A stretch of 64,000 bases of DNA from an uncultured Bacteroidota bacterium (GTDB lineage Bacteria; Bacteroidota; Bacteroidia; JABEUT01): positions 78,083 to 142,082 of the forward strand of contig CAVYDB010000007.1 of NCBI GenBank assembly GCA_963767125.1. The letters run 5' to 3'. Made by a program: the position numbers and the translations under genes. This document shows, one piece after another, positions 1 through 64,000 of this stretch; the stretch's first letter is position 1; the number at the start of each line of letters is the position of its first letter. The notes beneath the pieces are model-generated. The model was not told where the DNA came from. It did not search any database and saw nothing but the letters and a program-made list of their open reading frames with translations.

Positions 1-673
1 AATAATCACATAAGGCGAGACCTGCAATAAAAGCCGGAATATAATCTGCATGAAGTAGTATGATTAAAATGCCATATACCAAGAACCTTTTCGATGAATT
101 GCCAAACAGGGCAAGTATGGCAAATACTAACATGGAGCCTATGAACTCTATAATCATAGTCCACAGTACATTGTTATAGGGGCGCGTTCCCCCGGTAAAT
201 AATGAGGAGTACAGCCCCTCTTTCAGCGCAGCGAAAAAATCGGGCTCCATATTCCAGAGATGTCCGAACCAGGAACTCTTTGTGTAGGTATTGGCAATAA
301 AAATATTCGTATAAGCCCCTGTTTTCAGAAGAATGTACGATACCAGTACCGAAAACAAAATAGGTACTTCCAGCCTGAAATATCTTCTAATTACTGACGA
401 GCGGAGATATTCTGTATCTTTTGAAATAAAATAATGATAGCTAAGTGCATATCCGCTTATTACAAAAAAGAGTGATATGGCAAAACTGGCATTATAAAAA
501 ATACTGACTGGCGTTAAGGCTATGGTATGCTCTATATTGTTATTCGTATGCACATATTGTGGTTCAAACTGGAAAAAACCCGGATAGAAACTTAACAGGT
601 AATGGTAAAAAACCACCATCAGGGCTGCCATGCCCCGTATGCCATCAATGTATTGTATCCTGTTTTGTTTCAT
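1..673 (-). CDS. Acyltransferase family 3 (membrane O-acyltransferase), N-terminal part; gene runs off the window start
   Basis: Absent from the ORF track because it has no stop in the window. My minus-strand translation from ATG 671-673 reads MKQNRIQYIDGIRGMAALMVVFYHYLLSFYPGFF...SLFFVISGYALSYHYF... and stays open to base 1. The IDG-RG-AAL-VV--H opening plus serial hydrophobic helices is the Acyl_transf_3 pattern. Confidence 0.6.
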   Translation of the reverse strand, partial: MKQNRIQYIDGIRGMAALMVVFYHYLLSFYPGFFQFEPQYVHTNNNIEHTIALTPVSIFYNASFAISLFFVISGYALSYHYFISKDTEYLRSSVIRRYFRLEVPILFSVLVSYILLKTGAYTNIFIANTYTKSSWFGHLWNMEPDFFAALKEGLYSSLFTGGTRPYNNVLWTMIIEFIGSMLVFAILALFGNSSKRFLVYGILIILLHADYIPAFIAGLALCDY

Positions 674-737
674 AGAAGTCGGCAAATGCCAAATGAGATT
701 CATTTACAATTTACAAGTAAGCATTTGCAATTATCCA

Positions 738-2054
738 TCAGGCTAATTTTTCAAGTGCTTGCAGGCGAATTCTCATTTCCTTTAAAATTTCATCTGCCAG
801 TTTTTCAGAGCAACCGGAGACGAGGCGCACCCCCTGTTCAACAATCAGTTTTCTCGATTCCCTGTCAGGCAAAGTAGTAGCAATATCTGAAAATGCCCTT
901 AATAACCGAAGGCTTACAGCCACATCTGCCTGGGCATACAGGCGTACTTGTTCAAAGGCAGATTCCAGTATCCTGTCAAACCCAAGCCAGGGCACGGTAA
1001 GTCTAAGCGTCCGTTCGGGGTAGTAAAATTCTGTTTGCGGCGCCCGGTGCATCGCAAACTTTATCAGTATGCTGCTCAACTGGTCTATACAATTGATGGC
1101 GGTGCTTGGGTCATTCACCGCAGGAGATACTGCTTTCAACGCTATATCCACTATCTGCAAAATACCAAATTCTATGTCTTCGTCCAGCGTGCGTGTAGGA
1201 CCGATATGAAAGGCTTTCAGTAGCGACTTATCTAACTCAGGCGTGAGTTTTCCATTTCCGGTAATTCCTAAAAGAGGGATGCCCGCCGGAACAAAATGCC
1301 CTACCCTTCTTACTACATGAATACAAATATCGTGGCTCTTTGCAAGCAAAAACAAGCGGTCGGTATCCATAGAGAGTATATACCCGGAAGTATCGCTTAA
1401 TACCGGGGTTCCGGCTTTATCAAGGCGGGTTGCTGAAACGGTTTTTTGTACGGGTTCCCCATCCTTACGCAACTCAGGCAAATCGGTAACTATCATGGCT
1501 TCTGTTTCGCGGGCAATACGGTCAACCAAGTGGGTTACACTCACCGCCCTTGAAATATGAATGATGAAAAACAACAGCCAGGTAACACATAAAAATGCAA
1601 GTATCATAGCCCCGAAAACAGTTACCACCGGGCAAAAAGCGGTAGGTAAATTGCGGGCGGCAGGCAGTGAGCCTATGCAATACAAAAATGTTCCGAGGAA
1701 TATGCCGAGCGTCTGCTGGGTAACCTTATCACGCACAAAACTGATAATAATACGGGGTGAAAACTGGGTAGATGCAAGGGTTAGGGTCATTAATAAAATG
1801 GCAAATACAATAGAGACTACCGTCATCATTGCGGTAGCAATATTGCTTAGTATCAACTGGGCTACCGCAGGGTCTTCGGTGGTGGGGAAAAGCAGGGTGG
1901 GTATCCAGTCTCTAAGATGCGGGTATTTTTCTTCGAGGAAAGACAAATACATCCCTAATGCCCCGATGGCAAGGGCAATAAACAGGGGGCGGATAAGGAA
2001 CCCAACCCGCATATCATTCTTTATCTTACTTAGTGCAAATCTATACCTGCTCAT
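738..2054 (-). CDS. Membrane protein, DUF2254-like architecture
   Basis: 438-aa ORF. The N-terminal half has several TM helices (FLIRPLFIALAIGALGMYL, AMMTVVSIVFAILLMTLTL, VVTVFGAMILAFLCVTWLLFFII) and the C-terminal half is soluble. The family name is from memory of this architecture only. Confidence 0.5.
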   Translation of the reverse strand: MSRYRFALSKIKNDMRVGFLIRPLFIALAIGALGMYLSFLEEKYPHLRDWIPTLLFPTTEDPAVAQLILSNIATAMMTVVSIVFAILLMTLTLASTQFSPRIIISFVRDKVTQQTLGIFLGTFLYCIGSLPAARNLPTAFCPVVTVFGAMILAFLCVTWLLFFIIHISRAVSVTHLVDRIARETEAMIVTDLPELRKDGEPVQKTVSATRLDKAGTPVLSDTSGYILSMDTDRLFLLAKSHDICIHVVRRVGHFVPAGIPLLGITGNGKLTPELDKSLLKAFHIGPTRTLDEDIEFGILQIVDIALKAVSPAVNDPSTAINCIDQLSSILIKFAMHRAPQTEFYYPERTLRLTVPWLGFDRILESAFEQVRLYAQADVAVSLRLLRAFSDIATTLPDRESRKLIVEQGVRLVSGCSEKLADEILKEMRIRLQALEKLA

Positions 2055-2195
2055 ATTTATCCTCAGCTAATAAAACCAATATGGACAAAGGTAAGGAGTT
2101 TGGAATAACTATGAACGATGAGCGAATCCAATACAACGGAACGCAGATGACGCAGATGATTATGATTAGCACTGATAAAATCAGTAAAAACCCCG

Positions 2196-2510
2196 TAAGC
2201 CCTGATTTGCAATCAGTGCTGGCTTTATGTTTAATTTATACTTAAATCCTTTCATCACTCTTTACTTGAATTCATATCGCAAAGTAACCAAAACTTACCA
2301 ATTGCATAGGTAATTATTGCAAATCAGCATGAGGGTTAGCTCCATCGGAGCGTTCTGTTTATAGAAAAGCATGAAAGTACAGATAACCCACAGCTCCATA
2401 GGAGCGACCTGTTGAGTTGAATGGAATAAAGAATTGGTCGCTCCTATGAAGCTTTAATGGTTGGGGTAATATACATTTCTACAAACAGGTCGCCCCTGCC
2501 GGGGCTACGA
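2196..2510. repeat. Cluster of small dispersed hairpin/MITE-like repeat units upstream of feoA
   Basis: GCTCC-ATN-GGAGC hairpins at 2339-2351 and 2393-2405. A 9-bp inverted repeat GGAGCGACC/GGTCGCTCC spans 2401-2444. The inverted pair CTGATTTGCAAT/ATTGCAAATCAG lies at 2202-2213/2316-2327. The 26-mer CAAACAGGTCGCCCCTGCCGGGGCTA at 2482-2507 recurs at 15878-15903. Confidence 0.7.
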
Positions 2511-2619
2511 ACACAGTATTTCCAAAACTGTTGCTCCACAAGGACAGCCCGAATACCTCAAACGCGGTATGTGCCTCTTATCAACAAGATATTAACTTTG
2601 TCTTTCAAAAATTTCCCCG

Positions 2620-2856
2620 ATGGCTGAAAAAGTATGTACCCTCGATAAATTAAAACCCGGTGAATCGGGCTGTATTGTTTCCTTTAATGATGAAGAAAAT
2701 GCGCTGAAATTCATGGAGATGGGATGCACCCCCGGAGAGGTTGTGCTAATGGACAGCTATGCACCGCTTGGTGACCCGGTTGCCATTATTGTTTCGGGAT
2801 ATAAATTAAGCCTCCGCAGGTCAGAAGCGGCATATATTAATATTAGTTGTCAGTAA
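2620..2856 (+). CDS. feoA: Ferrous iron transport protein A (FeoA)
   Basis: 78 aa, LKPGESGCIV...MGCTPGEVVLM...GDPVAIIVSGYKLSLRRSEA is the FeoA SH3-like pattern. It lies directly upstream of feoB. Confidence 0.9.
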   Translation: MAEKVCTLDKLKPGESGCIVSFNDEENALKFMEMGCTPGEVVLMDSYAPLGDPVAIIVSGYKLSLRRSEAAYINISCQ

Positions 2857-2935
2857 TCAGTTGTCAGTCAAAAGTTTGTAAAGTTAAATTCATTATCAAA
2901 TCACCAAATTATCAAATTAATCAATTAGTTCTTTC

Positions 2936-5098
2936 ATGTTCGAGAAGCGAAAATTAAAAAGAGATACTTCCATGCCAACCTTAAAGGTTGCCCTGATGGG
3001 TAACCCGAATAGCGGGAAGTCCACTCTTTTTAATGCGCTTACCGGGATGAACCAGCAAACGGGAAATTACCCGGGCGTTACTGTTGAGAAACGCACGGGT
3101 GAAACTATCCTGAAAGATGAAACAGGAAAAACTGCCTTTGTCTCTTTTCTTGATTTGCCGGGTACTTACAGCATGTATCCTAAAACATTAGATGAGGAGG
3201 TTTGCTATAAAGTGTTATGTGATAATACGGACGAAGACCACCCTGATGCGGTGTTAGTGGTTGCCGATTCCACCAATTTACGCCGGAGCCTTTTCCTCAC
3301 CACCCAGGTTATTGACCTCGGAATTCCCTGTGTGCTGGTGATGAATATGATGGATTTTGCCCGTTTACGGGGACTTGAAATAGATGCTGCCAAACTTTCT
3401 GACCTGCTTGGAATACCGGTGGTTGCAACCAATGCCCGTAAAAAAGTGGGGATGGACAAACTGAAAAAAGCTATCCTGAATGAATTACATATTCCATCGA
3501 AGACATTTCTCAATATAGGGAATTTCACTTCTCCCGAAATGCTGAAAACAGTGCAGGATATGTTTCCCGGTGAAAGTTCTTACGGAGCATTTCAACTGGT
3601 AAATAATCAAACAGGAATTTCACATTTTGAAGCTATACCGTATAAAAAAGAGGAGATAAAAAAGTTGATAAAAACCTATCACTTTGAAAAGCACAAAGTC
3701 CAGTCGGAAGAGACTATAGCGAGATACAAAGCTATTAATGAGGTAATAAAAGAGTGTGTAACTATTAATGAAGAAGAGAAGAAAAAATCTATTACGGCAA
3801 GGGTAGATAAAATCCTTACGCATAAGGTTTGGGGATACTTTTTCTTTTTACTCATTCTGTTTGTCATTTTCCAGAGCATATTTCTTATTGCCAAATACCC
3901 GATGGATGCTATAGAGTTTTGCTTCATCAAAATTTCAGAGTTCGGGAAGAATGTATTGCCACCCGGTGAGCTTTCCTCCCTGCTTATTAATGGAATTTTA
4001 GCAGGGTTAAGCGGGGTAGTAGTATTCGTTCCGCAAATAGCGTTACTCTTTGCATTCATCGCCATATTAGAAGATACAGGCTATATGGCAAGGGCAAGTT
4101 TTTTGATGGATAAACTGATGCGCCCTTTAGGGTTAAATGGCCGCTCCGTTATTCCCCTGATGAGCGGCATGGCTTGCGCAGTGCCGGCAATTATGGGCAC
4201 ACGCACCATCCCCAACTGGAAGGAAAGGATTACTACCATTATGGTTACACCGCTTATGAGTTGCTCTGCCCGGTTACCTGTTTATACTTTGCTTATAGCG
4301 CTGGTAATTCCTTCTACCCATAATTATGGCTATTTTAATTTGCAGGGGCTGGTGCTGATGGGGCTTTACCTGTTAGGCTTTATATCTGCACTGGGGGCTG
4401 CATTTGTAATAAAAATGCTTATCAAATCAAGGGAGAAAAGTTATTTTATGATGGAGATGCCTCTTTACCGGGTTCCAAAATTATCGGGTGTGGGGCTGAC
4501 GATTTATCAAAAATCATTTATTTTTTTACGCGATGCAGGAAAAGTAATTATTGCTATTTCGGTAATACTATGGGTAATGGCTTCACATGGTCCACCATCT
4601 AAAATGAAAGCCGCCGAAACTGCGTACACCAATGCTGATTCAGTGAAAAAATACAGCCCGCAACAAATACAGAGTTTTGTGGCTGCCGGAAAATTAAAGG
4701 AATCGTATGCCGGAAATGCAGGCAGATGGATTGAACCGGCTATAAAACCCCTCGGCTTCGACTGGAAAATTGGCATAGCGCTTATCACTTCATTTGCTGC
4801 AAGAGAAGTGTTTGTAGGTACTATGGCTACGCTTTACAGCGCCGAAGGAGCTGACAACAACCTCTCCATTCGCGAAAAAATGGCTACTGCCATAAACCCC
4901 GACACAGGTAAAAAAGAATATACTGCCGCAGTAGGTTTTTCGCTGATGCTCTTTTATGCTTTTGCCATGCAGTGCATGAGTACGCTGGCGGTAGTTTACC
5001 GGGAAACCAAAAGCATTAAATGGCCTGTATTCCAGTTTTTTTATATGGGCGGACTGGCATGGCTGGCAAGCTTCCTGGTGTTTACGCTGGCGAAGTAA
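2936..5098 (+). CDS. feoB: Ferrous iron transporter FeoB (start more likely at Met 2972)
   Basis: N-terminal G domain (VALMGNPNSGKSTLFNALTG, DLPGTYS, NMMD) followed by a polytopic membrane domain. Size 708-720 aa. Confidence 0.95.
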   Translation: MFEKRKLKRDTSMPTLKVALMGNPNSGKSTLFNALTGMNQQTGNYPGVTVEKRTGETILKDETGKTAFVSFLDLPGTYSMYPKTLDEEVCYKVLCDNTDEDHPDAVLVVADSTNLRRSLFLTTQVIDLGIPCVLVMNMMDFARLRGLEIDAAKLSDLLGIPVVATNARKKVGMDKLKKAILNELHIPSKTFLNIGNFTSPEMLKTVQDMFPGESSYGAFQLVNNQTGISHFEAIPYKKEEIKKLIKTYHFEKHKVQSEETIARYKAINEVIKECVTINEEEKKKSITARVDKILTHKVWGYFFFLLILFVIFQSIFLIAKYPMDAIEFCFIKISEFGKNVLPPGELSSLLINGILAGLSGVVVFVPQIALLFAFIAILEDTGYMARASFLMDKLMRPLGLNGRSVIPLMSGMACAVPAIMGTRTIPNWKERITTIMVTPLMSCSARLPVYTLLIALVIPSTHNYGYFNLQGLVLMGLYLLGFISALGAAFVIKMLIKSREKSYFMMEMPLYRVPKLSGVGLTIYQKSFIFLRDAGKVIIAISVILWVMASHGPPSKMKAAETAYTNADSVKKYSPQQIQSFVAAGKLKESYAGNAGRWIEPAIKPLGFDWKIGIALITSFAAREVFVGTMATLYSAEGADNNLSIREKMATAINPDTGKKEYTAAVGFSLMLFYAFAMQCMSTLAVVYRETKSIKWPVFQFFYMGGLAWLASFLVFTLAK

Positions 5099-5111
5099 GA
5101 CCCTACCCCTT

Positions 5112-5131
5112 CCTTCCCCCGGAAGGGAAGG
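5112..5131 (+). terminator. Hairpin after feoB (CCTTCCC-N6-GGGAAGG), no clear U-tract
   Basis: Perfect 7-bp stem seen 14 nt after the feoB stop. Similar C/G-run hairpins follow two T9SS genes (35290-35310, 36805-36825). Confidence 0.3.
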
Positions 5132-5310
5132 CTTATCTGTAATTTCCTACAAATCACTTATCTGAATTCGAGCACAGCATTTCTCTCCCATACTTTGTGT
5201 TCTTTGCGTGGCTGCTTACTTAGTCAAGATATTTTTAAGAACTTTCAGCATTTCTCCGTGAAACTCTGCTCACCCGGTGGGCTCTGTGTGTTGAAAAGTC
5301 TTTTATCTCC

Positions 5311-6996
5311 TTATTGGATATTTTCGTGAACAAGCTTAGTAGAAAAGTTCACATTTTCATCTTTGATGTTCAGGATGTACACGCCATTAGCTACAGACAA
5401 ATTTACCGGCAATTTCATCATTCCCCCTTCCTGTGCCGTTACAGCATTCCATTGCTGAATCAGCCGCCCGGTAATATCAATAAGCCTTACTACGGCATTT
5501 TTTAAATTGGCACCGGGCTGAATAAAAATATTATTGGTAAATGGATTAGTAATAATAAAAGAATTATTTTCATCTGAAATTGTTTGATTGACCCCGGTAG
5601 TTACGCTGCATGAGTTGGGAATAGGGTTTAATTCAATAGGGCTGCCGGGAGTAAGGGTTTGCCCTGCCAGCCCGCTATAAGCAGGTAAATAAAACACACA
5701 CCGGAAGGTATTGTTATTAACCGGCACCGTATATTGTGCAAGAGGTCCTGAAGCATTTACAGGGTTTACATAGTCCCACACAGAATCTTGAGCGGTATCT
5801 ATCACTTCGAAAAAACGCCCTGCTGTAGCCTGGCAAATAAGGGTATTTCCATTAGGCAGCCTTTGTCCGCTACCCATAACCTGCGAATAGAAATCAGTTG
5901 GAACAGGCGTCTTGTAACTCCAATCTGCCGCAGCCGGACCATACGCTTGTCCTGAATCAAGGGTATAATTACCTGTGGAATCAATAGGAGGGTTAATAAT
6001 ATCTACCGAGGAGGCATTACCGCCCGGACGTCCCAGTCCATTATTGAATACCATTATTTTGCCGGCATCGCGGTAGCCTGCAGGTATCCATGAGGGGTTA
6101 TGCTGGGTAAACAACATTCTGTTTGCGGGTGCACCTCTGTCATAAGCCTGCGGATTGCCCCAGCGGTATAAAAAATCACCCCCTTTGCCATATCTTCCTC
6201 CGGAGTGTAAAGCTGCCTGGGCAGTAGTGGTGCTATGGTCAATAATATAAATTTCGGAAAGGCTGCGAAAGCTGAACAAGACTTGGTCCAATACCGAATC
6301 GTAGCTAATGCCGTTCATGTGCAGCCAGTCAGCCGATCCATTCCCAAATATTCCCGTATAGTTCAGGTTTAATAATTCAGGATGGTTTGCAACCACTCCA
6401 TAATTGGGCTTAGTGCTATCAAAGTCTTGCACTAAATGGTCCCAGGCACGCCATTGCCATACAATAATGCCAGAATCGGTTCCGATGGGTTGAATCTCCT
6501 CTAATTTTGCGCTCCAAATAGAAGTACCAAGTAAAAATGGATTTCTTCCCGATGCAACAGATGTTGCTGAACTAATGTATTCCCAAACTATAGCAATAAC
6601 ATTGCCATTAGGCATAGGGCATGCATCATGGTTTTGGGTTTCCGTATCCGAAGAAATAGTATAGGACCACAATAGGTTGCTATTCCAGTCGTATTTGGCA
6701 ATGAGCCCCCCGGTAGAGCCATTACCGGTGAATACAGTATTAGCTACCGCTTCGGTTCTTAATAAAGTACCATCAGGAAGCAAGTACACTGAAAGTCCCG
6801 GCGTTCTGTTGCTTGACCACTCATGTATTTTTCTGCCACATTTATCTATCAAATAAGTGGTGTCGGAATATTGAGGACCAAATAAAACATACCCGTCCAG
6901 TGAGCCGGGAGATTCATCAAATAACCCTACCGTTTGCTGAGATTGGGATGTTAAATAAAGCAAGCAAAAAAGCAGTGTTGTAAAAATAATCTTCAT
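5311..6996 (-). CDS. Arylsulfotransferase (ASST)-like secreted protein with T9SS C-terminal sorting domain
   Basis: Signal peptide MKIIFTTLLFCLLYLTSQSQ (the track start 7020 is TTG; ATG is at 6996). The N-terminal DGYVLFGP..SDTTYLIDKCGRKIHEW...YLLPDGTLLRT resembles the Arylsulfotran_2 family. The C-terminus ...RLIDITGRLIQQW...NGVYILNIKDENVNFSTKLV is CTD-like. Confidence 0.55.
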   Translation of the reverse strand: MKIIFTTLLFCLLYLTSQSQQTVGLFDESPGSLDGYVLFGPQYSDTTYLIDKCGRKIHEWSSNRTPGLSVYLLPDGTLLRTEAVANTVFTGNGSTGGLIAKYDWNSNLLWSYTISSDTETQNHDACPMPNGNVIAIVWEYISSATSVASGRNPFLLGTSIWSAKLEEIQPIGTDSGIIVWQWRAWDHLVQDFDSTKPNYGVVANHPELLNLNYTGIFGNGSADWLHMNGISYDSVLDQVLFSFRSLSEIYIIDHSTTTAQAALHSGGRYGKGGDFLYRWGNPQAYDRGAPANRMLFTQHNPSWIPAGYRDAGKIMVFNNGLGRPGGNASSVDIINPPIDSTGNYTLDSGQAYGPAAADWSYKTPVPTDFYSQVMGSGQRLPNGNTLICQATAGRFFEVIDTAQDSVWDYVNPVNASGPLAQYTVPVNNNTFRCVFYLPAYSGLAGQTLTPGSPIELNPIPNSCSVTTGVNQTISDENNSFIITNPFTNNIFIQPGANLKNAVVRLIDITGRLIQQWNAVTAQEGGMMKLPVNLSVANGVYILNIKDENVNFSTKLVHENIQ

Positions 6997-7255
6997 AATT
7001 TTTTTTATTTGTCGAGGCAAAAGTAATACTTAAAGGAAAATTAAATGTTATAGAATTTGGAAATATATTTATAAAATTCTATCCTGTTTTTACGTCTCCG
7101 GCTTTTGAGGGGCTATATTGTTGTTCAAAATTATTGAAACAGGGAGACCTGCTGCAAACTTTTTATTACTTGTAATAAGTCGCCAATTTTAATCCCCGGA
7201 ATTCCGATATTTGCATCAGGCAATTCATTCTATTCAACCCTATTTTTACCTCATT

Positions 7256-7663
7256 ATGAAATACAACATCGGCACTAAAGACAAACCCGTGCCACTTAAA
7301 ACCCCACCGCTTTCTTCGGAATATACCATGCACACAGAGGAAAAAGATGGCAAGGAAGTGCTGGTATGCACCGTCGGCAAAACCATATTACATTATGATA
7401 TACGGTGCCTCAACGATCTGCATGCTATGCTTAAAAAGCATGGCGACTGGATGGAACTCGGTAGCGCCGATGAACAAAAACCAGCTAAAGAAGGTACGGT
7501 AGAAGCCTGGGGACGCTCTGAAAAGAACCCTGTGGGCGGATGGTATGGATTAAAGAAAGGTTTGCGTGGACGATTTGGTATGTATGTACCTCCACTTATG
7601 GAAAAGCTGGGGCTTGCTGAGTTAACCCATGAAGCAAAGGGAAATAAAATGAAGGCGAAATAG
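7256..7663 (+). CDS. Hypothetical protein
   Basis: The track ORF starts at TTG 7211; the first ATG (MKYNIGTKDKP) is at 7256. No motif recognised. Confidence 0.5.
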   Translation: MKYNIGTKDKPVPLKTPPLSSEYTMHTEEKDGKEVLVCTVGKTILHYDIRCLNDLHAMLKKHGDWMELGSADEQKPAKEGTVEAWGRSEKNPVGGWYGLKKGLRGRFGMYVPPLMEKLGLAELTHEAKGNKMKAK

Positions 7664-8003
7664 AGTTTTCTTTATTCAGAAAGAAAGGTATCGTCGTTTT
7701 CTCTCCGTCTCATTTTATTTTTTATAAAAACCTTGCTTGATGAAAGCCACAACAAGAGAAGTGGGGCGATAAGCAAAAAACTGAATGCATATTTTATAAT
7801 TGCCTGGGTATTCAATGTTATAAAAATTAGTTCTTTCATTTTTAAATATTATGAGGACGCAATTTTATTACTACCCGGACAAGTAAAGTATGATTTAAAA
7901 CAGGAAAGCAGATGATTTTTTCCTCCGGACGCTAATTATTTGTAACTTCAAACGGGGTGATGGTCATACCTGACTAAACTTCTTTATCAGGCCATGCATT
8001 CCA

Positions 8004-8567
8004 TTATTTTTTTATTTCGTACCATAGCTCCACCATGCCGCTTTTATAGGCTGTTATATCTTTCAGGTGAAGTGCCCCTTCTTGCTCAGGCTGGTTAAAA
8101 AGCCGCGTCCCCTCCCCTAATAATATTGGCATAACAGATACTCTTATTTCATCTGCCAGCTGCAGCCTGATGAAATGTTGGACAAGCATGGCTCCGCCTA
8201 CCACCCACACATTTTTGTATTTGGCTTTCAGGTGTTCATTCACCAACTTATTAAGGTCCCCCGAATAAATCGTAATGTTCCGCTTCTCAACAGGCAAGTT
8301 TCTGCTGCTTATTACAATAGTTGGTGTATCACCATAAGCCCAGCCATACAACTTTGAAAGCTCCAGTGCATGTTCATAGGTATGCGAGCCCATAACATAG
8401 CAATCTATCGTTTTAAGAAATTCACCGGTCTGTTGCTCCGTAATTTCCAGTCCTTTATCAAAGTGGTCATTGGTCTCGAACCAGGAAACGCTATTGTCTT
8501 TTTTGGCAATAATTCCGTCGAGGCTTGAAACAATATGAATGGTTATTTTAAAGGGTGATACCGTCAT
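8004..8567 (-). CDS. Dihydrofolate reductase family protein (RibD C-terminal domain type)
   Basis: 187 aa. ITIHIVSSLDGIIAKKD...WVVGGAMLVQHFIRLQLADEIRVSVMPILLGEGTRLF matches the RibD_C/DHFR-like pattern. Confidence 0.7.
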   Translation of the reverse strand: MTVSPFKITIHIVSSLDGIIAKKDNSVSWFETNDHFDKGLEITEQQTGEFLKTIDCYVMGSHTYEHALELSKLYGWAYGDTPTIVISSRNLPVEKRNITIYSGDLNKLVNEHLKAKYKNVWVVGGAMLVQHFIRLQLADEIRVSVMPILLGEGTRLFNQPEQEGALHLKDITAYKSGMVELWYEIKK

Positions 8568-8840
8568 TTATTACCGCAGTAGATATACAAATGTAAAGCA
8601 ATTTTGAAACGGGGGTTTATTGCCCTAACATTGCAATGCTTGGGCACAATGGCCTTTCAAGCGCTACCTGATTTTAGTTGTAAGTTTATCATACATTTTA
8701 TTCACCGCCAACTGCAAGTTATGGGATACCGGGAAAAGTAACTTTTCTTACTTGATTTGCTTCATGCAACAAATTTATGAATAATTATGGTTTTTGTATT
8801 AAACTTTGTTCTTTGCCTTACCTACCCTATTCCCCCCTCC

Positions 8841-10214
8841 TTACAAATAATACGTATCGCCTTTACGATCCAGGTAAAGAGGCGCGAACTTATTTCCCTG
8901 CGCACAATATTTCTCTACCGATTTCTTATCTGTTTCGCAAAGCAAGTAGTCCATGGCATCACTGGCATGACCATATTTCTCGCACACTATGCCGCTATCC
9001 ATTTTATATTTCTCCTTTTGCTTAGCTCCGTTCATATCTTGTTTAAGGTTCAGCAAATCCTGAATAAGATTTTCGCAGGTGGAAGAGATGCTGATTTTCA
9101 ATTCATCATTATTGCTAAATGCCTGGTTAATCCACTCTCCGCGTTTCTTCACCGAGGGTGCCGATTTAGCCACCCTGAATACAGGCTTAAACTCCTTCAG
9201 TTCCTCCCTGATGATTCCGAAATCATTATCCTGGCTGCGGCTGCGTGTGTCAAGGTGGTTGCCCGATGGATCACCATATATAAATATCCCCTCGCATAAA
9301 GAGGCGTCATGAATAACGTCTATACTAAACCAATTTTTAAACTTCCTGCAAATCTCGTAGGTGTTGGAGTCAGGAAAGGGCAGGCATATTTCATGAATAA
9401 AGCGCCGCTCCTCACCCACCGCCTGCATTATTTCAAGCGTGCAGTACGGATGCACATTAAAATCGAAACTCAGGTGCAGGGGGTAGTTGCGGTCGTAAGC
9501 ATATTCCCTCACGTGGCGTGTGGTGGAAAAGCTATGGTAAAATTCATGCCCCGTTTGCCCCTGCGACCAGATTCCAAGAGTCAGGTTCTCATACAAAGTC
9601 TTGTTTGTTTTTGCATTAATGAGCATCTGGTTTTTGTCGCTCTCATCCAAATAAGGGTTATCGTGGAAACTGGTAGTAAATATATAGCTGTCGGGCTCTG
9701 CCGCATCAAAAAAGCGGGCTTTAATCCAGTGGTGCTGGTTAGCAGGGTTAAAGGTGAGGCATACCTGCTTGTAGGTGTCCGATACCCCTCGCAGGCGGTA
9801 TTGCAGTTGGTTATAATCCACCTCATCCAGTTCGGTAGCTTCCTCCACCCATATATGCCTGATGCCATTGATGGATTTTAATTTATTCGGCTCATCAATA
9901 CCCCGGAAAATAATGTCGTTGCCATTGCGTACACACTTGATACGCAAGGGGCTTTGCGTAATTTTAAACAGGAGTTGCCATTCCATCGTATCTATTATTT
10001 CTATCAAATTAGCAAAAACAGATTCCCTGATATCTTCCTTCACCTTGCGCACACACAAGGCCCTGAAAGGGCTTTTTTCATGCAAGGTGCGATACAAGAT
10101 TTTAAATGCGAAGAATTTACTTTTGCCGCTTGCCGCAGTTCCGCAGCAGGCTATAGTACGCACCCGGCTTTCAAAAGCTTTTTCATAACCGGGCAGTATG
10201 TGGAAGGAGGACAT
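8841..10214 (-). CDS. terL: Phage terminase large subunit (PBSX/Terminase_3 type), intact, isolated
   Basis: 457 aa. Walker A is CCGTAASGKSKF and the Walker B/coupling motif is IRHIWVEEATELD. The C-terminal nuclease part has HLSFDFNVHP, IYGDPSG and HASDAMDY. No other phage ORF is adjacent. Confidence 0.85.
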   Translation of the reverse strand: MSSFHILPGYEKAFESRVRTIACCGTAASGKSKFFAFKILYRTLHEKSPFRALCVRKVKEDIRESVFANLIEIIDTMEWQLLFKITQSPLRIKCVRNGNDIIFRGIDEPNKLKSINGIRHIWVEEATELDEVDYNQLQYRLRGVSDTYKQVCLTFNPANQHHWIKARFFDAAEPDSYIFTTSFHDNPYLDESDKNQMLINAKTNKTLYENLTLGIWSQGQTGHEFYHSFSTTRHVREYAYDRNYPLHLSFDFNVHPYCTLEIMQAVGEERRFIHEICLPFPDSNTYEICRKFKNWFSIDVIHDASLCEGIFIYGDPSGNHLDTRSRSQDNDFGIIREELKEFKPVFRVAKSAPSVKKRGEWINQAFSNNDELKISISSTCENLIQDLLNLKQDMNGAKQKEKYKMDSGIVCEKYGHASDAMDYLLCETDKKSVEKYCAQGNKFAPLYLDRKGDTYYL

Positions 10215-10452
10215 AATTTTATACTATCGTTATTGCGAGGCTTCGCGAAGCAATCTCATAAAGTATAGAAACCCGTATGGCACGATAGCTTTGTGAAGCC
10301 ATGCCAGGCCGGTAGTTTTTGGCGTTTTACTTTTCAACCTTTCAACACCCGGGGGATGATTTTCTTCCGGTAATTGTATCCTTTGCCAGCTTTCTTTCAA
10401 GTTGTTTCCCTGTTCTTTTTTGTGGCTACTCTTTACCTGATTTTTATCTACA

Positions 10453-10495
10453 CAAAAATATAGTTTGAAAAGCGGGTTTGGGGAAAGTCATTGAC
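10453..10495 (-). promoter_or_regulatory. Composite late-type promoter upstream of terL (palindrome + -7 box)
   Basis: On the minus strand: AAAGTCAATGACTTT-type palindrome (core 10487-10495), a 26-nt gap, then TATTTTTG (10453-10460, matching TAnnTTTG). The same architecture occurs at four prophage late-region sites. Confidence 0.55.
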
Positions 10496-10585
10496 TTTCC
10501 CTTATATCAAGAAACGAAGCCAAGCCCTGTATTATTCCAACTTATGGGGCATATATGCACTTACGAAAAAAAACCGATGCCTGAT

Positions 10586-10610
10586 AAAAAGACAGCAATG
10601 CTGCCTTTTT
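10586..10610 (-). terminator. Intrinsic terminator of the adenosine deaminase gene
   Basis: The minus strand reads AGGCAGC-ATT-GCTGTCT (7-bp stem with one G-U) followed by TTTTTAT, about 95 nt after the stop at 10705. Confidence 0.5.
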
Positions 10611-10704
10611 CCATAGAACTTACTTTCCCATCATTCCTGTTATTTTCTTGTTGCATAAGGGAATAGGGCATCATTTCCCCGTCTTTAATTTATAGTTGAA
10701 AAAA

Positions 10705-12156
10705 TCAATATCCCTTACCCTGTGCAGTTATTTCAGCTTCAAAAGATTCAAACCGTTCTTTCAATTTTCTTACCTCACCCTGTTTTTCAGGTTCACTTAA
10801 AAAGGAATATTGTATGCTATTAAATACTATTCTTTTTATTTGCTTATAAGAAAACTTATACCGCGAAGCCAGTAAAACATATTCATGGGTAAGGCTGCTA
10901 CGGGAAACCCCGGCATCATCGGTACAAATAACAACAGGCACCCCGGCATCGTAATACAGATTTACAGGATGATTTTTCCCTTTAATACCTAAAATAAATT
11001 CATTGCTTGACAGATTTATTTCCACGGCTATGGAATCTGTTTTCATTTTTTTCAGCAATTCCAGTGAATTGGTTTCATACGGAATATCTACCCCATGCCC
11101 TATACGGTTGGCTTTGGCAATATATACCGCATCGTGAATGTGATACGCCAGATCTTCGGGTTTCACCATCCCTAGGCTTAGTTCCCCGGCATGCATAGCG
11201 GTTTTAACGGATGGAAATTTATTTTTTAAATACTTAAACATCTGCATGTGCAGCCAGTAATCTCTCATAGAGATGTAATTATTCTCGGGTGCAACAATAT
11301 TTACTCCCACTAACAGCGAAGACTTATCACGGTTCACAGCATCGAAACAGCTATACAACATAGAAAAAACCTTTGCGGGTGCAACTACCCTTACGGCATA
11401 CGCCTGGTAGCGCATAGTAAAACCAGAATCATCAATACCCGCATGGTAAGCATGAACACTGTCAATATAATTGGCTATTGATTTATCGTATCCGGAGGAA
11501 GATTTGATAGAATTCACCAGTAAATCAAATAATTGATAGAGGTGGGCGGTATCTTTTTTGGTTTGGTAATAAAGTAAGGAATCTTCCAGTCTTTCCCTGA
11601 AATCTATATACACATCGGGTATGCTTAACATGGTTTCTACATACTGGATATTCTGCTTTTCAGCTTCCAGCTTAATTTCTGCAAGTCCCGCGCGGTAAAG
11701 GGCTTTGCTGATATACCCGAAAAAAGAAAAGGTATTGAAAAAATGCTGGTCCGGCGGGTCCTCGATGTGAAAGTTATTGGAGAAATCTTCATCAGACCAT
11801 TGCTCCAATACAGCACGGTAGAGTATAGTATTCTCCATTAATGAGTCAATGGTGATGTGCGACTTTATGGTATCGGCCTGGCACAGTTTGAACGTCCTTG
11901 CATCTATATGAAAGTTTTTGCTTTTAGCCCAGTCAAGGTAGGTTTCGGCATACAAGGAGCCGGAATAGTGATGATGCAGGTCTCCACCCTTAGGCATCAT
12001 AGACATAAACAAAGTCAGCTTTGCATTGTCTCCTTCCTTTTTAATGGCGTTAAAATATTTCTCTGTACTATTTTCATTTCTACGGTGCCGGTTGCAAGAT
12101 GCGACAAACAGCGCGAGAGGCAGTAGATATAAAATGATGGTTGGTTTTATTCTCAT
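10705..12156 (-). CDS. Adenosine deaminase family protein, secreted lipoprotein
   Basis: Lipoprotein signal LLPLALFVASC. Metal-binding motifs are GGDLHHHYSGS, MHAGE and VVICTDDAGV, typical of adenosine/AMP deaminase-fold enzymes. Confidence 0.65.
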   Translation of the reverse strand: MRIKPTIILYLLPLALFVASCNRHRRNENSTEKYFNAIKKEGDNAKLTLFMSMMPKGGDLHHHYSGSLYAETYLDWAKSKNFHIDARTFKLCQADTIKSHITIDSLMENTILYRAVLEQWSDEDFSNNFHIEDPPDQHFFNTFSFFGYISKALYRAGLAEIKLEAEKQNIQYVETMLSIPDVYIDFRERLEDSLLYYQTKKDTAHLYQLFDLLVNSIKSSSGYDKSIANYIDSVHAYHAGIDDSGFTMRYQAYAVRVVAPAKVFSMLYSCFDAVNRDKSSLLVGVNIVAPENNYISMRDYWLHMQMFKYLKNKFPSVKTAMHAGELSLGMVKPEDLAYHIHDAVYIAKANRIGHGVDIPYETNSLELLKKMKTDSIAVEINLSSNEFILGIKGKNHPVNLYYDAGVPVVICTDDAGVSRSSLTHEYVLLASRYKFSYKQIKRIVFNSIQYSFLSEPEKQGEVRKLKERFESFEAEITAQGKGY

Positions 12157-12366
12157 AGGTATTTTCCATTTTTAAAAAATGGTATGGTAAAAATACCTAA
12201 AAAAATGGGGCAGCGCCCGACTACTAAAAAAACGGCATAAAACGGCATATCGCTTACCTAAGGATAAAGCAACTTGCACAATCATATTAAAATTTACGCC
12301 TTCCTTTCATGCATACAAATCATAATTTCACTCTGAAGTTTTGTATTTTCGCCTGAAATACTGAAC

Positions 12367-14091
12367 ATGAAGTACCTCGCTATTCCCTCGCTTTTATTCC
12401 TGCTGCTAATTAGTAATTCTTCATGTAATAACGCAGGCAATAGTTCCGGAATAAAATCGATACCCACATCAGATGCCACCATTAAAAACCTTACTGTTCT
12501 AGGGAAAGTATGGGGTTTTCTGAAATATTATCACCCGGCTATTGCAAAAGGGAGCTACGACTGGGATGCACAGTTATTCAAAATTCTTCCGGAATATAGT
12601 AGTTGTAAAACAGCCGAAAGCAGGAACCATCTGTTGTCCGCATGGATAGACGGATTGGGTAAAGTTCCCAATAACCCTACTCCTGAAATGGATACAGCCC
12701 ATGCTAAATTGTATCCTGATTTGAATTGGATTTATGATACCCTAACTCTTGGAAATACATTGTCGAAACAGCTTATTCAAATCAAAAATGCAAGCAGAAC
12801 CGGGCTGAATTATTATGTGAATTTAACATCGGGAATAGGAAACCCCGTTTTTAGCAATGAAAAACCGTATAAAACCACTGCCTGTCCCGATGCAGGACTG
12901 CGTTTGTTAGCTTTGTACAGGTATTGGAATATCATAAACTATTTTTATCCCAATAAATATCTCATAGGCGGAAACTGGGATAGTATATTGACCGAATTTA
13001 TCCCGAAATTTTTAAGCGATTCAACGAATATCAATTACAGGTTAACCGCATTAGAACTAATAGGCAGTATCCACGATTCTCATGCAGTTATTTACAGTGA
13101 TACTGTAAATATGAACGCTGATACTATTTTGGCAAATCATTTCGGTAAATACATACCTCCTGTTCTTGCAAGGTTTATCGGAGACACTGCTATTGTAACT
13201 ATAGTACGCAATCTTCCTGGAGAGAAACCCCCGGGTTTAGATACTGGAGATATTATTTTATCTATTAATAATAAACCTATAAAAAATGCTATAAAAGATT
13301 GGCTGCCATTCTCAGGGGCATCTAACTACCCTACCCAACTGAGGAATATTAGCTTTTCGCTTTTCGAGTCGAAAGATACTACGTTAAAAATTACGTATGA
13401 AAGAGATAATAAGATAGATTCTACCATACTAAAGTGTTATACCATGAATGAGTTACGGAAAAAGGTCGGGTTATTTAAGAAGGATACCTGCTTTAAATAC
13501 CTCTCTCCTGATATATGTTACATTTACCCGGAGAATATTAAAATAAAATATATAGCTGATATGATGGCATATTTCATGAAAACAAAAGGGATGGTTATAG
13601 ATATGCGCTGTTATCCGTCAGAAGTAATCTTTCCTGAGTTAAGCAGGTATTTACTTCCATCGAGAAAAATATTTGCAAGATTTACGGCGGGCAATATTAA
13701 AACTCCGGGCTTATTTTGCTTTACCGACACGGCTGCGGCTGGAGATTACTATAATCCGAATTATTATTACAAGGGCAAAGTAGTGATACTGGTAAATGAA
13801 ATGACCCAAAGCCAGGCAGAGTTTACTACCATGGCATTCCGTGTTTCGCCCAACGCCACTGTGTTAGGCAGCACCACAGCAGGGGCCGACGGAAATGTAT
13901 CGTTTTTCACCTTGCCCGGCGATATAACAACTGCCATTAGCGGAATCGGGGTTTATTATCCCGACGGAAAAGAAACACAAAGAATTGGTATCGTACCCGA
14001 TGTGGTTGTTAATCCTACCGTAAACGGAATTAGAAAACACCATGATGAAGTGCTTGAAAAGGCAGTGGAAATAATAAATGCGGGCAATTGA
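12367..14091 (+). CDS. S41 family peptidase (tail-specific protease-like) lipoprotein
   Basis: Lipoprotein signal LLLISNSSC. A PDZ-like segment (GDIILSINNKPI) is followed by a C-terminal S41 block (GKVVILVNEMTQSQAEFTTMAF...GSTTAGADG). Confidence 0.6.
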   Translation: MKYLAIPSLLFLLLISNSSCNNAGNSSGIKSIPTSDATIKNLTVLGKVWGFLKYYHPAIAKGSYDWDAQLFKILPEYSSCKTAESRNHLLSAWIDGLGKVPNNPTPEMDTAHAKLYPDLNWIYDTLTLGNTLSKQLIQIKNASRTGLNYYVNLTSGIGNPVFSNEKPYKTTACPDAGLRLLALYRYWNIINYFYPNKYLIGGNWDSILTEFIPKFLSDSTNINYRLTALELIGSIHDSHAVIYSDTVNMNADTILANHFGKYIPPVLARFIGDTAIVTIVRNLPGEKPPGLDTGDIILSINNKPIKNAIKDWLPFSGASNYPTQLRNISFSLFESKDTTLKITYERDNKIDSTILKCYTMNELRKKVGLFKKDTCFKYLSPDICYIYPENIKIKYIADMMAYFMKTKGMVIDMRCYPSEVIFPELSRYLLPSRKIFARFTAGNIKTPGLFCFTDTAAAGDYYNPNYYYKGKVVILVNEMTQSQAEFTTMAFRVSPNATVLGSTTAGADGNVSFFTLPGDITTAISGIGVYYPDGKETQRIGIVPDVVVNPTVNGIRKHHDEVLEKAVEIINAGN

Positions 14092-14137
14092 GTACCTGCT
14101 TCCGCCGGAGCTTATCTTTCTCAGGAGGCAGCTGACA

Positions 14138-14344
14138 TCAAGCATCACCTAAAAACTTTAATGCCTCTTTTTTAGAATACATTTTGTCCTTCATCGCTTT
14201 TTTCATAGCCAGTCCCAAGCCATATTCTTCAATTATATCCGATAGCATCTCATATTCATCGGCTGGAACTATAACATATTCTACTTTCCCGCTTTTTCCG
14301 GCAATGAATTGTTCGTGTGCAGTGATTAATTTTGGTGTTTCCAT
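14138..14344 (-). CDS. Phd/YefM-like type II antitoxin, orphan
   Basis: 68 aa. KVEYVIVPADEYEMLSDIIEEYGLGLAMKKAM...SKKEALKFL is the typical antitoxin pattern. No toxin ORF follows. Confidence 0.55.
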   Translation of the reverse strand: METPKLITAHEQFIAGKSGKVEYVIVPADEYEMLSDIIEEYGLGLAMKKAMKDKMYSKKEALKFLGDA

Positions 14345-14382
14345 ACTTCAAAGATACTTAAAATAATTAAGTCAGGCAGCCC

Positions 14383-14482
14383 CTGTAAGCGCTGATTTGC
14401 AATTAAATTCTTTATAATTCCGCCACAAGGTAATCGTAGATTATAAATTAAGTAAACACTGATTGCAAATCAGGGTTTACAG
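14383..14482. repeat. MITE-like element bounded by 21-bp imperfect inverted repeats
   Basis: CTGTAAGCGCTGATTTGCAAT (14383-14403) pairs with ATTGCAAATCAGGGTTTACAG (14462-14482), 19/21 complementary. The same terminal motif occurs at 2202-2327. Confidence 0.65.
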
Positions 14483-14585
14483 AGTAAGGAACACTCACTT
14501 TAAAATTAAAAAAGAGCCGTTACCCATTTTGCCCGTTAATAAAACTTACTAAAAAACTCCTATCTTTGAATCATTATCAATCCTG

Positions 14586-15854
14586 ATGCGCAAAATACTT
14601 ACCTATAACATTCTATTTGCTCTCATTCTTTCAACAATAATTGTTAGGGCACAATTAGTAACCCGCATCGTTACATCGAGACAAGCCGACAGCAATGTGA
14701 TGCACGATAACGACACCAACATAGCCATGCTGAATGATTCGGTAACCCGCCTGAATAAGCTATATGTATTTCTGCCGGGTTCGGGCGCTACGCCCCTGGG
14801 ATATGCCGATATTTTGGAAACAGCAGCTAACCTGGGCTATCATTCATTGGGCTTGGGATATAATAATGATTCCACTGTAGCCAGCCTGTGCAGCGGCTTT
14901 GGACCCTGGTGCGAAGGAGCAGTACGGGCAGAAATATTTTACGGGAAAAATTATTCGGCGCAGGTGAATGTAGATACTTCGGAGAGCATACGCACCCGTT
15001 TGGTGGCTATGCTCAAGTACCTGCAGGCGCATCATCCCCTGGATAACTGGGGGCAATATCTCGATGCGAATGATAGTGTGATATGGTCGCAGGTGTGTAT
15101 ATCGGGGCATTCGCAGGGAGCCGCTACAGCATCTCTTATTGCCTATTGGTACCCCGTGTGGAGAGGGGTATTTTTTGCCACCGGGGGCGATGCAAATGAC
15201 AGTTCGCGTTCCGTATCACTATGGATGCAGGGGCATTCCGTCACTCCGCCAGGCAAAAAATATGCCTTCGACCACCGCTATGATGAGTTGTATTGGGGAA
15301 CTTTACCTACCACTCCCGTAATTTGGGATACGCTGGGCATCGGCAACTACCTTGACTTTGATACTCTTTCAGGAAATTATTATCATGCACATTCCTTTAC
15401 CAGTTACGATACGGTTGCAATTCCGCCAAGCCCCATCCGTTATCACAACTGTGTTGTAACCGACCATTTTACTCCCATTATTTCCGGCAATTTCCTTTAC
15501 CTGCCTTTATGGATATATATGCTTACCGACACATCTACTGTAACAGGCATACAAACTGTTATTGCAGATAAAATAAGTGTACTGGTTTATCCCAATCCAA
15601 GCGGGGGCGTGTTTAAGTTCCAAGTAGAAACGGACCGTCCGGATGAACCGTTCGGACGGGAAAAGGGAAAAGGAGAAAGTGGGGAAATAGAAATTTATAA
15701 TGTGCTTGGTGAAAAAGTATATTCTCAATTCAATATTCAAACACCAAGTTTCAACATTGATTTATCTGCTGAGCCCAATGGCATTTATTTTTATCGTGTG
15801 CTTGATAGTAGCGGGGCATTGGAAGTTGACGGGAAGATAGAGATTGAGAGGTAA
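14586..15854 (+). CDS. Secreted alpha/beta-hydrolase-like protein with T9SS C-terminal sorting domain
   Basis: Signal peptide ...STIIVRAQ and a GxSxG nucleophile elbow ISGHSQGAA. The C-terminus is VYPNPSGGVFKF...IEIYNVLGEKVY...NGIYFYRVLDSSG. Confidence 0.5.
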   Translation: MRKILTYNILFALILSTIIVRAQLVTRIVTSRQADSNVMHDNDTNIAMLNDSVTRLNKLYVFLPGSGATPLGYADILETAANLGYHSLGLGYNNDSTVASLCSGFGPWCEGAVRAEIFYGKNYSAQVNVDTSESIRTRLVAMLKYLQAHHPLDNWGQYLDANDSVIWSQVCISGHSQGAATASLIAYWYPVWRGVFFATGGDANDSSRSVSLWMQGHSVTPPGKKYAFDHRYDELYWGTLPTTPVIWDTLGIGNYLDFDTLSGNYYHAHSFTSYDTVAIPPSPIRYHNCVVTDHFTPIISGNFLYLPLWIYMLTDTSTVTGIQTVIADKISVLVYPNPSGGVFKFQVETDRPDEPFGREKGKGESGEIEIYNVLGEKVYSQFNIQTPSFNIDLSAEPNGIYFYRVLDSSGALEVDGKIEIER

Positions 15855-15877
15855 GGTCGGAAAATAAATAATTCCTG

Positions 15878-15903
15878 CAAACAGGTCGCCCCTGCCGGGG
15901 CTA
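15878..15903. repeat. Second copy of 26-mer CAAACAGGTCGCCCCTGCCGGGGCTA
   Basis: Identical to 2482-2507. It contains the GCCCC-TGCC-GGGGC hairpin. Confidence 0.7.
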
Positions 15904-15979
15904 TGACTCGTTTTCCCTCATACCCGCAAGTTGCACTAAGCCCTTTAGCTGGGTTTAAATTGTAAGCCAAACGGACAAT

Positions 15980-16210
15980 TTATTTGCATATAAAAAAGGG
16001 CTTTATGAAAGCAAAACTACTTCCGGTTACCTTCCCGCCCCGGTTAATTAACATAACCTTGATTAAAAGCGTTATAAAACCGATTATATAACCGGCGACA
16101 AAAACTGCAGTAAGCTTGAAGCGTTGCCCACCTTTGTAGAACCAGGTTATAGCTAAAACTACAACCAGTGCTACGGCTACAGCCATCGAAAACGTTAGTA
16201 ATGATTTCAT
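15980..16210 (-). CDS. Small two-TM membrane protein
   Basis: 76 aa with two hydrophobic helices. No motif recognised. Confidence 0.35.
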   Translation of the reverse strand: MKSLLTFSMAVAVALVVVLAITWFYKGGQRFKLTAVFVAGYIIGFITLLIKVMLINRGGKVTGSSFAFIKPFFICK

Positions 16211-16361
16211 CTGTTTGAATAGTTTGTTTGTTACACGTAAATGTACGTCTTTTTCTATAAATAGGCCACCCCTGCGGGACTTTTTTCTTCTTTTTAAGCT
16301 GCACGTAAAGTGTAGGCAGAACTTTATTGTTTATTTACCCCCTATAGGAAGACCTTGACTT

Positions 16362-17066
16362 GTGAAGTTAAGCAGGGATAGCAGAGATGATATGTTTTTA
16401 TCACCGGCGTTTTCTGCCGGTGCAAACTGTGTTATCACCATTCATTCCAAATCTTTTACCTTTGCTCCCGGAAAGCAACAAATAATAAGCAAGGTGCATA
16501 GGTATTACATTCTCATAACCATACTTGGCTGGGTGACATTCTTCTCCTATTGGGGCAGGATGGCAAAGAAAGTAAAATCAGAAGTTTATTCGCAAGGTAG
16601 AATATCGAGGTTGGTTTATCTCTTTTTTCTCTTCTCGGGTTTAATTTCCGTTTATATATCTGCTTTGTCGGTCGGGTGGGCAGGCTACCAGGTTATTCCG
16701 GTTAGCAATTTATCAGGCTTTATAGGGGCGCTTATCAGCTTGTTGGGAATGGGATTTGCAATATGGGCCCGCAAAACATTAGGCTCCAACTGGAGTGCCA
16801 AAGTAACGCTGAAAGAAGGGCATGAATTAATTCAAAACGGACCATACAGTATTGTTCGACACCCCATCTACACGGGGTTTGAAATGGGGGTGCTGGGTCC
16901 CGCTATTGTTTTCGGGCAACTAAAGGGTTTTATAGCGCTGGCTATTGTCTTTGCAGCTCATGTATGGAAAATTGGCATGGAAGAAGATATAATGAATACG
17001 CAGTTTCCAACTCAATATGCAGCATACTCAAAACGGGTAAAGAGGCTTATTCCGTTTATATTCTAA
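16362..17066 (+). CDS. Isoprenylcysteine carboxyl methyltransferase (ICMT/PEMT) family membrane protein; true start probably internal (GTG 16494 or later)
   Basis: C-terminal LIQNGPYSIVRHPIYTGFEMGVLG is the ICMT family signature, and there are several TM helices. The first ~45 aa of the track ORF look non-coding. Confidence 0.6.
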   Translation: MKLSRDSRDDMFLSPAFSAGANCVITIHSKSFTFAPGKQQIISKVHRYYILITILGWVTFFSYWGRMAKKVKSEVYSQGRISRLVYLFFLFSGLISVYISALSVGWAGYQVIPVSNLSGFIGALISLLGMGFAIWARKTLGSNWSAKVTLKEGHELIQNGPYSIVRHPIYTGFEMGVLGPAIVFGQLKGFIALAIVFAAHVWKIGMEEDIMNTQFPTQYAAYSKRVKRLIPFIF

Positions 17067-17093
17067 TACCTTCAAACTAACAAACATACCCCT

Positions 17094-17480
17094 ATGATTG
17101 ACGCTGATATGATACCGATGTATGTGAAAATTATTATTTGGCTGTTTGCCCTGGTCAATATTGGGTACGGAATTGTAGGTTATTTTAAAACGTCCCAAAT
17201 ATTTGAAAACAGTACAGAAGGGATAGATGTAAAAGGAAAGGGAGCCAGGTATGCCGGCTATGAATATGCTTCGAGGAACCTGTCTATCGGAATAGGGGTG
17301 TTGGTAATTGGTATTGTAGGCTCTCCTCTTGCAATTGTTATTGTGATGGGTGTAAGGGCTCTGATTGAAATACAATCTATGTTGATAAATTTATCCCTCA
17401 AAAAAATAAACGAGGGGTTTATAACGGCCGCTGTATTTTTAGCTATTGAGCTGTTTGTTATTTTGAAAATGGTGGGGTAG
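17094..17480 (+). CDS. Small four-TM membrane protein
   Basis: 128 aa, four hydrophobic helices, 27 nt after the ICMT-like gene. Confidence 0.45.
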   Translation: MIDADMIPMYVKIIIWLFALVNIGYGIVGYFKTSQIFENSTEGIDVKGKGARYAGYEYASRNLSIGIGVLVIGIVGSPLAIVIVMGVRALIEIQSMLINLSLKKINEGFITAAVFLAIELFVILKMVG

Positions 17481-17600
17481 ATTTCATGTACCCTTTAAAC
17501 AAATGTTATCTTATTTGTATTTCAAACCGAGATATTGACCCACTATGCGACCAGCATTAACCATGCCTGACGCGGATAAAAATTTCGGGAAAAAGCATCT

Positions 17601-17978
17601 TTATTTAGAAACTACGTGTTCTTGCATCCATGTTCTGATATTGTCTCCATTCAATTGTCCGGAAGCTATATTCATAACAAAAGAATATTTCTCTTCTTCA
17701 GTTGCCCGGATATCGTACCCATGCTGAACCAGCAAAAGGCGCATTAATACATAGCCCGTCCGCTTATTTCCGTCAACAAAAGGGTGATTTGAAATAATAC
17801 TCTCTATAAGCGCAGATGCCTTCCCGATAGGCGTTGGATAAAGTTCGTTCCTGCTAAAACTGGCATACGGTCTATTAACTGCAGATTCTAATGCCCCTAA
17901 GTCTCTAAGCCCACTTTCTCCACCAAATTTCTCTATTAAAATAAGCTGGATTTTTAGGGCTTCTTTTACAGTAATCAT
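17601..17978 (-). CDS. doc: Type II toxin, death-on-curing (Doc/Fic) family
   Basis: LIEKFGGESGLRDLGALESAV and the Fic motif HPFVDGNKRTG. 125 aa. Confidence 0.9.
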   Translation of the reverse strand: MITVKEALKIQLILIEKFGGESGLRDLGALESAVNRPYASFSRNELYPTPIGKASALIESIISNHPFVDGNKRTGYVLMRLLLVQHGYDIRATEEEKYSFVMNIASGQLNGDNIRTWMQEHVVSK

Positions 17979-18163
17979 TTAGCCAATCGTTCGAGCAGGG
18001 CTTTATCTTCCTTAATAATTTCCCGGAGGTTTTTTGAAAGCTGGTTGGAATCTGCCGATTTTGACTGAATAGTTTTTACATACTCTAAAATATCCCGGAG
18101 TAAATTATCGGGAACTTTATCCAATACTTTCTGAATTTCGGTTTTTACTTCTCGCGATGTCAT
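17975..18163 (-). CDS. Antitoxin partner of Doc
   Basis: 62 aa, helical. Its stop overlaps the doc start by 4 nt (translational coupling). Confidence 0.65.
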   Translation of the reverse strand: MTSREVKTEIQKVLDKVPDNLLRDILEYVKTIQSKSADSNQLSKNLREIIKEDKALLERLAK

Positions 18164-18277
18164 GCTTCAGCACTTTATTAATACAAAGATACGCAAATAT
18201 TATAACAACTATTTAGGCTAAACCGCCAATCCTCACCTGTTTAGGGCTACCGTAGATAATGTCCTGTTAAAGCCCCC

Positions 18278-19801
18278 CTATCTTCCAAACCAGCGAGCAG
18301 CCTCCTGCCTGATTGATTTTTCACCAGGTTCGCTGTCAGAAGCCCAGGCGATAAACCCGTCGGGGCGTATTAGTGCAGCGCTCAAACCCAATTGCTCTTT
18401 CGCTTTATTAGAAACATATTTTATATGTTCGCTATATTCACCTGCCAGTGCTTTTAGGGAAGCATTATTATTGAAGTCAAGCAATATACCCTTGCCATCC
18501 TGCATTAGCTCGCCAATCATTGTACCATCTTGCAGTTCAAAGTTGGGTACGCTATAGCCTGTTAAAGGGTGTGTGCCCCCGAAATTATAATGCATATTAA
18601 CACCCCACACCCTTCCTGCCATATAGGTGGCTCCATCGCGGGTATCCATCAGGTCGCGGATAATGGCGTTCAGGGCACGGGCATGAGGTTCAGGCCCCAT
18701 AATTGCAGCCTGGGCGCGAGACCAATCCAGCACCTGCACACCAATGGGGTGCCGCTCAGTATAATAACTGTCCAGCAAACCTTGCGGGGCTTTCTCGTGG
18801 ATAGTTGCAGCGAGTTTCCAGCCGAGGTTCATGGCATCGCCCAGTCCGAGGTTTAGCCCCTGACCTCCCAAGGGCGCATGAATGTGTGCTGCATCACCTG
18901 CCAACAGCACCCTACCGTTTCGGTACGTGGTGGCTTGCCTTGCCCGGTCAGTCCAGGTGGTTGCAAAATGCAACGCGCTGATAGTTATATCGGTGCCCGA
19001 GATGCGGCGCAGCACCTCCCGGATATGTTCAAGCGTAATTGGCTCTTCAGAGCCATGAAATGCCCCGCCATCAAAATCTTGTATTGCTAAGTAACCCGGT
19101 TGCGATTGCAGGTACATTCCTCTTGGTGTCATAATTCTGCCGGGCTTTAGCTTCTCCGGGTCAGCAATATCTACTTTAGCAGAGTAGCCGGTAAATTCCG
19201 GTTCTGTTCCGGCAAATTCAAATCCGCCGGCCTTGCGCACAATACTACGCGCCCCATCGCAACCCACAAGCCATTTACCCTGAAAAAATTGGTCACCCGA
19301 CTGAACAGTAACCCCATCTGCCGTCTGCTGAAAGCCGGTAACTGCAAGCCCGCGCTTGATTTCTACACCCCGCATTTCTGCCCGACGAGTTAGCACCGTT
19401 TCAAGTTCCTGCATTTCAGAAATTAAACTGGTGGCGGTAGATCCGGGCAAGCGGTTCTTCCATTGCGAAGTATCAATATCGCCTTCGTGAAGTGGAATGC
19501 CTGCAAAGTGCCCTACTTGCCGGCGCGGACCTTGTACGGCATTCTGGTGCGGATTTTTAAGGCGTTTATGTATCTCCAGTTCTTGCAGGAGTCCCCGGCG
19601 GTAAAGCGCTTCAATAGTAGGTGCAGAAAGCCCCCGTATGCCGAAAGGAAGCTGTTTTAAGGGCGATTGAAGGTTCTCCGCCTTTTCTATTACAAGCACA
19701 GAGCATTTAGCTAATGCCAGTTCGCAGGCAAGAAAAAGCCCGACAGGACCAGCACCGGAAATAAGTACATCGTATATCGGTTGAGGGGAATTGTTATTCA
19801 T
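18278..19801 (-). CDS. Class A FAD-dependent monooxygenase (aromatic hydroxylase / Rox-like architecture)
   Basis: Motifs are DVLISGAGPVGL (GxGxxG), VGCDGARSIVRK and LAGDAAHIHAPLGGQGLNLGLGDAMNLGWKLA. A ~120-aa C-terminal extension ends in LIRPDGFIAWAS...WFG. Confidence 0.75.
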   Translation of the reverse strand: MNNNSPQPIYDVLISGAGPVGLFLACELALAKCSVLVIEKAENLQSPLKQLPFGIRGLSAPTIEALYRRGLLQELEIHKRLKNPHQNAVQGPRRQVGHFAGIPLHEGDIDTSQWKNRLPGSTATSLISEMQELETVLTRRAEMRGVEIKRGLAVTGFQQTADGVTVQSGDQFFQGKWLVGCDGARSIVRKAGGFEFAGTEPEFTGYSAKVDIADPEKLKPGRIMTPRGMYLQSQPGYLAIQDFDGGAFHGSEEPITLEHIREVLRRISGTDITISALHFATTWTDRARQATTYRNGRVLLAGDAAHIHAPLGGQGLNLGLGDAMNLGWKLAATIHEKAPQGLLDSYYTERHPIGVQVLDWSRAQAAIMGPEPHARALNAIIRDLMDTRDGATYMAGRVWGVNMHYNFGGTHPLTGYSVPNFELQDGTMIGELMQDGKGILLDFNNNASLKALAGEYSEHIKYVSNKAKEQLGLSAALIRPDGFIAWASDSEPGEKSIRQEAARWFGR

Positions 19802-19856
19802 GGGTGTGAATTAATTTTAATGAGTGAATATTCATTTATTAAATTGTGAAAAAAAA

Positions 19857-20399
19857 TTAAGGTGTTAAACCTTTTAAAACAATTTCTAAGGTTTGATACA
19901 TTAATTGGTTGCTGAATTTAAAATTGTTTCCGTCAGCGCTTTTCTTTTCATGGTGAAAATGAATGAGTGAATAAAGCGGTCCGTAAGCCAAACTCCAATA
20001 AACAGGGAATGACTTAATAGGAATGAGTTGTTTATTTTTAACGGCATTTTTTAAAAATGTTTCTAACAATGGTCTGAGTTGCTGATTCCCGTTATTCGCC
20101 AGAATATGTTCACCATAAGGTGAATTCCAGAGCATATCCATTAGCTTTGCTGAAAGAGGATTCTTTATGTAAAATTTCGCCCTGTTCTCCCACTGTAGCT
20201 TTAATCCGTCGGAAAAAGATAAACCGGAAGAAAAATTTTTCAAAGAAGCATTCAGCATTTTAGTGCTTTCCTCCAGTCCGGTTTTCAATATTAAATCTTC
20301 TTTGTGCCGGTAATAGATGTAAAGCGTAGCCACTGAAATGTTACAAACCTTAGCTAACTTTTGCATACTGAAGCCATCAAAGCCATTTTCCACCAGCAT
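19857..20399 (-). CDS. TetR/AcrR family transcriptional regulator (N-terminus unusually short)
   Basis: HTH FDGFSMQKLAKVCNISVATLYIYYRHKEDL. The reading frame stays open 15 codons upstream (RDEIKTELVKEQAIK) but contains no ATG/GTG/TTG before a TAG. Confidence 0.75.
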   Translation of the reverse strand: MLVENGFDGFSMQKLAKVCNISVATLYIYYRHKEDLILKTGLEESTKMLNASLKNFSSGLSFSDGLKLQWENRAKFYIKNPLSAKLMDMLWNSPYGEHILANNGNQQLRPLLETFLKNAVKNKQLIPIKSFPVYWSLAYGPLYSLIHFHHEKKSADGNNFKFSNQLMYQTLEIVLKGLTP

Positions 20400-20605
20400 T
20401 TTAATGGCTTGTTCTTTTACTAATTCCGTTTTTATTTCGTCCCTCTATACCCATTTATTAATCCACCCCCGAAGGGTTGAACGTAATTAACAAGGTAATA
20501 AATTACGAAACCCTTTTATTCCCCAATGGGATTGTAAATTCATGAAGCCAATACCCCGGACATCATCGGGGGTTACTCAGATGGAAGCCCTTCAGGGCTT
20601 CTGCT

Positions 20606-21157
20606 TTACGGATTATCTGCTGTTACATCCTCTGCCAGCCTGGCATCGTCAGGAGTATTCTCTATGTCCTTATCCAGTGAATATAACGCATCATTGGTGG
20701 CTTTTTCGCCCCCGGCAATTTTCATTTTATCTAATAAGCTGATAGCCATATTTTCCTCCTCTATTTGTTCTTTTACAAACCATTGCATAAAATTCCAGGT
20801 CGCCCAATCTTCTTCTTCAAAACTCATTTTCACTAATTTGTAAATAGACCTGGTATTCTGAACCTCCTGCTCAAATACTTTTTCAAAACAATTATTTACA
20901 CTCGTGGGGTTTTTGCCCGGGGCAGGAATTGCCGTTACGGCTGCTTTAGCCCCTCTTTTTAAAATATATTCCAATAATTTCATCATGTGGTTGCGCTCCT
21001 CCTGCGCGTGCCTGAAAAGAAAATTGGCTATCCCTTCGAACCCTTCGTTAGATGCCCATGCGGCATACGATAAGTAGGTTTGAGAAGCAAGCGCTTCCTG
21101 CGACATTTGTGCATTTAAGGCAGCAGTTAATTTTTCCGATAGCCTGTTCGTTTTCAT
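20606..21157 (-). CDS. ftnA: Bacterial non-haem ferritin
   Basis: LNAQMSQEALASQTYLSYAAW...FLFRHAQEERNHMMKLLEYI...WNFMQWFVKEQIEEE matches the ferroxidase-centre residues of FtnA-type ferritins. Confidence 0.9.
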   Translation of the reverse strand: MKTNRLSEKLTAALNAQMSQEALASQTYLSYAAWASNEGFEGIANFLFRHAQEERNHMMKLLEYILKRGAKAAVTAIPAPGKNPTSVNNCFEKVFEQEVQNTRSIYKLVKMSFEEEDWATWNFMQWFVKEQIEEENMAISLLDKMKIAGGEKATNDALYSLDKDIENTPDDARLAEDVTADNP

Positions 21158-21809
21158 ATTTTTAGGATATATTATTTTTAGGGTGTAAAAGTCAAATATA
21201 CATAAAACATTGTTGCGAAAGATAAAAATATACCATGAAATATTTTATTTTTATAAAGTCATTAACTTAACATAATCAATTACTCCCGGTCAGGTACCCG
21301 GTGCTATTTACTACTCTTAACTTTCTTTAACGCAAGTAAAATGAAGGAAGCAACGTCTATGTACATGTAAGTGGCTTTAATAATTTAATATCTACAATAT
21401 GTTATACGCAAAAGATTCATCAGCCGGGTTTATGGTTTCGGGTACAGCAACGCCTTGCCAGCTAATCCATAAAATCGGATGCATCCAATCCAACACAAAA
21501 AATGAACTTGAAAAATCAACGGACTATTCTGCTCCCGTAAAAGAAGTGGAGCAAACCGGCGAAACCCAAAATAGTGCCGCCCAATATCCTAAAAAAATAG
21601 AACGCCTGCGATACGACCTTAGCATAGCTATTGGCTGATATTTTTATTTTAATAAAATATAATAGCACATATACACTACTTTTTAAAATAAACTATAGTT
21701 GGTTGCCAAACCCGGCTTACAGTAAATATACTGATTGGCATACCTCCCTGCTCATGTAAATTTTCTTCCCGCTTCGGCAGAGGTCAATAGTCCCCGGGGT
21801 CAGTATTTT

Positions 21810-22046
21810 TTACGACCATTCATAAATAAGCTCTACTAAGCAATACCCTTTTTCTTCAATTTCAGCCATAATTTTATCAGGGTCTTTACCCGTTAATTGT
21901 TGTAAACTCATGGTTGGCCCTATTGTCAGGTAAGGCTTCCATTCGCCCTTGCATTCTTTTAAGTGAGGTAAGTTATGCCCATTTTGTTCGGGTGTTATTG
22001 CAAAAACATGCTTATCGAACGGGCAATTAAAAACATATAATGTCAT
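21810..22046 (-). CDS. Hypothetical protein
   Basis: The track ORF extends to 22127; the ATG at 22044-22046 (MTLYVFNCPF...) is the likelier start. Confidence 0.4.
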   Translation of the reverse strand: MTLYVFNCPFDKHVFAITPEQNGHNLPHLKECKGEWKPYLTIGPTMSLQQLTGKDPDKIMAEIEEKGYCLVELIYEWS

Positions 22047-22136
22047 ACGCTTTTGTTTTTTTATGAATACAAATATATCAAAGTTCTTCCCCCTCCAAAA
22101 AATATATAGCCTTGCCGAAAACCACAAGTAACCCGG

Positions 22137-22205
22137 CTAACGAACCCGAACCCGCTTTATATGCGCCTTATAAGCCCATAAAAAGAAAGAAAGAGGGGAA
22201 ATAAG
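22137..22205. repeat. ~70-bp repeat, copy A (brackets the PKD-DoxX pair)
   Basis: TAACGAACCCGAACCCGCTTTATATGCGCC...AAAAAGAAAGAAAGAGGGGAAATAAG aligns at roughly 75-80 percent with 23132-23204. Confidence 0.6.
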
Positions 22206-22353
22206 CTACGGGGAGCCTGCTTTATGCCGGGTTCTTGATTCCCGATAGATCCCATTTTAACTGACATTATAGTGGCTTTAACGAAATTTTAAATAAAACA
22301 GGATGTTCCGGATGTTAATTTGCGTATGAATAACAACGCAAAATTTAAACAAA

Positions 22354-22647
22354 ATGAAAACACTACGAACCCTATCTGCCGTTTTATTTCTGACTATCTT
22401 TTCCGTTTCTTGCCAGAAAACGGCCATTGCCAATTTCAGATATACTGAAAATGGAGTGAAAACAATTTCCTTTACCAACACGTCCACCAATGCATCCAGC
22501 TATACCTGGAACTTTGGCGACGGATCAAGTTCTACGGAGACATCTCCCGTACATACATACAATAATCTGGGTTCTTACACCGTTACCCTTACAGCCCATA
22601 GTTCAGGGGGCGATGGCACAAACACCCAAAATATAACTGTGTATTAA
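22354..22647 (+). CDS. PKD domain lipoprotein
   Basis: Lipoprotein signal LTIFSVSC. FTNTSTNASSYTWNFGDGSSSTETSPVHTYNNLGSYTVTLTA is a canonical PKD motif. Confidence 0.75.
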   Translation: MKTLRTLSAVLFLTIFSVSCQKTAIANFRYTENGVKTISFTNTSTNASSYTWNFGDGSSSTETSPVHTYNNLGSYTVTLTAHSSGGDGTNTQNITVY

Positions 22648-22666
22648 CCGCTACCGGCAGCCAATT

Positions 22667-23077
22667 ATGAAAAAACTGTTGAAACTTGAGTTTATTCCCA
22701 TAAATACTAACGTGGGTCTATTATTTATACGGGTTTGGTTTTGTGTCAGTCTTTTTGTAAAACATGGCATTGAAAAGGTATTTCATTATTCCGATATGCT
22801 GGCAAAATTTCCCGACCCCATACATGTGGGTCCTGCGGCAGGCTTGTCATTTGCATTGCTCTCCGACTTTGTTTGCCCCCTGCTCATCATCATTGGCCTG
22901 GGTACACGCCTTGCCGCACTGTTCATGGTTATTAACCTGTTAGTGGTATTTACTTTTATGCACCATTTCTCGTTTATGGATGGCCATGCCGAACTGGTAT
23001 ATCTATATCTTGGGCTGGCGCTATTCATAGTTATGGCAGGTCCCGGAAAATACAGTATTGATGGGAGAATGGGCTGA
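22667..23077 (+). CDS. DoxX family membrane protein
   Basis: 136 aa, four TM helices. GLLFIRVWFCVSLFVKHGIEK...GLGTRLAALFMVINLLV is typical of DoxX. Confidence 0.7.
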   Translation: MKKLLKLEFIPINTNVGLLFIRVWFCVSLFVKHGIEKVFHYSDMLAKFPDPIHVGPAAGLSFALLSDFVCPLLIIIGLGTRLAALFMVINLLVVFTFMHHFSFMDGHAELVYLYLGLALFIVMAGPGKYSIDGRMG

Positions 23078-23131
23078 CAATATACCTGCCGCCAATAGCT
23101 GCAAGGTAGTCGCTACACCACAAACAACCGA

Positions 23132-23204
23132 TTAATGAACCTGAACCTCCTTTTATATGCCCCTGAAAATCCTGTAACAAGGAAAAAGAAAGAGGGGAAG
23201 TAAG
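23132..23204. repeat. ~70-bp repeat, copy B
   Basis: TAATGAACCTGAACCTCCTTTTATATGCCCC...AAAAAGAAAGAGGGGAAGTAAG, a direct repeat of 22137-22205. Confidence 0.6.
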
Positions 23205-23307
23205 AAAAGCTTAAAAGGATAATAAGAAATCATTTCACGCCCGCTTGAATGACCACACCAGGCAGGCAAAGGCGTAAAGTAAGGAACTCGGAAAGGGCGG
23301 TTCTACC

Positions 23308-23628
23308 ATGCTAACCGATGAGTATTTTGTACATGGGGAATTAAATTTGAAAGGATATTGCCATAAATCTATTCAGCACAATTTGAAAATATATGTGCAG
23401 GGTGACGTACACACTAATACGATTGAAAATTTTTGGAGTGTGTTAAAACGTGGACTTTATGGTATCTACCATTATACCAGTAAAAAGCACTTAGACCGCT
23501 ATCTTGATGAGTTTTGCGCCCGGTACAATACCCGGGATTTGGGAGAAGTGGAAAGATTTGATAATTTCCTATCACAGGCAGGAGGTAAAACTTTGTCTTG
23601 GAAAAGACTGGTACAGGCAACAGTATAA
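23308..23628 (+). pseudogene. IS1595-family transposase, C-terminal fragment only
   Basis: MLTDEY...VQGDVHTNTIENFWSVLKRGLYGIYHYTSKKHLDRYLDEFCARYNTR is the C-terminal third of the IS1595/ISXO2-like DDE transposase. The N-terminal two-thirds and the inverted repeats are absent. Confidence 0.75.
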
Positions 23629-23723
23629 AAAAAACATTTAGGTTTTTTCATTTTTATGGAACAAATTCACAGGTTATTACGTATATTTGTTGAAAACCTA
23701 ACGTTTGCGATATGGAATTATTT

Positions 23724-23731
23724 TATATTTG
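23724..23731 (+). promoter_or_regulatory. Bacteroidota -7 box TATATTTG (second copy at 23682-23689)
   Basis: Matches the established TAnnTTTG consensus, 28 nt upstream of ATG 23760. Confidence 0.4.
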
Positions 23732-23759
23732 CGGCGTTAATACAACACAATAATTAAAT

Positions 23760-24020
23760 ATGTTACACATGGAAACTCCTAAACTGGTATTTACTGTTCT
23801 TGTCATAAAAGACACGAAAAGTGAAAATTACACAGCTATTCTAAAAGAATTAGAAGGGGTGGTTTCTCAAGGAACAACCCCGGAAGAAGCTGTAAAAAAA
23901 CTTCCATTTGTTTTAGCCGGACTTATGGAGGCTAATAGAGAAACTGTTGAAATGCCACCATACAATGCTGAACTTATGAGTGAGAAAGAATTGGTTTACG
24001 AAAATTGCGCGATGGCATGA
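23760..24020 (+). CDS. HicB-like (UPF0150 fold) antitoxin candidate
   Basis: YTAILKELEGVVSQGTTPEEAVKKL resembles the HicB N-terminal motif (..ELPGC.SQG.T.EEA). Its stop overlaps the next start in ATGA. Confidence 0.4.
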   Translation: MLHMETPKLVFTVLVIKDTKSENYTAILKELEGVVSQGTTPEEAVKKLPFVLAGLMEANRETVEMPPYNAELMSEKELVYENCAMA

Positions 24021-24316
24021 CACAGCAGGAACTTGTAGATTATATGTATCTCAATGGTTGTCCATTATTTAAGACAACCAGATACCATACATTTGTTTTC
24101 AGGAATAAAAAATCAGGAAAGAAAGGTAGTATAAGTATTGAGAATACATATATGCCAATTTCTGTTGTGGCATTATGCAAAAGCGTAAGAATTACGTGTC
24201 CTGACCATATGAGAGAACACGATGGATTGTTAAATGATATAATAAAAGAAGTTGATGAAGGTAAGTTAGGGGGAACTTATTACGATCCATCTCCCCGACC
24301 AAAGTCGGAAGCATAA
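24017..24316 (+). CDS. HicA-like toxin candidate
   Basis: The ATG at 24017 overlaps the upstream TGA. ELVDYMYLNGCPLFKTTRYHTFVFRNKKSGKKGSISI...ISVVALCKSVRI aligns loosely with HicA (EL...L...G..L.R..GSH..F....G....V.....L..GTL..I.K...). This is a weak call. Confidence 0.3.
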   Translation: MTQQELVDYMYLNGCPLFKTTRYHTFVFRNKKSGKKGSISIENTYMPISVVALCKSVRITCPDHMREHDGLLNDIIKEVDEGKLGGTYYDPSPRPKSEA

Positions 24317-24540
24317 TTAGCGCTGTTTTTGCATTTCATAATAGCATACTTTTGTTTCGTAATTCTTAGTTAAAATAATTTCCGTTATTTTATATTGTGT
24401 GCTTCCTTGTATCTAATTGTCAGTAGTTACCATTTAAGCAGTCATACCTATGCCAGCCCTAATGCCAGCCCGAAAGGTATGGGCGGGCGTTATATGCGGT
24501 TTCTTTAGGGTCTGGAAATTGGTGTAAGGGGAAGTTCAAC

Positions 24541-24960
24541 TCAGTCTTCGATAGCCTCAATGCCCAGTTGCCTGGCTCGTTCAACATTGTCTATCATCGT
24601 TTTGAGCTGCCCGGGCGGATGCCCTTGCCAATCCGTCACCTCACCGGTAACGCGCAGGGCAGCCTTTGTGCGGTACGACTTGGTTATATTTCCGGGGAAT
24701 TTTTTGTCTGTCAAATTAGGGTCGTCTTCAATAGTGCCGGTAGGCTCAACGATATAAATCCGGCCCCTTCCGTCGCCCCGGGCAAGCTCGGCTCCCCAGG
24801 TAGCAGCATCAAGGGTAGCGGTGAGATAGACATACAATGCCTTTTTACCCTTCCCAAAGTTTGAAGTAAAGCCGGGTTGAATGAGGTCGCCCGCCTTTAA
24901 ATCGGCTTTGGTGCCATGATAAAGTGTTTGTGAAGTCAAATCGAATGCAGGTTCTCTCAT
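24541..24960 (-). CDS. arr: NAD+--rifampin ADP-ribosyltransferase (Arr)
   Basis: 139 aa. LYHGTKADLKAGDLI, ATWGAELA, GRGRIYIVEPTGTIEDDPNLTDKKFPGNITKSYRT and DWQGHPP match Arr along the whole length. Confidence 0.9.
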   Translation of the reverse strand: MREPAFDLTSQTLYHGTKADLKAGDLIQPGFTSNFGKGKKALYVYLTATLDAATWGAELARGDGRGRIYIVEPTGTIEDDPNLTDKKFPGNITKSYRTKAALRVTGEVTDWQGHPPGQLKTMIDNVERARQLGIEAIED

Positions 24961-24979
24961 CTTTTTTCACATAGATTGT

Positions 24980-25153
24980 GAGGTCCCGAGCGGATTGCTA
25001 AAGCTTCCGCTCTCCCTCGAGTTGCAAATATGAATTGTAAACTCCGTTTCCATTCCTATTTACCCTGAGGTCCCGAGCGGATTGCTAAAGCTTCCGCTCT
25101 CCCTCGAGTTGCAAATATGAATTGTAAACTCCGTTTCCATTCCTATTTACCCT
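24980..25153. repeat. Two perfect 87-bp tandem units, each starting with the 17-nt 3' end of tRNA-Cys
   Basis: Unit GAGGTCCCGAGCGGATT+70 nt occurs at 24980-25066 and 25067-25153 (identical as read). The same 17-mer opens the genuine tRNA at 25154-25170. Confidence 0.95.
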
Positions 25154-25154
25154 G

Positions 25155-25225
25155 AGGTCCCGAGCGGATTCGAACCGCTGTACAAGGTTTTGCAGACCTC
25201 TGCCTAGCCACTCGGCCACAGGACC
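25155..25225 (-). tRNA. tRNA-Cys (GCA)
   Basis: The minus strand GGTCCTGTGGCCGAGTGGCTAGGCAGAGGTCTGCAAAACCTTGTACAGCGGTTCGAATCCGCTCGGGACCT folds as a cloverleaf. It has acceptor GGTCCTG/CGGGACC, anticodon stem GAGGT/ACCTT with loop CTGCAAA, and T arm AGCGG-TTCGAAT-CCGCT. No encoded CCA. Confidence 0.9.
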
Positions 25226-25284
25226 TTTTTTAAAAATGAGGTGCAAAGGTAATAAATATTGGAATGGCAGTATGCCCTACTCTT

Positions 25285-26679
25285 TTACTGAACCACAAAT
25301 TTATATTCTCCTATCAGTGCCCCTGTATCAGACAGTACCCTGTAAAGATACATACCCGGGGGGCGGGAGCTGATATTGATAGCGTTATCGGACTGCCCCT
25401 GCACAAGAGTAGCGCTATATACCATTTCACCAAGCATATTGTAAATTTCGATAGATGAGGCTCCGCTGCCTGATGATACATGAAGGATAAACTGCCCGTT
25501 ATTAGGATTAGGATATAGCTTAACAGATGCATTATTTTTAATAGTATTGATACCTGTAGAAGGCAATACATATTTAAAAATAACCCCGGCATAATTTGAC
25601 CCTCCGCCTATGGCTGTTGTCCCAAACAAGGTATGCCCTGAAATGGTAACGTTGCTAATGGGGTCATCACCGTTGGTACCATTGAAATCAAATAAATCGT
25701 TGTACACATAATTTGTATCCATCGAAAAAATACAGCCTGAATCATTCACGCCACCCACCTGGGCCATGCCATACAATTCACTTCCGGAAAGAACCAAATC
25801 GCCATCGGGATATTGACCGTAAGGAGATGTAGTTCCATCTAAATCTACCAGGTCGGCAAACCCTACCCCATTGGTATCAATAGAGAAAATATTACCATCT
25901 TCGTTTACACCGCCTCCATTTGTCATCCCGAAAAACTGGTATTTGCTTAATGTCAACAGGTTATTTGGGTAAGCCCCATCGTTCCCGCTAAAATCATACA
26001 TGTCAACAAAGCCGGTTCCATCAGAGTCCATAGAAAAAATATTACCAATACCATCCGCACCGCCATAACCGCCCATGCCATATAATTTATGCCCGATAAT
26101 GGTTACATCTCCATAAGGGCTTTGCCCGTCAGTGCCATCAAAATCAAACAGGTCTTTGTAATTATTTCCATTGGTATCCATCGTAAAAATATTTCCCATA
26201 ATATTTACTCCGCCGGTAAAAGTAATACCAAACATTTTATTACCCGACAGCACTAACGAACCAATAGGAGAAGCCCCGTTGGGGCCATTAAAGTCGAGTA
26301 AATCACGGTAATCAGCCCCGCTGGTATCAATAGAAAATACACAGCCGCTGTCGTTCAACCCTCCCCCGGCAACCATTCCATACAACTTATTCCCCGAAAG
26401 TTTTAATGAACCTCCCTGTGGATATGCCCCGTTTTCTCCGTCAAAGTCAAATATGTCTTTGTAATTGGCACCGCTGGTATCCATCGAAAAAATACACCCC
26501 ACTCCATTTACCCCTCCGCCATTTGCCATTCCATATAATTTGGAAGAGGAAAGCGTGAGAGCCCCCAGAGGATATGCCCCCGTAGTGATATCAAATGAAT
26601 GGAGAACAGTGTATTGGGCATCGGTAATAAATGTTCCTAAACAGAACAAAGCGGAAAATAATACGTAATACTTTTTCAT
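25285..26679 (-). CDS. Gloeo_Verruco-type repeat protein with T9SS C-terminal sorting domain
   Basis: A ~50-aa unit is repeated about 7 times (LYGM..GGG.N..G.IFS.DT.G..Y.DL.DF.G.NG..P.G.L.LSG.KL). There is a signal peptide, and the C-terminus is LYPNPNNGQFIL...IEIYNMLGEMVY...PGMYLYRVLSDTG. Confidence 0.6.
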   Translation of the reverse strand: MKKYYVLFSALFCLGTFITDAQYTVLHSFDITTGAYPLGALTLSSSKLYGMANGGGVNGVGCIFSMDTSGANYKDIFDFDGENGAYPQGGSLKLSGNKLYGMVAGGGLNDSGCVFSIDTSGADYRDLLDFNGPNGASPIGSLVLSGNKMFGITFTGGVNIMGNIFTMDTNGNNYKDLFDFDGTDGQSPYGDVTIIGHKLYGMGGYGGADGIGNIFSMDSDGTGFVDMYDFSGNDGAYPNNLLTLSKYQFFGMTNGGGVNEDGNIFSIDTNGVGFADLVDLDGTTSPYGQYPDGDLVLSGSELYGMAQVGGVNDSGCIFSMDTNYVYNDLFDFNGTNGDDPISNVTISGHTLFGTTAIGGGSNYAGVIFKYVLPSTGINTIKNNASVKLYPNPNNGQFILHVSSGSGASSIEIYNMLGEMVYSATLVQGQSDNAINISSRPPGMYLYRVLSDTGALIGEYKFVVQ

Positions 26680-26789
26680 GGTTTGGATAATTTATGGTTA
26701 GTAATGAAACGTGAAGATACACAAAATTTAATTCGGGAACAGGTATCCGGGAAAAATATAGTACGCTTTTAAAAAAAACTTCTTCCTTC

Positions 26790-27422
26790 TTAGGTCAACT
26801 CCAGCTTCCCTCTTACCAAATAAACCCCTAATACATCTTTCCGCTTTATTTCCATAGGCTCAAACTTTTCGTTGGCGCTTTTCAAAATAAATAAGGTTTT
26901 ATTAGAAGTATGAGGATGTATGTATTTCAATACGGAATAGTCGGCAAGCAGCACTATATGCGGCTCTCCGTAAGATATATGGCTTTGGTCATTTATTTTT
27001 TTACAAACTACAATATCACCGTTGCAATATTTGGGATACATGCTATGTCCATTTACACGCACTGCAATATGGCAGTCTTTAAAATGAGGAATAGTTAAAA
27101 AATAAGAAGCGTTTTTCACCTGTTCACCAAAGTTATTTACGTTGCCGCCTGTAACACTGGCTTCATAAAAAGGAATTTGAACCTCAGGCTCAGGGGTATG
27201 TGCCACTTTCGGTTCTTTTAACAGCCCTTTTTGAATCTTGGGGTTGTCTAAATCAAATCCAATGTGTCTAATTTTGTCTATATAATAGTCGTCCAGTATT
27301 TCCCGTTTAAAGAGAAGATACACATTCGCCCTTGATATTCCCATACCATCGGCAACTTCAGTAACGGTAAGGTTACTGTTATTTACCAGTTTTTTAAAAT
27401 ATTCTCCCTGATGCATAAGCAA
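26790..27422 (-). CDS. Phage CI-like repressor (HTH + S24/LexA-type peptidase domain)
   Basis: N-terminal HTH LTVTEVADGMGISRANVYLLFKRE. The C-terminal VRVNGHSMYPKYCNGDIVVCKK shows the S24 Ser/Lys arrangement. The gene is divergent from a Cro-like gene. Confidence 0.8.
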   Translation of the reverse strand: MLMHQGEYFKKLVNNSNLTVTEVADGMGISRANVYLLFKREILDDYYIDKIRHIGFDLDNPKIQKGLLKEPKVAHTPEPEVQIPFYEASVTGGNVNNFGEQVKNASYFLTIPHFKDCHIAVRVNGHSMYPKYCNGDIVVCKKINDQSHISYGEPHIVLLADYSVLKYIHPHTSNKTLFILKSANEKFEPMEIKRKDVLGVYLVRGKLELT

Positions 27423-27446
27423 TTAATAGCAGTGTTAATAATTTAG

Positions 27447-27505
27447 TGTCCATTTATTTGACATTCATATAATCTATCGTCTACTTTTGTGTCCAATTTA
27501 TGACG
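27447..27505. promoter_or_regulatory. Operator-like repeats in the repressor/cro divergent region
   Basis: GTGTCCATTTATTTGAC (27447-27463) and GTGTCCAATTTATGAC (27490-27505). An inverted half-site TGACACAC lies at ~27523-27530. Confidence 0.5.
27483..27490 (+). promoter_or_regulatory. -7 box TACTTTTG for the rightward (cro-like) transcript
   Basis: Matches TAnnTTTG. Its last base is the first base of the second operator repeat. Confidence 0.45.
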
Positions 27506-27745
27506 CAAATATATACAAAAATGACACACCCGACACTTACCCAAAAAATGCGCAGCCTGGCACAACGTGACCGGGACCTGCAAATTGCTATTGCCCAGGA
27601 AATTGGAATAGCCATAGTCACTATTTACCAATGGGCAAAATATTATCCCGAACGGCTTGCAAAGAACAGGGCAGCGTTGAGAGTAATTCTTCAATATATG
27701 AAGGAAAACAAAAAAACAGTAAAGCAGCAATTCACAAAAAATTAA
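27500..27745 (+). CDS. Cro/Ner-like small HTH protein
   Basis: 81 aa with HTH IAIAQEIGIAIVTIYQWAKYYP, first gene of the rightward early operon. The start may be Met 27521. Confidence 0.6.
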   Translation: MTQIYTKMTHPTLTQKMRSLAQRDRDLQIAIAQEIGIAIVTIYQWAKYYPERLAKNRAALRVILQYMKENKKTVKQQFTKN

Positions 27746-27755
27746 ACCTATCACC

Positions 27756-27887
27756 ATGTTAAACAAATTCAAAACACACTGCATACTGCGCAGGCAAAAA
27801 AGCAGCATTACTGTATGGCTCATCCTAATTGTACTAACAGAACTGCTGGTTTTGGGCTTACTGACATGGTTCATATTTCAGGCCTGA
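27756..27887 (+). CDS. Small single-TM protein (43 aa)
   Basis: Own reading: MLNKFKTHCILRRQKSSITVWLILIVLTELLVLGLLTWFIFQA. It is below the track size cut-off. Confidence 0.3.
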   Translation: MLNKFKTHCILRRQKSSITVWLILIVLTELLVLGLLTWFIFQA

Positions 27888-27920
27888 ATCTTATATCTTT
27901 TATACTTAATTATTTTTATT

Positions 27921-28127
27921 ATGAATACTACTCATCACGCGCAAACACCCGGGGATAAATTTCCGGCGGGGAGTTTAAACACAAAAGACATTCAGTTTAC
28001 CCAGGCGAAAAAAGCAAGTGATAAACCGGAAGAAACATTCATCATTCACGATGCAAAAATTATTACTCCCCGGCCTTATGGAGTATTTGCCTTATGTAAA
28101 ATTTTTGAACACCTGCAGATTAACTAA
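27921..28127 (+). CDS. Hypothetical early phage protein
   Basis: 68-aa ORF in the early operon orientation. No motif. Confidence 0.4.
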   Translation: MNTTHHAQTPGDKFPAGSLNTKDIQFTQAKKASDKPEETFIIHDAKIITPRPYGVFALCKIFEHLQIN

Positions 28128-28437
28128 CCCGGATAGCTATCGGCAACCGGCCAATTACCAAACCGTGCCAAAAATTATGATAACCATGCAAAACGGACAA
28201 ACAATAACAGCTTCCCCGCCGGAAAGCTTTCGCAAAAAATGGGAAAGGCTTCCTGCCGATGAATACCTGTATCGCTACCTGCTGGCAAATACTCCTCTTA
28301 CAGCCTGCAATGACGGGCTGCCTGATGAAGAACAAAAGGTGCTGAAATATTTCGGAGTAAAATACTGGGAACCGGGGACTGAAGAGGTGGAATTTCAAGG
28401 AAAAAAGTACAAATCGGTTATACCTTATGAGTTATGA
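28018..28437 (+). CDS. Hypothetical early phage protein (start uncertain, possibly ATG ~28176)
   Basis: The 139-aa track ORF overlaps the previous ORF. The C-terminal part is acidic/aromatic and has no motif. Confidence 0.4.
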   Translation: MINRKKHSSFTMQKLLLPGLMEYLPYVKFLNTCRLTNPDSYRQPANYQTVPKIMITMQNGQTITASPPESFRKKWERLPADEYLYRYLLANTPLTACNDGLPDEEQKVLKYFGVKYWEPGTEEVEFQGKKYKSVIPYEL

Positions 28438-28791
28438 GTTATCTACAAATACTACTTACTATTTACTCAATATGGATCATAACTTATAACTGACAAAATG
28501 AAATACTACGAATTTAATTACACAAACGGCTCTTATCAAATAAATAGCAACCCCGGCTTTAATCCCCTGTGGATAGCAGCAGCGCTGGGTTTATTAATGC
28601 TTCTTATCGCTTTACTATACCATTAATATGATACAATTCTCAACCTGTAAAGGAGCCCTGTTTCACCTTATTCCGTTGCCCTTTGTGGCGATGGGAAAAT
28701 GTGAGGCATGCAATGCAATCGTGTTATTACCCGGCATAAACACAGGTACTGAAATATTTACCATTCAACTACATTTTAAATCAACAAAACC

Positions 28792-29118
28792 ATGAAAAGG
28801 ATAGAAACAAGAAACGAGGTAAAAGCCATAGTAGATATGAACCCCGATGGAATTTCACTTACGCATTTGATGAATAAATTTCAGCGCATTACAACCCGCC
28901 TCCAACTGCGCACTATGCTGGGTGCGCTTTTTACCAACAGCGAAATAAGCAGGGAACGGATTTGCATACACAACCGACGGGTAACAAAATATTTCCCTTT
29001 TAACGGTACCCCGCCTGTGAAAAAAAAGAGAAACAAGGTAAAAGAAAGAAACAGGAAAATGCTGTCTATGAAAGATTTTATGCCGGGCAGAAAATACAGC
29101 CCCTACATAGATTTTTAA
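28792..29118 (+). CDS. Hypothetical basic protein, possible winged-helix DNA binder
   Basis: 108 aa. ISLTHLMNKFQRITTRLQLRTMLGALF followed by the basic tail VKKKRNKVKERNRK. Inference only. Confidence 0.4.
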   Translation: MKRIETRNEVKAIVDMNPDGISLTHLMNKFQRITTRLQLRTMLGALFTNSEISRERICIHNRRVTKYFPFNGTPPVKKKRNKVKERNRKMLSMKDFMPGRKYSPYIDF

Positions 29119-29256
29119 CTCATTACGGAAGCAATAATGGAACCGGTTAAGTTGACAGAAGCTGCAGGCGCGCTGATAATCGTATGGATTATTGTGCTGC
29201 TTTCCTGGGAAGAATTTATAGCGTGGTGGACCAATAGAGATAATGATAATTGAGAT

Positions 29257-29877
29257 ATGGGCAAAGATCCGGCATTCCTGTTTTACACTTCCGATTTCCT
29301 GATGGGAACTATGCTGTTGTCGTTTGAAGACAGGGGGAAATACATCACCCTGCTGTCTTACATGCACCAGTCGGGCAGGGCAACTGAAGAAACAGTAAAG
29401 TCGCTGGTGGGAGATACTTCAGCCAAACTAAAAATAAAATTTAAAATAGATACTAAAGGATTATGGTATAATGAACGGCTGGAGCAAGAGATTGCAAGGC
29501 GTAAAAAATTTTCAACCCGTTGCCGTGGTAATGGAAAATTAGGGGGGAGGCCACCACTTGGAAATCCTAAAATAATTTCACTTGAATCTCAGGGAAATGA
29601 AAAATATCCGTTTGAGAAATTCTGGAAGATGTATGACAAACCTACCGAAAAAATAAGTTGTGCATTAAAGTGGGTAAAGTTAACTGAAAATGAAAAAGAA
29701 CAAATCTTTCAGCGCCTGCCTGCTTATGTAACTGCCACACCCGAAAGGCAGTTCCGGAAGAACCCGCTCACCTATTTAAACCGCAAAGCCTGGATGGATG
29801 AGATATTGCCGGAACCTCATAAACCGGTTAAAAAATCGGCCATTGAAATATTGGTGGAAACAGGAAAGTATGAATAA
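29257..29877 (+). CDS. DUF1376 (YdaU-like) phage replication-associated protein
   Basis: N-terminal PAFLFYTSDFLMGTMLLSFEDRGKYITLLSYMH is the DUF1376 signature. Confidence 0.65.
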   Translation: MGKDPAFLFYTSDFLMGTMLLSFEDRGKYITLLSYMHQSGRATEETVKSLVGDTSAKLKIKFKIDTKGLWYNERLEQEIARRKKFSTRCRGNGKLGGRPPLGNPKIISLESQGNEKYPFEKFWKMYDKPTEKISCALKWVKLTENEKEQIFQRLPAYVTATPERQFRKNPLTYLNRKAWMDEILPEPHKPVKKSAIEILVETGKYE

Positions 29878-30415
29878 CCGCCCAAAAATAGCATCGCTCA
29901 CAGAAAAGGAACTTGGCGCCCTTTTGTCAGCGGCATTTTTCATTATAGGGAAGGATATTCGGTTACCGGCAGATAAATTAAAACTGTTTTTAGGAGAAGT
30001 ATATAAGTACCAGGGAGGGAAATATGTGGATGATTTCAATGAAGCATTTTCAAAATATGCAGCGCTTGAATTACCGAATGCTGAAACCCTGCGCCCGCAG
30101 GTATCGCCATTATTTATTAGCAGCCTGATGAAATTATATGCGAACAGGAATTCCAATAGCAGCCCGGCAAAAAAAACAGTAAAAGATAAACTGCTTGTTT
30201 TGACCCCTGAAAATAAATTTACACTTTTTGTTAAATATATTACCACCGGCAAAAGCCTGCCGGGTAACCCTGACTGGGTAACTATTTACGAATACCTCAC
30301 CGGGATAAATAAACTCCTCCTTCACCCGGAATGGGGCTCTATGGGTTACCACCATAAATGGAAATATGCCATGCAAACGCTTACAGAGTGGGCTTACAGG
30401 AACTATAACCTATGA
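29870..30415 (+). CDS. Hypothetical early phage protein
   Basis: ATG 29870 overlaps the upstream stop (ATGA). The track ORF starts earlier, inside the previous gene. Confidence 0.5.
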   Translation: MNNRPKIASLTEKELGALLSAAFFIIGKDIRLPADKLKLFLGEVYKYQGGKYVDDFNEAFSKYAALELPNAETLRPQVSPLFISSLMKLYANRNSNSSPAKKTVKDKLLVLTPENKFTLFVKYITTGKSLPGNPDWVTIYEYLTGINKLLLHPEWGSMGYHHKWKYAMQTLTEWAYRNYNL

Positions 30416-30434
30416 AAGATGAACAAGAAAACAA

Positions 30435-30698
30435 ATGAACAATATGAAAAAAATAGCGGCAATGCAGGAATACCTTCAACAGCTTTATGAAACGTATGAT
30501 GTGTTTCAAACGGAGTACAGGCACTTACACAAACGTTCAAAAATGCACGATACCGAACCGGTGGCTGAATACTACCTCCGCTGGAGAGACCGTATGCGGG
30601 CGGAAATACGAAGGATTGAAACGTTACTGATTAAGCTCCTGCCCTACCCCTGCAAACCGTGTATCAATACCGGAATAGAGATGAATGATAAGGTATAA
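30435..30698 (+). CDS. Hypothetical early phage protein
   Basis: 87 aa, helical, same orientation. Confidence 0.45.
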   Translation: MNNMKKIAAMQEYLQQLYETYDVFQTEYRHLHKRSKMHDTEPVAEYYLRWRDRMRAEIRRIETLLIKLLPYPCKPCINTGIEMNDKV

Positions 30699-30757
30699 GT
30701 TAATTACAAATTTATCATTCATTATAACTCATAACTTATAGCTCATACCTGAATTTC

Positions 30758-30982
30758 ATGTCTTATAGTTTCCTCAACCGCTACTGCACCATAACAGCAA
30801 ACCTGCCGGAAACAGGCATTACCACCTTTACCGGGTGGATTACCGATGCCGATAAACACGCCTTGCTCATTATGGATGAATACGATAACAACCACCTGGT
30901 AAAAAGAGAGGAACTGGTAGGGGATATTGTGGTGCTGCTGGAGCAGAAGGTGATGAATCTTGAAATAGTGACCCAGTATTAA
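30758..30982 (+). CDS. Hypothetical early phage protein
   Basis: 74 aa, last ORF of the rightward block. Confidence 0.4.
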   Translation: MSYSFLNRYCTITANLPETGITTFTGWITDADKHALLIMDEYDNNHLVKREELVGDIVVLLEQKVMNLEIVTQY

Positions 30983-31172
30983 GAACAATTTCCCTGACAA
31001 AAGTTAAAAAATGGTGTATAGTTTATAAGCATTATATCTTTTTTGCCTGATATTGCATTATATATAAATTATTTCCACTAAAGGTATGATGGTTTCAGAA
31101 CCGAAAATGCAAGATTGGGGTGGTCCCGGAGATATGCCAAGTGTAAGGGCTGCTTAATATTACACCAACAAT

Positions 31173-31204
31173 AAAAAAACCCGCCACTATCTGGCGGGTT
31201 TTTT
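31173..31204. terminator. Bidirectional intrinsic terminator
   Basis: AAAAAAA-CCCGCC-ACTATCT-GGCGGG-TTTTTT. It separates the early block from the convergent T9SS gene. Confidence 0.8.
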
Positions 31205-31225
31205 AGTTTACTTATAGCGTTTAGC

Positions 31226-33313
31226 TTATTTCACCACATCCACCCGTTGAACCAGGGTGCTGCCATTTTGCAAAATCACTTTCAGGATATAAACTCCGGT
31301 AGGGAATTGGCTGGTATTGATAACCGATAATTGTGAATTTTCTGAACCATTGAATTGGTGGGCATAAACTTGCTGGCCGGTAATAGAATATACTTCTATA
31401 GACTGAGCCGCTTTCTGCCCTTGTAATTGAACGGTAAATTCATCGGTGGCAGGATTAGGATATACTGCTATGCGGGCATTATTGGTAATAGTGGGGACAC
31501 CTACCGTGCAACTGCTTACAATAATACTCTGCTGGGCGGTACTGCCACATCCGGCTGAATCGGTATAAGAGTACGTAAAATTATATGTACCTGGTCCGGC
31601 AGCATTTGGGTTAAACACGTTCCCTGTTAAATTTGGGCCACCATACATACCACCGGCAGGAATACCAAAAAGGGTGTCTGCCAATAAGGAATCGCAAGCA
31701 GAATAAATCCCTGCATTCAGAATAACAAGCGGTATAGGCAGCGTGGTAACATACGCTTGCGCTGAATCATAACAGCCATTGGTATCATTTACAAATACAT
31801 AATATCCTATAGTACCTGTATCGGCAGGAACAGTAAGGGTATCTTCGGTTTGTCCATTATAATCCCAGGTATAAGTCAGCGGACCCATTCCGCCGGAAGC
31901 CCCGGCAGTCAATAATACCTCCGTATTAGCACATATTGATGGGTTTGGAGGGGTCAGCGTAATCGTAATAGCAGCAGGTTGGGTAATTACCACCGTACCC
32001 GTACCGGAACATCCTATACCATCGGTAATAGTAACCGTATAAGTTCCGGCAGATACATTGTCAACTTCAGAATTGGTACTGCCCGTTGGCGACCAGGAGT
32101 AAGTATAAGGAGCAAAAGGAGAAACCGGGAATGCTACAATTATACCATCGGTGCCTCCGTTACATTCCGGGTAGTTATATGATACCGCAGTGGCAGAGTC
32201 GCCCACACAGCCCGGGGTGATTTTTCTAATCCTGTTGTTTCCCAGGTCAGATATAAAGAGGTTTCCGTTCGCATCGGGTATCGCATCAAACGCATAATTT
32301 ATTTCAGCAAGATAAGCCGCTCCGCCATCGCCGCTAAATCCGGCAGTGTTATCTCCGGCAATGGCATACATAGTATTATTACTTGCAACTACTTCCCAAA
32401 CTAAGGCATTACCCGGGTCGGAAATAAAAACATTACCGTTAGCATCGGTAGTTACATTGGTAGGGTCCCAAATTTCGGTAGTATCAGGTGTGCCTGAAAA
32501 CCCGTTAAAACCTGGTGTCCGGTTTCCGGCAAATGTGCTGATTACCCCTGCGGCAGTAACCTTACGAACATCATTGCTATTATATTCGGCTATATACATA
32601 TTTCCGGTAGGGTCAATAGCTACACCGGCCGGTTGGTTTAATTCAGCAAGGGTAGCCTGTGCGCCGTCGCCGGAAAAGCCTCCATTATTTGTGCCTGCTC
32701 CAAAACCATTTCCCGCTACTGTTGTTATAACTCCGGTGCCTACGGTTACTTTACGAATTACATGGTTGGTTTGGTCAGCTATATATACGTTCTGCGCATT
32801 ATCAAGGCATATTCCCGTGGGGTCGGCAAATTCAGCCGCCGTAGCTTGTCCGCCATTGCCGGTATATCCTCCAAAACCGTTTCCGGCTATGGTGCTTATT
32901 CTTCCTGTACCCACAGTTATCTTGCGGATAACACCGTTTCCGTTATCAGAGAAATAAACATTCCCCGTCGGGTCAACACGTACACACACCGGGTAGTCTA
33001 TTTCTGCCGCCGTAGCAAGCCCACCATCGCCGGTATAACCGCCAACACCTCGTCCGCCTATCGTGGTTATAAGCCCCGTGGTGCTTACCTTACGGATACG
33101 GTTATTTTGAGAATCGGCTATATATATATTGCCGGTAGCATCTACGGCAACACTGTTGTTTTGGTCCAGGTCGGCAAGCGTAGCCTGTATATTATCTCCA
33201 TTATACCCGGCTGCAGCTCGGCCGGCTACGGTAGATATGATTCCCGATTGGGCATGCAACATGGCAAGGGACGAACCCAGCGCAACGAATGTAAATGCAA
33301 GTAGTTTTTTCAT
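31226..33313 (-). CDS. NHL-repeat + SprB-type repeat protein with T9SS C-terminal sorting domain
   Basis: Signal peptide ...LAMLHAQ. About seven repeats follow of the type TVAG.G..GY.GDGG.AT.AE...P.GV..D..GN.YIAD..N..IRKV. A Cys-rich SprB-like segment (CNGGTDG...YTYSWSPTG...GTYTVTITDGIGCS) comes next. The C-terminus is VYPNPATDEFTV...IEVYSITGQQVY...TGVYILKV. Confidence 0.7.
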   Translation of the reverse strand: MKKLLAFTFVALGSSLAMLHAQSGIISTVAGRAAAGYNGDNIQATLADLDQNNSVAVDATGNIYIADSQNNRIRKVSTTGLITTIGGRGVGGYTGDGGLATAAEIDYPVCVRVDPTGNVYFSDNGNGVIRKITVGTGRISTIAGNGFGGYTGNGGQATAAEFADPTGICLDNAQNVYIADQTNHVIRKVTVGTGVITTVAGNGFGAGTNNGGFSGDGAQATLAELNQPAGVAIDPTGNMYIAEYNSNDVRKVTAAGVISTFAGNRTPGFNGFSGTPDTTEIWDPTNVTTDANGNVFISDPGNALVWEVVASNNTMYAIAGDNTAGFSGDGGAAYLAEINYAFDAIPDANGNLFISDLGNNRIRKITPGCVGDSATAVSYNYPECNGGTDGIIVAFPVSPFAPYTYSWSPTGSTNSEVDNVSAGTYTVTITDGIGCSGTGTVVITQPAAITITLTPPNPSICANTEVLLTAGASGGMGPLTYTWDYNGQTEDTLTVPADTGTIGYYVFVNDTNGCYDSAQAYVTTLPIPLVILNAGIYSACDSLLADTLFGIPAGGMYGGPNLTGNVFNPNAAGPGTYNFTYSYTDSAGCGSTAQQSIIVSSCTVGVPTITNNARIAVYPNPATDEFTVQLQGQKAAQSIEVYSITGQQVYAHQFNGSENSQLSVINTSQFPTGVYILKVILQNGSTLVQRVDVVK

Positions 33314-33745
33314 AGTTTTATAATAAAATAAATTTAGCAGTTTTAATGATTAATTTTTTTTAAGTTTCAAGGTTCTCTGAAAGGCGTTACAAAAATCAAT
33401 ATGCAATATTACAAAAAATATGCTTCTGTGCAACAAAAAGCATAAATTATTAGTAATTTATTAATAACCAGTGACATTTCATCTCCGTTTATCTTGTTTT
33501 CAAGTAGGTTTTATTACCAGGTAGGTTTATAACAAAAGATTCTGAAAGCCCGATAATATAGATTTCTTTCCAGACCTGATGGGGGTATATCTGTACTGGG
33601 TTTTAAGTGAGAACGGCGAATTAGAGGGGAAGGGGGAAGTGGGGGCATATCCTTTTAAGCTTGGCTTTGTTTGTAAGTACAACTTACTTGTTATTAACCC
33701 ACTAAGCACAGCTTAGCGGGTACGGGGGCTTGGGGCATAACCTAC

Positions 33746-35128
33746 CTATTTTATAATTACTATTTTATCTCTTTTCACTATATTATTATCTACCGAAATT
33801 CTGTATAAATAAATGCCCTCACTTAGCGTACTTGCATTAATGTTCATTTTATCACTATTGGCATCCAATGTATATTCCGCCAGTTTTTCTCCTAACATAT
33901 TGTAAATGGTAAATTCCCCGGTTTGTCCCGTCTGCAATTGATACGTTAGGGTGAAGCCTCCGTTATTGGGGTTGGGGAAAACAGACACTTGCCCTTTTTC
34001 CATCTGTAAATTATTAATTCCAAGCGGGGTTCTCCATTGAGCAATATTATTGGCTGGAGTCCCTCCGGCATTAGTGAAAGTGCCGGCTGCAAAAAGTGCA
34101 GCGTTAAAATTATACAAGGAATAAACATACCCATTCATTCCCGAACCGAATGTTCCCCAGGTTGCTCCATTCCAATAGGCGATATTCTTTGCAGGTATGC
34201 CTCCTGCTGTATCAAAAATTCCTCCAACACATACAGCCGAATCATATACACATAAACCGAAAACATAATGATTGAGATGCAAATTATAAGGTATTCCAGT
34301 TCCTAACTGAGCCCAGGTGGTCCCATTCCACATAGCGATATTATTGCCCGGTTGTCCTCCGGCGCTATCAAATTGCCCTCCTACATAAAGAAGATTATTA
34401 AATACTGCCATACTTAAAACAGAGCCGTTTTTACTGATTCCCCCATTTACCGCAGTCCATGTCGTTCCGTTCCACTTTGCAATATTATTCACTGCAATAC
34501 TACCTGCACTATCGAAAGTACCACCCGCATAGAGTTCACCATTATAAGTACATAGAACATCAATGGGGACATAATTATTACGGCTATTACGAATGCCTGT
34601 TCCTACAGATGCCCATGCCGTACCATTCCATTTGGCAATATTGGTAGTATTCATTCCCCCGGCACTATCAAAATAGCCTCCTGCATAAAGTTCCCCGTTG
34701 TATATACATAAGGCATTAATTACAGCATTCGTAGTATATGATATTCCTAAGCCAACCGGCGCCCAAAGTATTCCATTCCACGCAGCAATAGTATAAACAG
34801 GCAAAATTCCTGAACTGTCAAATCGTCCTCCGGCATATAAAAGACCATTATAAACACATAGCGCATTAACCTCATTATTTAACCCTGAATCTAAGACAGA
34901 CCAACTTGTTCCATTCCATTCTGCTATACCATTACATCGTCTCCCGCCTGCATAATTAAAATCTCCTGCGGCATAGAGATTGTTTTGAAATTGAGTTTGT
35001 GCATATACTCCGCCCAAGGCTGACCCCGGAGAATAAGATATGATTCCATGGTTAAGAGAATCCCAATTTTGAGCATTAACGAAAAGGAAACTAAAAACGA
35101 AGCCAGAGAGTATGAGTAGTTTTTTCAT
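33746..35128 (-). CDS. Beta-propeller repeat protein with T9SS C-terminal sorting domain
   Basis: The ATG at 35128 gives signal MKKLLILSGFVFSFLFVNAQ. About 7 repeats follow of NIA.WNGT.W...G.G......V.AL..YNG.LYAGG.FD.AGG. The C-terminus is VFPNPNNGGFTL...FTIYNMLGEKLAEY...EGIYLYRISV. Confidence 0.7.
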   Translation of the reverse strand: MKKLLILSGFVFSFLFVNAQNWDSLNHGIISYSPGSALGGVYAQTQFQNNLYAAGDFNYAGGRRCNGIAEWNGTSWSVLDSGLNNEVNALCVYNGLLYAGGRFDSSGILPVYTIAAWNGILWAPVGLGISYTTNAVINALCIYNGELYAGGYFDSAGGMNTTNIAKWNGTAWASVGTGIRNSRNNYVPIDVLCTYNGELYAGGTFDSAGSIAVNNIAKWNGTTWTAVNGGISKNGSVLSMAVFNNLLYVGGQFDSAGGQPGNNIAMWNGTTWAQLGTGIPYNLHLNHYVFGLCVYDSAVCVGGIFDTAGGIPAKNIAYWNGATWGTFGSGMNGYVYSLYNFNAALFAAGTFTNAGGTPANNIAQWRTPLGINNLQMEKGQVSVFPNPNNGGFTLTYQLQTGQTGEFTIYNMLGEKLAEYTLDANSDKMNINASTLSEGIYLYRISVDNNIVKRDKIVIIK

Positions 35129-35313
35129 AGCATTTAATTTTGACCAAATATGATTATTCAAATCCTTTTTGTCAAGCTACATTTATTAAATGGCGGGTTT
35201 GACTTATTAAACGGTGGGTTTTGGGGGATAAAAAGAGGTTTTATCGCTCTATAATCACCTTCCCTTCCCCGAACCCCGCTCTTTCCTCCCCCCCATGGGG
35301 GAGAGCATATCTT

Positions 35314-36723
35314 TTACTTCTCCACCACCACTTTCCCTTCCCCTTCTAAACTACCGTTCTCACCTGTTACCCTATAAAGATAAACCCCGTTAGGTTGATT
35401 TGTCAGGTTAATCTCATTCAAAGCCCCTTTAGGGGTTTGGGGCTGAAGGGTTTCAGCCAGCACTTTTTCTCCTAATACATTATAAATCTCGACTGACAAC
35501 TGATTACTAATAACTGACGACTGCATGGTGAAAATGCCATTATTTGGATTAGGGTAAATTATCAACCCTGCGCCATCAAAACTTGTGTGATTAATATCAG
35601 TGGCAATCAGCCCGATTACCTTGCGGATTATATTATTACCCCAATCGGCAATGTAGAGGTTTCCGGAAGCATCACAAGCTACGTCGCTAGGGTCTTCCAA
35701 TTCAGCGGCTGTGGCGGGTCCTCCGTCCCCACTGTAACCATATCCGAAAGAAACATTCCCCGCTATAGTGCTTATGATTCCGAAGGTATTTACCATGCGG
35801 ACTACTTGAAGATTAAAATCGGCAATATAAAGGTTTCCAGAACGGTCGAAAGTTACACCATAGGGAGCATATAATTCAGCGCCTGTGGCGGGTCCTCCAT
35901 CCCCGCTATAACCAGCACCGTATCCATTATTCCCTGCTACAGTACTGATGGTTCCGGACGTATTCACCTTACGGATTATATAATTATCATTATCTGCAAT
36001 ATAGAGGTTTCCGGAAGCATCAAAAGTTATTCCTTCAGGATAGTATAATTCAGCGGCTGTGGCGGGTCCTCCGTCACCGCTGTAGCCTGGTCCTAATATA
36101 TAATTACCGGCTACAGTGCTTATGATCCCGGAAGTATTCACCATCCGGATTACGCTATTACCCCAATCAATAATGCAGAGATTGCCGGAGACGTCTAAAG
36201 CTACTCCTGCAGGAGAAGATAAATCAGCGGCTGTGGCGGGTCCTCCGTCACCATTGTAACCACCTATGTGATTACCCGCTACGGTACTTATGGTTCCGGA
36301 CGTATTCACCTTACGGATTATATTATTATTCATATCTGCAATATAGAGGTTATCGGAAGCGTCAAGAGCTACTCCGTAAGGATAATTTAATTCAGCAGCT
36401 GTAGCGGGTCCTCCGTCCCCGCTATAACCGGCTCCATGTGCATGATTACCCGCTACTGTACTTATGATTCCGGAGGTATTCACCTTGCGGATCACTTGAT
36501 TATACATCTCTGCAATGTAGAGGTTGCCGGAAGCATCAAAAGCTACTCCGTTTGGTCCATTTAATTGAGCGGCTGTGGCGGGTCCTCCGTCTCCATAATA
36601 ACCGGCTCCAAACGCATAATTACCTGCAACAGTAGAGATGGTTTGAGCACTGCAAAAAGTGAAAAGTGAAAAGCCAAGAACTAAGAGTGAAAATACAAGT
36701 CTTAAGGTAAGTTTTGTTTTCAT
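35314..36723 (-). CDS. NHL-repeat protein with T9SS C-terminal sorting domain
   Basis: Eight near-regular repeats IISTVAGN...GYSGDGGPATAAEL..P.GV..DASGNLYIAD..N.IIRKVNTSG. The C-terminus is IYPNPNNGIFTM...VEIYNVLGEKV...NGVYLYRVTGENG. Confidence 0.75.
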   Translation of the reverse strand: MKTKLTLRLVFSLLVLGFSLFTFCSAQTISTVAGNYAFGAGYYGDGGPATAAQLNGPNGVAFDASGNLYIAEMYNQVIRKVNTSGIISTVAGNHAHGAGYSGDGGPATAAELNYPYGVALDASDNLYIADMNNNIIRKVNTSGTISTVAGNHIGGYNGDGGPATAADLSSPAGVALDVSGNLCIIDWGNSVIRMVNTSGIISTVAGNYILGPGYSGDGGPATAAELYYPEGITFDASGNLYIADNDNYIIRKVNTSGTISTVAGNNGYGAGYSGDGGPATGAELYAPYGVTFDRSGNLYIADFNLQVVRMVNTFGIISTIAGNVSFGYGYSGDGGPATAAELEDPSDVACDASGNLYIADWGNNIIRKVIGLIATDINHTSFDGAGLIIYPNPNNGIFTMQSSVISNQLSVEIYNVLGEKVLAETLQPQTPKGALNEINLTNQPNGVYLYRVTGENGSLEGEGKVVVEK

Positions 36724-36889
36724 AAAACTTTAATTTGACGGTAAAGATACAATTATTTCTAAGGCATCACTTTCCTGTTTTTGCTAGCCTGTTCTTTACT
36801 ATCCCCCAAGGGGGAGAGCATAACTTTATCTTTCTATTATTATTTTTGCAATTCCGTGTGATTATATTCAGGTTGATTTTTATTTCTGT

Positions 36890-38659
36890 TTATTTCTGAA
36901 TTATCAATTTCCCTTGTCCAACCAATTCGCCATTCTCACTTAAAACCCTGTATAGATATATTCCATTGGGTTGAGAAGAAAGATTTATGTTGAATGTTGA
37001 GTTTTGAAGGTTGGATTGGGGATGCACTTGTTGACCAAATACATTATAAATCTCCACCGTTGACTGATGACTGGCCACTGACGACTGAATACTAAAATTG
37101 CCATTATTCGGATTGGGGAAAACTATTACCCCTATGTCTTCTTTGGGAGGCGAGTGCACCGTTGTGACTACATCTCCACATTCTCCCCATCGGGCTATAA
37201 AAGGAGAAAGATTTTCACTTGGAAAGTTATTATGGTAAGTAAAAGGGGTAACTGTATCACCTCCAAAAGACATTACGGTTGCAGTAGTACTTCCAAAATA
37301 AATATAATTGCCTGAGGTATCAGAGGAAATGGAATTAGTTTGTCCGCCTCCTCCTGATATTATTGAGGAGCATAATGTATTTCCATTTGAATCTAATTTG
37401 AAAACTATAGATGCTTCATCATACATAGAAGTATCGAAAAGACTCACGGTATCGCCTCCAAAAGCAACTTTACAATTATAGTAACCACCACCAACTGAAA
37501 GATAAATATGCTTATAATTATCTATTGAAAGTCCTCCCACAACCCACTCGTTGCTATCCAAAACTTCACAACTTTTTGCCCAAAGAACATTTCCACCCGA
37601 GTCATATTTGGTAAGAAAAAAACTATATTGTGATTGCGGAGAAATATTTTCTGCTATCAGTGTGTCAGTTCCAATTATTACCGAATCTAAATAGTCCCCT
37701 GCAAGATAAATATTTCCTGATGCATCTGATACTAAGGCATTGCCTTCGTTTTGACAATTACTACCTGGTTGGTATGTTTGTTTTGCCCAAATAATTATAC
37801 CATCAGGTGAATATTTTACAAGAAATGCATCATCTGCATTTATTGATAGCAGTTGATAAGCCCCAAACCAAATTGTATCTGAAAACCCCCCTGTAATATA
37901 AGTATATCCTTTGGCATCATTAACTACACCTAATCCGTCTCCCTCATTGTATTCAAAAGAATGACCTGTTCCCGCGCTTGCCCACAGAATATTACCAATA
38001 GAATCATATTTAACAAGAAAAGGGAGAGGAATATGTCTGTTTCCAAACATCAATGTAGAACCAAAAAAGACTGTGTCCGCCGAAAAAATACCTGTTACAA
38101 ATACATCACCTTTAATATCAACTGAAATGGAGTTTGAGGCTACTCCACTTGAATCAAAACTGTTGGTAGTCGGAGAAGTTGCCCAACGTAAATTCCCATC
38201 AGAACTATATTTACCGACCCAATAATCTTCTGTACCGATTGTGATAGGGAAAATAAATGTATAAGAACCAATAATTGCAGTATCGAAATATGCTGCATTA
38301 ATATAAATATTCCCTGCATTATCGAGAGTAATTGTTCCTCCATTACCCCAATTAATATTCCCGTAATTGACAGATTGCCTGACCCATTGTATATCTCCGG
38401 AATTATTATATTTTACTAAAAATGAACTTAATCCATTTTGGTTATGAGGGGGATTTATCAAAATACTATCCAAGAAACTAAGTGTATCATCACTATAATA
38501 ATACCCACTTAAATAACAGTTACCGAGACCATCAGAACCAGCAGATTCACCGAATCCATAACCAATACCACCCTTACCCCATAACCAGCTTTGAGCAAAT
38601 GAAAAATGAAAAGTGAAAAGTGAAAAATAAAATAGCAGGAGTACAATTTTCTTTCTCAT
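36890..38659 (-). CDS. SBBP-type beta-propeller repeat protein with T9SS C-terminal sorting domain
   Basis: Repeats of G..Y.TG.F.D...FG......D.FLVKY...G...WA. The C-terminus is VFPNPNNGNFSI...VEIYNVFGQQV...NGIYLYRVLSENG. Confidence 0.7.
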   Translation of the reverse strand: MRKKIVLLLFYFSLFTFHFSFAQSWLWGKGGIGYGFGESAGSDGLGNCYLSGYYYSDDTLSFLDSILINPPHNQNGLSSFLVKYNNSGDIQWVRQSVNYGNINWGNGGTITLDNAGNIYINAAYFDTAIIGSYTFIFPITIGTEDYWVGKYSSDGNLRWATSPTTNSFDSSGVASNSISVDIKGDVFVTGIFSADTVFFGSTLMFGNRHIPLPFLVKYDSIGNILWASAGTGHSFEYNEGDGLGVVNDAKGYTYITGGFSDTIWFGAYQLLSINADDAFLVKYSPDGIIIWAKQTYQPGSNCQNEGNALVSDASGNIYLAGDYLDSVIIGTDTLIAENISPQSQYSFFLTKYDSGGNVLWAKSCEVLDSNEWVVGGLSIDNYKHIYLSVGGGYYNCKVAFGGDTVSLFDTSMYDEASIVFKLDSNGNTLCSSIISGGGGQTNSISSDTSGNYIYFGSTTATVMSFGGDTVTPFTYHNNFPSENLSPFIARWGECGDVVTTVHSPPKEDIGVIVFPNPNNGNFSIQSSVASHQSTVEIYNVFGQQVHPQSNLQNSTFNINLSSQPNGIYLYRVLSENGELVGQGKLIIQK

Positions 38660-38710
38660 TAATTCTGATTAAGAAATGCGAAGGTACAACATTGCGCTAT
38701 AAGAAACTGT

Positions 38711-38947
38711 TTATTTTATAATTACTATTTTATCTCTTTTCACTATATTATTATTTACTGAAATTCTGTATAAATAAATACCTTGGCTTAAGTTGCTTGC
38801 ATTAATGTTCATTTTATCGCTATTGGCGTCTAATGTATATTCCGCCAGTTTTTCTCCTAACATATTGTAAATGGTAAATTCCCCGGTTTGTCCTTTCAGT
38901 AATTGATACGTCAGGGTGAAGCCCCCGTTATTCGGGTTGGGATATAA
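38711..38947 (-). pseudogene. Orphan T9SS CTD-coding fragment (no signal peptide or body)
   Basis: Own translation: LYPNPNNGGFTLTYQLLKGQTGEFTIYNMLGEKLAEYTLDANSDKMNINASNLSQGIYLYRISVNNNIVKRDKIVIIK*. It is near-identical at nucleotide level to 33746-33985. An in-frame TGA at 38966-38968 cuts off anything upstream. Confidence 0.85.
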
Positions 38948-38963
38948 GTTAAAGCTGAACCAA

Positions 38964-39080
38964 GTTCAGCATGACTACAAGATAAACATATCCTCCCAAT
39001 CCAACGGAATTTATTTTTATAGGATGCTGAAAGAAAATGGTGATTTAATTGGCGAAGGAAAGGTGATGATAGAAAAGTAG
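38964..39080 (+). pseudogene. Second orphan CTD-coding fragment, convergent with the first
   Basis: Own translation: VQHDYKINISSQSNGIYFYRMLKENGDLIGEGKVMIEK*, which is the last ~35 aa of a CTD only. It abuts the minus-strand fragment at the palindrome GCTGAAC-CAA-GTTCAGC (38954-38970). Confidence 0.75.
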
Positions 39081-39412
39081 GGATTTTAGCGCAAATTATG
39101 GCGTTAAAATAGAGCAGTAAATAATGAAAATGCATTTATCGTATAATTTTTTATTAACCTTTGCTTAACTAAAAACACCCCCTGAAACTCAATAGGGACA
39201 CAAGTCTTGGGGAATAGCCTCATACTCTGAATGTTAAGTAGCCGGATTTATGTCTCGCCCAAACGCCAGCCCGAAACATTCCTGCCCGAAAGGCATGGTC
39301 AGGCGGGCATTCTGGCGGGTACCATCCGGTATGGGCGGGCGTTTTATGCCGTTATTTTTATGGCTTAAAGTTCATTAACATTTCCTATCTTGGTCCTCAT
39401 AAAATTACTTGT

Positions 39413-41023
39413 ATGATAAAATCATTTACCTTTTTAGTATTTTTCATCTTCGGCTCCCTGCTTGCAGCAGGACAAAGCTGGGAATGGGCTAAGCAAGGCC
39501 TGGGCGCCTCCGGCGAAGGCATGGCAGTGGCAACCGATAAAACCGGAAATTCTTTCCTCACCGGAAATTTTTACGATACCCTGCATTTCGGTTCCAATAC
39601 TATCTCCACCCCTTCGGGAGATGTTTTCCTGGTAAAATATGATGCAAGCGGAAATGCATTGTGGGCAGTGCAATCTACCGCCGGATACGGGGCTTTCCCC
39701 TACTCCCTCGCCACCGACGATTCGGGCAATGTGTATATGACAGGCACCATTCTGTCACACATCACCTTTGATACCATAACGCTAAATGGCGCCGGAATAT
39801 TTATGGTGAAATATGACGGGAATGGCGCCGTTAAATGGGCTAAACGACAAAATTTCACCAGGGGGTTGTCGGTTTCGGTTGATGCGGAAGGGTTTCCGTA
39901 CTTCGCCGGAGACTTGTACCTGCTAAAATACAGCCCTAACGGTACTTTGCTTTTTGCTCTTAATTTCTCAACTAATGCCGAATGTTTTGGGATTTCAGCC
40001 ACGCCGGGCAAAAGAACCGCCAGTGCAGAATATATTACAGGCTATTTCAAAGGCAGCGCTATATTCGGCTCCGATACATTGGTTTGCAATAGCAGCACCG
40101 ATAATATTTTTCTTGTGAAATACGATTCGGCGGGGAATGAACTGTGGGCAAGGCAATCTGAAACACCGGGGTTTATGTATTCCTATATCACCAATGGCGG
40201 TTGGTGTGCGGTAGCCGCCGATATTAATGGGAATGCGTATATCACCGGGTTTTATAACAGCAGTATTTCGTTTGGAGCCGATACGCTGCCTTCGGGGTAT
40301 AACCTTTACCAACCTAATATGTATGTTGCCAAATACGATGCAAACGGGAATGTAAAATGGGCAAGTTCCATTTCATCTACCGATAGCTCTGTGGTAGGTG
40401 GATACGCTATTGCTGCTGATACTAATAATGGAATTTATTTTTCGGGCAGCTGCACTCCAAATCATACAAATAAAACATCGGTTACCTACCGGAGTGATAC
40501 CTTCAGTATCATTAACCCGGGCGATGCAGCCATTTTTATGGAATGTGATTCATCGGGCGCAGCGCTATGCGGGGGCTTGTTACGGAGCGGAGGTGATGAT
40601 AATAGCAGTGTGGCATGTGACCTTACGGGGAAATATATTTACTTCGGAGGCGATGCTGAATTTCAAACTATTCTTGGTACAGATACAGTGGGTTTCGGCG
40701 CCGACAGTGTAGAATTGCCTTTTGTAGCCCGCTGGCAAAACTGCTCCGGCGATATAATATCGGGTATTAATAAAGCCAAAAACAAGGAAGGAATAAATGT
40801 ATATCCCAACCCCTTTGATGCTTTTACTACCATTGCTTTAAGCAAAGGCGGCGAATATATCCTTGAAGTAGATGACCTGACCGGAAGAACAATAAAATAC
40901 ATAGAATTTACAGGAACAGAATATGAACTAACCGAACAGGGCTTGGCAAAAGGAATTTATTTTATTCGTGTATTCGATAACGAAAAAAATATAATTGGGG
41001 TAAGTAAGGTTGTGGTGCAGTAA
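39413..41023 (+). CDS. SBBP-type beta-propeller repeat protein with T9SS C-terminal sorting domain
   Basis: Signal peptide ...LLAAGQS. Repeats are GN.Y.TG.F...I.FG.DTL......D.FLVKYD..GN.LWA. The C-terminus is VYPNPFDAFTTI...GIYFIRVFDNEKN. It is an inverted paralog of 36890-38659. Confidence 0.7.
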   Translation: MIKSFTFLVFFIFGSLLAAGQSWEWAKQGLGASGEGMAVATDKTGNSFLTGNFYDTLHFGSNTISTPSGDVFLVKYDASGNALWAVQSTAGYGAFPYSLATDDSGNVYMTGTILSHITFDTITLNGAGIFMVKYDGNGAVKWAKRQNFTRGLSVSVDAEGFPYFAGDLYLLKYSPNGTLLFALNFSTNAECFGISATPGKRTASAEYITGYFKGSAIFGSDTLVCNSSTDNIFLVKYDSAGNELWARQSETPGFMYSYITNGGWCAVAADINGNAYITGFYNSSISFGADTLPSGYNLYQPNMYVAKYDANGNVKWASSISSTDSSVVGGYAIAADTNNGIYFSGSCTPNHTNKTSVTYRSDTFSIINPGDAAIFMECDSSGAALCGGLLRSGGDDNSSVACDLTGKYIYFGGDAEFQTILGTDTVGFGADSVELPFVARWQNCSGDIISGINKAKNKEGINVYPNPFDAFTTIALSKGGEYILEVDDLTGRTIKYIEFTGTEYELTEQGLAKGIYFIRVFDNEKNIIGVSKVVVQ

Positions 41024-41046
41024 AAACCGAACGGTTCCGGTTTTAT
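41024..41046 (+). terminator. Intrinsic terminator
   Basis: AAAACCG-N8-CGGTTTT followed by a T-rich tract, directly after the stop at 41023. Confidence 0.6.
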
Positions 41047-41106
41047 TTGTAATACATATTTATAATTCTACTTAAAACAATTAGGGCAAATCATTACATT
41101 TGTGGT

Positions 41107-41715
41107 ATGATATTCATAGACGTCCATAATTATGTGGGAACAGGGAGTCAATTTGAGAATCTATTACCCATTGTGGCGGCTTTTTTGGGTGCTTTAGCAG
41201 CGGTTAGATATCAATATTGGCTAATAGATAGAAGACGAAAAGATGATACATTGACAGAAATAGCATTCACTTGTGACCAATTATTGAGACACGCAATAAC
41301 TGCAGAAAAAAATCAACTTGTTTTTAAATTCCAGGAATGGATGTCTATTAAATACGCCAGTATTGATTTTAAAAATGAGCTTATGAAATTTGGGAACATA
41401 TCCTTAAAAGCTAATGGCAACTTTTACTTGACAAAAGGATTGTTGATGAAATATACACGAAATCTAAGAAACTATGACTCCAAGACAGCTGATCTAATGG
41501 CAATTTCAATGAGTAAAGTTGATGCCTATAAGATGCGAAGCTTCAAAGATGAATTTTCTCCGACTGAAGATGATTATCGTAAAATGTATGAACATTGTGA
41601 TAAGATAAACAATCAAATACATACTGATATTATTGACGGTAAATTAGGCAAACATTTGATAGAAATAATGGCTCTTGCGAAAGTAAATGTACATCTAAGT
41701 AAAAGAAACACTTAA
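41107..41715 (+). CDS. Hypothetical membrane-anchored protein in an AT-rich islet
   Basis: 202 aa with one N-terminal TM (LLPIVAAFLGALAAV). The rest is helical and Lys/Asp-rich, with no motif. Local G+C is visibly low. Confidence 0.5.
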   Translation: MIFIDVHNYVGTGSQFENLLPIVAAFLGALAAVRYQYWLIDRRRKDDTLTEIAFTCDQLLRHAITAEKNQLVFKFQEWMSIKYASIDFKNELMKFGNISLKANGNFYLTKGLLMKYTRNLRNYDSKTADLMAISMSKVDAYKMRSFKDEFSPTEDDYRKMYEHCDKINNQIHTDIIDGKLGKHLIEIMALAKVNVHLSKRNT

Positions 41716-41883
41716 AATTACTATGGTTACATTAAAAAAAGCGGCAATAATCAAAAAAAATATAAGCAATTGATAATCTAAATTATAATTATTAGCCCAA
41801 AGAGCTGAAGCAAACGCTGACAATGTAAGTAATATTAACACATTTTGAAGTTCTTTTATCGTTTTTATAATATTTGCTAACAT
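41695..41883 (-). CDS. Small two-TM protein
   Basis: 62 aa, two hydrophobic helices, very AT-rich. Coding status is uncertain. Confidence 0.3.
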   Translation of the reverse strand: MLANIIKTIKELQNVLILLTLSAFASALWANNYNLDYQLLIFFLIIAAFFNVTIVILSVSFT

Positions 41884-41995
41884 AATTCTTTAAATTAATT
41901 CACTAAAGGTACTATAGAGAATATCGTCTTCTTAAAAATCAATGACTTCTATAGAAAATACAAAAGTTTAATTATCTCACCTCGTTAATATATCA

Positions 41996-42526
41996 TCACA
42001 AGGGAAATGTCCCTTTCAAAAAGGTTTTCAATACTACCCAAAGCAGCAGAAACAACAAGGCAATTCCTACTACCGTGCGGCAGAAATAATCGTACCAATG
42101 GGCTTTATAGACATCATTTTCCGCAACACCAACCTGCACATGTTCCTTAAAATTGCTGATTATTTTATCTCGTATCGTTATTTCCTGTTTCAAGCTGTCG
42201 TCTTTACAAATAACGGTTACTTTCCCCGAATCAATATGGAGGGTAGCTGTTTCTAATCCCGATTTTACTGTTTTATTATAATGCGTTGGGCAGGGCTTAT
42301 CCATAAGGAATGTATCATGAAGCGTAACCGATTGAACGGGGAAATTAATTATGCTGTCACGGGTCAGGTATTGAGTAATGCTTGACGTACTGTCTTTTTC
42401 TATTGGCTTAAATAATTCCGGGTGCTTATTTTCCAAATGCTGAAGTTTCTGCCGGGGGGAACAGCTGATAAAGCTGATGGCTATTAGCCAATAGGTGATA
42501 GCTCCAGATATGATATTATTTTTCAT
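41996..42526 (-). CDS. Candidate unimolecular spanin (N-terminal lipoprotein signal + C-terminal TM helix)
   Basis: The N-terminus WLIAISFISC is lipobox-like. The C-terminus VVGIALLFLLLWVVLKTFL is a TM helix. It is the last gene of the lysis cassette. Confidence 0.45.
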   Translation of the reverse strand: MKNNIISGAITYWLIAISFISCSPRQKLQHLENKHPELFKPIEKDSTSSITQYLTRDSIINFPVQSVTLHDTFLMDKPCPTHYNKTVKSGLETATLHIDSGKVTVICKDDSLKQEITIRDKIISNFKEHVQVGVAENDVYKAHWYDYFCRTVVGIALLFLLLWVVLKTFLKGTFPL

Positions 42527-42552
42527 CGTCTTTCGTTTTTAGCTGAAAGCCA

Positions 42553-42807
42553 TCAGCTATTGGCTATGGGCTGGTTATTCGATTTATTCATCTGTACTGC
42601 CGTCCATCCTTTCACGGCATATAATCCGTTTATAAAGCCCACCAATACTAATATCAGCCCAATATCAACGGGCTTATCTTTAACCGTGTCCCAGGCTATG
42701 GTGAACATAATAGTTGCCATAGTTGCGAATGCGCAGATAGCCTTTCCGGAGCCTTTCTCTCCTTCCAGCAAGGTGCCTTTTATAATGTTCCAGAGTGTTT
42801 GGGTCAT
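42553..42807 (-). CDS. Holin-like small membrane protein
   Basis: 84 aa with two TM helices (AICAFATMATIMFTIAW, IGLILVLVGFINGLYAV) and a polar C-terminus. It lies next to the endolysin. Confidence 0.5.
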   Translation of the reverse strand: MTQTLWNIIKGTLLEGEKGSGKAICAFATMATIMFTIAWDTVKDKPVDIGLILVLVGFINGLYAVKGWTAVQMNKSNNQPIANS

Positions 42808-42878
42808 TCTTGTAGCTTATAGTTATTAGTTGATAGTTTATAGTTTATGTATTACTCGTTGCATTTTGACATAAGCCA

Positions 42879-43445
42879 TCAGCTTTCAGCCATTAGTTTA
42901 CTATTATATTTAATTAAATTATAAATCCGGTTCAACCAGCCATCTAAAAAAACATCCTGGCTATGATCGTTCTTTGCCTGTGCAAACGAAATTATATCGA
43001 AGCAGTATTGCCTGCGGCGCTCTATCAGTGATTCATATAATGAACCGGCATCACATGAATTAAGGGTTTCAATAGTGGCGGGTCCAAACACACTATCTTC
43101 TGCCAGGTGTTTATTGAAAATAGTATTGATTAATTTTTGTATATCCAGTTCAGGAAAATGTTGCCCGCTGCACCATACCCAGTCGGCAATGGTGTTGGCA
43201 ATGCACTGGTCGGCAACCTGGTCGGCAAGGCATTTATCCCAATAACAGGCTTTAAATAGCTGTGTCCAGTCATCGGCCTGCATAGCCCTGAAACGATGGC
43301 GACTGGCGGAAGCATCTCCAAAAAACGAAACCCAGCTATTCCAGGTAATACCTTTATTGGTTTCCCCTCCCTTATCTGCGGGGTTATTCACATACCCGCC
43401 TTCGGCAGCAAGTATAAAGGGAACCAGCTTTGACGCACTTGCCAT
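42879..43445 (-). CDS. Endolysin, glycoside hydrolase family 108 with PG_binding_3-like C-terminal domain
   Basis: N-terminal ILAAEGGYVNNPADKGGETNKGIT is the GH108 catalytic motif. GPATIETLN lies further downstream. Confidence 0.85.
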   Translation of the reverse strand: MASASKLVPFILAAEGGYVNNPADKGGETNKGITWNSWVSFFGDASASRHRFRAMQADDWTQLFKACYWDKCLADQVADQCIANTIADWVWCSGQHFPELDIQKLINTIFNKHLAEDSVFGPATIETLNSCDAGSLYESLIERRRQYCFDIISFAQAKNDHSQDVFLDGWLNRIYNLIKYNSKLMAES

Positions 43446-43457
43446 AATACCTTCTTT

Positions 43458-43682
43458 TTATGGGTTATTAATATTCTTCCGGCTTGTACGCCAGATGTGG
43501 TACCAGCTTGCTGCGGCGGCAGATATATAACTGAACCATTGCAACCCCAGCGTAATATTTCCCGAATCAATTTGAGAAAACTGGTGATACAACTTTATAG
43601 TTGTGCCAACAGCAATTCCGACCAAAGCAATACAAAGTTCTTTTATATCCTGCGGAGCTATATTATTGTGAAAAATGGGCAT
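43458..43682 (-). CDS. Small membrane protein (second holin/antiholin candidate)
   Basis: 74 aa with hydrophobic LCIALVGIAVGTTI and WFSYISAAAASWY, immediately upstream of the endolysin. Confidence 0.4.
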   Translation of the reverse strand: MPIFHNNIAPQDIKELCIALVGIAVGTTIKLYHQFSQIDSGNITLGLQWFSYISAAAASWYHIWRTSRKNINNP

Positions 43683-43715
43683 ATTTATAATTCAGGAGCC
43701 TATTGAGATTAATTT

Positions 43716-44600
43716 CTATTGATTAAATCCAATTGGAATTGCCACCCGGTTTTGAAAGTTATTATACTGTGCGCTTAAATTAATTGCTCCACTACCCACA
43801 AAACCCATACTGATACCAAAACCGCCCTGCCCAACCGGGGAACCATTATTGTTATTCGCCATGATAAACCAATTGTAGGCAGGCAATGCGGAAGTTGTTG
43901 CAGATGTAGTCCCCTGCGCTACGCCCCTATTGTAAAACCCGGCACTTGCTGAATTAGTTCTCCAACAGGCATTCAATGATAATGTATTAGATAGTGTATT
44001 AGTTATAGCGGCAGGTGTATATACATTAATATAATAACTCAACTGAGTGGCAGAGGAGCCATTATTATAAATAGTGCAAACAGCTTTCCCCGCCCCCTGT
44101 CCGTCAAAGGCAATATCATTATCACTATTGGGAGATACAGGCGCTGAATACCTATAGTCACCAAACGATCCGTTATTTTGTGTAAAATGGCTTCCTGCGG
44201 ATGCCGGAAAATTAGTGTTCAAATACATGGTGGACTGGTTGCCTTTATAGCCTTTCAGGGCTGTCCATGTGGTACTATTCACATTTGTTATATTTCCCGC
44301 CCCTGCAAAGTTTATAAAAGGGACCGTAGAATTTGCCTGTGCATAGGTTGCAAAGAACCACAGGATATCGTATTGGGCTAAATTACCATCCATGTATTCC
44401 CCATTCACAAAGCCTGCCAGGGAACCTATTACCAAACCACCTTCATGGGGGCTGGTTTTAATTATCCATTGCTGCACAGTTTTCGGAATGGCGCTACTCA
44501 AAGGATGCGCCCTTTGAGCATTCAAAACGAAAGGGCATAAAAAGAAAATCAATATCTTTCTCAATGTACCAAGTGTGTATAATTGTTGGCGCCGGTCCAC
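43716..44600 (-). CDS. Hypothetical secreted protein in the fibre region
   Basis: GTG start and signal-like ILIFFLCPFVLNAQ. Asn/Gly/Thr-rich, no CTD. Confidence 0.45.
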   Translation of the reverse strand: MDRRQQLYTLGTLRKILIFFLCPFVLNAQRAHPLSSAIPKTVQQWIIKTSPHEGGLVIGSLAGFVNGEYMDGNLAQYDILWFFATYAQANSTVPFINFAGAGNITNVNSTTWTALKGYKGNQSTMYLNTNFPASAGSHFTQNNGSFGDYRYSAPVSPNSDNDIAFDGQGAGKAVCTIYNNGSSATQLSYYINVYTPAAITNTLSNTLSLNACWRTNSASAGFYNRGVAQGTTSATTSALPAYNWFIMANNNNGSPVGQGGFGISMGFVGSGAINLSAQYNNFQNRVAIPIGFNQ

Positions 44601-44670
44601 ATAAAATAATTTAAATAACTATCGTAATAAATAGTATAAAGGTCAATGGCATTCCCAGTGGAAGTTAAGG

Positions 44671-45948
44671 TTATTGCTTGTCTTCCCCGCTTATCCCCCC
44701 TACATTCGCTTCATAACTTGACGGAGTTTTTTGATAAATAACAAGAGAATCTGAGCCGCCCGAACTCTGCTCAATTGCCAGGTTATAGGTAAAGCCTCCG
44801 GTATAGTTTGTTATTTCAATGCTGTCTCTCGTTCCTGTCCCCGAAAATACTATGTCAGCATTAGGATATTGCAAAACATTCCAGGTAAACAAACCACCTG
44901 AAACAGTAAGCAATTGATTGGAAGCAGGGATAGGTAAAAAGTTTTTCCAAACCCAATATTCTGTAGATAGCCTTGCGCCGTAACTATTACCGGTGGTAGA
45001 GTCAATGGAAATAATCCGTGGTTTTGCAGTTGTAATTTTTATAGCCCAACCTCTTGCATCCCCACTATCTCCTTTTTTAGCTAACAGGCTATCTACTGCC
45101 CACCAGGTAGGAATGCCGTATTTGGCATTCCGTGTTGTATCAATTTTTAATGTGCCACTTGAAGTTATTACTCCACCGCTTATCCCAAATCCAGAGCCCA
45201 CAGATATAACAGTCCCGTCTCCGGACAATGCGGATAAAGAATCCACATAATCTTTACTGGCTATATCAGTCGGGGCTTTAGGAAACTTTCCATTATTCCA
45301 TGTAAGATAGTTAACATTATCAGGGTATCCATTCCATAGTAATTCATATAAACTCCAGTTTAAAGAAATTTTGCCTGAGTTAGTCCACAGGTTTTGAAAA
45401 ACATCTTGCACCAGGCCAGAACGCAACGTATTAGTTCCGGTGAATACGGCATCATCTCCTTCCCCTGCGCTCGCCCAATCAGCCGGGGTGCTGGCAATTG
45501 AATAATTTACTACGGAATCTACATAAAATGGGGTAGCCAATGATTTTACTCTTGATAGCGTATCCCTGAAAGTCAGGAAATTTCCCGCGCCTATTAACCT
45601 GGCAAACTTAAAATGTGCTAAATTCCAGGTTCCGGTATTGGAAGTAGTGCAAGCATAAATACTGTCTGTTCCATGCAAAATATAATGACCGGGATAATAA
45701 GTGGTGTTTGGGAGAAAAACCTGAAAATAGTTCGTATCTGATAAAAGATTTACATACGAATTATTTTGGTTGAGCATAACCCCTTGAAGTGTTGCCCCCG
45801 TTATGGCATGGGTACTATTCTGATAAATATTCGACGTAATGTTTCCCGCCTGGTTTGTACGGTTCATCTGTGCACTGCAAAAGGTGACAATGAACAAACA
45901 AAGATTAATAATTACCAGGCATTTATTTTTTTTCATAAAATATTTCAA
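44671..45948 (-). CDS. Hypothetical secreted protein, tail fibre/receptor-binding candidate
   Basis: 425 aa with signal CLVIINLCLFIVTFCSAQ. The Asn/Thr/Gly-rich beta-type sequence and its position between spike and lysis genes suggest a fibre. Confidence 0.4.
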   Translation of the reverse strand: MKYFMKKNKCLVIINLCLFIVTFCSAQMNRTNQAGNITSNIYQNSTHAITGATLQGVMLNQNNSYVNLLSDTNYFQVFLPNTTYYPGHYILHGTDSIYACTTSNTGTWNLAHFKFARLIGAGNFLTFRDTLSRVKSLATPFYVDSVVNYSIASTPADWASAGEGDDAVFTGTNTLRSGLVQDVFQNLWTNSGKISLNWSLYELLWNGYPDNVNYLTWNNGKFPKAPTDIASKDYVDSLSALSGDGTVISVGSGFGISGGVITSSGTLKIDTTRNAKYGIPTWWAVDSLLAKKGDSGDARGWAIKITTAKPRIISIDSTTGNSYGARLSTEYWVWKNFLPIPASNQLLTVSGGLFTWNVLQYPNADIVFSGTGTRDSIEITNYTGGFTYNLAIEQSSGGSDSLVIYQKTPSSYEANVGGISGEDKQ

Positions 45949-45993
45949 ACGATAAAGTAACTATCCTTTTTTATCTGTAGATTTTATACAAAG

Positions 45994-46037
45994 CAAAATT
46001 AAAGTATGGAATATTACCTTTCTGAAAAGTCATTGAC
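45994..46037 (-). promoter_or_regulatory. Composite late promoter
   Basis: Core GTCATTGAC at 46029-46037, a 27-nt gap, then TAATTTTG (minus strand, 45994-46001). It lies 45 nt upstream of ATG 45948. Confidence 0.55.
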
Positions 46038-46069
46038 CAGTTACCGGAATTTTTTGTTTAGGTTAATAC

Positions 46070-46600
46070 CTATTCAAAACTTTCATCATAAGAAGGAAGG
46101 TCAAAACTCCCGCCCGGTAAATCAATGCCTGAAACACTTTCGCCCGTGCTGAAAATAACACCCATACCCGTAGTACGGTTCCATAGGCTGCTATTAAGTA
46201 TATGGGTGCTGTCGTACTTAAACTGTTGCAAATAAGCCCGGGTACTAAAATATACATTATTATCTATCATCAGCTTTACCTGTTTATCTAATGTGCCATA
46301 AGTCTGCAGGCATACATCAAATATATTTTGTCCGTCCATGCCCATCCAGCTATATTGGGTTAAAGGCAGTGCAGTATTTGATAAAACAGGGCCGGGAGAT
46401 AAAAAGGCTGTTACCAACACAGGGGCATAATAAATACGCTGTCCTGCCATCCGGCTTATATCAGCATCTATAGATGGGATGAGCGCGCTATTGTCAGAAA
46501 CGAATGCCACACTTTTCTCCAACGAGCCATAAACATCCATGATGAGGCTAAAAATATCGGAAGGGTTTTGGATTAGTTTATAATTCATAATGTTCGCCAT
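46070..46600 (-). CDS. Hypothetical tail protein with two LysM-like half-repeats
   Basis: The track start is TTG 46624; an ATG is at 46600. The internal repeats are DIFSLIMDVYGSLEKSVAFVSDN and NIFDVCLQTYGTLDKQVKLMIDN. Confidence 0.4.
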   Translation of the reverse strand: MANIMNYKLIQNPSDIFSLIMDVYGSLEKSVAFVSDNSALIPSIDADISRMAGQRIYYAPVLVTAFLSPGPVLSNTALPLTQYSWMGMDGQNIFDVCLQTYGTLDKQVKLMIDNNVYFSTRAYLQQFKYDSTHILNSSLWNRTTGMGVIFSTGESVSGIDLPGGSFDLPSYDESFE

Positions 46601-46682
46601 ATTATCAATTGAAAAAATTTGCAAGTTTTATAAAAGTTACAAGCCTGAAAAGCTACCTCATTACTGTTTACTTTATGAACTT

Positions 46683-47579
46683 TTAAATTAATTGCGGACC
46701 GTGCGTTATAGCGCCGTTTTCTATATCACCCGGCCGGGTTAGTATCAAACTTCCCGCCACATCTGCCGCTACAGGTGGTAACCCGGTAGTGGATGGGCTT
46801 CCCGGAACATAGCCTACCGCAAAACTATGCCATGCTGATACAAGAGTATTAACCAAATTTTCCAAATTATTTAATTTCTGTGCCAAGTTAGATGCTATGG
46901 GTATTCCATTATAGCTTCCATCATTAAGTTGCATAGTTCCGCTGCAACTTATTAATATTCCATTATCACTATTTGATGGCGGAGCGGTGCTATTGTTTAT
47001 CACTATCCCATTACCGGTATTTGATACCGGGCCTGTTCCACTGCTTATTACTACGCCATTATTTCCTATGCTGTTTGAAACAGAGCCCCCACCGCTTGAA
47101 ATAACTACACCGTTTCCGCCCCCGTCAATTATTTGTATGCCTAATGGTAAAGATGAATTGAATGTTGAATTGCAGTTTATTACAAATTCTTCGTATGTGC
47201 CATCAAGGTTTTTCTGGTGAAATACCAGTGCATCTATTTCAGAGCACATAAATACATATACCTCTTTCCTAAGGGTTATTGCAAGTATTACATTACTATT
47301 TACTTTGGGTACCTGAATAAATCCGTTACTCGCCCTTTCAGCTGTCAGTTGAATATTGGTATAGGTATTTTTAGCAGAGCCGCTCGCCATACCGGTAGCT
47401 ATCCGGGCTTCAGTAGCGCCGGTATTTCCGCTGATTAGCCGGGCGGTGCATAGCCAATTTGCTGTATCTACGCTTACAACTTTAGCTATTTCAAAGCTGA
47501 GCAGGTCTTTATCATAAGTACCTGCCAGCAGTTGAACGGCTCTTTGAACAGAGCCTGCATCTTTTTTTAAGTGGCTCAT
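46683..47579 (-). CDS. Central spike / baseplate protein V-like (OB-fold N-terminus + beta-helical repeat)
   Basis: The N-terminal EIAKVVSVDTANWLCTARLISGN... resembles a gpV/gp5 OB fold. The middle part has ~8-residue periodicity: GNGVVISS GGGSVSNS ...GVVISS GTGPVSNT GNGIVINN. Confidence 0.45.
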   Translation of the reverse strand: MSHLKKDAGSVQRAVQLLAGTYDKDLLSFEIAKVVSVDTANWLCTARLISGNTGATEARIATGMASGSAKNTYTNIQLTAERASNGFIQVPKVNSNVILAITLRKEVYVFMCSEIDALVFHQKNLDGTYEEFVINCNSTFNSSLPLGIQIIDGGGNGVVISSGGGSVSNSIGNNGVVISSGTGPVSNTGNGIVINNSTAPPSNSDNGILISCSGTMQLNDGSYNGIPIASNLAQKLNNLENLVNTLVSAWHSFAVGYVPGSPSTTGLPPVAADVAGSLILTRPGDIENGAITHGPQLI

Positions 47580-47598
47580 AATTTTTTGGGGAGGTAGC

Positions 47599-47994
47599 TT
47601 ATTTGGGTTTTGACGTGGCAGGAATGAATCCGAATTTTTGGGAAAACTTCACCAGCCAGCCGCCGCCCTTGAATTTATTTATTTTTGGCTTTTTATAAGG
47701 TGCAGTTGAAACAGGCTGAACAATAGGATTTACAGTAATATAATTTGTTTTAATTATATCATTAAGTCCTGTTTTATTTGATACTGCAAGCTGAACCGTA
47801 TAAACACCGGGAGTATAATAAGTAATAACTGGAATACGAGAGGAGTCATAATAGTCAACTATACTTGGCGTACCGCCAATAAATAACCAGGACCAGTCTT
47901 CGGGGTCGTTGAGGGATAAATCAGTAAAGGTGACAGAAGCCCCAACAGGGATTATGGTTTTATCAGCTTCAAAATTGGCTACCGGAAGGGGCAT
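47599..47994 (-). CDS. PKD domain phage protein
   Basis: VANFEADKTIIPVGASVTFTDLS...YYTPGVYTVQLAVSN is PKD-like. Confidence 0.6.
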   Translation of the reverse strand: MPLPVANFEADKTIIPVGASVTFTDLSLNDPEDWSWLFIGGTPSIVDYYDSSRIPVITYYTPGVYTVQLAVSNKTGLNDIIKTNYITVNPIVQPVSTAPYKKPKINKFKGGGWLVKFSQKFGFIPATSKPK

Positions 47995-48003
47995 AGGGCA
48001 GGA

Positions 48004-48483
48004 TTAGGAGAGGATAGTGCCGTAGATGTACATTTCACAGGTTAACGGGTTGCCTTCGGGAATGCCTAATGAAAGATACAATTGTTGTCCGACCAATTTT
48101 CCACCATATGTACCATCTGGACCACCATAAGGTGTTAAAACCGCTCCTGCAGCAAAAGAGGTAACTACACCATTATTGACATATGACAAGTTGCTATTAA
48201 GAAGTTGTAATGCATCTGGGCTTGCAAGAGATGATGACATTATTGAAATGCCTGTTCGACCTTCTAATGACCAAATTTGAGCATCTGAAGCTACTGTTAC
48301 AGGTGTTGTTGGATTGGATAAAACTATATCTGTAATAATAAATGAAGTTCCTCCCTTCAAAATTATCGGTTGGTCGGTAATGACATTAAGATCAATTATT
48401 TGTTGTGCAATCAATAAAAAAGCGGGCTGAGCTGAACTTGAATTTATTGCTTTTTCAAGAATCTTATCGGTTTGGGTATTCAT
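48004..48483 (-). CDS. Hypothetical phage structural protein
   Basis: 159 aa, first gene of a late transcription unit. No motif. Confidence 0.45.
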   Translation of the reverse strand: MNTQTDKILEKAINSSSAQPAFLLIAQQIIDLNVITDQPIILKGGTSFIITDIVLSNPTTPVTVASDAQIWSLEGRTGISIMSSSLASPDALQLLNSNLSYVNNGVVTSFAAGAVLTPYGGPDGTYGGKLVGQQLYLSLGIPEGNPLTCEMYIYGTILS

Positions 48484-48542
48484 GTTTTAATTTTTAGTAT
48501 GGAAATTGGAATTAATATTACAATAGAACATTTATTTGTCCG

Positions 48543-48586
48543 CAAAGAAGGTATAGAAAATAGTGTTTAGATAAAAAGTCAATGAC
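48543..48586 (-). promoter_or_regulatory. Composite late promoter, degenerate -7 box
   Basis: Core GTCAATGAC at 48578-48586, a 27-nt gap, then CTTCTTTG (minus strand, 48543-48550). The TTTG is kept but the TA is lost. Confidence 0.4.
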
Positions 48587-48818
48587 TATAACATGAGTTA
48601 TATCATTAGTAATAAGTAGTAAAACTATGCCAAGATAATACTTCAAAATGTATGGCAATACAAGACCAAAATAAAGAAGGAATAGCTTGAAGAATATTAT
48701 TCAAAGATCAACAAGTGGCAATTACAGACAAGTATTTTAAAATTAGAAGGGGATCTTGGTATCCTTTAGTAAATTTGCTCCGATTATATTATAATGAATA
48801 TTAATAAGTAAATTCGAA

Positions 48819-50456
48819 TTGAGTAAGATAAAAAAGATAGAAATTGAACTTCCTACCATTTTCCTTTGGCTAATAATCCTTCTTGTTAGCATGATCCGGT
48901 ACAGGCTCATTTCGGTTCCATTTGAAAGAGATGAAGGTGAATATGGCTATATAGGAAATTTGATTTTACATGGGATTGCACCTTTTAAAAACGGATATAC
49001 AATGAAACTTCCCGGCACCCCGTTTATGTATGCAATTTTTATGTTCGTATTTGGACACACAAATACGGGAGTCCATCTGGGGCTTCTCTTCATAAATGCC
49101 GGAACAATGTATTTTCTATTTCAAGCATTTAAAAAAATATTCAATCCCATATTAGGCCTTTCGACTGCTATTATTTATGGCTTTATGGCACTCAATAATG
49201 TATTTATTGGCTTTGCCGCACACGCCACACATTTTATTTGCTTTTTTAGTTCTGTCGCACTTTTGTTTCTTGCCAGCTTTATGGAGTCCGGTAAAATTTG
49301 GAAAATTATTCTTTCCGGTCTTTTCTTTGGCATGGCATTTCTAATGAAGCAACAAGCTATTTTCCTGATATTATTTGGCGTAATATTTCTATTTATGTAC
49401 CTGAATACTGAAAAAAAACGAAATTTAGCCGGAATAATAAAGAAGATTTTTGCATTTGGTTTAGGGGTTATTACTCCATATTGTATTGTAGTTTTAATAG
49501 TGATCGTTAGTGGAGAATTTCATACATTCCTGCTTTGGACTGTTGAATATGCCTCTCAGTACGAAAAGGTAAAAGCCACCCATGATGTTACTGTAATGGA
49601 AATTATCGGTGCTTATTTTAAAAGCACTTTTATACCTGCCTGGGATTCTCTTTATTACATTTGGATAATAGCATCAGGTGGAGTATTGACTTTATCTTGG
49701 AGCCCTTACTCACGTTTGCAAAAATTATTTGTGTTGTTATACCTTATTTCTTCTACATGTATGGTAAGTGCAGGGTTCTACTTTCGCCAACATTATTATA
49801 TTGTAATTTTACCAGTACTTGGATTACTCTCAGGAATATTTTTAGAGTTTGTTATTAAACAAGGACAAAAAAGAATAGGAATTTTAAAGTCCCCGAATGT
49901 TATTTTTATATTCCTTTCATTGCTTATCTCCTTTAATATCTATACAAACAGGAAATACTATTTTAGTTATACTCCTTTGATGGTTTGTAATAGTAGTTAC
50001 TGGGGCAATCCTTTTGATATAGCCCAAGAAATATCAAAGTACATTAAAGATAACACTAATGATTCTGATAAGATTGCCGTTCTGGGTTCAGAACCGGAAA
50101 TTTATTTTTATGCAAATCGAATTGCTGCTACCGGATACCTTTATACTTACCCCTTGGTGGAAAATCAACCTTACAATGAAATAATGCAGGAACAAATGAT
50201 AGGGGAAATAGAAAAAAATAAACCTGTTATTGTCATATTTAGCGATGTACTCTTTTCCTGGATGGCGGAAGATGGAACTCCCCAGGCAATATTTCAGTGG
50301 TGGGAAAACTATAAAACCGGCTACACAATTGTCGGCATAGCCGATTTTTTTCAGCATGGCGGGTGGAAATTTTATGGAAATGATAATATGAGCAGCCGTG
50401 TAAGCGGAGCCGACGGCACCCTTATTATTTACCGAAGAAACCCGGAGAATAAATAA
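48819..50456 (+). CDS. Polytopic membrane glycosyltransferase, ArnT/PMT (GT39/GT83-like) family; moron
   Basis: 545 aa, TTG start, at least 10 TM helices. The first-loop acidic motif is VPFERDEGEYGYIG and there is a soluble C-terminal domain. It is on the opposite strand to all surrounding phage genes. Confidence 0.6.
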   Translation: MSKIKKIEIELPTIFLWLIILLVSMIRYRLISVPFERDEGEYGYIGNLILHGIAPFKNGYTMKLPGTPFMYAIFMFVFGHTNTGVHLGLLFINAGTMYFLFQAFKKIFNPILGLSTAIIYGFMALNNVFIGFAAHATHFICFFSSVALLFLASFMESGKIWKIILSGLFFGMAFLMKQQAIFLILFGVIFLFMYLNTEKKRNLAGIIKKIFAFGLGVITPYCIVVLIVIVSGEFHTFLLWTVEYASQYEKVKATHDVTVMEIIGAYFKSTFIPAWDSLYYIWIIASGGVLTLSWSPYSRLQKLFVLLYLISSTCMVSAGFYFRQHYYIVILPVLGLLSGIFLEFVIKQGQKRIGILKSPNVIFIFLSLLISFNIYTNRKYYFSYTPLMVCNSSYWGNPFDIAQEISKYIKDNTNDSDKIAVLGSEPEIYFYANRIAATGYLYTYPLVENQPYNEIMQEQMIGEIEKNKPVIVIFSDVLFSWMAEDGTPQAIFQWWENYKTGYTIVGIADFFQHGGWKFYGNDNMSSRVSGADGTLIIYRRNPENK

Positions 50457-50500
50457 TATTTCGGAAATTTATTATACTAAACCCTTTCTGCGTATTTGCT

Positions 50501-51799
50501 TTACATTGCTTGTTGTAAAACGGCAGAGGGGATATTGTCAGTACGGAAATGCAGTTCAATATCCTGGCGTAATCCACTATCAATACTGAAAGAATGGTGG
50601 ACGGCTTTAACCATATAATGTCCGTTACGTTCGGGTAAAAGGCTGTCGCTGATATAAATAATATTGCCATGCTTAATAAAAGGCAAGCCAAATGTTTTGC
50701 TTCCCCTGAAACCATCGTAATGGTATCGGTTGAGATATGTTATTCCCCGGCTTTTTAATGTTTTACAATCGGGTGCATTTTTAAAATAAAAAATATAATA
50801 TTCATAATCGCTTAAGTTACTGCTCCCGGGAATGCTGACTGTAGCCTCCAGGCGTTTTGTCAGGAATTGGGTGGCCCCCATTTTATTTGTCTGTTGCTGG
50901 TTTTGTGCAAGGCTGGAAATGGAATAGCAAAGGGCGGCTACTTTCACATCATTTTTAAGGCTATATTGAAGCTGGTGGGAAATAATATTTTTCTGAAAGT
51001 TAAAACTGCTATATAGTGGGTTGCCGGTATTATCGGTTCCCGCAGACTGGTCCCGGGGGTAATACACCACACCGCCGCCGCGAAGGGTACCATCCCTGAA
51101 ATAAAAAGCCAGCGAAGGGAGTATTTTTTTAAGTTTGTTCAGCGCTACGGCGGCAGATTCATTACCTGTTGAAAAGCCTTCTACACCAAGTGTGAAGCCA
51201 CCTGTATCTGCGGTTATGAGGTACTCATTATTCACAAGATTTGAGGCTTTAACAATATCATTCAAAACATCGTTAATATCATTTTCAGGCGAGGTATATA
51301 TTTTAGATGGCATAGTGGTTTGCTTAAGCAGCCACATAAAATCTTCGCAATGAATTTTCAGGGTGCTTTTACTTTCAAGAGAGGAAACAAAACCATGAAA
51401 TACATTGTTGGTTGTTGAGGCATAAGTAAGGGTTCCATCGGTATTTACTTTTGAAATATAGGAATATCCTGCGGTAATTATTATTTCATCTCCCCTCATA
51501 ATCAGCGGGGCTTTTGATGCCTGCGGATTGGCAAATCCCCCGGCGCTTATATATCCTTTCGTTCTATCAGGAGTGGTGGATTCACCCCACATTATATTGT
51601 TATTGTTGGCATCTTTCACATAAATATTTTTGGGTATCTCGATAGTAGCAGTATCTGACAAAGATTTCCAGGAACTGTAAACCTCAAAGGAATGGCAGGA
51701 GTCAATGTCAAAAATTTCATTTCGGGGAATAGAATTGCCACTCGCATCGGCATAAGCCGTTACCTGGATAAGTTTTATTTTTACTATACATTGCAACAT
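50501..51799 (-). CDS. Baseplate hub / late-control-D-like tail protein candidate
   Basis: 432 aa. The segment order resembles gpD/gp27-type hubs (..DTATIEIP.., RGDEIIITAGY.., VFHGFVSS..LKIHCED). This is a weak, memory-based call. Confidence 0.35.
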   Translation of the reverse strand: MLQCIVKIKLIQVTAYADASGNSIPRNEIFDIDSCHSFEVYSSWKSLSDTATIEIPKNIYVKDANNNNIMWGESTTPDRTKGYISAGGFANPQASKAPLIMRGDEIIITAGYSYISKVNTDGTLTYASTTNNVFHGFVSSLESKSTLKIHCEDFMWLLKQTTMPSKIYTSPENDINDVLNDIVKASNLVNNEYLITADTGGFTLGVEGFSTGNESAAVALNKLKKILPSLAFYFRDGTLRGGGVVYYPRDQSAGTDNTGNPLYSSFNFQKNIISHQLQYSLKNDVKVAALCYSISSLAQNQQQTNKMGATQFLTKRLEATVSIPGSSNLSDYEYYIFYFKNAPDCKTLKSRGITYLNRYHYDGFRGSKTFGLPFIKHGNIIYISDSLLPERNGHYMVKAVHHSFSIDSGLRQDIELHFRTDNIPSAVLQQAM

Positions 51800-51873
51800 A
51801 CTACAATAGTCAGGAGTTATGAGTTATTCATGAATTAGCCACATTTATTTGAATCATAGCCTATCACTCTATT

Positions 51874-52416
51874 TCACCCGTTTAGCAGGGTAGGATATTT
51901 ATTGGTATCTATTTCACGCATATTAAATTTTATCTGCTGTTCGCCTATATTGCCTGCCTGTTGCGGAATTTCGTAGCCGGTTACTATAGCATATTCTATT
52001 TGAAATTGGTTAAGGTACCAGCTATTAATTTGAACGGGCTGGTTACTTTCGAGCAGCAGGTAAAAATTATCTATATCATTCAGGGGGTACTTTAAATTAG
52101 AGCCATAAATTTTTACAGTACATGATATTTCAGCGCTGTCTTCACCCGTATATTCAAGCAAGTCTCCATCCGCTCCATCAATACTTGTAACAATAATCCG
52201 TTTTCTTTTTTTTACTGTAAAAATAGCATCAGGTATTTGAATGGCATTATAGCTGATGGGTTTTCCATCCTTCCAATAAGTGCCTGCGGAAATATTTAAA
52301 TCAGAATATACCGGCGTGCCGAGGGGGCTGTTATATAATGCCGGTGAAGCCCCCGGAAAATTAGAAAAAGCTGATGCGAAAAGGGCTACGGATAAAGGCC
52401 CTGTGAAAGCGGTCAT
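51874..52416 (-). CDS. Phage structural protein, paralog 2 of tandem pair
   Basis: 180 aa, about 58 percent identical by eye to the 52429-52971 product. Confidence 0.5.
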   Translation of the reverse strand: MTAFTGPLSVALFASAFSNFPGASPALYNSPLGTPVYSDLNISAGTYWKDGKPISYNAIQIPDAIFTVKKRKRIIVTSIDGADGDLLEYTGEDSAEISCTVKIYGSNLKYPLNDIDNFYLLLESNQPVQINSWYLNQFQIEYAIVTGYEIPQQAGNIGEQQIKFNMREIDTNKYPTLLNG

Positions 52417-52428
52417 AGTATTAATAGT

Positions 52429-52971
52429 TCAGGCATTCAGTAACCGGGGATATTGATTGGGATTCAAATGGCGCATACTAAATTTCACCTGCTGATTGCT
52501 TATGTTACCTATTTGTTGCGGAAGTTCATACCCCGTTACCACAGCATATTGAATTTCCAACTGGTTAAGATACCAGCTATTTATTTGAATTGGCTGGTTG
52601 CTTTTAAGTACCAGGTAAAAGTTATTCACCTCATCCTTCGGGTAGTTTAGGTTGGTTCCGTAAATCTTAATCGTACAGGAAATTGTTGCGCTCTCAGACC
52701 CATTATATTCAAATACATTGCTGGCAGCGCCATTTATACCGGTGGTTTTTATCCGCTTTTGTTTTTTTACTACAAATAAAGCATCGGGTAGGTTTATCGG
52801 GGTATAACTTATTGTTTTACCGTCCACCATGTAAGAGCCTGCGGCAATGCTTAAATCTGAATAAACAGGGGTTTCGATAGGGCTTTTATATAATCCACCG
52901 GTATCTCCTTTAAAATTTGAAATACCCGCTTTGGAAATGGCAATGGATATAGGTTCGGTAAAAGCAGTCAT
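52429..52971 (-). CDS. Phage structural protein, paralog 1 of tandem pair
   Basis: 180 aa, MTAFTEPISIAISKAG...INSWYLNQLEIQYAVVTGYELPQQ. First gene of a late unit. Confidence 0.5.
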   Translation of the reverse strand: MTAFTEPISIAISKAGISNFKGDTGGLYKSPIETPVYSDLSIAAGSYMVDGKTISYTPINLPDALFVVKKQKRIKTTGINGAASNVFEYNGSESATISCTIKIYGTNLNYPKDEVNNFYLVLKSNQPIQINSWYLNQLEIQYAVVTGYELPQQIGNISNQQVKFSMRHLNPNQYPRLLNA

Positions 52972-53082
52972 ATTGTTTGTTTGTGGTAAGGAGTAAGGGA
53001 TATGAGATAAATTATTTAAGCTCTATATTATTACTTGTGGCTTACTACTTACTTCCTATTCCATATCCCCACTCTCTCGCTG

Positions 53083-53126
53083 CAAAAATAGATGCCGGGA
53101 AGGTGCTTTTAAAAAAAGTCAATGAC
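53083..53126 (-). promoter_or_regulatory. Composite late promoter
   Basis: Core GTCAATGAC at 53118-53126, a 27-nt gap, then TATTTTTG (minus strand, 53083-53090). Confidence 0.55.
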
Positions 53127-53170
53127 CTGACTTTATAATTGAGTCACGGTAGTGCACACTTCTTTTTACT

Positions 53171-53178
53171 TACTTTTG
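53171..53178 (+). promoter_or_regulatory. -7 box TACTTTTG for the plus-strand lipoprotein moron
   Basis: Matches TAnnTTTG, 20 nt upstream of ATG 53198. Confidence 0.45.
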
Positions 53179-53197
53179 TGTCTAATACTTTAGCAAC

Positions 53198-53791
53198 ATG
53201 AGAGAACATAAAATATGGAACCTGTTTAAAGGGGTTTCGGGAATGGGCATAATAATTTTAATTTCAATTCTTTTTATGCAAACCGGGTGCGACCAAATTG
53301 TATGGACCGGCGGCGATACCTCTAAAGATAGCCTTCAGCAAAAAAAGACGGTGGTACAACCCCAGCATACTTCACATGGCTTTAAGGATACCGGTAAACG
53401 GATTGCTGCACCGAAATCATTTTCCATCCAGCAATTATCATTGGGGGAAGTGGGGAACCTTTTAACCGGAACATGGGCCCCGGCCGATGGAGATACAGTA
53501 CCTTATTTCTGTTATGAAACTTATAGGGATGGGCAACGCTATGACAGTATTAAACATCATTCTAAAGATTCTGCTTACATTAAAATATGTGAAGATGATA
53601 CCTTGAAATACCGGCTCTTATCTGAACGCCCTTCTCGTATAAGTGAATTTCCGTGTCTCTGCTATATTTCCCTCGAAGGTGATGCCGGAAAGTATGAGTA
53701 CATGGCAATTTTGCGCATTACCAGGGATTCCCTCTTTCTTACAGATGGTAAAGATAAAGACTACTATAACGTTTGTGTGAAAGTACATTGA
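53198..53791 (+). CDS. Lipoprotein moron (opposite strand to late genes)
   Basis: Signal IIILISILFMQTGC. 197 aa, no motif. Confidence 0.55.
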   Translation: MREHKIWNLFKGVSGMGIIILISILFMQTGCDQIVWTGGDTSKDSLQQKKTVVQPQHTSHGFKDTGKRIAAPKSFSIQQLSLGEVGNLLTGTWAPADGDTVPYFCYETYRDGQRYDSIKHHSKDSAYIKICEDDTLKYRLLSERPSRISEFPCLCYISLEGDAGKYEYMAILRITRDSLFLTDGKDKDYYNVCVKVH

Positions 53792-53922
53792 TATTTTTGG
53801 CTGTGTAATATTTCTTCTGCCAGCAACTCATTTTCAAAGCGAGCTTGCAGGGCGGGTCGCTGCAGGTGGTTATTCGAATACCAACAGGTTCAAGGGCTTT
53901 CAACGGTATTACTTATTCCCGA

Positions 53923-55203
53923 TTATTGCAAGTCTGTGCTAATCCGTGAATCTGAAACAGCGGAGGTTAAAATTGCCAGTAGCTCATCCTGAATATCAGT
54001 AGGAGCATCTACAGCATGTGTATGGTAACTATCATTGGTATTTACATTTACAGAGATATTACTGCTACTGCCTCCTCCCCGGGAACTGCGTGGCTGGGAA
54101 ATATTCCCCGTTCCCGGTATTTCAAAAGATGTACCCGGAGAGTGAGGCTTAACTCCATTCTTTGTTTTCGCAGTTTTGGGTTTCAAATAATGATGATGTA
54201 TCTGCCCAATGCTGCCGCTATGGACGGGTTTTCTACTTAAAGGTGTGTATACCGAATTTTTTAGTGATTGGTAATTCGGCTCTCCCTGGTTAAGCTGCTC
54301 TGCCAATCTACGTATGGCTGAATACTGCATGCCTTGCTTCAAATTAGCCCCCGCAAATTGAGGAACAAAAGGAGGGGGAGTATATGTTGCATTAATAGGA
54401 GGAGCAGTGCGGTTATTTCCTTTAATGTACCAACTATACTTGTCAGACTGACCCGTTTGAAGTTCTTGTTGCATACGAATGATATAGCTCCGTTCATCAA
54501 AAAATTCATTTACGGTATTTATATCCTTCTTTTCCCTTTGCTCTTGCTTTTGAGTAAGTGTATTCGTTGACATAGAAAGGGCGCCAACTTCACTTATGTA
54601 AGGATTTATCTTAGACTGCAAATCTGCTAGTTTTTCTTTAGTTAATTCAATATCCCTAACTAAAATTCCTTCCATAAGGGTATCGTGTAAATAAGTAGCA
54701 TACCTGGGATGATTTACAGGGTCATAGGAATACAAACCCGAATCTAATGCGGACAAAGAGGCACTATCTTGCCTTAATAAAGGTCGTAAATGTATATACT
54801 GCTTATCCGTTTCAATTAAATTTACTCCAGCTTCTTCACCCTCTCTTTTATTATCAAATATCCGGTTGATTTGAGTACCCGGTATTTTTATTCCCCAATA
54901 GTTATTTTGTTTAACAGACTTTTTATATTGAATAGAATCTCCATAGCCGGATTCATTTGCTGATAAAGTAAGCATCAAAGCAGAACCCATTACACTATAT
55001 CCTTTACGCCGTGCGTAAGCATATATTTCATACCCCACGTCATTAAAGTATGATTCATGGTTCTGTGTAATCGGGTATTTTCGATTACTGTTAAACCCCC
55101 ACCAATTAGTCAGGTCCACACTATCTTTTGTGGGGGCAGGGTATATACGTTTAGCCGTCTTTTTTTCTTTGGGTTTCCCCATACTTCTCTTTTTACCACT
55201 CAT
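53923..55203 (-). CDS. Tail-associated peptidoglycan hydrolase (glucosaminidase-like domain); tape-measure candidate
   Basis: MGSALMLTLSANESGYGDSIQYKKSVKQNNYWGIK resembles the FlgJ/glucosaminidase motif (..ESG.G.S......NN.FGIK). A helical middle and a Ser/Gly-rich C-terminus follow. It lies downstream of the chaperone pair. Confidence 0.45.
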   Translation of the reverse strand: MSGKKRSMGKPKEKKTAKRIYPAPTKDSVDLTNWWGFNSNRKYPITQNHESYFNDVGYEIYAYARRKGYSVMGSALMLTLSANESGYGDSIQYKKSVKQNNYWGIKIPGTQINRIFDNKREGEEAGVNLIETDKQYIHLRPLLRQDSASLSALDSGLYSYDPVNHPRYATYLHDTLMEGILVRDIELTKEKLADLQSKINPYISEVGALSMSTNTLTQKQEQREKKDINTVNEFFDERSYIIRMQQELQTGQSDKYSWYIKGNNRTAPPINATYTPPPFVPQFAGANLKQGMQYSAIRRLAEQLNQGEPNYQSLKNSVYTPLSRKPVHSGSIGQIHHHYLKPKTAKTKNGVKPHSPGTSFEIPGTGNISQPRSSRGGGSSSNISVNVNTNDSYHTHAVDAPTDIQDELLAILTSAVSDSRISTDLQ

Positions 55204-55284
55204 TTTATATTCCGATAAGAAACGTGCAAAGTAAATATACCCATTAAAAGAGCGTTTTCTTAATAGGTCATTAACTTATCTGTT

Positions 55285-56055
55285 TCACCTGTTAAGTTTG
55301 CTATTCTCCGTATATTTATCCCGTTCCCAGCTTATATGGTGCAAAACTATATTGTAAAATTTCATAGCGCCTTTATAGAATTCTATGCCATCTGCATTAA
55401 CAAGTTCTTTATAGGATGAAGTATCTAAATCGGTTCTCACAAAATGCTTGTATTCTATCCTATACCTGCTTATTTTATATGGTGTCCAAACGGTGATTCC
55501 ATTACTATTATCGTACATTGACCGCATTCCATGCCCAATAATGATATTATTTTTCAAATCAACATAAATATAGTACGAACCTTCATAAATAGGATTAGTT
55601 CCATTCCCTTTCGCGAATTTCAAAGATTTATTTGTTCTATTAAGCAAAAACAATATCGTATTACCTCTCCAATTGCAAATAGGAATTATCATTATTGAAT
55701 CATTCAGAAGACAATTTTCTGGTTTCTTTTCACCCGGCACCAGAATTGGAGCAATATTATGGTATGAATAATATTGCGTATCCCAACCTATGCCTTCATG
55801 TTCAGCATTGAAAGTATCGTACAGTTGATTTAGCGAACACTTTATCATTGTTTGGTTATACAACACCACTTTAATGGTATCCTTTTTTATTATGGTATCG
55901 AAAACATCAAAGATCGGATAAGATTTTTGGGGTGCTTCCTTGTGTACCGCATATTTAACTGCTTCTTTCTTTTGCAAGCCCTGCGCTGTATCCTTTTTTA
56001 CTGCACAGTGGCACCCGACAAGAATAACAAAAGAGAAATAAAAAAACCTTTTCAT
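55285..56055 (-). CDS. Lipoprotein inserted between tail chaperone and tape-measure candidate
   Basis: Signal FYFSFVILVGC. 256 aa, spot G+C 30-33 percent. No motif. Confidence 0.55.
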   Translation of the reverse strand: MKRFFYFSFVILVGCHCAVKKDTAQGLQKKEAVKYAVHKEAPQKSYPIFDVFDTIIKKDTIKVVLYNQTMIKCSLNQLYDTFNAEHEGIGWDTQYYSYHNIAPILVPGEKKPENCLLNDSIMIIPICNWRGNTILFLLNRTNKSLKFAKGNGTNPIYEGSYYIYVDLKNNIIIGHGMRSMYDNSNGITVWTPYKISRYRIEYKHFVRTDLDTSSYKELVNADGIEFYKGAMKFYNIVLHHISWERDKYTENSKLNR

Positions 56056-56179
56056 GACTTCCGCTAAGGGGGAGATAAATTCAAGTTAAAGATATATTAT
56101 TTCCGGATACATCTCTCCGTCTATTAAAAATAAATATTAACTTTATTGAGACGGTTAACATATTGCCCTACCGGGTATA

Positions 56180-56392
56180 TTATTCCTCCATGATGCCCAG
56201 TTTTTTAAGGCAGTGGCACAGTTCTATCCATAATTCACCTATACGTTCCTGGGTGAGATTACCGGTATCTATATGAAAAAAGAACCGTATCCAGGCAGCC
56301 CATTTTAAGGTCTCGCTTGCTTCGAAATCTCCGGAATACTTATCTAATTTTTTTTTAACAAATCGCGGGCTACCATAATAAGCCCCAGACAA
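56180..56392 (-). CDS. -1 frame extension of the tail assembly chaperone
   Basis: The ORF is open in the -1 frame across the A9 run. After slippage it would read ...LLKKKLDKYSGDFEASETLKW... Confidence 0.55.
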   Translation of the reverse strand: MSGAYYGSPRFVKKKLDKYSGDFEASETLKWAAWIRFFFHIDTGNLTQERIGELWIELCHCLKKLGIMEE

Positions 56393-56739
56393 TAGTCAAT
56401 AGCGCCCAAATAGTACGCGTCGTTGTCATTATCACGGTCAAACACCCTTGCGTCTGACGCTTCTTTTATCACCGTAGCATCAAACAGCATAGCGCTTGCT
56501 TTCGATGGGCTTTGGTAAGACAAATCCATACACTGCATTTTAGTAAATGTAGTGGCGGCAGAAAAATAAACCACACAGGGTTTATCTTCCTTACCCATGC
56601 TTAAAATTGCGGCATTTACTTTGCCTTTATACCTCGCTTCCAGTTCCAGCCTTTTTGCTTCGGCATCAGCGCGCAATTGTTCACTATTTCTTTTTTCGTT
56701 TTCCGGTTTTCTCATACCTTTTAAAATTTCAAGCATCAA
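56344..56739 (-). CDS. Tail assembly chaperone (zero-frame product)
   Basis: 131 aa, directly after the tube-sized gene. It ends in ...LLKKN* within an A9 run. Confidence 0.6.
   Translation of the reverse strand: MMLEILKGMRKPENEKRNSEQLRADAEAKRLELEARYKGKVNAAILSMGKEDKPCVVYFSAATTFTKMQCMDLSYQSPSKASAMLFDATVIKEASDARVFDRDNDNDAYYLGAIDYCLGLIMVARDLLKKN
56348..56356 (-). other. Slippery sequence A AAA AAA (A9) for programmed -1 frameshifting
   Basis: The minus strand reads TTA AAA AAA AAT TAG. The heptamer fits X XXY YYZ, two codons before the zero-frame stop. Confidence 0.6.
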
Positions 56740-56806
56740 TCAGGTGGATGGGAACAGCTCAGGAGATACATGAACTATAAGTTCCCGCGTATCTCTTATA
56801 TCAGCC

Positions 56807-57232
56807 TTAGCTGTTCCAGTTAATATTTCCTATCAGCAGGGGAATTTTCATCACCAGTTTTTTATCATTTGTTTTTGCTGAAAAAGGGTTTTTCATAAAT
56901 ACGCAGCTTTGCAGGGTATCTATGGTTAATGCCTGGCTGGTGTTACCATATATCACTTTAATGGTGAATGCCGGTATAAGCTGTATTTTCCCTAATGGAG
57001 CCAGCGCAATAATATTGTTTATTTCCTCTTTGAAAAGCTCGATGGAGCCGGTGTATTTAAACTGACCATAGCCTTGCCCTATGGGAAAGTTGCCGGCGCC
57101 ATAGTTGTTTTCCATGGCTTGCTCTTCATCATATTCTATAGATGTGATGCCTACCAGTGGTGTAGTGCCGAAAAGCATTACCTGCACGTCGCCCCAGCTG
57201 TAATTAATGCCGTTTATAAGTGGATTTGCCAT
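56807..57232 (-). CDS. Tail tube protein candidate
   Basis: 141 aa, lying between the sheath-sized gene and the chaperone pair. Positional call. Confidence 0.5.
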   Translation of the reverse strand: MANPLINGINYSWGDVQVMLFGTTPLVGITSIEYDEEQAMENNYGAGNFPIGQGYGQFKYTGSIELFKEEINNIIALAPLGKIQLIPAFTIKVIYGNTSQALTIDTLQSCVFMKNPFSAKTNDKKLVMKIPLLIGNINWNS

Positions 57233-57288
57233 ATTTTTAAATTAATTTGATGATTTGGTAATTTGAAGATTTGATAATACTGTGAACT

Positions 57289-58869
57289 TTATAAGCTGAC
57301 TGCAAATTGAAGGTTAATGACTATTTCCCTTGCTACGCCCACCGGTTGCAGCAATACAGTTACTACCAGCGTACTTGTGCTTAACACATTTTGCGCCGGA
57401 TTAATATTCACTTTAAAGCCACTTAATTCCGGCCGGCCGGTATTGGGGTTTGTTTGAGCCATATTACTCAGCGCCTGTTCACCAATTCCTTCAAAAAAAG
57501 CAACGGTGGAATTAGTCAGTGTCCCATCGGCATTTACCGTTAATGGGGCAGCGAGTTGCTCAATATAGGCTGCATATAACTGGCGTGAAGCTTTATCGAA
57601 TGTGCGGTTATTTTCAATATAGGCGTAATCGGAGGTATAGGCTGTGCAGCAATGCGAATCATTTACATACGTTCCGTTCGGACTGTCGTTTATAAACTGC
57701 CGCCCGAAGATATACCGGAATGCATCCACCGAATTAATAGTGCCCGCGCTTAATGTACTTAATAATTCAGGTGTAACTCCAGCCCCACTAATGGTAGTGG
57801 CAAAAGCAGGAACGGCATTTTCTATTCCATCGGGGCTTAAGGTATAAGTGGCTACCCAGGCTATATCGTCAGAAACCTGCGATGCCGAAACCAGGCCCAA
57901 CACATCGCCAAGCTGGGTAACTGAAAAACCTTGTGCATAAAATATTCCTGCTCCTGTAGCCGCCCCATCCTGACCTATTACCAGGCTCACATGCTCTGAA
58001 CCTAATATGGAGAGGTCACTTAAACCGGAGGCGCCGTTGGTAAGGGTTGCAAAATCAGTCCCCACAATGGCGCTTAACGGGGCATTATTGGCTATCAATG
58101 TTTTTATTTGTGCTTCAATAGCGGTTACATAATCCAACGTTTGCTCTAACGTGGAAAAAGGGGTAGGTATATATACGCCTAATTGCCTTATGGCGCCGCC
58201 TGCAAAAGCCTGCATGCTCCCTACTTCGGGGAAAGCATAAGCATCTCCCGGCGATTCATCGAATATTCCAACATATAAGGTGGAATTGGGACTTTGGGTA
58301 AAGTACCGGTTTATATGATACCAGGTATTTAAAACCGAAGCTATACCCCCGGAAAAATTATGCGTCATGGTTCCTGCAATCGTTCCGGTGATATTCACGC
58401 TTAAAGGGGTATTCGGCGAGTTTGGGTATAGCCCAAGCCCGGGGCGTGCCTTAATAGTAACTGCCCCTGCCGTATTACTTGCAGTGTAGCCTGTTAAATT
58501 CGTATTGATGGCTTTAACGATACTATCTGCCAGAAGAGTGACAGAAGTATCGCCCGCTGAACGGGTATAGGTACACAATGTTATTAAATTGGTGTACTCC
58601 TGCACCTGGAATACCATAGTATCACCCGCTGCTCCGTATCCGGTTATTGTATATTCGGCAGTAGCTGCATCTTCATCTGAATAGTTTCCGGCAGATACCG
58701 GTATTATTCCTGCATTGATAGCATCCTGTATCCCGCCGAATTTGGCAATTCCCCCGGAAGGAAACAGAGTGGGCGCCGTGCCATAAAATACCAACCCGGA
58801 AATAAAATCCTGCCCTGATGGTTGCCGTCCAAGCCCGCCCTGTCCCCTGTTTATTATTACGTTATTCAT
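57289..58869 (-). CDS. Tail sheath protein candidate
   Basis: 526 aa, first large gene after the head genes, followed by the tube-sized gene and the frameshifting chaperone. Positional call, no named motif. Confidence 0.45.
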   Translation of the reverse strand: MNNVIINRGQGGLGRQPSGQDFISGLVFYGTAPTLFPSGGIAKFGGIQDAINAGIIPVSAGNYSDEDAATAEYTITGYGAAGDTMVFQVQEYTNLITLCTYTRSAGDTSVTLLADSIVKAINTNLTGYTASNTAGAVTIKARPGLGLYPNSPNTPLSVNITGTIAGTMTHNFSGGIASVLNTWYHINRYFTQSPNSTLYVGIFDESPGDAYAFPEVGSMQAFAGGAIRQLGVYIPTPFSTLEQTLDYVTAIEAQIKTLIANNAPLSAIVGTDFATLTNGASGLSDLSILGSEHVSLVIGQDGAATGAGIFYAQGFSVTQLGDVLGLVSASQVSDDIAWVATYTLSPDGIENAVPAFATTISGAGVTPELLSTLSAGTINSVDAFRYIFGRQFINDSPNGTYVNDSHCCTAYTSDYAYIENNRTFDKASRQLYAAYIEQLAAPLTVNADGTLTNSTVAFFEGIGEQALSNMAQTNPNTGRPELSGFKVNINPAQNVLSTSTLVVTVLLQPVGVAREIVINLQFAVSL

Positions 58870-58943
58870 GTGTGTTTAAAGTTTAATTATTAGTTATTAT
58901 AAATATGTTTTACTGTTTTATTTTCTTATTTCATAGGTCACCG

Positions 58944-59414
58944 CTACTTCACCAGCTTTTGCAAGGCTTCCGTTATTGCTTTCACGGGGCTGTCTTCGTC
59001 ATTATCTGTTTCAGCTTTTTGTTTTGCCTTCATTGCCCTTTGTTCTGCTTTGTATGCCGAAATAATTTCATCTTTGTTTTCCAGTACCTCGTCCCTGGAG
59101 TATTCCTTTATCACTGCTTTACGAGCAATATATTTTCCGGCTAACAAAACTTTCTTCTGTCTTTTACCCTGCTTTATCAGCGTAGCCTCGGTTGCTATTT
59201 TAGGGTCGAGGTCAACATATTCATGCAGGTCGCCCCCGGGGGAGAAGAAATACCCATCGGAAGTGATATACACCCGGCTGACATGCCCGCATAGCGCATG
59301 CTCAAGCGCATTGATAAGATTATACGCCTGCAGGCTGGTCAGTTCGGGAATTGGGTTTCCCTGAAAGAGGCTTTTTTCAACTTTAACAATAGGGTTAAGG
59401 GTTTTTACCGGCAT
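58944..59414 (-). CDS. Hypothetical head-tail joining region protein
   Basis: 156 aa with a Lys/Glu-rich C-terminal tail. Confidence 0.4.
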   Translation of the reverse strand: MPVKTLNPIVKVEKSLFQGNPIPELTSLQAYNLINALEHALCGHVSRVYITSDGYFFSPGGDLHEYVDLDPKIATEATLIKQGKRQKKVLLAGKYIARKAVIKEYSRDEVLENKDEIISAYKAEQRAMKAKQKAETDNDEDSPVKAITEALQKLVK

Positions 59415-59509
59415 TTTATTAGAGATTGATTATTATTGATTAGCTATAAGATGTTAGATAAAAGATAGTTGAAAACCACCTGTTAATTCCACCGTGTATT
59501 ACTTCCTTT

Positions 59510-59995
59510 TTAGTTTCCTGCCATGTACGAGGTTTCCCTCCAGGCATTTCCATCGAACATGAAAGTGATGTGATATGACTTTTTGGCTGCCACCGGGATA
59601 TTCAAATTAAAACCTTTAAACCCTTTGGTGAAGATGACGTGCTTTCTGAGAAAAAGCGTATCGGCGCCTACACACTGGAATTCGATTTTATCGCAAACAT
59701 TGCTGCGGGTAGTATTCGCATATAAGTACAAGGTGTCTTTTATGCTATCGCCCGGCTGTATAAAAGTTTCAAATCCGTGGGGAGTAAATTTTGCCGTATC
59801 GTGGTACCCGGTATCTTTTGGGGTATAATAATAATAAGTAAGCACCCTGCCTGTATTGTCGTCATTGGGTACTATACCGAAACGGGGAGATACGTTTTGG
59901 GCGAAACAGCTGAACGCAATTAAGTTGAAAGCAAATATAACTCCGCCGGATTTCAGAATTTTTGAAATACTATTTCTTATTTGATTTTTCTTCAT
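59510..59995 (-). CDS. Secreted protein inserted between capsid and tail genes
   Basis: Signal GVIFAFNLIAFSCFAQ. 161 aa, no motif. Confidence 0.5.
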   Translation of the reverse strand: MKKNQIRNSISKILKSGGVIFAFNLIAFSCFAQNVSPRFGIVPNDDNTGRVLTYYYYTPKDTGYHDTAKFTPHGFETFIQPGDSIKDTLYLYANTTRSNVCDKIEFQCVGADTLFLRKHVIFTKGFKGFNLNIPVAAKKSYHITFMFDGNAWRETSYMAGN

Positions 59996-60106
59996 GATTT
60001 TATTTTTTTAACTTTTTTAATATATACTTTTTATCTTTTCGGGGTATTCCCCCGGAAGACTGTTTCCAATACTCCGGGGTATTTACCCTAATCAACCCTA
60101 TGAAAA

Positions 60107-61123
60107 TTAATGTGTAATATTTGTGAATAGTACCATTTGGTCGCCCCAGCCGTGGTTTACATCCACTTTAAAAATCCCTTTTACATACCACAGGTCGCTG
60201 GGATTGCTGGTTTTTTTCATTTCAAGTTGAACATCATCGGTACTGTTTACACCAATCCAAAGGTTGCTTTGAATATCCGGTCGCCCGACGGTAAGGAACA
60301 TGGTTCCCGGGTTCAATCCTGCCAGCGGAACAATATCGTGACCTTTATACCGGTTGATACCGCTTTGGGTGGAGTCAATATTCTTATGCGCATCCTGACG
60401 TAAGGCCTCTTCGTAAATATCCTGGTCGGAATAACTCATAAAATATCTCAATCCTAATGGACCGTAACGATAGCATAAAGCTTTGCTGAGGGTATTATTC
60501 ATAAGGGTTTGGCGCATGGAAGTAAGCCTGTCCCTTATATTGGTGTAATCGTAGGATGTCCAGGAAAGGGTTTGTACCGTGGAATCACTTAATGCCTTGT
60601 AAAGGAACCCGTCGAACATATAGTCGGCATTGGTCTGTAACGTATTGTCGGTATAGCCTTTGCCGGTGGGAGCCACATTAGCTCCTGCGGGGTCAAACAT
60701 CAATCGTGAATTCCAGAATGCTGTTTCAAAATATTCGTTCAGGCGCTTCATGTATTGCAGCATAATGAAGTTCTCTGCTGTTGGGGGCAGCGTGCGGTCA
60801 ATGAGCCTGTCTTGTTCAAATTGTTCAGCGAAAAAATGCTGTTCAAAATCGGCAGGATTAAACTCCTGGTACATTTCAAACTTTTGGGGATCGAGTACAC
60901 GCCCATCCACCGTTATGTTCCCTGAGCTTACGGGAGTTGCAGCATAATGCTGTATTAGCCCGCTTACTTCCACACGCGGTATGGTTACTTGCTTGCGGAT
61001 TCCATCTACCACGTTGGCACAACCTTTTACTATTGTGTCCACGTCAACAACAGCGCGGGTTATCATATAGTCGAGTGCGGGACCCGACCAGCTTGTGTCT
61101 GTAATATTCAGTACGTCTGCCAT
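60107..61123 (-). CDS. Major capsid protein
   Basis: 338 aa, immediately downstream of the protease-scaffold gene. Size and position are typical; no motif checked. Confidence 0.65.
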   Translation of the reverse strand: MADVLNITDTSWSGPALDYMITRAVVDVDTIVKGCANVVDGIRKQVTIPRVEVSGLIQHYAATPVSSGNITVDGRVLDPQKFEMYQEFNPADFEQHFFAEQFEQDRLIDRTLPPTAENFIMLQYMKRLNEYFETAFWNSRLMFDPAGANVAPTGKGYTDNTLQTNADYMFDGFLYKALSDSTVQTLSWTSYDYTNIRDRLTSMRQTLMNNTLSKALCYRYGPLGLRYFMSYSDQDIYEEALRQDAHKNIDSTQSGINRYKGHDIVPLAGLNPGTMFLTVGRPDIQSNLWIGVNSTDDVQLEMKKTSNPSDLWYVKGIFKVDVNHGWGDQMVLFTNITH

Positions 61124-61161
61124 GTTAATTTATTTAAGATTTAAAATTTATGAACTACGAT

Positions 61162-62298
61162 TTATTGTTTCTGTTTTTCACTGATTGTCCTGCGCTTTGC
61201 TGCCATAAATGAGCCAATATTTACAGGCTGTTCCATCCCTCCGGCATTTTCAATATGAATTTTTGCAGCAGCCCGGTAAGAGGATAACCCATCAATGAGA
61301 GAGCGGGTGCGGTCTTTATCGGCTACATATAAATCGACCCAGGCATTTTTAGCTTCAGCTTTTAGCTTGCCCGTTTTTACTGCCTCATTCACCACTGTTT
61401 CAGCCTCTGCTTTTAGTACAAGGGCTTCGGCTTCCTTCCTTTTATTCTTCAAAGTTTCAGCTTCCAGTTTGGTTACTTTACACTCCTCTTCCATCGCTGC
61501 ATACTTCTCTCTCAGCTCAGTCAATTCTTTTTCTTTAGCTACAATGGTCTCTGAAAGTTTATCCAATTCTTCATTAGATGGGATGCTGTTCTTAATAGCT
61601 TTCACAGCTTTGATGAATTCCTTTTCCGAAGCATTTTCCGGAAGTTCGAGCAGGTTTGCAAGTCCTTTCATATATTCTGTTTGTTTTGATTCAATACTAT
61701 TTACCACTTCCAGCAGTTTTTTATGGGCTGCCTGTGGAGTAGTTTTATTGGTGATTTTTGGCAAATTGGCATCAGTGGTAATGTCCACAATCTCATCTAC
61801 CAACTTATTTTCCAACGATTCTTCAGCGTTCAGCCAGGAGGTTTTGTCCATTAAATCACTCATCTCCGATTCTGAAATTCCTGTACGCGGGCAAAGCATT
61901 TTTATAAGAGTTTCTTTCAGGGTATCTAACTCTTTGCTATCGCCTCCGCTGGGGTTGTGAAGCATTACCTGTCCCCAGGGAACCATTTTGCGGGTTCTGC
62001 CTGCCTGGAGAATTACACCAGCCATACTTACTGCTATACCCACACATACCGTATCTACCGGAATGGTGCAGGATTTGATAGCAGAATAAATAGTCATGCC
62101 ATCTATAATAGAACCGCCGAGGCTATTGATGTGAACCTCTATCCCTTTTTTAGCTTGCTTTTCAAGACACGTTAAATATTCCGCAAACTCTTTCCCGCTA
62201 ATCCCGCTAATGGTACCATCTTCATTACGCTCCTCCCCTATTACATCGTAAAGTTGCAATACCGGGATTTCGTCGTTTTCGTTTTTACAGAATATCAT
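61162..62298 (-). CDS. Prohead protease (ClpP/S14-like) fused to scaffold-like coiled coil
   Basis: The N-terminus is IEVHINSLGGSIIDGMTIYSAI...VCVGIAVSMAGVILQAG...VMLHNPSGG, the ClpP-fold Ser/His context. The C-terminal 170 aa are Glu/Lys/Ala-rich coiled coil. Confidence 0.8.
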   Translation of the reverse strand: MIFCKNENDEIPVLQLYDVIGEERNEDGTISGISGKEFAEYLTCLEKQAKKGIEVHINSLGGSIIDGMTIYSAIKSCTIPVDTVCVGIAVSMAGVILQAGRTRKMVPWGQVMLHNPSGGDSKELDTLKETLIKMLCPRTGISESEMSDLMDKTSWLNAEESLENKLVDEIVDITTDANLPKITNKTTPQAAHKKLLEVVNSIESKQTEYMKGLANLLELPENASEKEFIKAVKAIKNSIPSNEELDKLSETIVAKEKELTELREKYAAMEEECKVTKLEAETLKNKRKEAEALVLKAEAETVVNEAVKTGKLKAEAKNAWVDLYVADKDRTRSLIDGLSSYRAAAKIHIENAGGMEQPVNIGSFMAAKRRTISEKQKQ

Positions 62299-62337
62299 TT
62301 TTGTATAGTGAATACTATTTTATTTTCATTCACGTTG

Positions 62338-62392
62338 CAAAAATAAATGGTGAAAAAGGGTGTTCATAAAAAGTCAATGAGAAGTCATTGAC
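62338..62392 (-). promoter_or_regulatory. Composite late promoter with duplicated palindrome
   Basis: Cores GTCAATGAG (62373-62381) and GTCATTGAC (62384-62392). A 27-nt gap separates the first core from TATTTTTG (minus strand, 62338-62345). It lies 39 nt upstream of ATG 62298. Confidence 0.6.
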
Positions 62393-62491
62393 CGGTCCCG
62401 AAAAAAACATCTTATGATTTACCTTTGCATATATCTGAAAAGGGCTTCTGCAAAAGGGTTAAAGTCAATATAAGATATTCAAAATCTACTT

Positions 62492-62719
62492 ATGGCGCTT
62501 AGTTACCGCAAACAAATACAATCCAGCTTAAGTCCCCGGTACAAATTGCTGTTGCTTGCTTTCCGCAACCTAACAGGGAAAGACAACGAAGCCCATGCCA
62601 TTCGTTCTATTATCGAAGAAAAATTTGACAAGCTGCCCTTGCCCGATAAACTGATGTTTAAGCGTTATATCGAAAAGCATTTCCCCGATGATGCAAGTGT
62701 AATGCAGGGGATGGAGTGA
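62492..62719 (+). CDS. Hypothetical small protein
   Basis: 75 aa, plus strand, followed by the hairpin TTTTACC-N5-GGTAAAA. Confidence 0.4.
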   Translation: MALSYRKQIQSSLSPRYKLLLLAFRNLTGKDNEAHAIRSIIEEKFDKLPLPDKLMFKRYIEKHFPDDASVMQGME

Positions 62720-62856
62720 TATTATTCCCTTTTTACCTGAGGGGTAAAATTGTAACTTGAAGATTTCCTATTCCTTTCCGGTCAACTGCATCATAAAACC
62801 ATACTTAAAAAATTATGGTTCAGTTACTATTGTCCCGGGATATGAGTGCTTATTAT

Positions 62857-63002
62857 TTGCGGCGGCATTTGCGGTGTGATTTAAAGTTTGTAAATGTACA
62901 CTAAACATTTAATTATCAGATTATTATATTATACATTAAAAACTTAATCAGTGTACTGTACGGGCAATAATTGCGGCGCGAATTAAAGCAACAATTGCGG
63001 TG
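62857..63002. repeat. Iteron-like TTGCGG[CT]G repeats flanking an AT-rich core
   Basis: TTGCGGCG at 62857 and 62971; TTGCGGTG at 62869 and 62995. ATTTAAAG/AATTAAAG lies next to each pair. The ~80-nt AT-rich segment between them contains the inverted TGTACACT/AGTGTAC. Confidence 0.6.
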
Positions 63003-63114
63003 TAAATTGTGCTATAAAATATAAGCATAAAAAAAACCTATTCTGCCGGTGGATACCATTTGCAACCTCGAAGATAATTTTACATAAATTCCCAGGTATT
63101 AATTCCTTTACTTC

Positions 63115-63122
63115 TATATTTG
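63115..63122 (+). promoter_or_regulatory. -7 box TATATTTG
   Basis: Matches TAnnTTTG, 22 nt upstream of ATG 63145. Confidence 0.45.
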
Positions 63123-63144
63123 CTTACTAGAATTACCCATAAAA

Positions 63145-63693
63145 ATGACCCACTATATCCTCTTCACAGCCGAAGTGCAAATACATACATCTGCGAGGTT
63201 GCGCAAAGCAATTACCGATTCGTATAATGCCGGGGCAAGCTCACTTTATATTGCTATATCATCAGGCGGGGGGCTTATTTCCGAAGGGTTGTCGTTAGCT
63301 GCTTTATTAAGGAGCCTGCCGATAGAAGTGATAACCCATAACATAGGGCAAACAGACTCTATAGCCAACGTTATTTTTGCTTCCGGTAAAAAAAGATACG
63401 CCACAGCTACTGCCAGTTTTCTTTTTCATGGGGTAAGCCAGCCTCTTAATAGCAATATGTCGGAAACGCAATTGTACGAATCGTACACCAATTTGGTAAG
63501 GTTAAGGGAATCAATTGCCCTGCATTTTTCATCTTATACCGGTATTCCATTGGAAGATATTACTAACCTGATGGTGGACGGTGGGAAAATACTTTCTGCT
63601 ACCGATGCCCTTAACAGAAATATCATTCACGAAATGCGAAATTTTAATGTGCCTGCGGGAACTTCCATTATTTCGATAGGCAACGAACCATAG
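63145..63693 (+). CDS. ClpP-fold serine protease-like protein (second copy, non-structural orientation)
   Basis: 182 aa. LYIAISSGGGLISEGLSLAALLRSL...THNIGQTDSIANVIFASG...FLFHG parallels the ClpP/S14 layout (..INSPGG.., Ser, His). Confidence 0.55.
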   Translation: MTHYILFTAEVQIHTSARLRKAITDSYNAGASSLYIAISSGGGLISEGLSLAALLRSLPIEVITHNIGQTDSIANVIFASGKKRYATATASFLFHGVSQPLNSNMSETQLYESYTNLVRLRESIALHFSSYTGIPLEDITNLMVDGGKILSATDALNRNIIHEMRNFNVPAGTSIISIGNEP

Positions 63694-63731
63694 AAAGTTT
63701 ATAAAGTCTTTACTTTTGACTTTATAAACTT

Positions 63732-64000
63732 TTAACTTTTCACTAAAATTTCCTGCCCGTTAACATTTATCGTGAGAGCGCCATCAGCATTCATTGAAGC
63801 GGAAAAAGAGGTTAGCGTTTTGCCATCCAGTTTTAGCTGCTGGTTAATAGTGTTGCTAAGCTGCTGCCCTGTCCCCGGTGAATTAAGATAATTGGGTGCG
63901 GCGCATCCCACTAATGGAAACTGTTTCCACCAGCCCGGGTAGCTTAAAATTATATCCTCTGCTTCTTGCAATGTTGTGTCATCTACTGAAAAATCTCCGT
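63732..64000 (-). CDS. Hypothetical protein, C-terminal part (gene continues beyond window)
   Basis: The track starts it at TTG 63971, but the frame stays open to base 64000 (..GDFSVDDTTLQEAEDIIL..). Confidence 0.4.
   Translation of the reverse strand, partial: GDFSVDDTTLQEAEDIILSYPGWWKQFPLVGCAAPNYLNSPGTGQQLSNTINQQLKLDGKTLTSFSASMNADGALTINVNGQEILVKS

Follow-up and report, generated by a model that had tools for sequence, protein, structure and literature searches.

The large terminase gene (terL) of this 64,000-nt stretch of an uncultured Bacteroidota genome (the whole stretch is referred to as the window) stands alone among host genes, and it shares a conserved promoter with a distant cluster of phage-type head, tail and lysis genes. 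The reading that we favour, with roughly even confidence, is that terL has become separated, as a unit of its own, from a particle system of Mu/hankyphage-like type that is now in fragments, which would be a gene transfer agent (GTA)-like candidate. The first-pass annotation had offered three readings, namely a particle system dispersed over several loci, a prophage split by rearrangement, and a sister prophage of which only terL survives; the first is favoured by the presence of the split in four relatives, by recurrent lone terL genes with the promoter, and by strong purifying selection, whereas the other two are argued against.

The 457-aa TerL was initially described as intact and possessing all three motif sets, and this is confirmed by family matches and invariant alignment columns. 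Residues 22-214 correspond to Pfam Terminase_3 (PF04466; 6e-46), the NCBIfam model TIGR01547 (PBSX-family terminase large subunit) matches at 148.4 bits as compared to a cut-off of 105, and both PHROG 3717 and PHROG 2 (terL) match, the latter covering residues 12-420. In an alignment with 14 homologues (15 sequences in total) the Walker A (G25..K31 S32) and Walker B (E125, E128) residues are invariant, as are the nuclease acidic residues D251 (FDFN motif), D315 (YGDP) and D419 (GHxSDA), while the C-terminal (nuclease) half was matched by no Pfam model. The nearest solved structure is Sf6 gp2 (PDB 4IDH; E 5e-15, residues 8-214, ATPase domain), and TerL has the sequence family and ATPase fold motifs of this protein and of the PBSX-family/Terminase_3 enzymes; the usual context of the latter is terS before and portal after, whereas the window terL has neither alongside. 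A dN/dS of 0.085 was obtained against a 72%-identical homologue (L010), and pairs of lone terL genes gave values of 0.05-0.10 (0.10 for the sister pair L011/L012, also lone). Judged from its intact reading frame, motifs and purifying selection, terL may well encode a working large terminase, a claim that we hold jointly with the detached-unit reading and with neither more nor less conviction.

A RibD_C gene (8004-8567) and an adenosine deaminase gene (10705-12156) flank terL, in agreement with the DHFR-family gene and adenosine deaminase named by the first-pass annotation, and the isolation exceeds the approximately 10 kb given there, as no other phage gene is present within 16 kb, more than 30 kb separate it from the closest structural gene and the capsid and tail genes lie 35-58 kb from terL. 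Apart from terL, the sequence between position 738 and 25 kb consists of ordinary host genes, which encode FeoAB, a T9SS arylsulfotransferase, an S41 peptidase, PEMT, Fic, an FAD monooxygenase, TetR, ferritin and DoxX. It also contains an IS1595 fragment (23308-23628), homologues of which adjoin late units in relatives. A gene at 25285-26679, beside tRNA-Cys, which had previously been called an integrase, in fact encodes a T9SS cargo protein, and a 10-kb surrounding of terL contains no integrase, repressor or replication genes, either in the window or in L003, L004, L008 and L012. No terS-like remnant was detected by tblastn in the 238-nt terL leader, nor did five terS-like family profiles reveal any terS-like gene among all six-frame ORFs of the window and the overlapping contig L002. 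The fold of the leader RNA is unremarkable (z-score -0.3), Rfam gave no match in this leader or in ten promoter-bearing loci, and scans for terminators and sigma-70 promoters around terL remained at chance level. PADLOC returned no match for terL, the small upstream ORFs or the S24 regulator, and the adenosine deaminase matches PADLOC CARF_ADA by its generic deaminase domain only. A window-wide repeat search for rearrangement scars showed that the terL flanks share only promoters with the cluster. The sole syntenic relative is L149, which together with L115 derives from one close relative (FeoB 89% identity); synteny stops directly after FeoB, the RibD_C gene in L149/L115 is a paralogue of the window gene (25% identity), and no empty site is visible.

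It could be proposed that terL is a remnant, being either all that is left of a sister prophage after decay or a recently rearranged piece that is intact by chance. The IS1595 fragment and the Mu-like ancestry of the system are in keeping with such an origin, Mu-type transposition being prone to rearrangements, yet we consider it very unlikely given that terL is of full length with all motifs and a low dN/dS (both for L010 and for L011/L012), that no pseudogene debris was found flanking it, and that the same split occurs in relatives (see below), hence does not represent a private event.

The promoter that connects terL to the cluster spans approximately 44 bp and consists of the palindrome GTCAATGAC, a T-tract, 26 nt and then TATTTTTG; its family-wide form is a GTCAWTGAC palindrome, a T-tract, 26-27 nt and a TAnnTTTG -7 box, with GTCAWTGACTTT-N22-23-TAnnTTTG as a search form. 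The earlier claim that terL shares a palindrome-plus-box promoter with the late units is substantiated by motif counts, as TCAWTGAC-N26/27-TAnnTTTG occurs five times in the window as compared to 0.04 expected, on the minus strand at 10494-10453 (terL), 46036-45994, 53125-53083 and 62380-62338, and on the plus strand at 62385-62427. These copies are confined to terL and the late cluster (four late-unit copies, 46-62 kb), and a sixth, with 36 of its 44 positions identical to those before terL, is located beyond the window before the c7 unit (L002 6956-6914). The sequence TATTTTTG alone is uninformative (9 copies versus 10.6 expected) and fits the general Bacteroidetes -7 box, TAnnTTTG. Upstream of terL the core palindrome GTCAATGAC sits 26 nt 5' of the -7 box, within a 21-bp perfect palindrome, GGGAAAGTCAATGACTTTCCC (10481-10501), which is present as a single copy in the window. 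Compared with the other copies, this promoter has 1 nt less, and it is not followed by the kind of leader hairpin that other units possess, for example after the promoter of the duplicated DUF6046-like genes. Its designation as a prophage late promoter is too restrictive, as in related metagenomes the 44-bp promoter is also located before many genes that are not of phage type. Scanning of 2.9 million viral contigs yielded four promoter matches, all in unrelated phages, which is about the number expected by chance.

Table 1. Coordinates of terL, the S24 regulator and the late units in the window
Feature	Position	Strand	Details
terL	8841..10214	-	457 aa; PBSX/Terminase_3 large terminase, ATPase and RNase H-like nuclease domains
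terL leader	10215..10452	-	238 nt, -7 box to terL ATG; no ORF
terL promoter	10453..10501	-	-7 box TATTTTTG at 10453-10460
S24 regulator	26790..27422	-	HTH and S24-peptidase, LexA/CI-like; Pfam match
Fibre-to-lysis unit genes			44671-45948, 43716-44600, endolysin 42879-43445, 41996-42526
Promoter	45994..46037	-	precedes fibre-to-lysis unit
Baseplate unit genes			48004-48483, 47599-47994, 46683-47579, 46070-46624
Variant promoter	48543..48586	-	32/44 to consensus; repeat family D16; precedes baseplate unit
Promoter	53083..53126	-	precedes duplicated DUF6046-like genes 52429-52971 and 51874-52416, baseplate hub 50501-51799
Head-to-tail structural block	53923..62298	-	PHROG matches; 41-70% identity to sister phages L217, L218; protease-scaffold 61162-62298, MCP 60107-61123, 59510-59995, 58944-59414, sheath 57289-58869, tube 56807-57232, 56344-56739, 56180-56392, 55285-56055, 53923-55203
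Divergent promoter pair	62338..62427	both	minus copy before protease-scaffold, MCP, sheath, tube; plus copy before 75-aa gene and ClpP-like gene (62492-63693)
Start of next late unit	63732..64000	-	continues past window edge

The late cluster (Table 1) comprises several units, and its structural genes display dN/dS values of 0.01-0.14 when compared with the relative L139. The endolysin carries GH108 and PG_binding_3 domains, and the product of the first gene of the fibre-to-lysis unit resembles the N-terminus of a sister-phage fibre. Plus-strand genes do lie at 62.4-63.7 kb upstream of the head module, as had been pointed out, but it was overlooked that minus-strand late genes resume beyond them. 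Sequence overlapping the window was available from the Logan contigs L001 (13.5 kb) and L002 (to about 67.9 kb), and in L002 the next late unit was seen to consist of c76, c21, c11, c8 and c7, extending to about 67.7 kb with its own promoter copy. No terS, MuF, c5 or BLAST-recognisable tape measure gene was found in the window and L002, no Mor/C homologue was recognised, and the window contains no integrase or transposase except for the IS1595 fragment. Going by the relatives, the c4-portal unit is expected to lie beyond the region read (past ~67.9 kb), whereas terS-terL is not; the portal profile search, which listed only Chitinophaga-type portals of at least 47% identity, is uninformative on portal absence. 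The distance from terL to the last late unit seen is at least 59 kb, with host genes between, and would be about 65 kb if c4-portal is placed as in relatives. The S24 regulator probably belongs to the late-gene system, because homologues with 68% identity adjoin late units in L108, L180 and L204.

In canonical relatives (L018, L019, L022, L035 and L092) the corresponding genes form one contiguous block in the order terS-terL-c4-portal-MuF-c5-c7-c8-c11-c21-protease-MCP. The exact promoter pattern is absent from L018, L019, L022 and L035, the consensus-scored promoter is absent from L019, L035 and L092, and the motif is likewise missing from L217 and L218, two sister phages (MCP 61-62%) with compact genomes. 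Many MCP homologues of ~50% identity are located on contigs of phage size (about 30-40 kb). The promoter is found before each unit in close relatives of the window cluster, among which L139 shares 91% identity in MCP and 97% in tube; the order of their units varies, and some units are without any neighbours (L137, L186). Upstream of promoter and c4-portal in L101, L185, L167 and L190 are T9SS or TonB_C host-like genes, never terS-terL, and the terminase is detached from the c4-portal unit in four independent relatives of the cluster. An L019_8010-like gene 5' of c4 was considered as a phage gene and rejected, the similarity being limited to the TonB_C domain. Single-protein scans of viral sequences, the criteria of which were too strict, linked c8 to one distant locus and terL to none, and no part of the c8 alignment proved sufficiently conserved to scan metagenomes with. 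Because the same split is present in relatives, promoter-bearing lone terL genes recur and dN/dS is low, the separation of terL from the portal unit appears to be old, conserved and selected, which argues against a recent rearrangement or a remnant.

Lone terL genes preceded by the same promoter were identified in L004, L008, L014, L015, L017, L162 and L211, and by a variant promoter in L011, L012, L013 and L016. One clade of these occupies the same host locus in five genomes (L004, L008, L014, L016 and L017), with GT2 present in 5/5 and xerD, GWxTD and c44 wherever the contig reaches, and at this locus terL identities of 70-75% fall between those of GWxTD (58-63%) and GT2 (81-85%). For this xerD-linked clade, to which the window terL does not belong, and for it only, shared locus and co-divergence show vertical inheritance with the host, as judged from the sequences. 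The recombinase beside these genes was assessed as an element integrase and rejected, as it is a XerD equivalog. The conserved xerD side also bears on the possibility that the window holds one very large prophage of about 9 to 74 kb, with terL at the left end, c4-portal at the right end and the att site between, in which excision and circularisation would place terL directly 5' of c4-portal, as in canonical relatives. The minus-strand orientation of terL and all late units, the canonical terL-c4-portal order that end-joining would restore, and the LexA/CI-like regulator and small unknown genes inside (26.8-30.4 kb) accord with this proposal. Nevertheless, we regard it as distinctly unlikely: such a prophage would have to enclose 16 kb of ordinary chromosomal genes together with a tRNA, an IS fragment and T9SS cargo genes over 10 kb; the window revealed neither an integrase nor a transposase; many ~50% MCP homologues are on contigs of about 30-40 kb, and the sister phages are compact; the units of relatives are shuffled and in part solitary; and in the xerD-linked clade the genomes carry entirely different genes 5' of the terS-like/terL unit, although the xerD side is conserved.

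At least three clades are represented among the lone terL genes, and clades of phage-borne terL lie between them; lone terS-like and terL pairs, as well as many lone small terS-like or DUF5681-like ORFs, are found behind the same promoter in many genomes. Such findings would also be compatible with an independent hijacker, that is a satellite-like module or decoy in which the late promoter of helper phages of this family governs a terminase in the chromosome, and in which helper induction or infection would lead to packaging of other DNA into helper capsids or to disturbed helper packaging. We judge this to be unlikely, as each lone terL examined is free of integrase, replication and regulatory genes for 10 kb around it, and as the window terL is without terS and gave no PADLOC match. 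Moreover, no free helper using the promoter is known, because the true phages examined are without it and the matches in viral contigs are at chance level. The detached-unit reading has its own caveat in that the window terL and the c16-terL with promoter in the relatives' samples are only about 40% identical and belong to separate clades, and that one MAG contains both terL types (L012, L014), which makes the pairing of the window terL with the window cluster a putative one.

According to the detached-unit reading, the ancestral source would be a Mu/hankyphage-like myovirus, the gene set of which is now fragmented into terminase, c4-portal, c7-c8-c11-c21-c76, protease-MCP-sheath-tube, baseplate and fibre-lysis units. 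In this family each late unit opens with the same ~44-bp promoter, the units are shuffled with host-like genes between them, and the terminase unit never adjoins the portal unit. A shared regulator, for which the S24 LexA/CI-like protein is a candidate upstream switch, may activate these promoters, such that TerL would be made alongside procapsids and tails, dock on the portal and fill heads by ATP-driven translocation until a nuclease cut ends filling. Besides the S24/HTH protein, candidates for binding GTCAWTGAC are m6, a conserved protein of 116-122 aa, and the 75-aa protein encoded at 62492-62719. With genes distributed over at least 59 kb, chromosomal genes between them and no terS-like gene beside terL, particles would probably not carry the whole system, and it would thus behave like a GTA or other host-retained particle producer and not as a self-propagating phage.

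At a more general level, and more tentatively, a Bacteroidota lineage of soil, peat and freshwater may keep a domesticated Mu/hankyphage-like myovirus with promoter-tagged scattered units, a terminase that is always detached and one 44-bp promoter by which host genes would be controlled as well; this could represent the first GTA-like system of the phylum, with a contractile tail. No GTA or GTA-like system of Bacteroidota was found in the literature searched, and very few GTAs are known outside Alphaproteobacteria according to a 2026 paper. The locus provides a concrete, testable GTA-like candidate with a defined gene set and a single lone terL, and the cis-element GTCAWTGAC-N26/27-TAnnTTTG, which tags every unit, can be used for finding the remaining regulon. 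It also shows that a bacterial chromosome may contain a terminase that is isolated and intact without being debris, given the three or more clades, the shared promoter and purifying selection, which bears on how prophage-finding tools score lone terL genes and on the course of phage domestication, which may advance by one module at a time, every module having a promoter of its own.

Among known systems, SaPI/PICI terS and the capsid-forming PICIs are chromosomal packaging genes expressed from a phage-type late signal, and in this they resemble the lone terL. Satellites (PICI/SaPI/P4-like), however, have linked integrase, repressor and replication genes, none of which is near any lone terL examined, and here the lone gene is terL, rather than terS alone. 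The head genes of the system are of Mu type (Portal_Mu, Mu-like protease, gp36-like), and Mu likewise has several late operons, each with an activator-type promoter and an upstream dyad element; its late promoters Plys, PI, PP and Pmom are activated by protein C (PMC4461284). The window system differs from Mu in having an unrelated motif sequence and units that are apart from each other, and in that its promoter is also found before non-phage genes. The closest MCP match among deposited phage records, at 26-28%, is the Bacteroides hankyphage (p00, jmh*_hp), a Mu-like transposable temperate Bacteroidota phage with a CI-like repressor, the genome of which (about 42 kb) is mobile and in one piece, and which produces defective particles in the laboratory (PMC12135933). 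Identity to it is very low, and neither transposase nor DGR was seen in the window; the region read does not have the make-up of an intact Mu/hankyphage-like prophage, as host genes part terL from the cluster and no integration or transposition module is present.

GTAs such as RcGTA of Rhodobacter and FpGTA of Faecalibacterium consist of chromosomal phage-derived head, tail and lysis genes at more than one locus under common control, are subject to purifying selection and do not package themselves. GTA particles carry random host DNA and transfer it. The window likewise has chromosomal protease, MCP, sheath, tube, hub and endolysin genes under purifying selection, and its gene span may limit self-packaging. 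In RcGTA terS-terL head the main cluster. FpGTA is encoded by two operons about 125 kb apart (PMC12946183). In the window, by contrast, the terminase is the detached part, rather than accessory genes, the system is contractile-tailed with a Mu/hankyphage-like head type, and each unit has its own conserved 44-bp promoter.

Re-examination of the lone large terminase gene (terL) upheld the earlier view that it is intact and solitary. Its product matches Pfam Terminase_3 (6e-46, residues 22-214), Terminase_6N, the NCBIfam model TIGR01547 for PBSX-family large terminases (148 bits; cut-off 105 bits), and PHROGs 3717 and 2, the latter over residues 12-420. Alignment with 14 homologues established that its start is conserved and that Walker A (G25, K31, S32) and Walker B (E125, E128) are invariant, as are three acidic positions in the nuclease half, D251 (FDFN), D315 (YGDP) and D419 (GHxSDA). 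Among solved structures the terminase gp2 of Sf6 comes closest, the match covering the ATPase domain, and the best deposited phage records are Flavobacterium myophages (32-35%). The gene is flanked by a RibD_C gene and an adenosine deaminase gene, and as the whole of 0.7-25 kb is ordinary Bacteroidota chromosome, terL truly stands alone. Some homologues are of intein type (P0010, P0018, P0055; 587-758 aa, with Hint/intein domains PF07591 and PF14890).

Positions of features in the window, or in the locus named
Feature	Position	Strand	Remarks
terL ORF	8841..10214	-	457 aa
Host genes around terL	0.7-25 kb		DUF2254, FeoAB, T9SS arylsulfotransferase, DUF6855, S41 peptidase, T9SS lipase, PEMT, Fic, FAD monooxygenase, TetR, ferritin, DoxX, IS1595 fragment
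Repeat string	2845-2876		between feoA and feoB
Ferritin gene	20606-21157		
Site upstream of ferritin gene	21223-21266	-	31/44 of promoter consensus
Truncated IS1595-family transposase	23308-23628		
87-nt unit, perfect tandem duplication	24979-25152		abuts tRNA-Cys 3' end
tRNA-Cys	25154-25225	-	
T9SS cargo gene beside tRNA-Cys	25285-26679		
Other T9SS cargo genes	5311-7020, 14586-15854, 31226-41023		
HTH/S24 LexA/CI-like protein	26790-27422		
Late-cluster genes	42-64 kb	-	protease-scaffold, MCP, sheath, tube, DUF6046-like, baseplate hub, fibre, GH108 endolysin
PMT_2 glycosyltransferase	48819-50456	+	host-type
DUF6046-like baseplate gene, tandem duplicate	51874-52416, 52429-52971		
Genes in tape-measure place	53923-55203, 55285-56055		426 aa, 256 aa
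c76	63732-63971 + L002 2896-3210		103 aa
Composite promoter, upstream of terL	10494-10453	-	
Composite promoter, late cluster	46036-45994	-	
Composite promoter, late cluster	53125-53083	-	
Composite promoter, late cluster	62380-62338	-	
Composite promoter, late cluster	62385-62427	+	
Variant promoter copy	48586		
Promoter copy before next late unit	L002 6956-6914		
Long leader hairpins	52965-53080; L004 9545-9640; L116 890-985; L168 7050-7150		
Conserved leader, examples	L104 686-900; L148 955-1200; L154 8827-8580		
Aldo/keto reductase	L101 4220-5239		also in L139, L185, L186

The first-pass annotation also had terL carrying the promoter of the late units, which held for a composite motif and not for TATTTTTG alone. 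The latter, which fits the general Bacteroidetes -7 box TAnnTTTG, is uninformative (9 found in the window vs 10.6 expected), whereas TCAWTGAC-N26/27-TAnnTTTG was found 5 times against 0.04 expected. A further copy, on the overlapping locus L002, is 36/44 identical to the terL copy (one gap), and the terL copy is embedded in a perfect 21-bp palindrome unique in the window. The site before the ferritin gene (GTTAATGACTTT...CATGGTATATTTTTA) hints that this promoter type is not confined to phage-derived genes.

The late cluster is the gene set of a contractile-tailed phage, and L002 extends it to ~67.9 kb, adding the genes c76, c21, c11, c8 and c7. Canonical relatives, drawn from Chitinophagaceae genomes and IMG/VR, have their genes in an unbroken series, terS-terL-c4(gp36-like)-portal(Mu type)-MuF-c5-c7-c8-c11-c21-protease-MCP (L018, L019, L022, L035, L092); window proteins are 28-38% identical to theirs, and the lone terL 36-39% to their terLs. 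In the sequence read, to ~67.9 kb, there is no terS, MuF or c5 and nothing that BLAST recognises as a tape measure, whose place is taken by two other genes. The DUF6046-like gene is duplicated in tandem, the glycosyltransferase is embedded in the cluster, and c76 follows c21 in this family but lies inside the baseplate module in sister phages. The S24 protein is conserved beside late units in L108, L180 and L204. The supposed integrase beside the tRNA proved to be a T9SS cargo protein, and the 31-41 kb block holds five T9SS cargo genes. Such genes (Por_Secre_tail with NHL, Kelch, SprB or beta-propeller) fill the 10 kb from the S24 regulator to the late genes and flank lone terLs and c4-portal units in L003, L004, L008, L012, L017, L101, L162, L167 and L185, either as a true association or merely by coincidence, given how many cargo genes such genomes carry.

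The split layout recurs in relatives. A scan of JGI metagenomes for the exact promoter matched at least 120 DNA stretches, and among the matches listed ~30 sites precede homologues of window late genes or terS-like/terL genes, namely c7 (68-74% identity), DUF6046-like, homologues of 56344 and 46683, protease (77%), c4, and the small ORF c16 followed by terL. The close relative L139 (MCP 91%, tube 97%, protease 83-84%) has the same derived layout. L101 and L185 both read promoter-c4-portal and then a divergent promoter-m6-m74-aldo/keto reductase, with promoter-c7-c8-c11 next in L101. The reductase, a host-type gene, is conserved in four relatives, where it separates c7 from the portal or from the site at which a portal is expected. 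Upstream of promoter-borne c4 in L101, L185, L167 and L190 lie T9SS or TonB_C host-like genes, terS-terL being absent there, and L137 and L186 have no c4-portal beside c7. Unit order differs from the window in L200, L123, L169 and L178, and varies also in L108, L180 and L204. Homologues of the truncated IS1595-family transposase, a possible agent of this shuffling, adjoin promoter-bearing late units in the metagenome relatives L097 and L142. The sister phages L217 and L218 (MCP 61-62%) are compact, with a 529-544-aa protein at the tape-measure position, and both lack GTCAWTGAC. ParB_N, PAPS reductase and SNF2 are present as early genes in one of them; in the other, portal and MuF genes are adjacent. 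As close relatives share the layout and compact sister phages lack the motif, the scattered, promoter-per-unit arrangement is a derived state of one lineage. The strand orientation would agree with a single large prophage whose attP separates terL from c4, but its 'interior' would hold host genes, no integrase was found in the window, interiors are variable in the xerD-linked clade and units are shuffled in relatives, all of which argues against it.

Solitary terL homologues in chromosomal contexts were also found in L003, L004, L008, L012 and L017. The exact promoter precedes the small ORF or terL in L004, L008, L014, L015, L017, L098, L162 and L211, with degenerate variants before L011, L012, L013 and L016; c16 matches terS PHROGs weakly. 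In L004, L008, L014, L016 and L017 the c16-terL pair sits at one common host locus, with GT2 in 5/5 and, where the contig reaches, xerD (XerD equivalog, 340.8; cut-off 329.6), GWxTD and c44. Pairwise identities at this locus (terL 70-75%, c16 54-60%, GT2 81-85%, XerD 87-92%, GWxTD 58-63%) are what vertical inheritance would give, with repeated site-specific integration as a formal alternative. Lone and phage-borne terLs are intermingled in a neighbour-joining tree, where the lone ones occupy three or more clades. Rough dN/dS values, with dS saturated in most pairs, are 0.05-0.10 for lone terL pairs (window vs L010, 0.085; L011 vs L012, 0.10 at dS 0.88) and 0.01-0.14 for structural genes of the window and L139. 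The intactness of terL, this selection and the repeated occurrence of the split all contradict the view that it is a remnant. In relatives' samples the exact promoter is borne by the c16-terL clade, to which the window terL clade is ~40% identical, and as the MAG AM_bin-3948 holds lone terLs of two types (L012, window's clade, 51% identity; L014, xerD-linked clade, 40%), a terL of either type may serve a given cluster.

The promoter is not phage-specific, as ~100 of the 123 metagenome sites listed fit the extended consensus gTCAWTGACTTTTtagAAAacCACTTTTTCATgcacTATTTTTG, and 39 of these precede a conserved non-coding leader and then unrelated genes. This could mean that particle genes joined a host regulon, which would fit domestication, or equally that other elements answer to the same factor. 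The leader (metagenome loci L099-L208; ~150 nt, short hairpins CCCTGTTA(T)TAACAGGG, no Rfam family) is followed either by host-like genes with no relation to one another or by small ORFs of DUF5681-like type, and may be an unknown leader, a small RNA or a promoter-bearing repeat. Many late-unit leaders, the terL leader not among them, carry very long hairpins of CAGT(A/G)GT-type repeats directly after the promoter (for L004 and L116, dG -39 kcal/mol with z near -6; for the 53-kb unit of the window, z -2.2); a similar string lies between feoA and feoB. The many lone terS-like ORFs behind the promoter would suit a satellite-like hijacker or decoy, but the lack of integrase or replication genes nearby, of a PADLOC match and of any free phage found with the promoter argues against this.

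We rate the lone terL and scattered late units as a candidate case of phage domestication or a candidate GTA-like (gene transfer agent-like) system. The palindrome ends 26-27 nt before the -7 box, where an activator would fit, and the shared promoter would express TerL jointly with the head and tail units, whereupon TerL would dock on the portal, translocate DNA and cut by headful. The genes extend over 59 kb or more, broken by host genes (~65 kb if c4-portal is placed as in relatives), and since no terS-like gene was found in the 68 kb of window and L002, self-packaging looks improbable and the behaviour of the particles would, judged from sequence, be GTA-like. No description of a GTA of Bacteroidota was found in the literature searched. 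By MCP the nearest studied relative, and best deposited phage record (26-28%), is the Bacteroides hankyphage, whose laboratory particles are defective and which, unlike the scattered units here, is itself contiguous and mobile (PMC12135933). The 2026 paper on FpGTA (PMC12946183) stresses how small the number of GTAs from beyond the Alphaproteobacteria is, and presents two operons, 125 kb apart, as a GTA-like layout.

Follow-up and report, generated by a model that had tools for sequence, protein, structure and literature searches.

The E. coli tyrT repeat has been known for 45 years, and the rtT family exists in Rfam. We re-derived the anatomy of the E. coli tyrTV/rttR locus from the genome record and found a 178-bp unit in 3.1 copies that are 95 % identical. 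The 19-nt 3' end of tRNA-Tyr (AATCCTTCCCCCACCACCA) closes each unit, which also contains an internal 10-nt complement of this pseudo 3' end, GGGGAAGGAT, paired with it by RNAfold. The first pseudo 3' end is exactly where the annotated sRNA rttR stops. The units are fixed in the species and encode this known sRNA together with a small peptide. rttR has been reported as the product of one tyrT operon repeat unit (PMC3318445).

Repeated sequences of a different kind stand beside arr in integron cassette arrays, where hairpin-forming recombination sites, the attC sites, flank the cassettes. The genes arr-2 and arr-3 are classic integron cassettes.

Direct repeats of the 3' end of an RNA gene, located downstream of the intact gene, are also found as the attL/attR sites of tyrosine integrases. 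Tandem islands have been described that are bounded by 3'-end repeats, insert at a point within the T-loop and show a conserved motif upstream of every repeat (PMC3146451), and tRNA gene fragments resulting from element integration are pervasive (PMC9897764). Such islands typically span kilobases and carry cargo, while some repeat-bounded segments among the Dehalococcoides ssrA islands and CIMEs lack an integrase (PMC3146451; PMC9897764).

We compared these systems with a tRNA-linked tandem array from an uncultured Bacteroidota bacterium. The window, by which we mean the whole 64-kb stretch of DNA that was analysed, contains the following features at and around the array, given in the order in which they are met on the minus strand.

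25244-25251, minus strand: perfect Bacteroidota sigma-A -7 box TACCTTTG, presumed tRNA-Cys promoter (motif scan)
25154-25225, minus strand: tRNA-Cys(GCA) gene, without encoded CCA (ARAGORN; Rfam)
25154-25170, minus strand: core copy 1, the last 17 nt of tRNA-Cys (17-mer search)
25067-25153, minus strand: unit A, tRNA-proximal, made of a 70-nt spacer (25084-25153) and core copy 2 (25067-25083), with hairpin 1 at 25111-25150 and hairpin 2 at 25067-25105 (Tandem Repeats Finder at 100 % identity, 17-mer search, folding)
24980-25066, minus strand: unit B, distal, made of a 70-nt spacer (24997-25066) and core copy 3 (24980-24996), with hairpin 1 at 25024-25063 and hairpin 2 at 24980-25018 (Tandem Repeats Finder, 17-mer search, folding)
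25112-25119 (unit A) and 25025-25032 (unit B), minus strand: one-mismatch -7-like box CATATTTG (motif scan)
24961-24979, minus strand: A-rich 19-nt leader ACAATCTATGTGAAAAAAG from the last core to the arr ATG, without terminator (sequence, terminator scans)
24541-24960, minus strand: arr, NAD+-rifampin ADP-ribosyltransferase, 139 aa (Pfam, NCBIfam)
23308-24316, plus strand: mobile-element debris past arr (Pfam, PHROG), containing the next three entries
23308-23628, plus strand: IS1595 transposase C-terminal fragment (Pfam DDE_Tnp_IS1595, 2.6e-18)
23760-24020, plus strand: HicB-like ORF (PHROG HicB-like, 9e-4)
24005-24316, plus strand: ORF of unknown kind

ARAGORN finds tRNA-Cys(GCA) as the sole tRNA of the window, and the Rfam tRNA model places it at 25155-25225 with 60 bits. 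Tandem Repeats Finder reports a repeat at 24979-25170 with a period of 87, 2.2 copies, 100 % matches and 0 % indels. The 17-mer GAGGTCCCGAGCGGATT occurs exactly three times in the 64 kb, at 24980, 25067 and 25154, and allowing up to 3 mismatches revealed no extra copy in the window (chance expectation 0.03). Both methods thus bear out the initial annotation, which had described the 3' end of tRNA-Cys as repeated three times at 87-nt spacing with the first two copies opening identical units. Read on the tRNA strand, the order is tRNA-Cys, an 87-nt unit, an identical 87-nt unit, 19 nt and the arr ATG. The core, AATCCGCTCGGGACCTC[A] on this strand, is 17-18 nt long and extends from the T-loop's middle to the 3' end of the tRNA. 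Since both ends of the array are formed by a core, it consists of 2 units plus 1 core.

The identity and the start of arr, placed by the same annotation 19 nt past the last 17-mer on the tRNA strand, hold as well. The protein matches Pfam Arr-ms PF12120 (7e-47, 158 bits against a cutoff of 25) and the NCBIfam rifampin_ARR equivalog NF033144 (208.7 bits against a cutoff of 130).

The array in the window shares its design with E. coli tyrTV. The units of both follow the tRNA gene head-to-tail and end in a tRNA 3' fragment, identity to the tRNA sets in at one and the same T-loop position (AATCC...), and both arrays begin and end with a tRNA fragment. Furthermore, the internal complement of the pseudo 3' end has its counterpart in the window as GAGCGGA. 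The arrangement is therefore not of an unusual kind, contrary to what had been proposed. The two systems differ in the length and identity of the unit (87 bp and 100 % in the window), in the encoded CCA, which the window tRNA-Cys lacks unlike E. coli, and in the gene that follows the repeats, which is arr in the window. There is no sequence homology between them, and Rfam credibly matched only the true tRNA.

The likeness to attL/attR repeats is equally specific. The repeated part is the 3' end of the tRNA, in the same orientation and downstream of the intact gene, its identity edge lies in the T-loop, and a conserved motif is located just upstream of each repeat. In contrast to kilobase islands with cargo, the spacers are only 70 nt long (132 nt in the related locus L050 described below), non-coding and identical to each other. 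Also unlike attL/attR elements, the locus has no integrase in the 64 kb, we identified no donor element, and the cores are separated by 70 non-coding nt instead of an integrase and foreign DNA. The window contains neither a distal core nor cargo between the cores. An integron cassette array was considered for the repeats beside arr and rejected: we found no integron integrase, no attC with R''/R' boxes and no such site after arr, and the repeats of the window are direct copies of the tRNA end located only upstream of arr.

Taken together, these comparisons suggest that the array most likely belongs to the known tRNA 3'-end direct repeats, or tyrT-type tRNA-linked tandem repeats, and is not a new device connecting a tRNA to a resistance gene. 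One detail stands out: the conserved complement that holds a spare core in a hairpin.

We scanned IMG/VR for exact matches to the 17-mer and obtained six viral contigs, one of them IMGVR_UViG_3300048926_000118, none of which has a tRNA gene at that position. In all six an ORF of ~380 aa is located 130-170 nt from the 17-mer, and each of the five ORFs tested with Pfam contains Arm-DNA-bind_5, SAM_5 and Phage_integrase domains. The layout is the same throughout, with non-tRNA DNA followed by the core, a terminator hairpin and the integrase. Because it occurs outside tRNA genes beside tyrosine integrases, the 17-mer is the attP core of phages that target tRNA-Cys. The viral layout is that of an attP from a temperate phage which has tRNA-Cys as its insertion site and carries a replacement 3' end and a terminator of its own. 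The identity of the phage attPs to the tRNA begins 0-6 nt upstream of AATCC, within the T-loop, and that of the window units begins exactly at AATCC, in the same 0-6-nt zone. The terminator hairpin follows the core in all six attPs just as hairpin 1 follows each core in the units; the GAGCGGA complement is absent from the phage attPs. The core of the array is thus an integrase site, as the initial annotation had supposed in calling the 17-mer att-like. The same annotation had stated that no integrase is present, and we likewise detected no tyrosine integrase in the 64-kb window by Pfam on 28 ORFs, by tblastn or with an integrase HMM on all ORFs.

The unit recurs in other genomes. A scan of a genome collection with the 45-nt 3' half of tRNA-Cys identified 43 loci in Flavobacteriales-like MAGs and Marinoscillum. 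Two of these 43 loci with an identical tRNA 3' half, L015 and L050, both from Bacteroidota MAGs, contain the unit, while a third, L033, has a bare partial core only. In L015 the tRNA-Cys gene is followed by units 1, 2 and 3. Units 1 and 2 are 90 nt long and 3 substitutions apart; in unit 3 the identity to the tRNA ends after AATCC and the unit abuts a restriction-modification island. In L050 the tRNA is followed by one longer unit and a core, with a spacer of 132 nt and 149 nt from core to core. Two more contigs with units, L052 and L053, came from a degenerate pattern scan of a metagenome collection. L053 carries the 149-nt unit of L050 with one indel, and both of its flanks differ from those of L050, the switch occurring exactly at the two core edges. 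In L052, non-tRNA DNA with a short direct repeat precedes the last 23 nt of the tRNA, a unit and a decayed core with 4 mismatches. Recombination breakpoints therefore coincide with core edges in related loci, both between L050 and L053 and at unit 3 of L015.

Searches for further units and for a donor element were negative. An nhmmer profile of the unit run over the fetched loci matched nothing beyond the window, L015, L050, L052 and L053. Exact and degenerate scans of IMG/VR for the donor element left the spacer, the whole module, the core with the start of hairpin 1 and the GGAA-loop-core motif all unmatched, and the array had no blastn match among INPHARED phages or PLSDB plasmids. A protein search with the antisense ORF that spans the L015 array retrieved 44 antisense tRNA-Cys ORFs; no repeated units were seen in the 16 of these that were inspected, which include all matches covering more than ~30 % of the query.

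None of the 43 tRNA-Cys loci has an ortholog of a window gene near the tRNA. The patchy occurrence of the unit (2 of 43 loci) without synteny to the window fits mobile-element traffic. The tRNA-Cys gene is indeed a hot spot: an integrated element occupies it in L011, L013 and L032, where a 90 %-identical flank directly follows the tRNA in three species, and L011 has an integrase 2 kb downstream of tRNA-Cys. A relationship between this element and the distal flank of L053 was considered and dropped, the 23-nt match (E 0.003) being too weak.

The gene arr is absent from L015, L050, L052 and L053, where the neighbours of the units are a restriction-modification island (L015) or unrelated DNA (the others). 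This result contradicts two proposals of the initial annotation. A resistance gene specifically wired to a tRNA gene is not what the homologous units present, as they never occur with arr, and the units are not the scar left by the arrival of the arr islet, as other genomes carry them without arr. The gene is a neighbour of the array and stands outside the repeat system.

Each unit folds into two hairpins. Hairpin 1, whose long stem is GCAAATA...TATTTGC, begins 3-4 nt past the core. In L015 and L052 its predicted energy is -20 to -28 kcal/mol and it is accompanied by a T-run, so that in these models it looks like an intrinsic, bidirectional terminator. The window copy is decayed, reaching -7.2 kcal/mol and lacking a T-run. 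The type of hairpin 1 found in units 1 and 2 of L015 differs from that of unit 3 and L052 by two double-sided compensatory changes. In most units, G.U pairs give the tRNA-sense strand a higher stability than the antisense strand.

Hairpin 2 pairs GAG-N2-3-GAGCGGA with the core TCCGCTC-GGGA-CCTC across a variable loop of 10-12 nt. The form proposed initially for the window, GAGG-GA-GAGCGGA, an 11-nt loop and TCCGCTC-GGGA-CCTC, is the RNAfold minimum-energy structure of the segment (-19.9 kcal/mol) and recurs in the homologous units elsewhere. The cores are near-perfect across units. In the spacers, which otherwise diverge by 25-35 %, GAGCGGAA is invariant except for one C-to-T change that yields a U.G pair. 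One core likewise has a C-to-T change that yields a G.U pair, so both substitutions in the stem of hairpin 2 are G.U-compatible on the tRNA strand. The invariance of GAGCGGAA and these compatible changes hint at selection on hairpin 2, which would not be predicted from a pure scar. The hairpin is not kept everywhere: its core half is decayed in L052 (4 of 17 positions) and the core is replaced in unit 3 of L015.

The further suggestion that hairpin 2 is a minihelix resembling the acceptor and T arms fares poorly. The acceptor-strand GGGA is unpaired, the discriminator base is paired, and neither ARAGORN nor the Rfam tRNA model gives the units a score, even at E up to 10. When 24900-25300 was scanned with Rfam at E up to 10, the true tRNA and one chance-level lncRNA match were the sole results. 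A descent of the unit from a whole tRNA or a tRNA 3' half was likewise set aside as not demonstrable, the tRNA models giving no score. TTGCAA and AGCGG stand at a tRNA-like spacing of 11 nt; TTGCA at the same time forms the 3' side of hairpin 1.

We conclude that the array is probably a recombination footprint, an array of att cores at a tRNA-Cys integration hot spot, with arr as a neighbour. This explanation rests on the identity of the repeat with attP cores, the T-loop boundary, the terminator-like hairpin after the core and the breakpoints at core edges. The core is the site at which tyrosine integrases place phages and islands in the tRNA-Cys of Bacteroidota. We infer that the primary state was a core-70 nt-core arrangement, in which the cores would represent an attL/attR pair around a short non-coding remnant. 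This remnant would comprise a hairpin placed like the tRNA terminators supplied by elements and a core-proximal arm with GAGCGGAA, and may be a minimal arm-only piece comparable to a cis-mobilizable element without cargo. Such a core-X-core structure is a product of site-specific integration, which points to an integration origin for the array. The second unit would have been added by a recent duplication in which two cores recombined unequally, by homologous or by integrase-mediated exchange; unequal recombination between the cores of a core-X-core ancestor would explain why a core stands at either end of the array. The gene arr comes first in the DNA that abuts the last core, where IS and toxin-antitoxin debris is also found. 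Finally, with hairpin 1 decayed and no terminator left in the window locus, arr may be read through from the strong tRNA-Cys promoter.

The sequence around the tRNA and arr is compatible with this last step. The sigma-A -7 consensus of Bacteroidota is TAnnTTTG at -12 to -5 (PMC9723704). The box TACCTTTG precedes the tRNA 5' end by 19 nt, and no other perfect -7 box occurs in the intergenic DNA upstream of arr; a further one, TAAATTTG at 25296-25303, is inside the upstream ORF. An identical box, TTACCTTTGCAC, is also found upstream of tRNA-Cys in L015, and we presume from its position that TACCTTTG functions as the tRNA-Cys promoter. The one-mismatch box CATATTTG (TTTGCAA) doubles as the 3' side of hairpin 1. 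As a promoter it is speculative; transcription would start ~2 nt before hairpin 2, at the base of that hairpin. Terminator scans found no canonical terminator between tRNA-Cys and arr, and because of this, expression of arr by read-through from the tRNA-Cys promoter is plausible. Relatives of the arr protein, ~80-83 % identical, are spread over phyla and include Paraburkholderia and cyanobacteria. Apart from the source contig, the exact protein was found in one Logan run only; further matches reach ~83 % at best, and no close relative was found in a comparable context.

A more far-reaching possibility, which we hold to be unlikely, is that the unit is a selected, horizontally spreading tRNA-Cys module that combines a terminator with a spare integrase target held in a hairpin. 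It would then act as a landing pad or decoy, allowing phages and islands to integrate without touching the essential tRNA gene, and foreign DNA is indeed found at the distal core in L015, L033 and L053. The module would also give rise to rtT-like processed RNAs, and in the window its decayed terminator would let the tRNA promoter drive arr.

Alternatively, by analogy with E. coli rtT, the unit may be a functional RNA module in which the hairpin-held pseudo 3' end serves as a processing or stability signal. Read-through of tRNA-Cys would release small RNAs or a hairpin-capped 5' end of arr, and arr would be coupled to the tRNA promoter. The parallel with tyrTV-rttR keeps this idea among the rivals: rttR is reported to come from a tyrT operon repeat unit and ends at the first pseudo 3' end, and that unit contains the 10-nt complement of this end. 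Further points in its favour are the lack of a terminator between tRNA and arr, compared to a canonical intrinsic terminator within 100 nt of tRNA-Cys in at least 35 of the 43 related loci, and the two-hairpin architecture, which is kept in units that are only 65-75 % identical and shows compensatory changes in hairpin 1. The G.U pairs that favour stability of the tRNA-sense strand and the invariance of GAGCGGAA fit it as well. However, hairpin 2 is a poor mimic of the acceptor and T arms that no tRNA model scores, and in L052 its core half is decayed although hairpin 1 is intact. In unit 3 of L015 the core has been replaced altogether, and none of the L015 units has a downstream gene in the same orientation. 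Moreover, the terminator-like hairpin 1 of L015 and L052 would halt transcription before hairpin 2 is reached. With just two substitutions in the stem, the wobble argument is weak (p ~0.25). On balance we regard such a module as unlikely.

Plain tandem duplication of the native tRNA flank by slippage or unequal crossing-over, without an integrase and with a coincidental att match, seems to us quite unlikely. In its favour, the 100 % identity of the two units shows that duplication was the last step and happened recently; the E. coli tyrTV arrays persist as chromosomal features, and neither integrase nor donor element was found here. Simple duplication does not, however, create the extra terminal core, and a core-X-core structure must pre-exist. 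Nor does it account for the same unit standing in different flanks with breakpoints at the core edges (L050 compared to L053) and after AATCC in unit 3 of L015, or for cores that stay near-perfect while spacers diverge.

Last, the copy number as an assembly artefact, a de Bruijn-graph loop walked twice over a real locus with a single unit, is highly unlikely: perfect identity of the units is the expected outcome of loop resolution and the Logan short-read contigs (run ERR11630394) break within the array region, but at k=31 a single unit between 17-18-nt repeats would leave the graph unbranched, and the independent MAG L015 has two full units told apart by 3 substitutions, so that tandem arrays of the unit are real. 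The Logan assembly itself speaks for two units. Its independent contig L001 contains the junction of the end of unit B with the arr leader and starts with the 31-mer GGAAGCTTTAGCAATCCGCTCGGGACCTCAC, the first k-mer that tells the unit-to-arr from the unit-to-unit junction. Both junction types therefore exist, which implies at least 2 units as judged from the assembly graph rather than from a read count.

Read as a recombination footprint, the array identifies tRNA-Cys of an uncultured Bacteroidota lineage as a hot spot where integration is active. Located at the edge of this hot spot, with no terminator after a strong tRNA promoter, arr illustrates a cheap expression route for an acquired gene. 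The finding would matter more if it is general, in that unrelated genomes have at tRNA-Cys a small two-hairpin unit with a spare integrase target, which shares its design with E. coli tyrT, including the complement of the pseudo 3' end and the T-loop boundary. By this analogy, the tyrT-type repeats and the att scars of integrases may be one phenomenon.

The first 160 nt after tRNA-Cys form a flank, about 90 % identical, that is common to three of the compared tRNA-Cys loci (L011, L013 and L032), each from a different species, and that carries repeated GTTTCACCA motifs. A tyrosine integrase is located 2.2 kb downstream in L011. The common flank looks like the mark of one family of integrative elements that occupies this site in all three. 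At a further tRNA-Cys locus, L033, a partial copy (GCTCGGGACCTCA) of the core, the last 17 nt of the tRNA, is found about 185 nt after the gene. A small hairpin of its own lies ahead of it, and CATTAGGGYTCGTTAGG motifs recur in the DNA that comes next. The partial core is another secondary att junction, belonging to a different element type. In L015, the locus with two full homologous units and a third truncated one, the island adjoining the truncated unit contains the following pair.

L015 4789-6521: restriction-modification genes of type II, one a 329-aa ORF resembling C5 DNA methyltransferases, the other its 246-aa partner

The E. coli tyrTV locus offers a point of comparison.

L054 (E. coli K-12, NC_000913.3 1286300-1288300) 405-963: tyrTV repeat region

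Every 178-bp tyrTV unit contains GGGGAAGGAT, a stretch of 10 nt complementary to the pseudo 3' end of tRNA-Tyr; pairing between the two is predicted by RNAfold. The first pseudo 3' end coincides exactly with the end of the annotated sRNA rttR. In the 19-nt E. coli copy, just as in the units of the window, identity to the tRNA begins at the AATCC position of the T-loop.

Several genes of mobile-element or phage type are present in the window.

8841-10214 (-): phage terminase large subunit (Terminase_3, 6e-46)
23308-24316 (+): IS1595-family transposase C-terminal fragment (106 aa), HicB-like ORF and overlapping unknown ORF
26790-30700: small phage-like gene block on the 5' side of tRNA-Cys
26790-27422, in this block: CI-like S24 repressor
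29257-29877, in this block: ORF similar to replication-initiation/primosomal proteins

The transposase-HicB group, which directly adjoins arr on its far side, is mobile-element debris. The terminase gene stands alone among chromosomal genes and is probably a prophage remnant. The phage-like block, for which no integrase was found, may be what is left of a cryptic phage or a satellite.

The density of T9SS-sorted (Por_Secre_tail) beta-propeller/NHL proteins in the window is unusually high, which points to Bacteroidota as the origin of the window.

5311-7020, 14586-15854, 25285-26679 and 31226-41023: T9SS-sorted beta-propeller/NHL proteins

A T9SS gene identical to one in the window is carried by L002, a Logan short-read contig from run ERR11630394, whose tRNA-Cys differs in the D-loop (GAGAGG at 8560-8575 vs GAGTGG at window 25205-25215). 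L002 ends at the point where the k-mers of the two D-loop variants merge. The sample may accordingly hold two strains or two alleles.

A further gene lies near arr.

18278-20399 (-): FAD monooxygenase (507 aa) with adjoining TetR-family regulator

The best NCBIfam match of the monooxygenase is rifampin monooxygenase NF033145, at 340 bits and under the cutoff of 800. Its gene, at a distance of 5 kb from arr, may be a second one for the modification of rifamycins.

Follow-up and report, generated by a model that had tools for sequence, protein, structure and literature searches.

Promoter-tagged blocks of contractile-tailed phage genes dispersed in a Bacteroidota chromosome may form a domesticated particle-making system

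PBSX of Bacillus subtilis is a defective prophage that occupies one contiguous cluster of about 28 kb. It is governed by a phage-type repressor, is induced by DNA damage, and has its own lysis genes, and its non-infectious contractile-tailed particle packages host DNA. The R/F-pyocin regulon of Pseudomonas aeruginosa consists of the S24 repressor PrtR, PrtN, and P-box promoters, with lysis following; pyocins have no capsid, portal, protease, or terminase. GTA genomes spread over multiple loci have been described for RcGTA of Rhodobacter capsulatus (PMC5026251) and CcGTA of Caulobacter (bioRxiv 10.1101/2023.11.12.565669), and FpGTA of Faecalibacterium is encoded in two operons about 125 kb apart (PMC12946183). 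Our literature search found no described GTA gene cluster in Bacteroidota.

The window analyzed here is a 64,000-nt stretch of DNA from an uncultured Bacteroidota bacterium whose genome (G000) is a MAG of 3.55 Mb in 49 contigs, 79% complete. A preliminary description had treated positions 26790-64000 as one element with an unseen right end. These boundaries did not hold, as the late module runs on to window-equivalent position 83352 and the gene for the large terminase subunit (TerL) lies to the left of the proposed start. The late genes are split into blocks across about 75 kb of chromosome, and the entire set covers more than 75 kb plus unlinked loci. Ordinary cellular genes, including T9SS cargo genes, an aldo-keto reductase gene, tRNA-Cys, and a ferritin gene, stand between the phage blocks. 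As predicted from sequence, the blocks are the TerS-like genes; TerL; the portal and a 342-aa partner; a head-accessory block with a gp25-like gene; a protease-to-tape-measure block; the hub; the spike; and the fiber and lysis genes. We judge it slightly more probable than a coin toss that this region belongs to a dispersed gene system of phage origin, a GTA-like domesticated set for making particles, and not an excisable prophage. This judgment draws on gene content, gene order, promoter copies, cross-species conservation, and intact ORFs. It coincides with the third option of the preliminary description, a domesticated particle system under repressor control, and the overall interpretation given there is partly supported.

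The region begins, as first described, with an S24/CI repressor gene (26790-27422, minus strand). Its 210-aa product has an N-terminal helix-turn-helix and an S24 self-cleaving peptidase domain with a GHSM serine motif (Pfam PF00717, E=1.6e-11; phrog_4), and full-length homologs with 75 to 78% identity are found in G014, G016, and G019. Divergent from it, across a 77-bp intergenic region, an 81-aa ORF (27500-27745, plus strand) is most likely the Cro-like helix-turn-helix gene as read from sequence, its alignment to the P22 C2 DNA-binding domain being weak and nonsignificant (E about 0.4). The presence of a Cro-like gene is probable, as had been proposed, but the position earlier assigned to it, 27921-28127, was set aside in favor of this ORF. 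A minus-strand ORF at 27443-27874 was rejected as an antisense shadow of the Cro-like ORF; the antisense signal is kept in G016 and G019. The early operon (27921-30982, plus strand) contains about seven small ORFs and no helicase. The earlier account of a rightward early block with one recognizable function, of DUF1376 type, proved accurate, the block extending to about 30982. That function belongs to a 206-aa replication-initiator-like protein (29257-29877, plus strand) with a DUF1376 N-terminal part, matched weakly in Pfam (E=0.005), and an initiator C-terminal part; PHROG primosomal and replication-initiation families match it at E about 1e-10, and a 52%-identical homolog adjoins DnaB in a free phage. 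The whole early block recurs in the same order in G016 (C123) and G019 (C134) at 49 to 75% identity, and its host context is syntenic in G016. The retention of a CI/Cro-type switch and an initiator-like gene is a prophage trait, unlike classical GTAs, and counts against our preferred reading.

The secreted-protein genes previously noted between the early and late regions are five cellular, non-phage T9SS cargo genes (31226-41023) with T9SS C-terminal domains (Por_Secre_tail) and NHL and beta-propeller bodies. Each has 31 to 476 paralog matches across the genome, and only the ortholog of 31226-33313 keeps its position in G016 and G019. Farther along, a PMT_2/ArnT-like membrane glycosyltransferase gene (48819-50456; Pfam PMT_2, E=4e-10) is inserted on the plus strand, opposite to the late genes; it has a 57%-identical paralog on C29 and no match in G019 or G023 in the element comparison. 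On the other side, tRNA-Cys (25154-25225, minus strand) is parted from the repressor by a T9SS gene, as reported, and units of its 3' end are repeated at 24979-25152, on the side far from the repressor. The reported lack of an integrase, transposase, helicase, and primase was borne out: none of these, and no polymerase, appeared in Pfam and PHROG scans of the ORFs in the window and its rightward extension, nor were att-like repeats found flanking the element. The extension had been suggested as a way to find the other end, an integrase, and att; it yielded neither integrase nor att but did reveal the missing head genes, with cellular genes interposed.

As described earlier, the late genes run along the minus strand, and the cassette with the GH108 endolysin is the one closest to the early block. 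This cassette (41996-43682) encodes a 74-aa holin-like protein, the endolysin (42879-43445; Pfam GH108, E=3e-20; phrog_315), an 84-aa membrane protein, and a 176-aa protein with a C-terminal transmembrane segment, with 58 to 76% identity in G016 and G019. Two proteins of 294 and 425 aa (43716-46037, promoter included) occupy the tail-fiber position after the baseplate, as in relatives, and are conserved in congeners in the N-terminal part only. The baseplate unit (46070-48586) encodes, in the order seen in relatives, a 159-aa protein, a 131-aa PKD-domain protein, a 298-aa gpV-type central spike (46683-47579), and a 184-aa protein. The AlphaFold model of the spike matches P2 gpV, the R2 pyocin spike, and the Mu baseplate with a probability of about 0.9 and a low TM-score. 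The hub unit (50501-53126, promoter included; phrog_4930, E=1e-30; phrog_5233) encodes a 432-aa baseplate hub and two 180-aa paralogs that are 60% identical to one another, a tandem duplication. In the head and tail core unit (53923-62298), identified by PHROG matches and ordered as in the free phages G004 to G007, the prohead protease gene (61162-62298) is transcribed first, followed by the major capsid gene (60107-61123), two small ORFs, the sheath (57289-58869) and tube (56807-57232) genes, a chaperone-position ORF, a 256-aa lipoprotein gene, and a 426-aa tape-measure-position ORF. All of these units are on the minus strand. Beyond them is a plus-strand unit (62492-63693) of a conserved 75-aa protein (62492-62719), 79 to 91% identical in G019 and G023, and a full-size ClpP-like protease of 182 aa (63145-63693; Pfam CLP_protease, E=7e-14). 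A 104-aa gp25/gpW-like sheath-initiator baseplate protein (63732-64046, minus strand, past the window end) was modeled by AlphaFold with a pLDDT of 87, and Foldseek matched the model to T4 gp25, the Pam3 baseplate, and Geobacter 2ia7 at probabilities of 0.98 to 0.99. Its gene is displaced from the baseplate block, as it is in G019, G023, and L141; the free-phage homolog sits between the spike and the next baseplate gene. With the gp25-like protein and the spike present, and two small ORFs, not one, between capsid and sheath, the structural set is not sparse, contrary to the earlier description.

Further pieces lie outside the originally proposed element. The portal (PF06074, E=1e-47) and its 342-aa partner are at window-equivalent 80694-83352, and the 10.3-kb insert between the portal and the next phage gene holds two T9SS genes, a 1414-aa ORF, the aldo-keto reductase gene, an anti-repressor gene (window-equivalent 79471-80028), and a 169-aa ORF. 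The intact 457-aa TerL (8841-10214, minus strand; Pfam Terminase_3, E=6e-46), whose membership in the gene set was missed at first reading, is isolated, with a RibD_C-domain gene on one side and an adenosine deaminase gene on the other. Some 70 kb separate it from its phage neighbors, a stretch that includes tRNA-Cys, ferritin, TetR, FAD monooxygenase, and adenosine deaminase genes. Its homolog in G004 to G007, with 32 to 36% identity, immediately precedes the 299-aa and portal genes. Counting against our preferred reading, the TerL proteins of G000 and G019 share only 52% identity and have different gene neighbors; TerL may have been replaced or moved independently. For this one TerL, G000 has three TerS-like genes on other contigs.

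Every block is preceded by a 44-nt composite promoter consisting of GTCAWTGAC, about 27 nt, and TAnnTTTG. The motif GTCAWTGAC occurs 18 times in 3.55 Mb, including 8 copies upstream of 8 late units on contig C7 and 3 before the three TerS-like paralogs; no other convincing copy of the composite promoter was found elsewhere in this genome. Within the window the motif occurs 5 times against 0.19 expected, a count reached in 0 of 100 shuffles. A late-type copy (GTCAATGAC ... TATTTTTG) lies upstream of TerL (10452-10495), and others head the fiber and lysis unit (45994-46037), the baseplate unit (48543-48586), and the hub unit (53083-53126), all on the minus strand, the first and last of these three being strict matches. 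A bidirectional late promoter region (62338-62428) combines a double palindrome, also found before the protease gene in G019 and G023, with a TATTTTTG box toward the protease gene and a TACCTTTG box toward the plus-strand genes. The composite promoter is absent from 80 IMG/VR loci of free-phage relatives (961 kb) and from 23 genomes outside the genus. G012 has 16 promoter copies without the repressor, the early block, or this capsid, so control by the repressor/Cro switch is not established.

The sheath has 219 relatives in IMG/VR. Among these relatives, G004 to G007 are complete free myophages of 36 to 37.6 kb; G005 (3300032250_000339), G006, and G007 (IMGVR_UViG_3300011115_000698) have terminal repeats, and G004 is listed as linear and 100% complete. 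Their gene set runs on one strand as TerL, a 299-aa gene, portal, MuF, head-accessory genes, protease, capsid, sheath, tube, tape measure, hub, spike, gp25-like gene, and fiber, and the chromosomal late genes follow this order. The proposed alternative of an unusual myovirus lineage fits the ancestry of the genes, not the chromosomal copy.

Two or three genomes of the same genus and four metagenome contigs show this split too, with the reductase beside the portal, the gp25-like gene displaced, MuF missing, and TerS-TerL detached. The reductase (77 to 80% identity) is on the opposite strand beside the portal in G019 and the four contigs; in G023, where the contig ends before the portal, the element is flanked by this reductase and a T9SS gene. 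In these relatives a T9SS gene occupies the expected place of TerL, promoter copies precede the same units, and no MuF homolog was found in their elements or here. In G019, TerS-TerL stands alone among GDP-sugar genes with the promoter in front, and the right flank is syntenic in L142. Within the core unit, capsid (86 to 90%) and tube (93 to 94%) identities in G019 and G023 are at least as high as those of the host thiolase (83 to 85%). Synonymous differences are saturated (pS 0.58 to 0.94), with pN at 0.04 to 0.42 overall and 0.04 to 0.37 for phage-derived genes excluding TerL, and no structural ORF is shortened in G000, G019, or G023. Of 18 genomes of the genus, many of them incomplete MAGs, only 3 yielded the capsid and sheath, a patchiness that counts against our preferred reading.

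Because the phage gene set is intact in related species though split among ordinary genes, a domesticated particle-making system appears more likely than a live or simply decaying prophage. It is unlikely that one old lysogenization was scrambled by insertions and T9SS-paralog recombination and now decays neutrally without function. The missing integrase, replication module, and MuF gene, the inserted cellular genes, T9SS recombination scars (repeat D4; paralog counts), the patchy distribution, and a metagenome relative without the protease-to-hub block at the expected place are all in line with such decay. Yet stops and frameshifts would be expected at synonymous saturation, whereas these ORFs are uninterrupted with pN far below pS, and the 44-nt promoter has been kept by every fragment, the detached TerL and TerS genes among them. 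The term "defective prophage," another of the earlier options, is right as a description but leaves this cross-species intactness unexplained. We give still less credence to the idea that the structural genes are kept not for a host-serving GTA but for satellites or packaging cassettes, that is, multicopy TerS-type modules with the same promoter. Such a role is suggested by the three promoter-bearing TerS-like paralogs per TerL in G000 and by the 16 to 18 promoter copies in G012 and G016, many before small multicopy proteins, some of which are helix-turn-helix TerS-like and next to a TerL. However, no satellite-like island (integrase, replication genes, att) was identified around the TerS-like genes of G000, and G012 has the cassettes without this capsid or sheath.

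A still-functional unusual temperate phage, either large with added non-phage genes or transposable like Mu, is very improbable and already contradicted by the architecture. In its favor, Mu-like transposition would account for the missing integrase, the portal, gp36, and MuF belong to Mu-type families, a distant relationship links the capsid to that of Bacteroides phage p00, and the repressor/Cro switch and lysis cassette are intact. No scanned ORF, however, encodes a DDE transposase or MuB-type protein, and the free relatives, whose genomes bear terminal repeats, rely on DnaB, PolA, or VapE for replication. In the chromosome, TerL and TerS occupy unlinked sites, the span encloses tRNA-Cys and housekeeping genes, and at more than 75 kb it is about double the length of the genomes of phages whose capsid is 47 to 51% identical. 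An incomplete, fragmented MAG also invites suspicion of a chimeric contig mixing phage and host reads, but we regard this as scarcely credible given the same interleaving (portal-reductase, T9SS genes, promoter copies) in independent assemblies made by other projects, namely CAIWVW01, JABDCH01, and four JGI metagenome contigs, one of 129.5 kb.

Under the domesticated-system reading, an ancestor of several species of this uncultured genus would have captured a contractile-tailed phage of roughly 37 kb. The captured copy would then have lost its replication and recombination genes and MuF gene, acquired cellular genes, and broken into blocks. Since each block kept its own promoter copy, joint activation of the blocks would remain possible. 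The S24 repressor and Cro-like switch (26790-27745) would hold the early operon off until relieved by self-cleavage after DNA damage or by the anti-repressor, and a putative factor reading the GTCAWTGAC promoters would then co-express all blocks. Tailed, DNA-filled particles would assemble, and the holin and GH108 endolysin would lyse the cell. With genes over more than 75 kb plus unlinked loci, and a capsid 47 to 51% identical to those of 37-kb phages, the gene set would not fit into its own particles, head capacity being judged from capsid-protein similarity alone; they would in this respect resemble a GTA or PBSX.

The free IMG/VR myophages share homologous TerL, portal, protease, capsid (47 to 51%), sheath (38 to 45%), tube, hub, spike, gp25-like, and DUF1376 initiator genes with the chromosomal set. 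Unlike it, they are contiguous, on one strand, and without the GTCAWTGAC composite promoter, and they carry DnaB, a RecT-like gene, MuF, PolA, VapE, and a methylase, all missing from the host-interleaved chromosomal copy. In the R/F-pyocin regulon, as here, an S24 self-cleaving repressor stands on top, and phage-derived loci at separate sites carry one short promoter element in common by which they would fire jointly; PrtN is known there, whereas the activator here is putative. Capsid, portal, protease, and terminase are all present and conserved, so the set is not a tailocin. As in GTAs, phage-derived head, tail, packaging, and lysis genes occupy several chromosomal loci and lack machinery for integration and replication, the size or dispersal of the set exceeds what one particle could hold, purifying selection acts across related species, and a shared promoter logic appears to coactivate the loci. 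The set differs from GTAs in its ancestry, a contractile-tailed myovirus whose portal is of Mu type and whose TerL is a Terminase_3 protein, in belonging to Bacteroidota, in keeping a CI/Cro-type switch and an initiator-like gene, in giving no sign of a shrunken head, and in its patchy occurrence in the genus. Random DNA packaging is a feature of GTAs and putative here. PBSX offers the likeness of repressor, contractile tail, and lysis genes and, as a putative trait here, of non-infectious particles that are induced by DNA damage and package host DNA. It differs in being contiguous, whereas the present genes are divided among at least 8 units with the promoter, spread over 75 kb, and further TerS-like loci that are unlinked. 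The best overall reading is a putative repressor-controlled, dispersed, domesticated particle system like GTAs or PBSX.

The phage-like element had been delimited to positions 26790 to 64000 in the preliminary description, but its gene set goes on at both sides. Sequence read beyond the window on its 360-kb contig, C7 (L001 to L003, window-equivalent 63919-123918; positions above 64000 are given on this scale, the C7 position less 78082), revealed, on the same strand as the late genes, a gene whose 355-aa product is fibre-like in its C-terminal part, followed by genes for 288-, 308-, and 183-aa proteins and a 375-aa lysozyme-domain protein (64071-69628). These are followed by two type IX secretion system (T9SS) cargo genes (70386-73500), a plus-strand ORF of 1414 aa with no Pfam match (73792-78036; L001:9874-14118), an aldo-keto reductase gene (78393-79412; PF00248, E=3e-80), an anti-repressor gene (79471-80028), a 169-aa ORF, a Mu-type portal gene (80694-82205; PF06074, E=1e-47), and a gene (82324-83352) whose 342-aa product has an end resembling Mu gp36. 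Further rightward lie host genes, namely more T9SS genes, Fic, and thiolase. On the other side, an intact TerL gene (8841-10214; PF04466, E=6e-46) is flanked by a RibD_C-domain gene and an adenosine deaminase gene, and S41 peptidase, FAD monooxygenase, TetR, ferritin, and tRNA-Cys genes separate it from the repressor. The 1414-aa ORF sits within a 10-kb insert between the portal gene and the remaining late genes and is absent from the corresponding place in two genomes of the same genus, G019 and G023. An internal duplication of 40 aa (87% identical; 67762-67986 versus 69306-69425) ties the lysozyme-domain gene (68501-69628) to a small plus-strand ORF near a promoter copy at 67785.

The late genes within the window lie on the minus strand, with the GH108 endolysin gene (42879-43445) closest to the early block, as had been described. 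They encode the protease (61162-62298), capsid (60107-61123), sheath (57289-58869), tube (56807-57232), and hub (50501-51799; PHROG family phrog_4930), and PHROG matches to phrog_907, phrog_4579, and phrog_4930 identify the sheath, tube, and hub of a contractile-tail baseplate. The structural set had been called sparse, with one small ORF between capsid and sheath; there are two (58944-59414 and 59510-59995), and the contractile-tail core is present, with sheath, tube, hub, spike, and gp25-like proteins. A gp25/gpW-like protein had not been recognised in the preliminary description and is encoded at 63732-64046: the AlphaFold model of this 104-aa protein (pLDDT 87) matches the folds of T4 gp25, the Pam3 baseplate, and the Geobacter gp25-like protein 2ia7 with probabilities of 0.98 to 0.99. 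The predicted spike is the product of 46683-47579, whose model, of lower confidence, matches P2 gpV, the R2-pyocin spike, and the Mu baseplate. Fold comparison alone identified these two proteins, as the baseplate proteins gave no significant sequence match against PDB sequences; gpJ- and gpI-like wedge proteins were not identified, in agreement with the preliminary description. A 180-aa gene of the baseplate region is present as a tandem duplicate (51874-52971), with copies 60% identical, and is single in free phages and in G019. The 75-aa protein encoded at 62492-62719 (+), 79 to 91% identical in G019 and G023, is a candidate regulator. Beside it, 63145-63693 (+) encodes a full-size ClpP-like protease of 182 aa with no match in G019 or G023.

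The proposed S24/CI-type repressor was confirmed at 26790-27422 (-) by matches to PF00717 (E=1.6e-11) and phrog_4 (E=8e-15) and contains a GHSM serine motif. The Cro-like gene is probably the one at 27500-27745 (+), an 81-aa helix-turn-helix ORF that is separated from the repressor start by 77 bp and shows a weak resemblance to the DNA-binding domain of P22 C2; ORF 27443-27874, on the minus strand, is an antisense shadow of this gene. The rightward early block extends to 30982 and, as claimed, holds a single recognisable function, the protein encoded at 29257-29877. Its Pfam match to DUF1376 is weak (E=0.005), and PHROG primosomal and replication-initiation families match at about 1e-10. The reported cellular genes are also in place: a T9SS gene (25285-26679) parts tRNA-Cys (25154-25225, -) from the repressor, and five T9SS genes (31226-41023) lie between the early and late modules. 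For most of the T9SS genes we rejected a role as phage-carried extras, as they belong to families with 31 to 476 paralog matches in the genome; only 31226-33313 holds its position in congeners. A 230-nt direct repeat (33747-33976 and 38712-38941, 91% identical) is shared by the 3' end of the T9SS gene 33746-35161 and an orphan C-terminal-domain fragment, and is evidence of recombination among T9SS paralogs in the block that parts the modules.

We found that the dispersed units share a composite promoter of 44 nt, which reads, in the direction of transcription, GTCAWTGAC-TTTTT, about 22 nt, and TAnnTTTG(C), the Bacteroidota -7 box. The palindrome GTCAWTGAC occurs 18 times in the 3.55 Mb of the source genome, a metagenome-assembled genome in 49 contigs that is 79% complete, and five times in the window, against 0.19 expected (0 of 100 shuffles reached 5). 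Eight copies on this contig are intergenic, and each is upstream of a minus-strand unit: TerL (10487), fibres and lysis (46029), the spike unit (48578), the hub unit (53118), protease to tape measure (62384), the head-accessory genes with the gp25-like gene (67785), gene 69711 with the lysozyme-domain unit (70123), and the 342-aa gene with the portal gene (83484). The site at 62384 is bidirectional, with a plus-strand TACCTTTG box ahead of the 75-aa gene and the ClpP-like gene. Three more full copies, on other contigs (C14:31817, C20:55862, and C25:85398), each precede one paralog of 134 to 141 aa (C14:31359-31784, C20 at about 55926-56327, and C25:84937-85341). These paralogs are 57 to 77% identical to one another and accompany a single TerL in the genome. 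Since their homolog in G019 lies directly upstream of TerL, behind a composite promoter, we read them, by position only, as small-terminase (TerS)-like. In all, eight linked and three unlinked units carry the tag and may be co-regulated. TerL itself is 52% identical between the studied genome and G019 and has different neighbours. Its 230-nt leader (10215-10450) contains a 59-codon ORF that may bear a faint likeness to the N-terminal part of the TerS-like proteins.

Neither four complete free phages nor any of 80 IMG/VR loci compared (961 kb) contain the composite promoter, and 23 genomes of other genera lack the strict pattern; a reversed control gave one match. Relaxed matches at C13:57959, ahead of a nucleotidyltransferase/HEPN-like gene pair, and at C49:102152 look like chance or unrelated occurrences. 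No regulator that would read the promoter was identifiable among the Pfam and PHROG matches of the early-block ORFs. It may be encoded outside this block, because a further congener, G012, has 16 promoter copies without the repressor, the early block, or this capsid. G012 and G016 (loci L105 to L136) hold the composite promoter 16 to 18 times over many contigs, and many of these copies precede hairpin-rich leaders and small multi-copy proteins of two types, an 'MPFKKGQSGNPxGRPKG...' family of about 100 to 125 aa with a partner of about 100 aa, and helix-turn-helix TerS-like proteins of 114 to 138 aa. These small tagged genes may be satellites or mobile promoter cassettes; the GNPxGRPKG family has no member in the studied genome. 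Given the copies without switch or capsid in G012 and those ahead of small multi-copy genes, the promoter may be part of a broader regulon, perhaps one that satellites exploit, and its tie to the CI-type switch is tentative.

Free phages make the origin of the late genes apparent. IMG/VR contains 219 relatives of the sheath, at 36 to 45% identity, and four relatives are 100% complete myophage genomes of 36.3 to 37.7 kb, three of them with direct terminal repeats. In these genomes the late genes share a single strand and follow a constant order: TerL, a 282- to 299-aa gene (homolog of 82324-83352), portal, a MuF-type gene, and small genes; then homologs of 67126, 66082, 65177, and 64071 (genes named by start coordinate), protease, capsid, a small gene, sheath, and tube; then a gene in the chaperone position, tape measure, a 170- to 210-aa gene (two copies in the studied genome, starting at 51874 and 52429), hub, and spike (46683 homolog); and finally a 102-aa gene (63732-64046 homolog), the 46070 homolog, and a large fibre gene. 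Because the chromosomal genes share this order and orientation, they descend from one phage of that family. The free phages also encode DnaB adjoining a DUF1376 initiator, a RecT-like protein, a 537-aa MuF protein, PolA, a VapE primase-helicase, and a methylase; apart from the initiator, none of these has a counterpart in the element. The sole DnaB match in the studied genome, on contig C10, is probably the host's own gene. No homolog of the repressor was found in ten IMG/VR relatives.

The same split arrangement recurs in other genomes. Capsid and sheath are found in three of 18 genomes of the genus (the studied genome, G019, and G023), a patchy distribution. A single contig of G019 (C35) carries the 342-aa gene, portal, the reductase gene (80% identity, opposite strand), and T9SS genes; then 69711, 67126, 66082, 65177, the gp25-like gene, and others up to the 75-aa gene; then protease, capsid, and others through lysis, followed by the ortholog of the T9SS gene 31226. 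Promoter copies precede the same units as in the studied genome. Contig C30 of G023 has the same parts with local inversions, and the TerS-TerL pair of G019 lies on a 13-kb contig among GDP-sugar genes. The order of the early block, from the repressor to the last small ORF, is kept in G016 and G019 at 49 to 78% identity; in G016 it is bounded, as in the studied genome, by the 31226 ortholog on one side and by a T9SS gene and then the 17094-17480 ortholog on the other, and G016 also keeps that end of the late region which carries the lysis and baseplate genes. A portal 75 to 77% identical is encoded on four metagenome contigs obtained from different samples (L141 to L144). In each, a T9SS gene occupies TerL's expected place upstream of the promoter and the 342-aa gene, and the reductase gene follows the portal gene on the opposite strand, immediately in L141 and 1.4 to 3.7 kb further on in L142 to L144. 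No TerL, TerS, or MuF gene occurs within 10 kb on any of them, and the right flank of one holds an OMP-like host gene, as in the studied genome.

The presence of the same split in other species marks the insertions, the displacement of the gp25-like gene, the loss of MuF, the detachment of TerL, and the convergent early block as shared derived states. The split is therefore no accident of one genome or assembly. The pattern of dispersal differs between lineages, since in L141 (Ga0134125_10000098, 129.5 kb) the spike gene follows about 1.1 kb after the gp25-like gene, without the 16-kb protease-to-hub block between them, which places that block elsewhere. A gene for an S24 peptidase domain only, 63 to 70% identical to the C-terminal half of the repressor, is present in G019 (C35:31262-31585), G016 (C52:4993-5340), and L141 (20395-20703), flanked by the homologs of 46070 and 44671 and encoded on the strand opposite to theirs; it is absent at that place in the studied genome, where the gap (45949-46069) is only 121 bp.

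Nei-Gojobori counts between the studied genome and its congeners gave saturated synonymous differences (pS, 0.58 to 0.94) for element genes and the host-type reductase alike. Nonsynonymous differences (pN) were 0.04 for tube, 0.07 to 0.09 for capsid, and highest for TerL (0.33 to 0.42), and all compared ORFs are full length. In the same genomes, identities were 83 to 85% for the host thiolase, 86 to 90% for capsid, 93 to 94% for tube, 77 to 81% for protease, and 74% for portal. As the split state is shared, the copies went on to saturation at synonymous sites when the phage was no longer a single packageable unit, and their intactness despite this saturation indicates that selection acts on the chromosomal copies. 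Sequences from G019, G023, G016, and the four metagenome contigs thus support long-term retention under what appears to be purifying selection.

An ordinary temperate phage would be expected to carry the means of integration. Pfam and PHROG scans of the window ORFs bore out the reported lack of integrase, transposase, helicase, and primase. Extension to the right had been proposed as a way to find an integrase, and no tyrosine or serine integrase or excisionase was found in the ORFs from window position 5311 to window-equivalent 95889. No att-like flanking direct repeats were found within 24000-64000. Repeats derived from a tRNA occur only at 24979-25152, where two perfect 87-bp units in tandem copy the 3' end of tRNA-Cys; they lie beyond the tRNA on the far side from the phage-like genes and look like an integration footprint unrelated to the element. 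Essential genes are also not contained in one capsid-fitting stretch, with TerL at 8841, portal at 80694-82205, and the TerS-like genes on C14, C20, and C25, and tblastn revealed no second phage copy elsewhere in the genome.

A transposable phage of the Mu or Hankyphage type could explain the missing integrase and was suggested by the Mu-type head genes (Portal_Mu, E=1e-47; Mu gp36, E=2e-8) and by distant capsid matches to Bacteroides phage p00. We rejected this explanation because no transposase was found; the early-block ORFs have no Pfam or PHROG match to a MuA-type DDE transposase or a MuB-type ATPase. Mu-like replication is also disfavoured by the free relatives, which have terminal repeats and replicate with DnaB or PolA. 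MuF is present in one of them (G007) and in neither the element nor G019. A tailocin resembling R-type pyocins would have tail and lysis genes only; the element retains intact and conserved genes for capsid, protease, portal, and TerL, and so is not a tailocin. It is probably a dispersed, selectively maintained, and co-tagged phage-derived system and not an excisable prophage.

Adding a particle-making mechanism to the observed gene inventory, order, tags, and conservation, and to the lack of integration and replication genes, gives an explanation of the whole that we favour, with some reserve, as the best available. The S24 repressor and Cro-like pair would form a switch, and self-cleavage of the repressor or the anti-repressor would free the early operon. 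A factor that recognises the GTCAWTGAC dyad, whose centre is some 39 nt ahead of the -7 box, would then activate all tagged units. Heads built from portal, protease, and capsid would be joined with contractile tails and the terminase to yield DNA-filled particles, which holin and the GH108 endolysin would set free. The genes extend over more than 75 kb, with three unlinked loci in addition, and phages with a 47 to 51% identical capsid package about 37 kb; with head capacity taken from capsid homology only, this suggests that the particles could not carry the system. Inability of a particle to carry its own system is the defining property of gene transfer agents (GTAs) (PMC5026251, PMC7947584). 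Actual GTA-type DNA transfer by this element is conceivable and somewhat doubtful. We are similarly tentative about the fullest reading, a working GTA-type system in Bacteroidota in which a myovirus-derived regulon of at least 11 scattered promoter-tagged units, under a DNA-damage-sensitive CI-type repressor switch, makes tailed particles that package host DNA in pieces of about 37 kb.

Only a handful of lineages are known to have GTAs or PBSX-type particles, and the literature searched describes no GTA gene cluster in Bacteroidota. If the reading as a GTA is true, no GTA gene set would have been defined in that phylum before, and PBSX would be the only other contractile-tailed system among those compared here. 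The locus offers a concrete, testable gene list, and the 44-nt tag finds the remaining parts of the system genome-wide; prophage finders would label 42 to 64 kb as an incomplete prophage and overlook portal, TerL, and the TerS-like genes. The element would also represent an intermediate stage of domestication, with the CI/Cro switch and an initiator-like gene retained and the late genes already dispersed under their own promoters, and so bears on how a prophage is turned into a host-controlled particle system. Comparable systems include PBSX, a defective prophage with a contractile tail that is held by a repressor and packages DNA of its host, and the PrtR/PrtN/P-box pyocin regulon, in which an S24 repressor governs dispersed loci with a common promoter element. 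In other phyla, gene clusters behind GTA-like packaging are still to be identified (PMC12946183). Closest in logic are the multi-locus systems RcGTA, CcGTA, and FpGTA (PMC5026251, bioRxiv 10.1101/2023.11.12.565669, PMC12946183).
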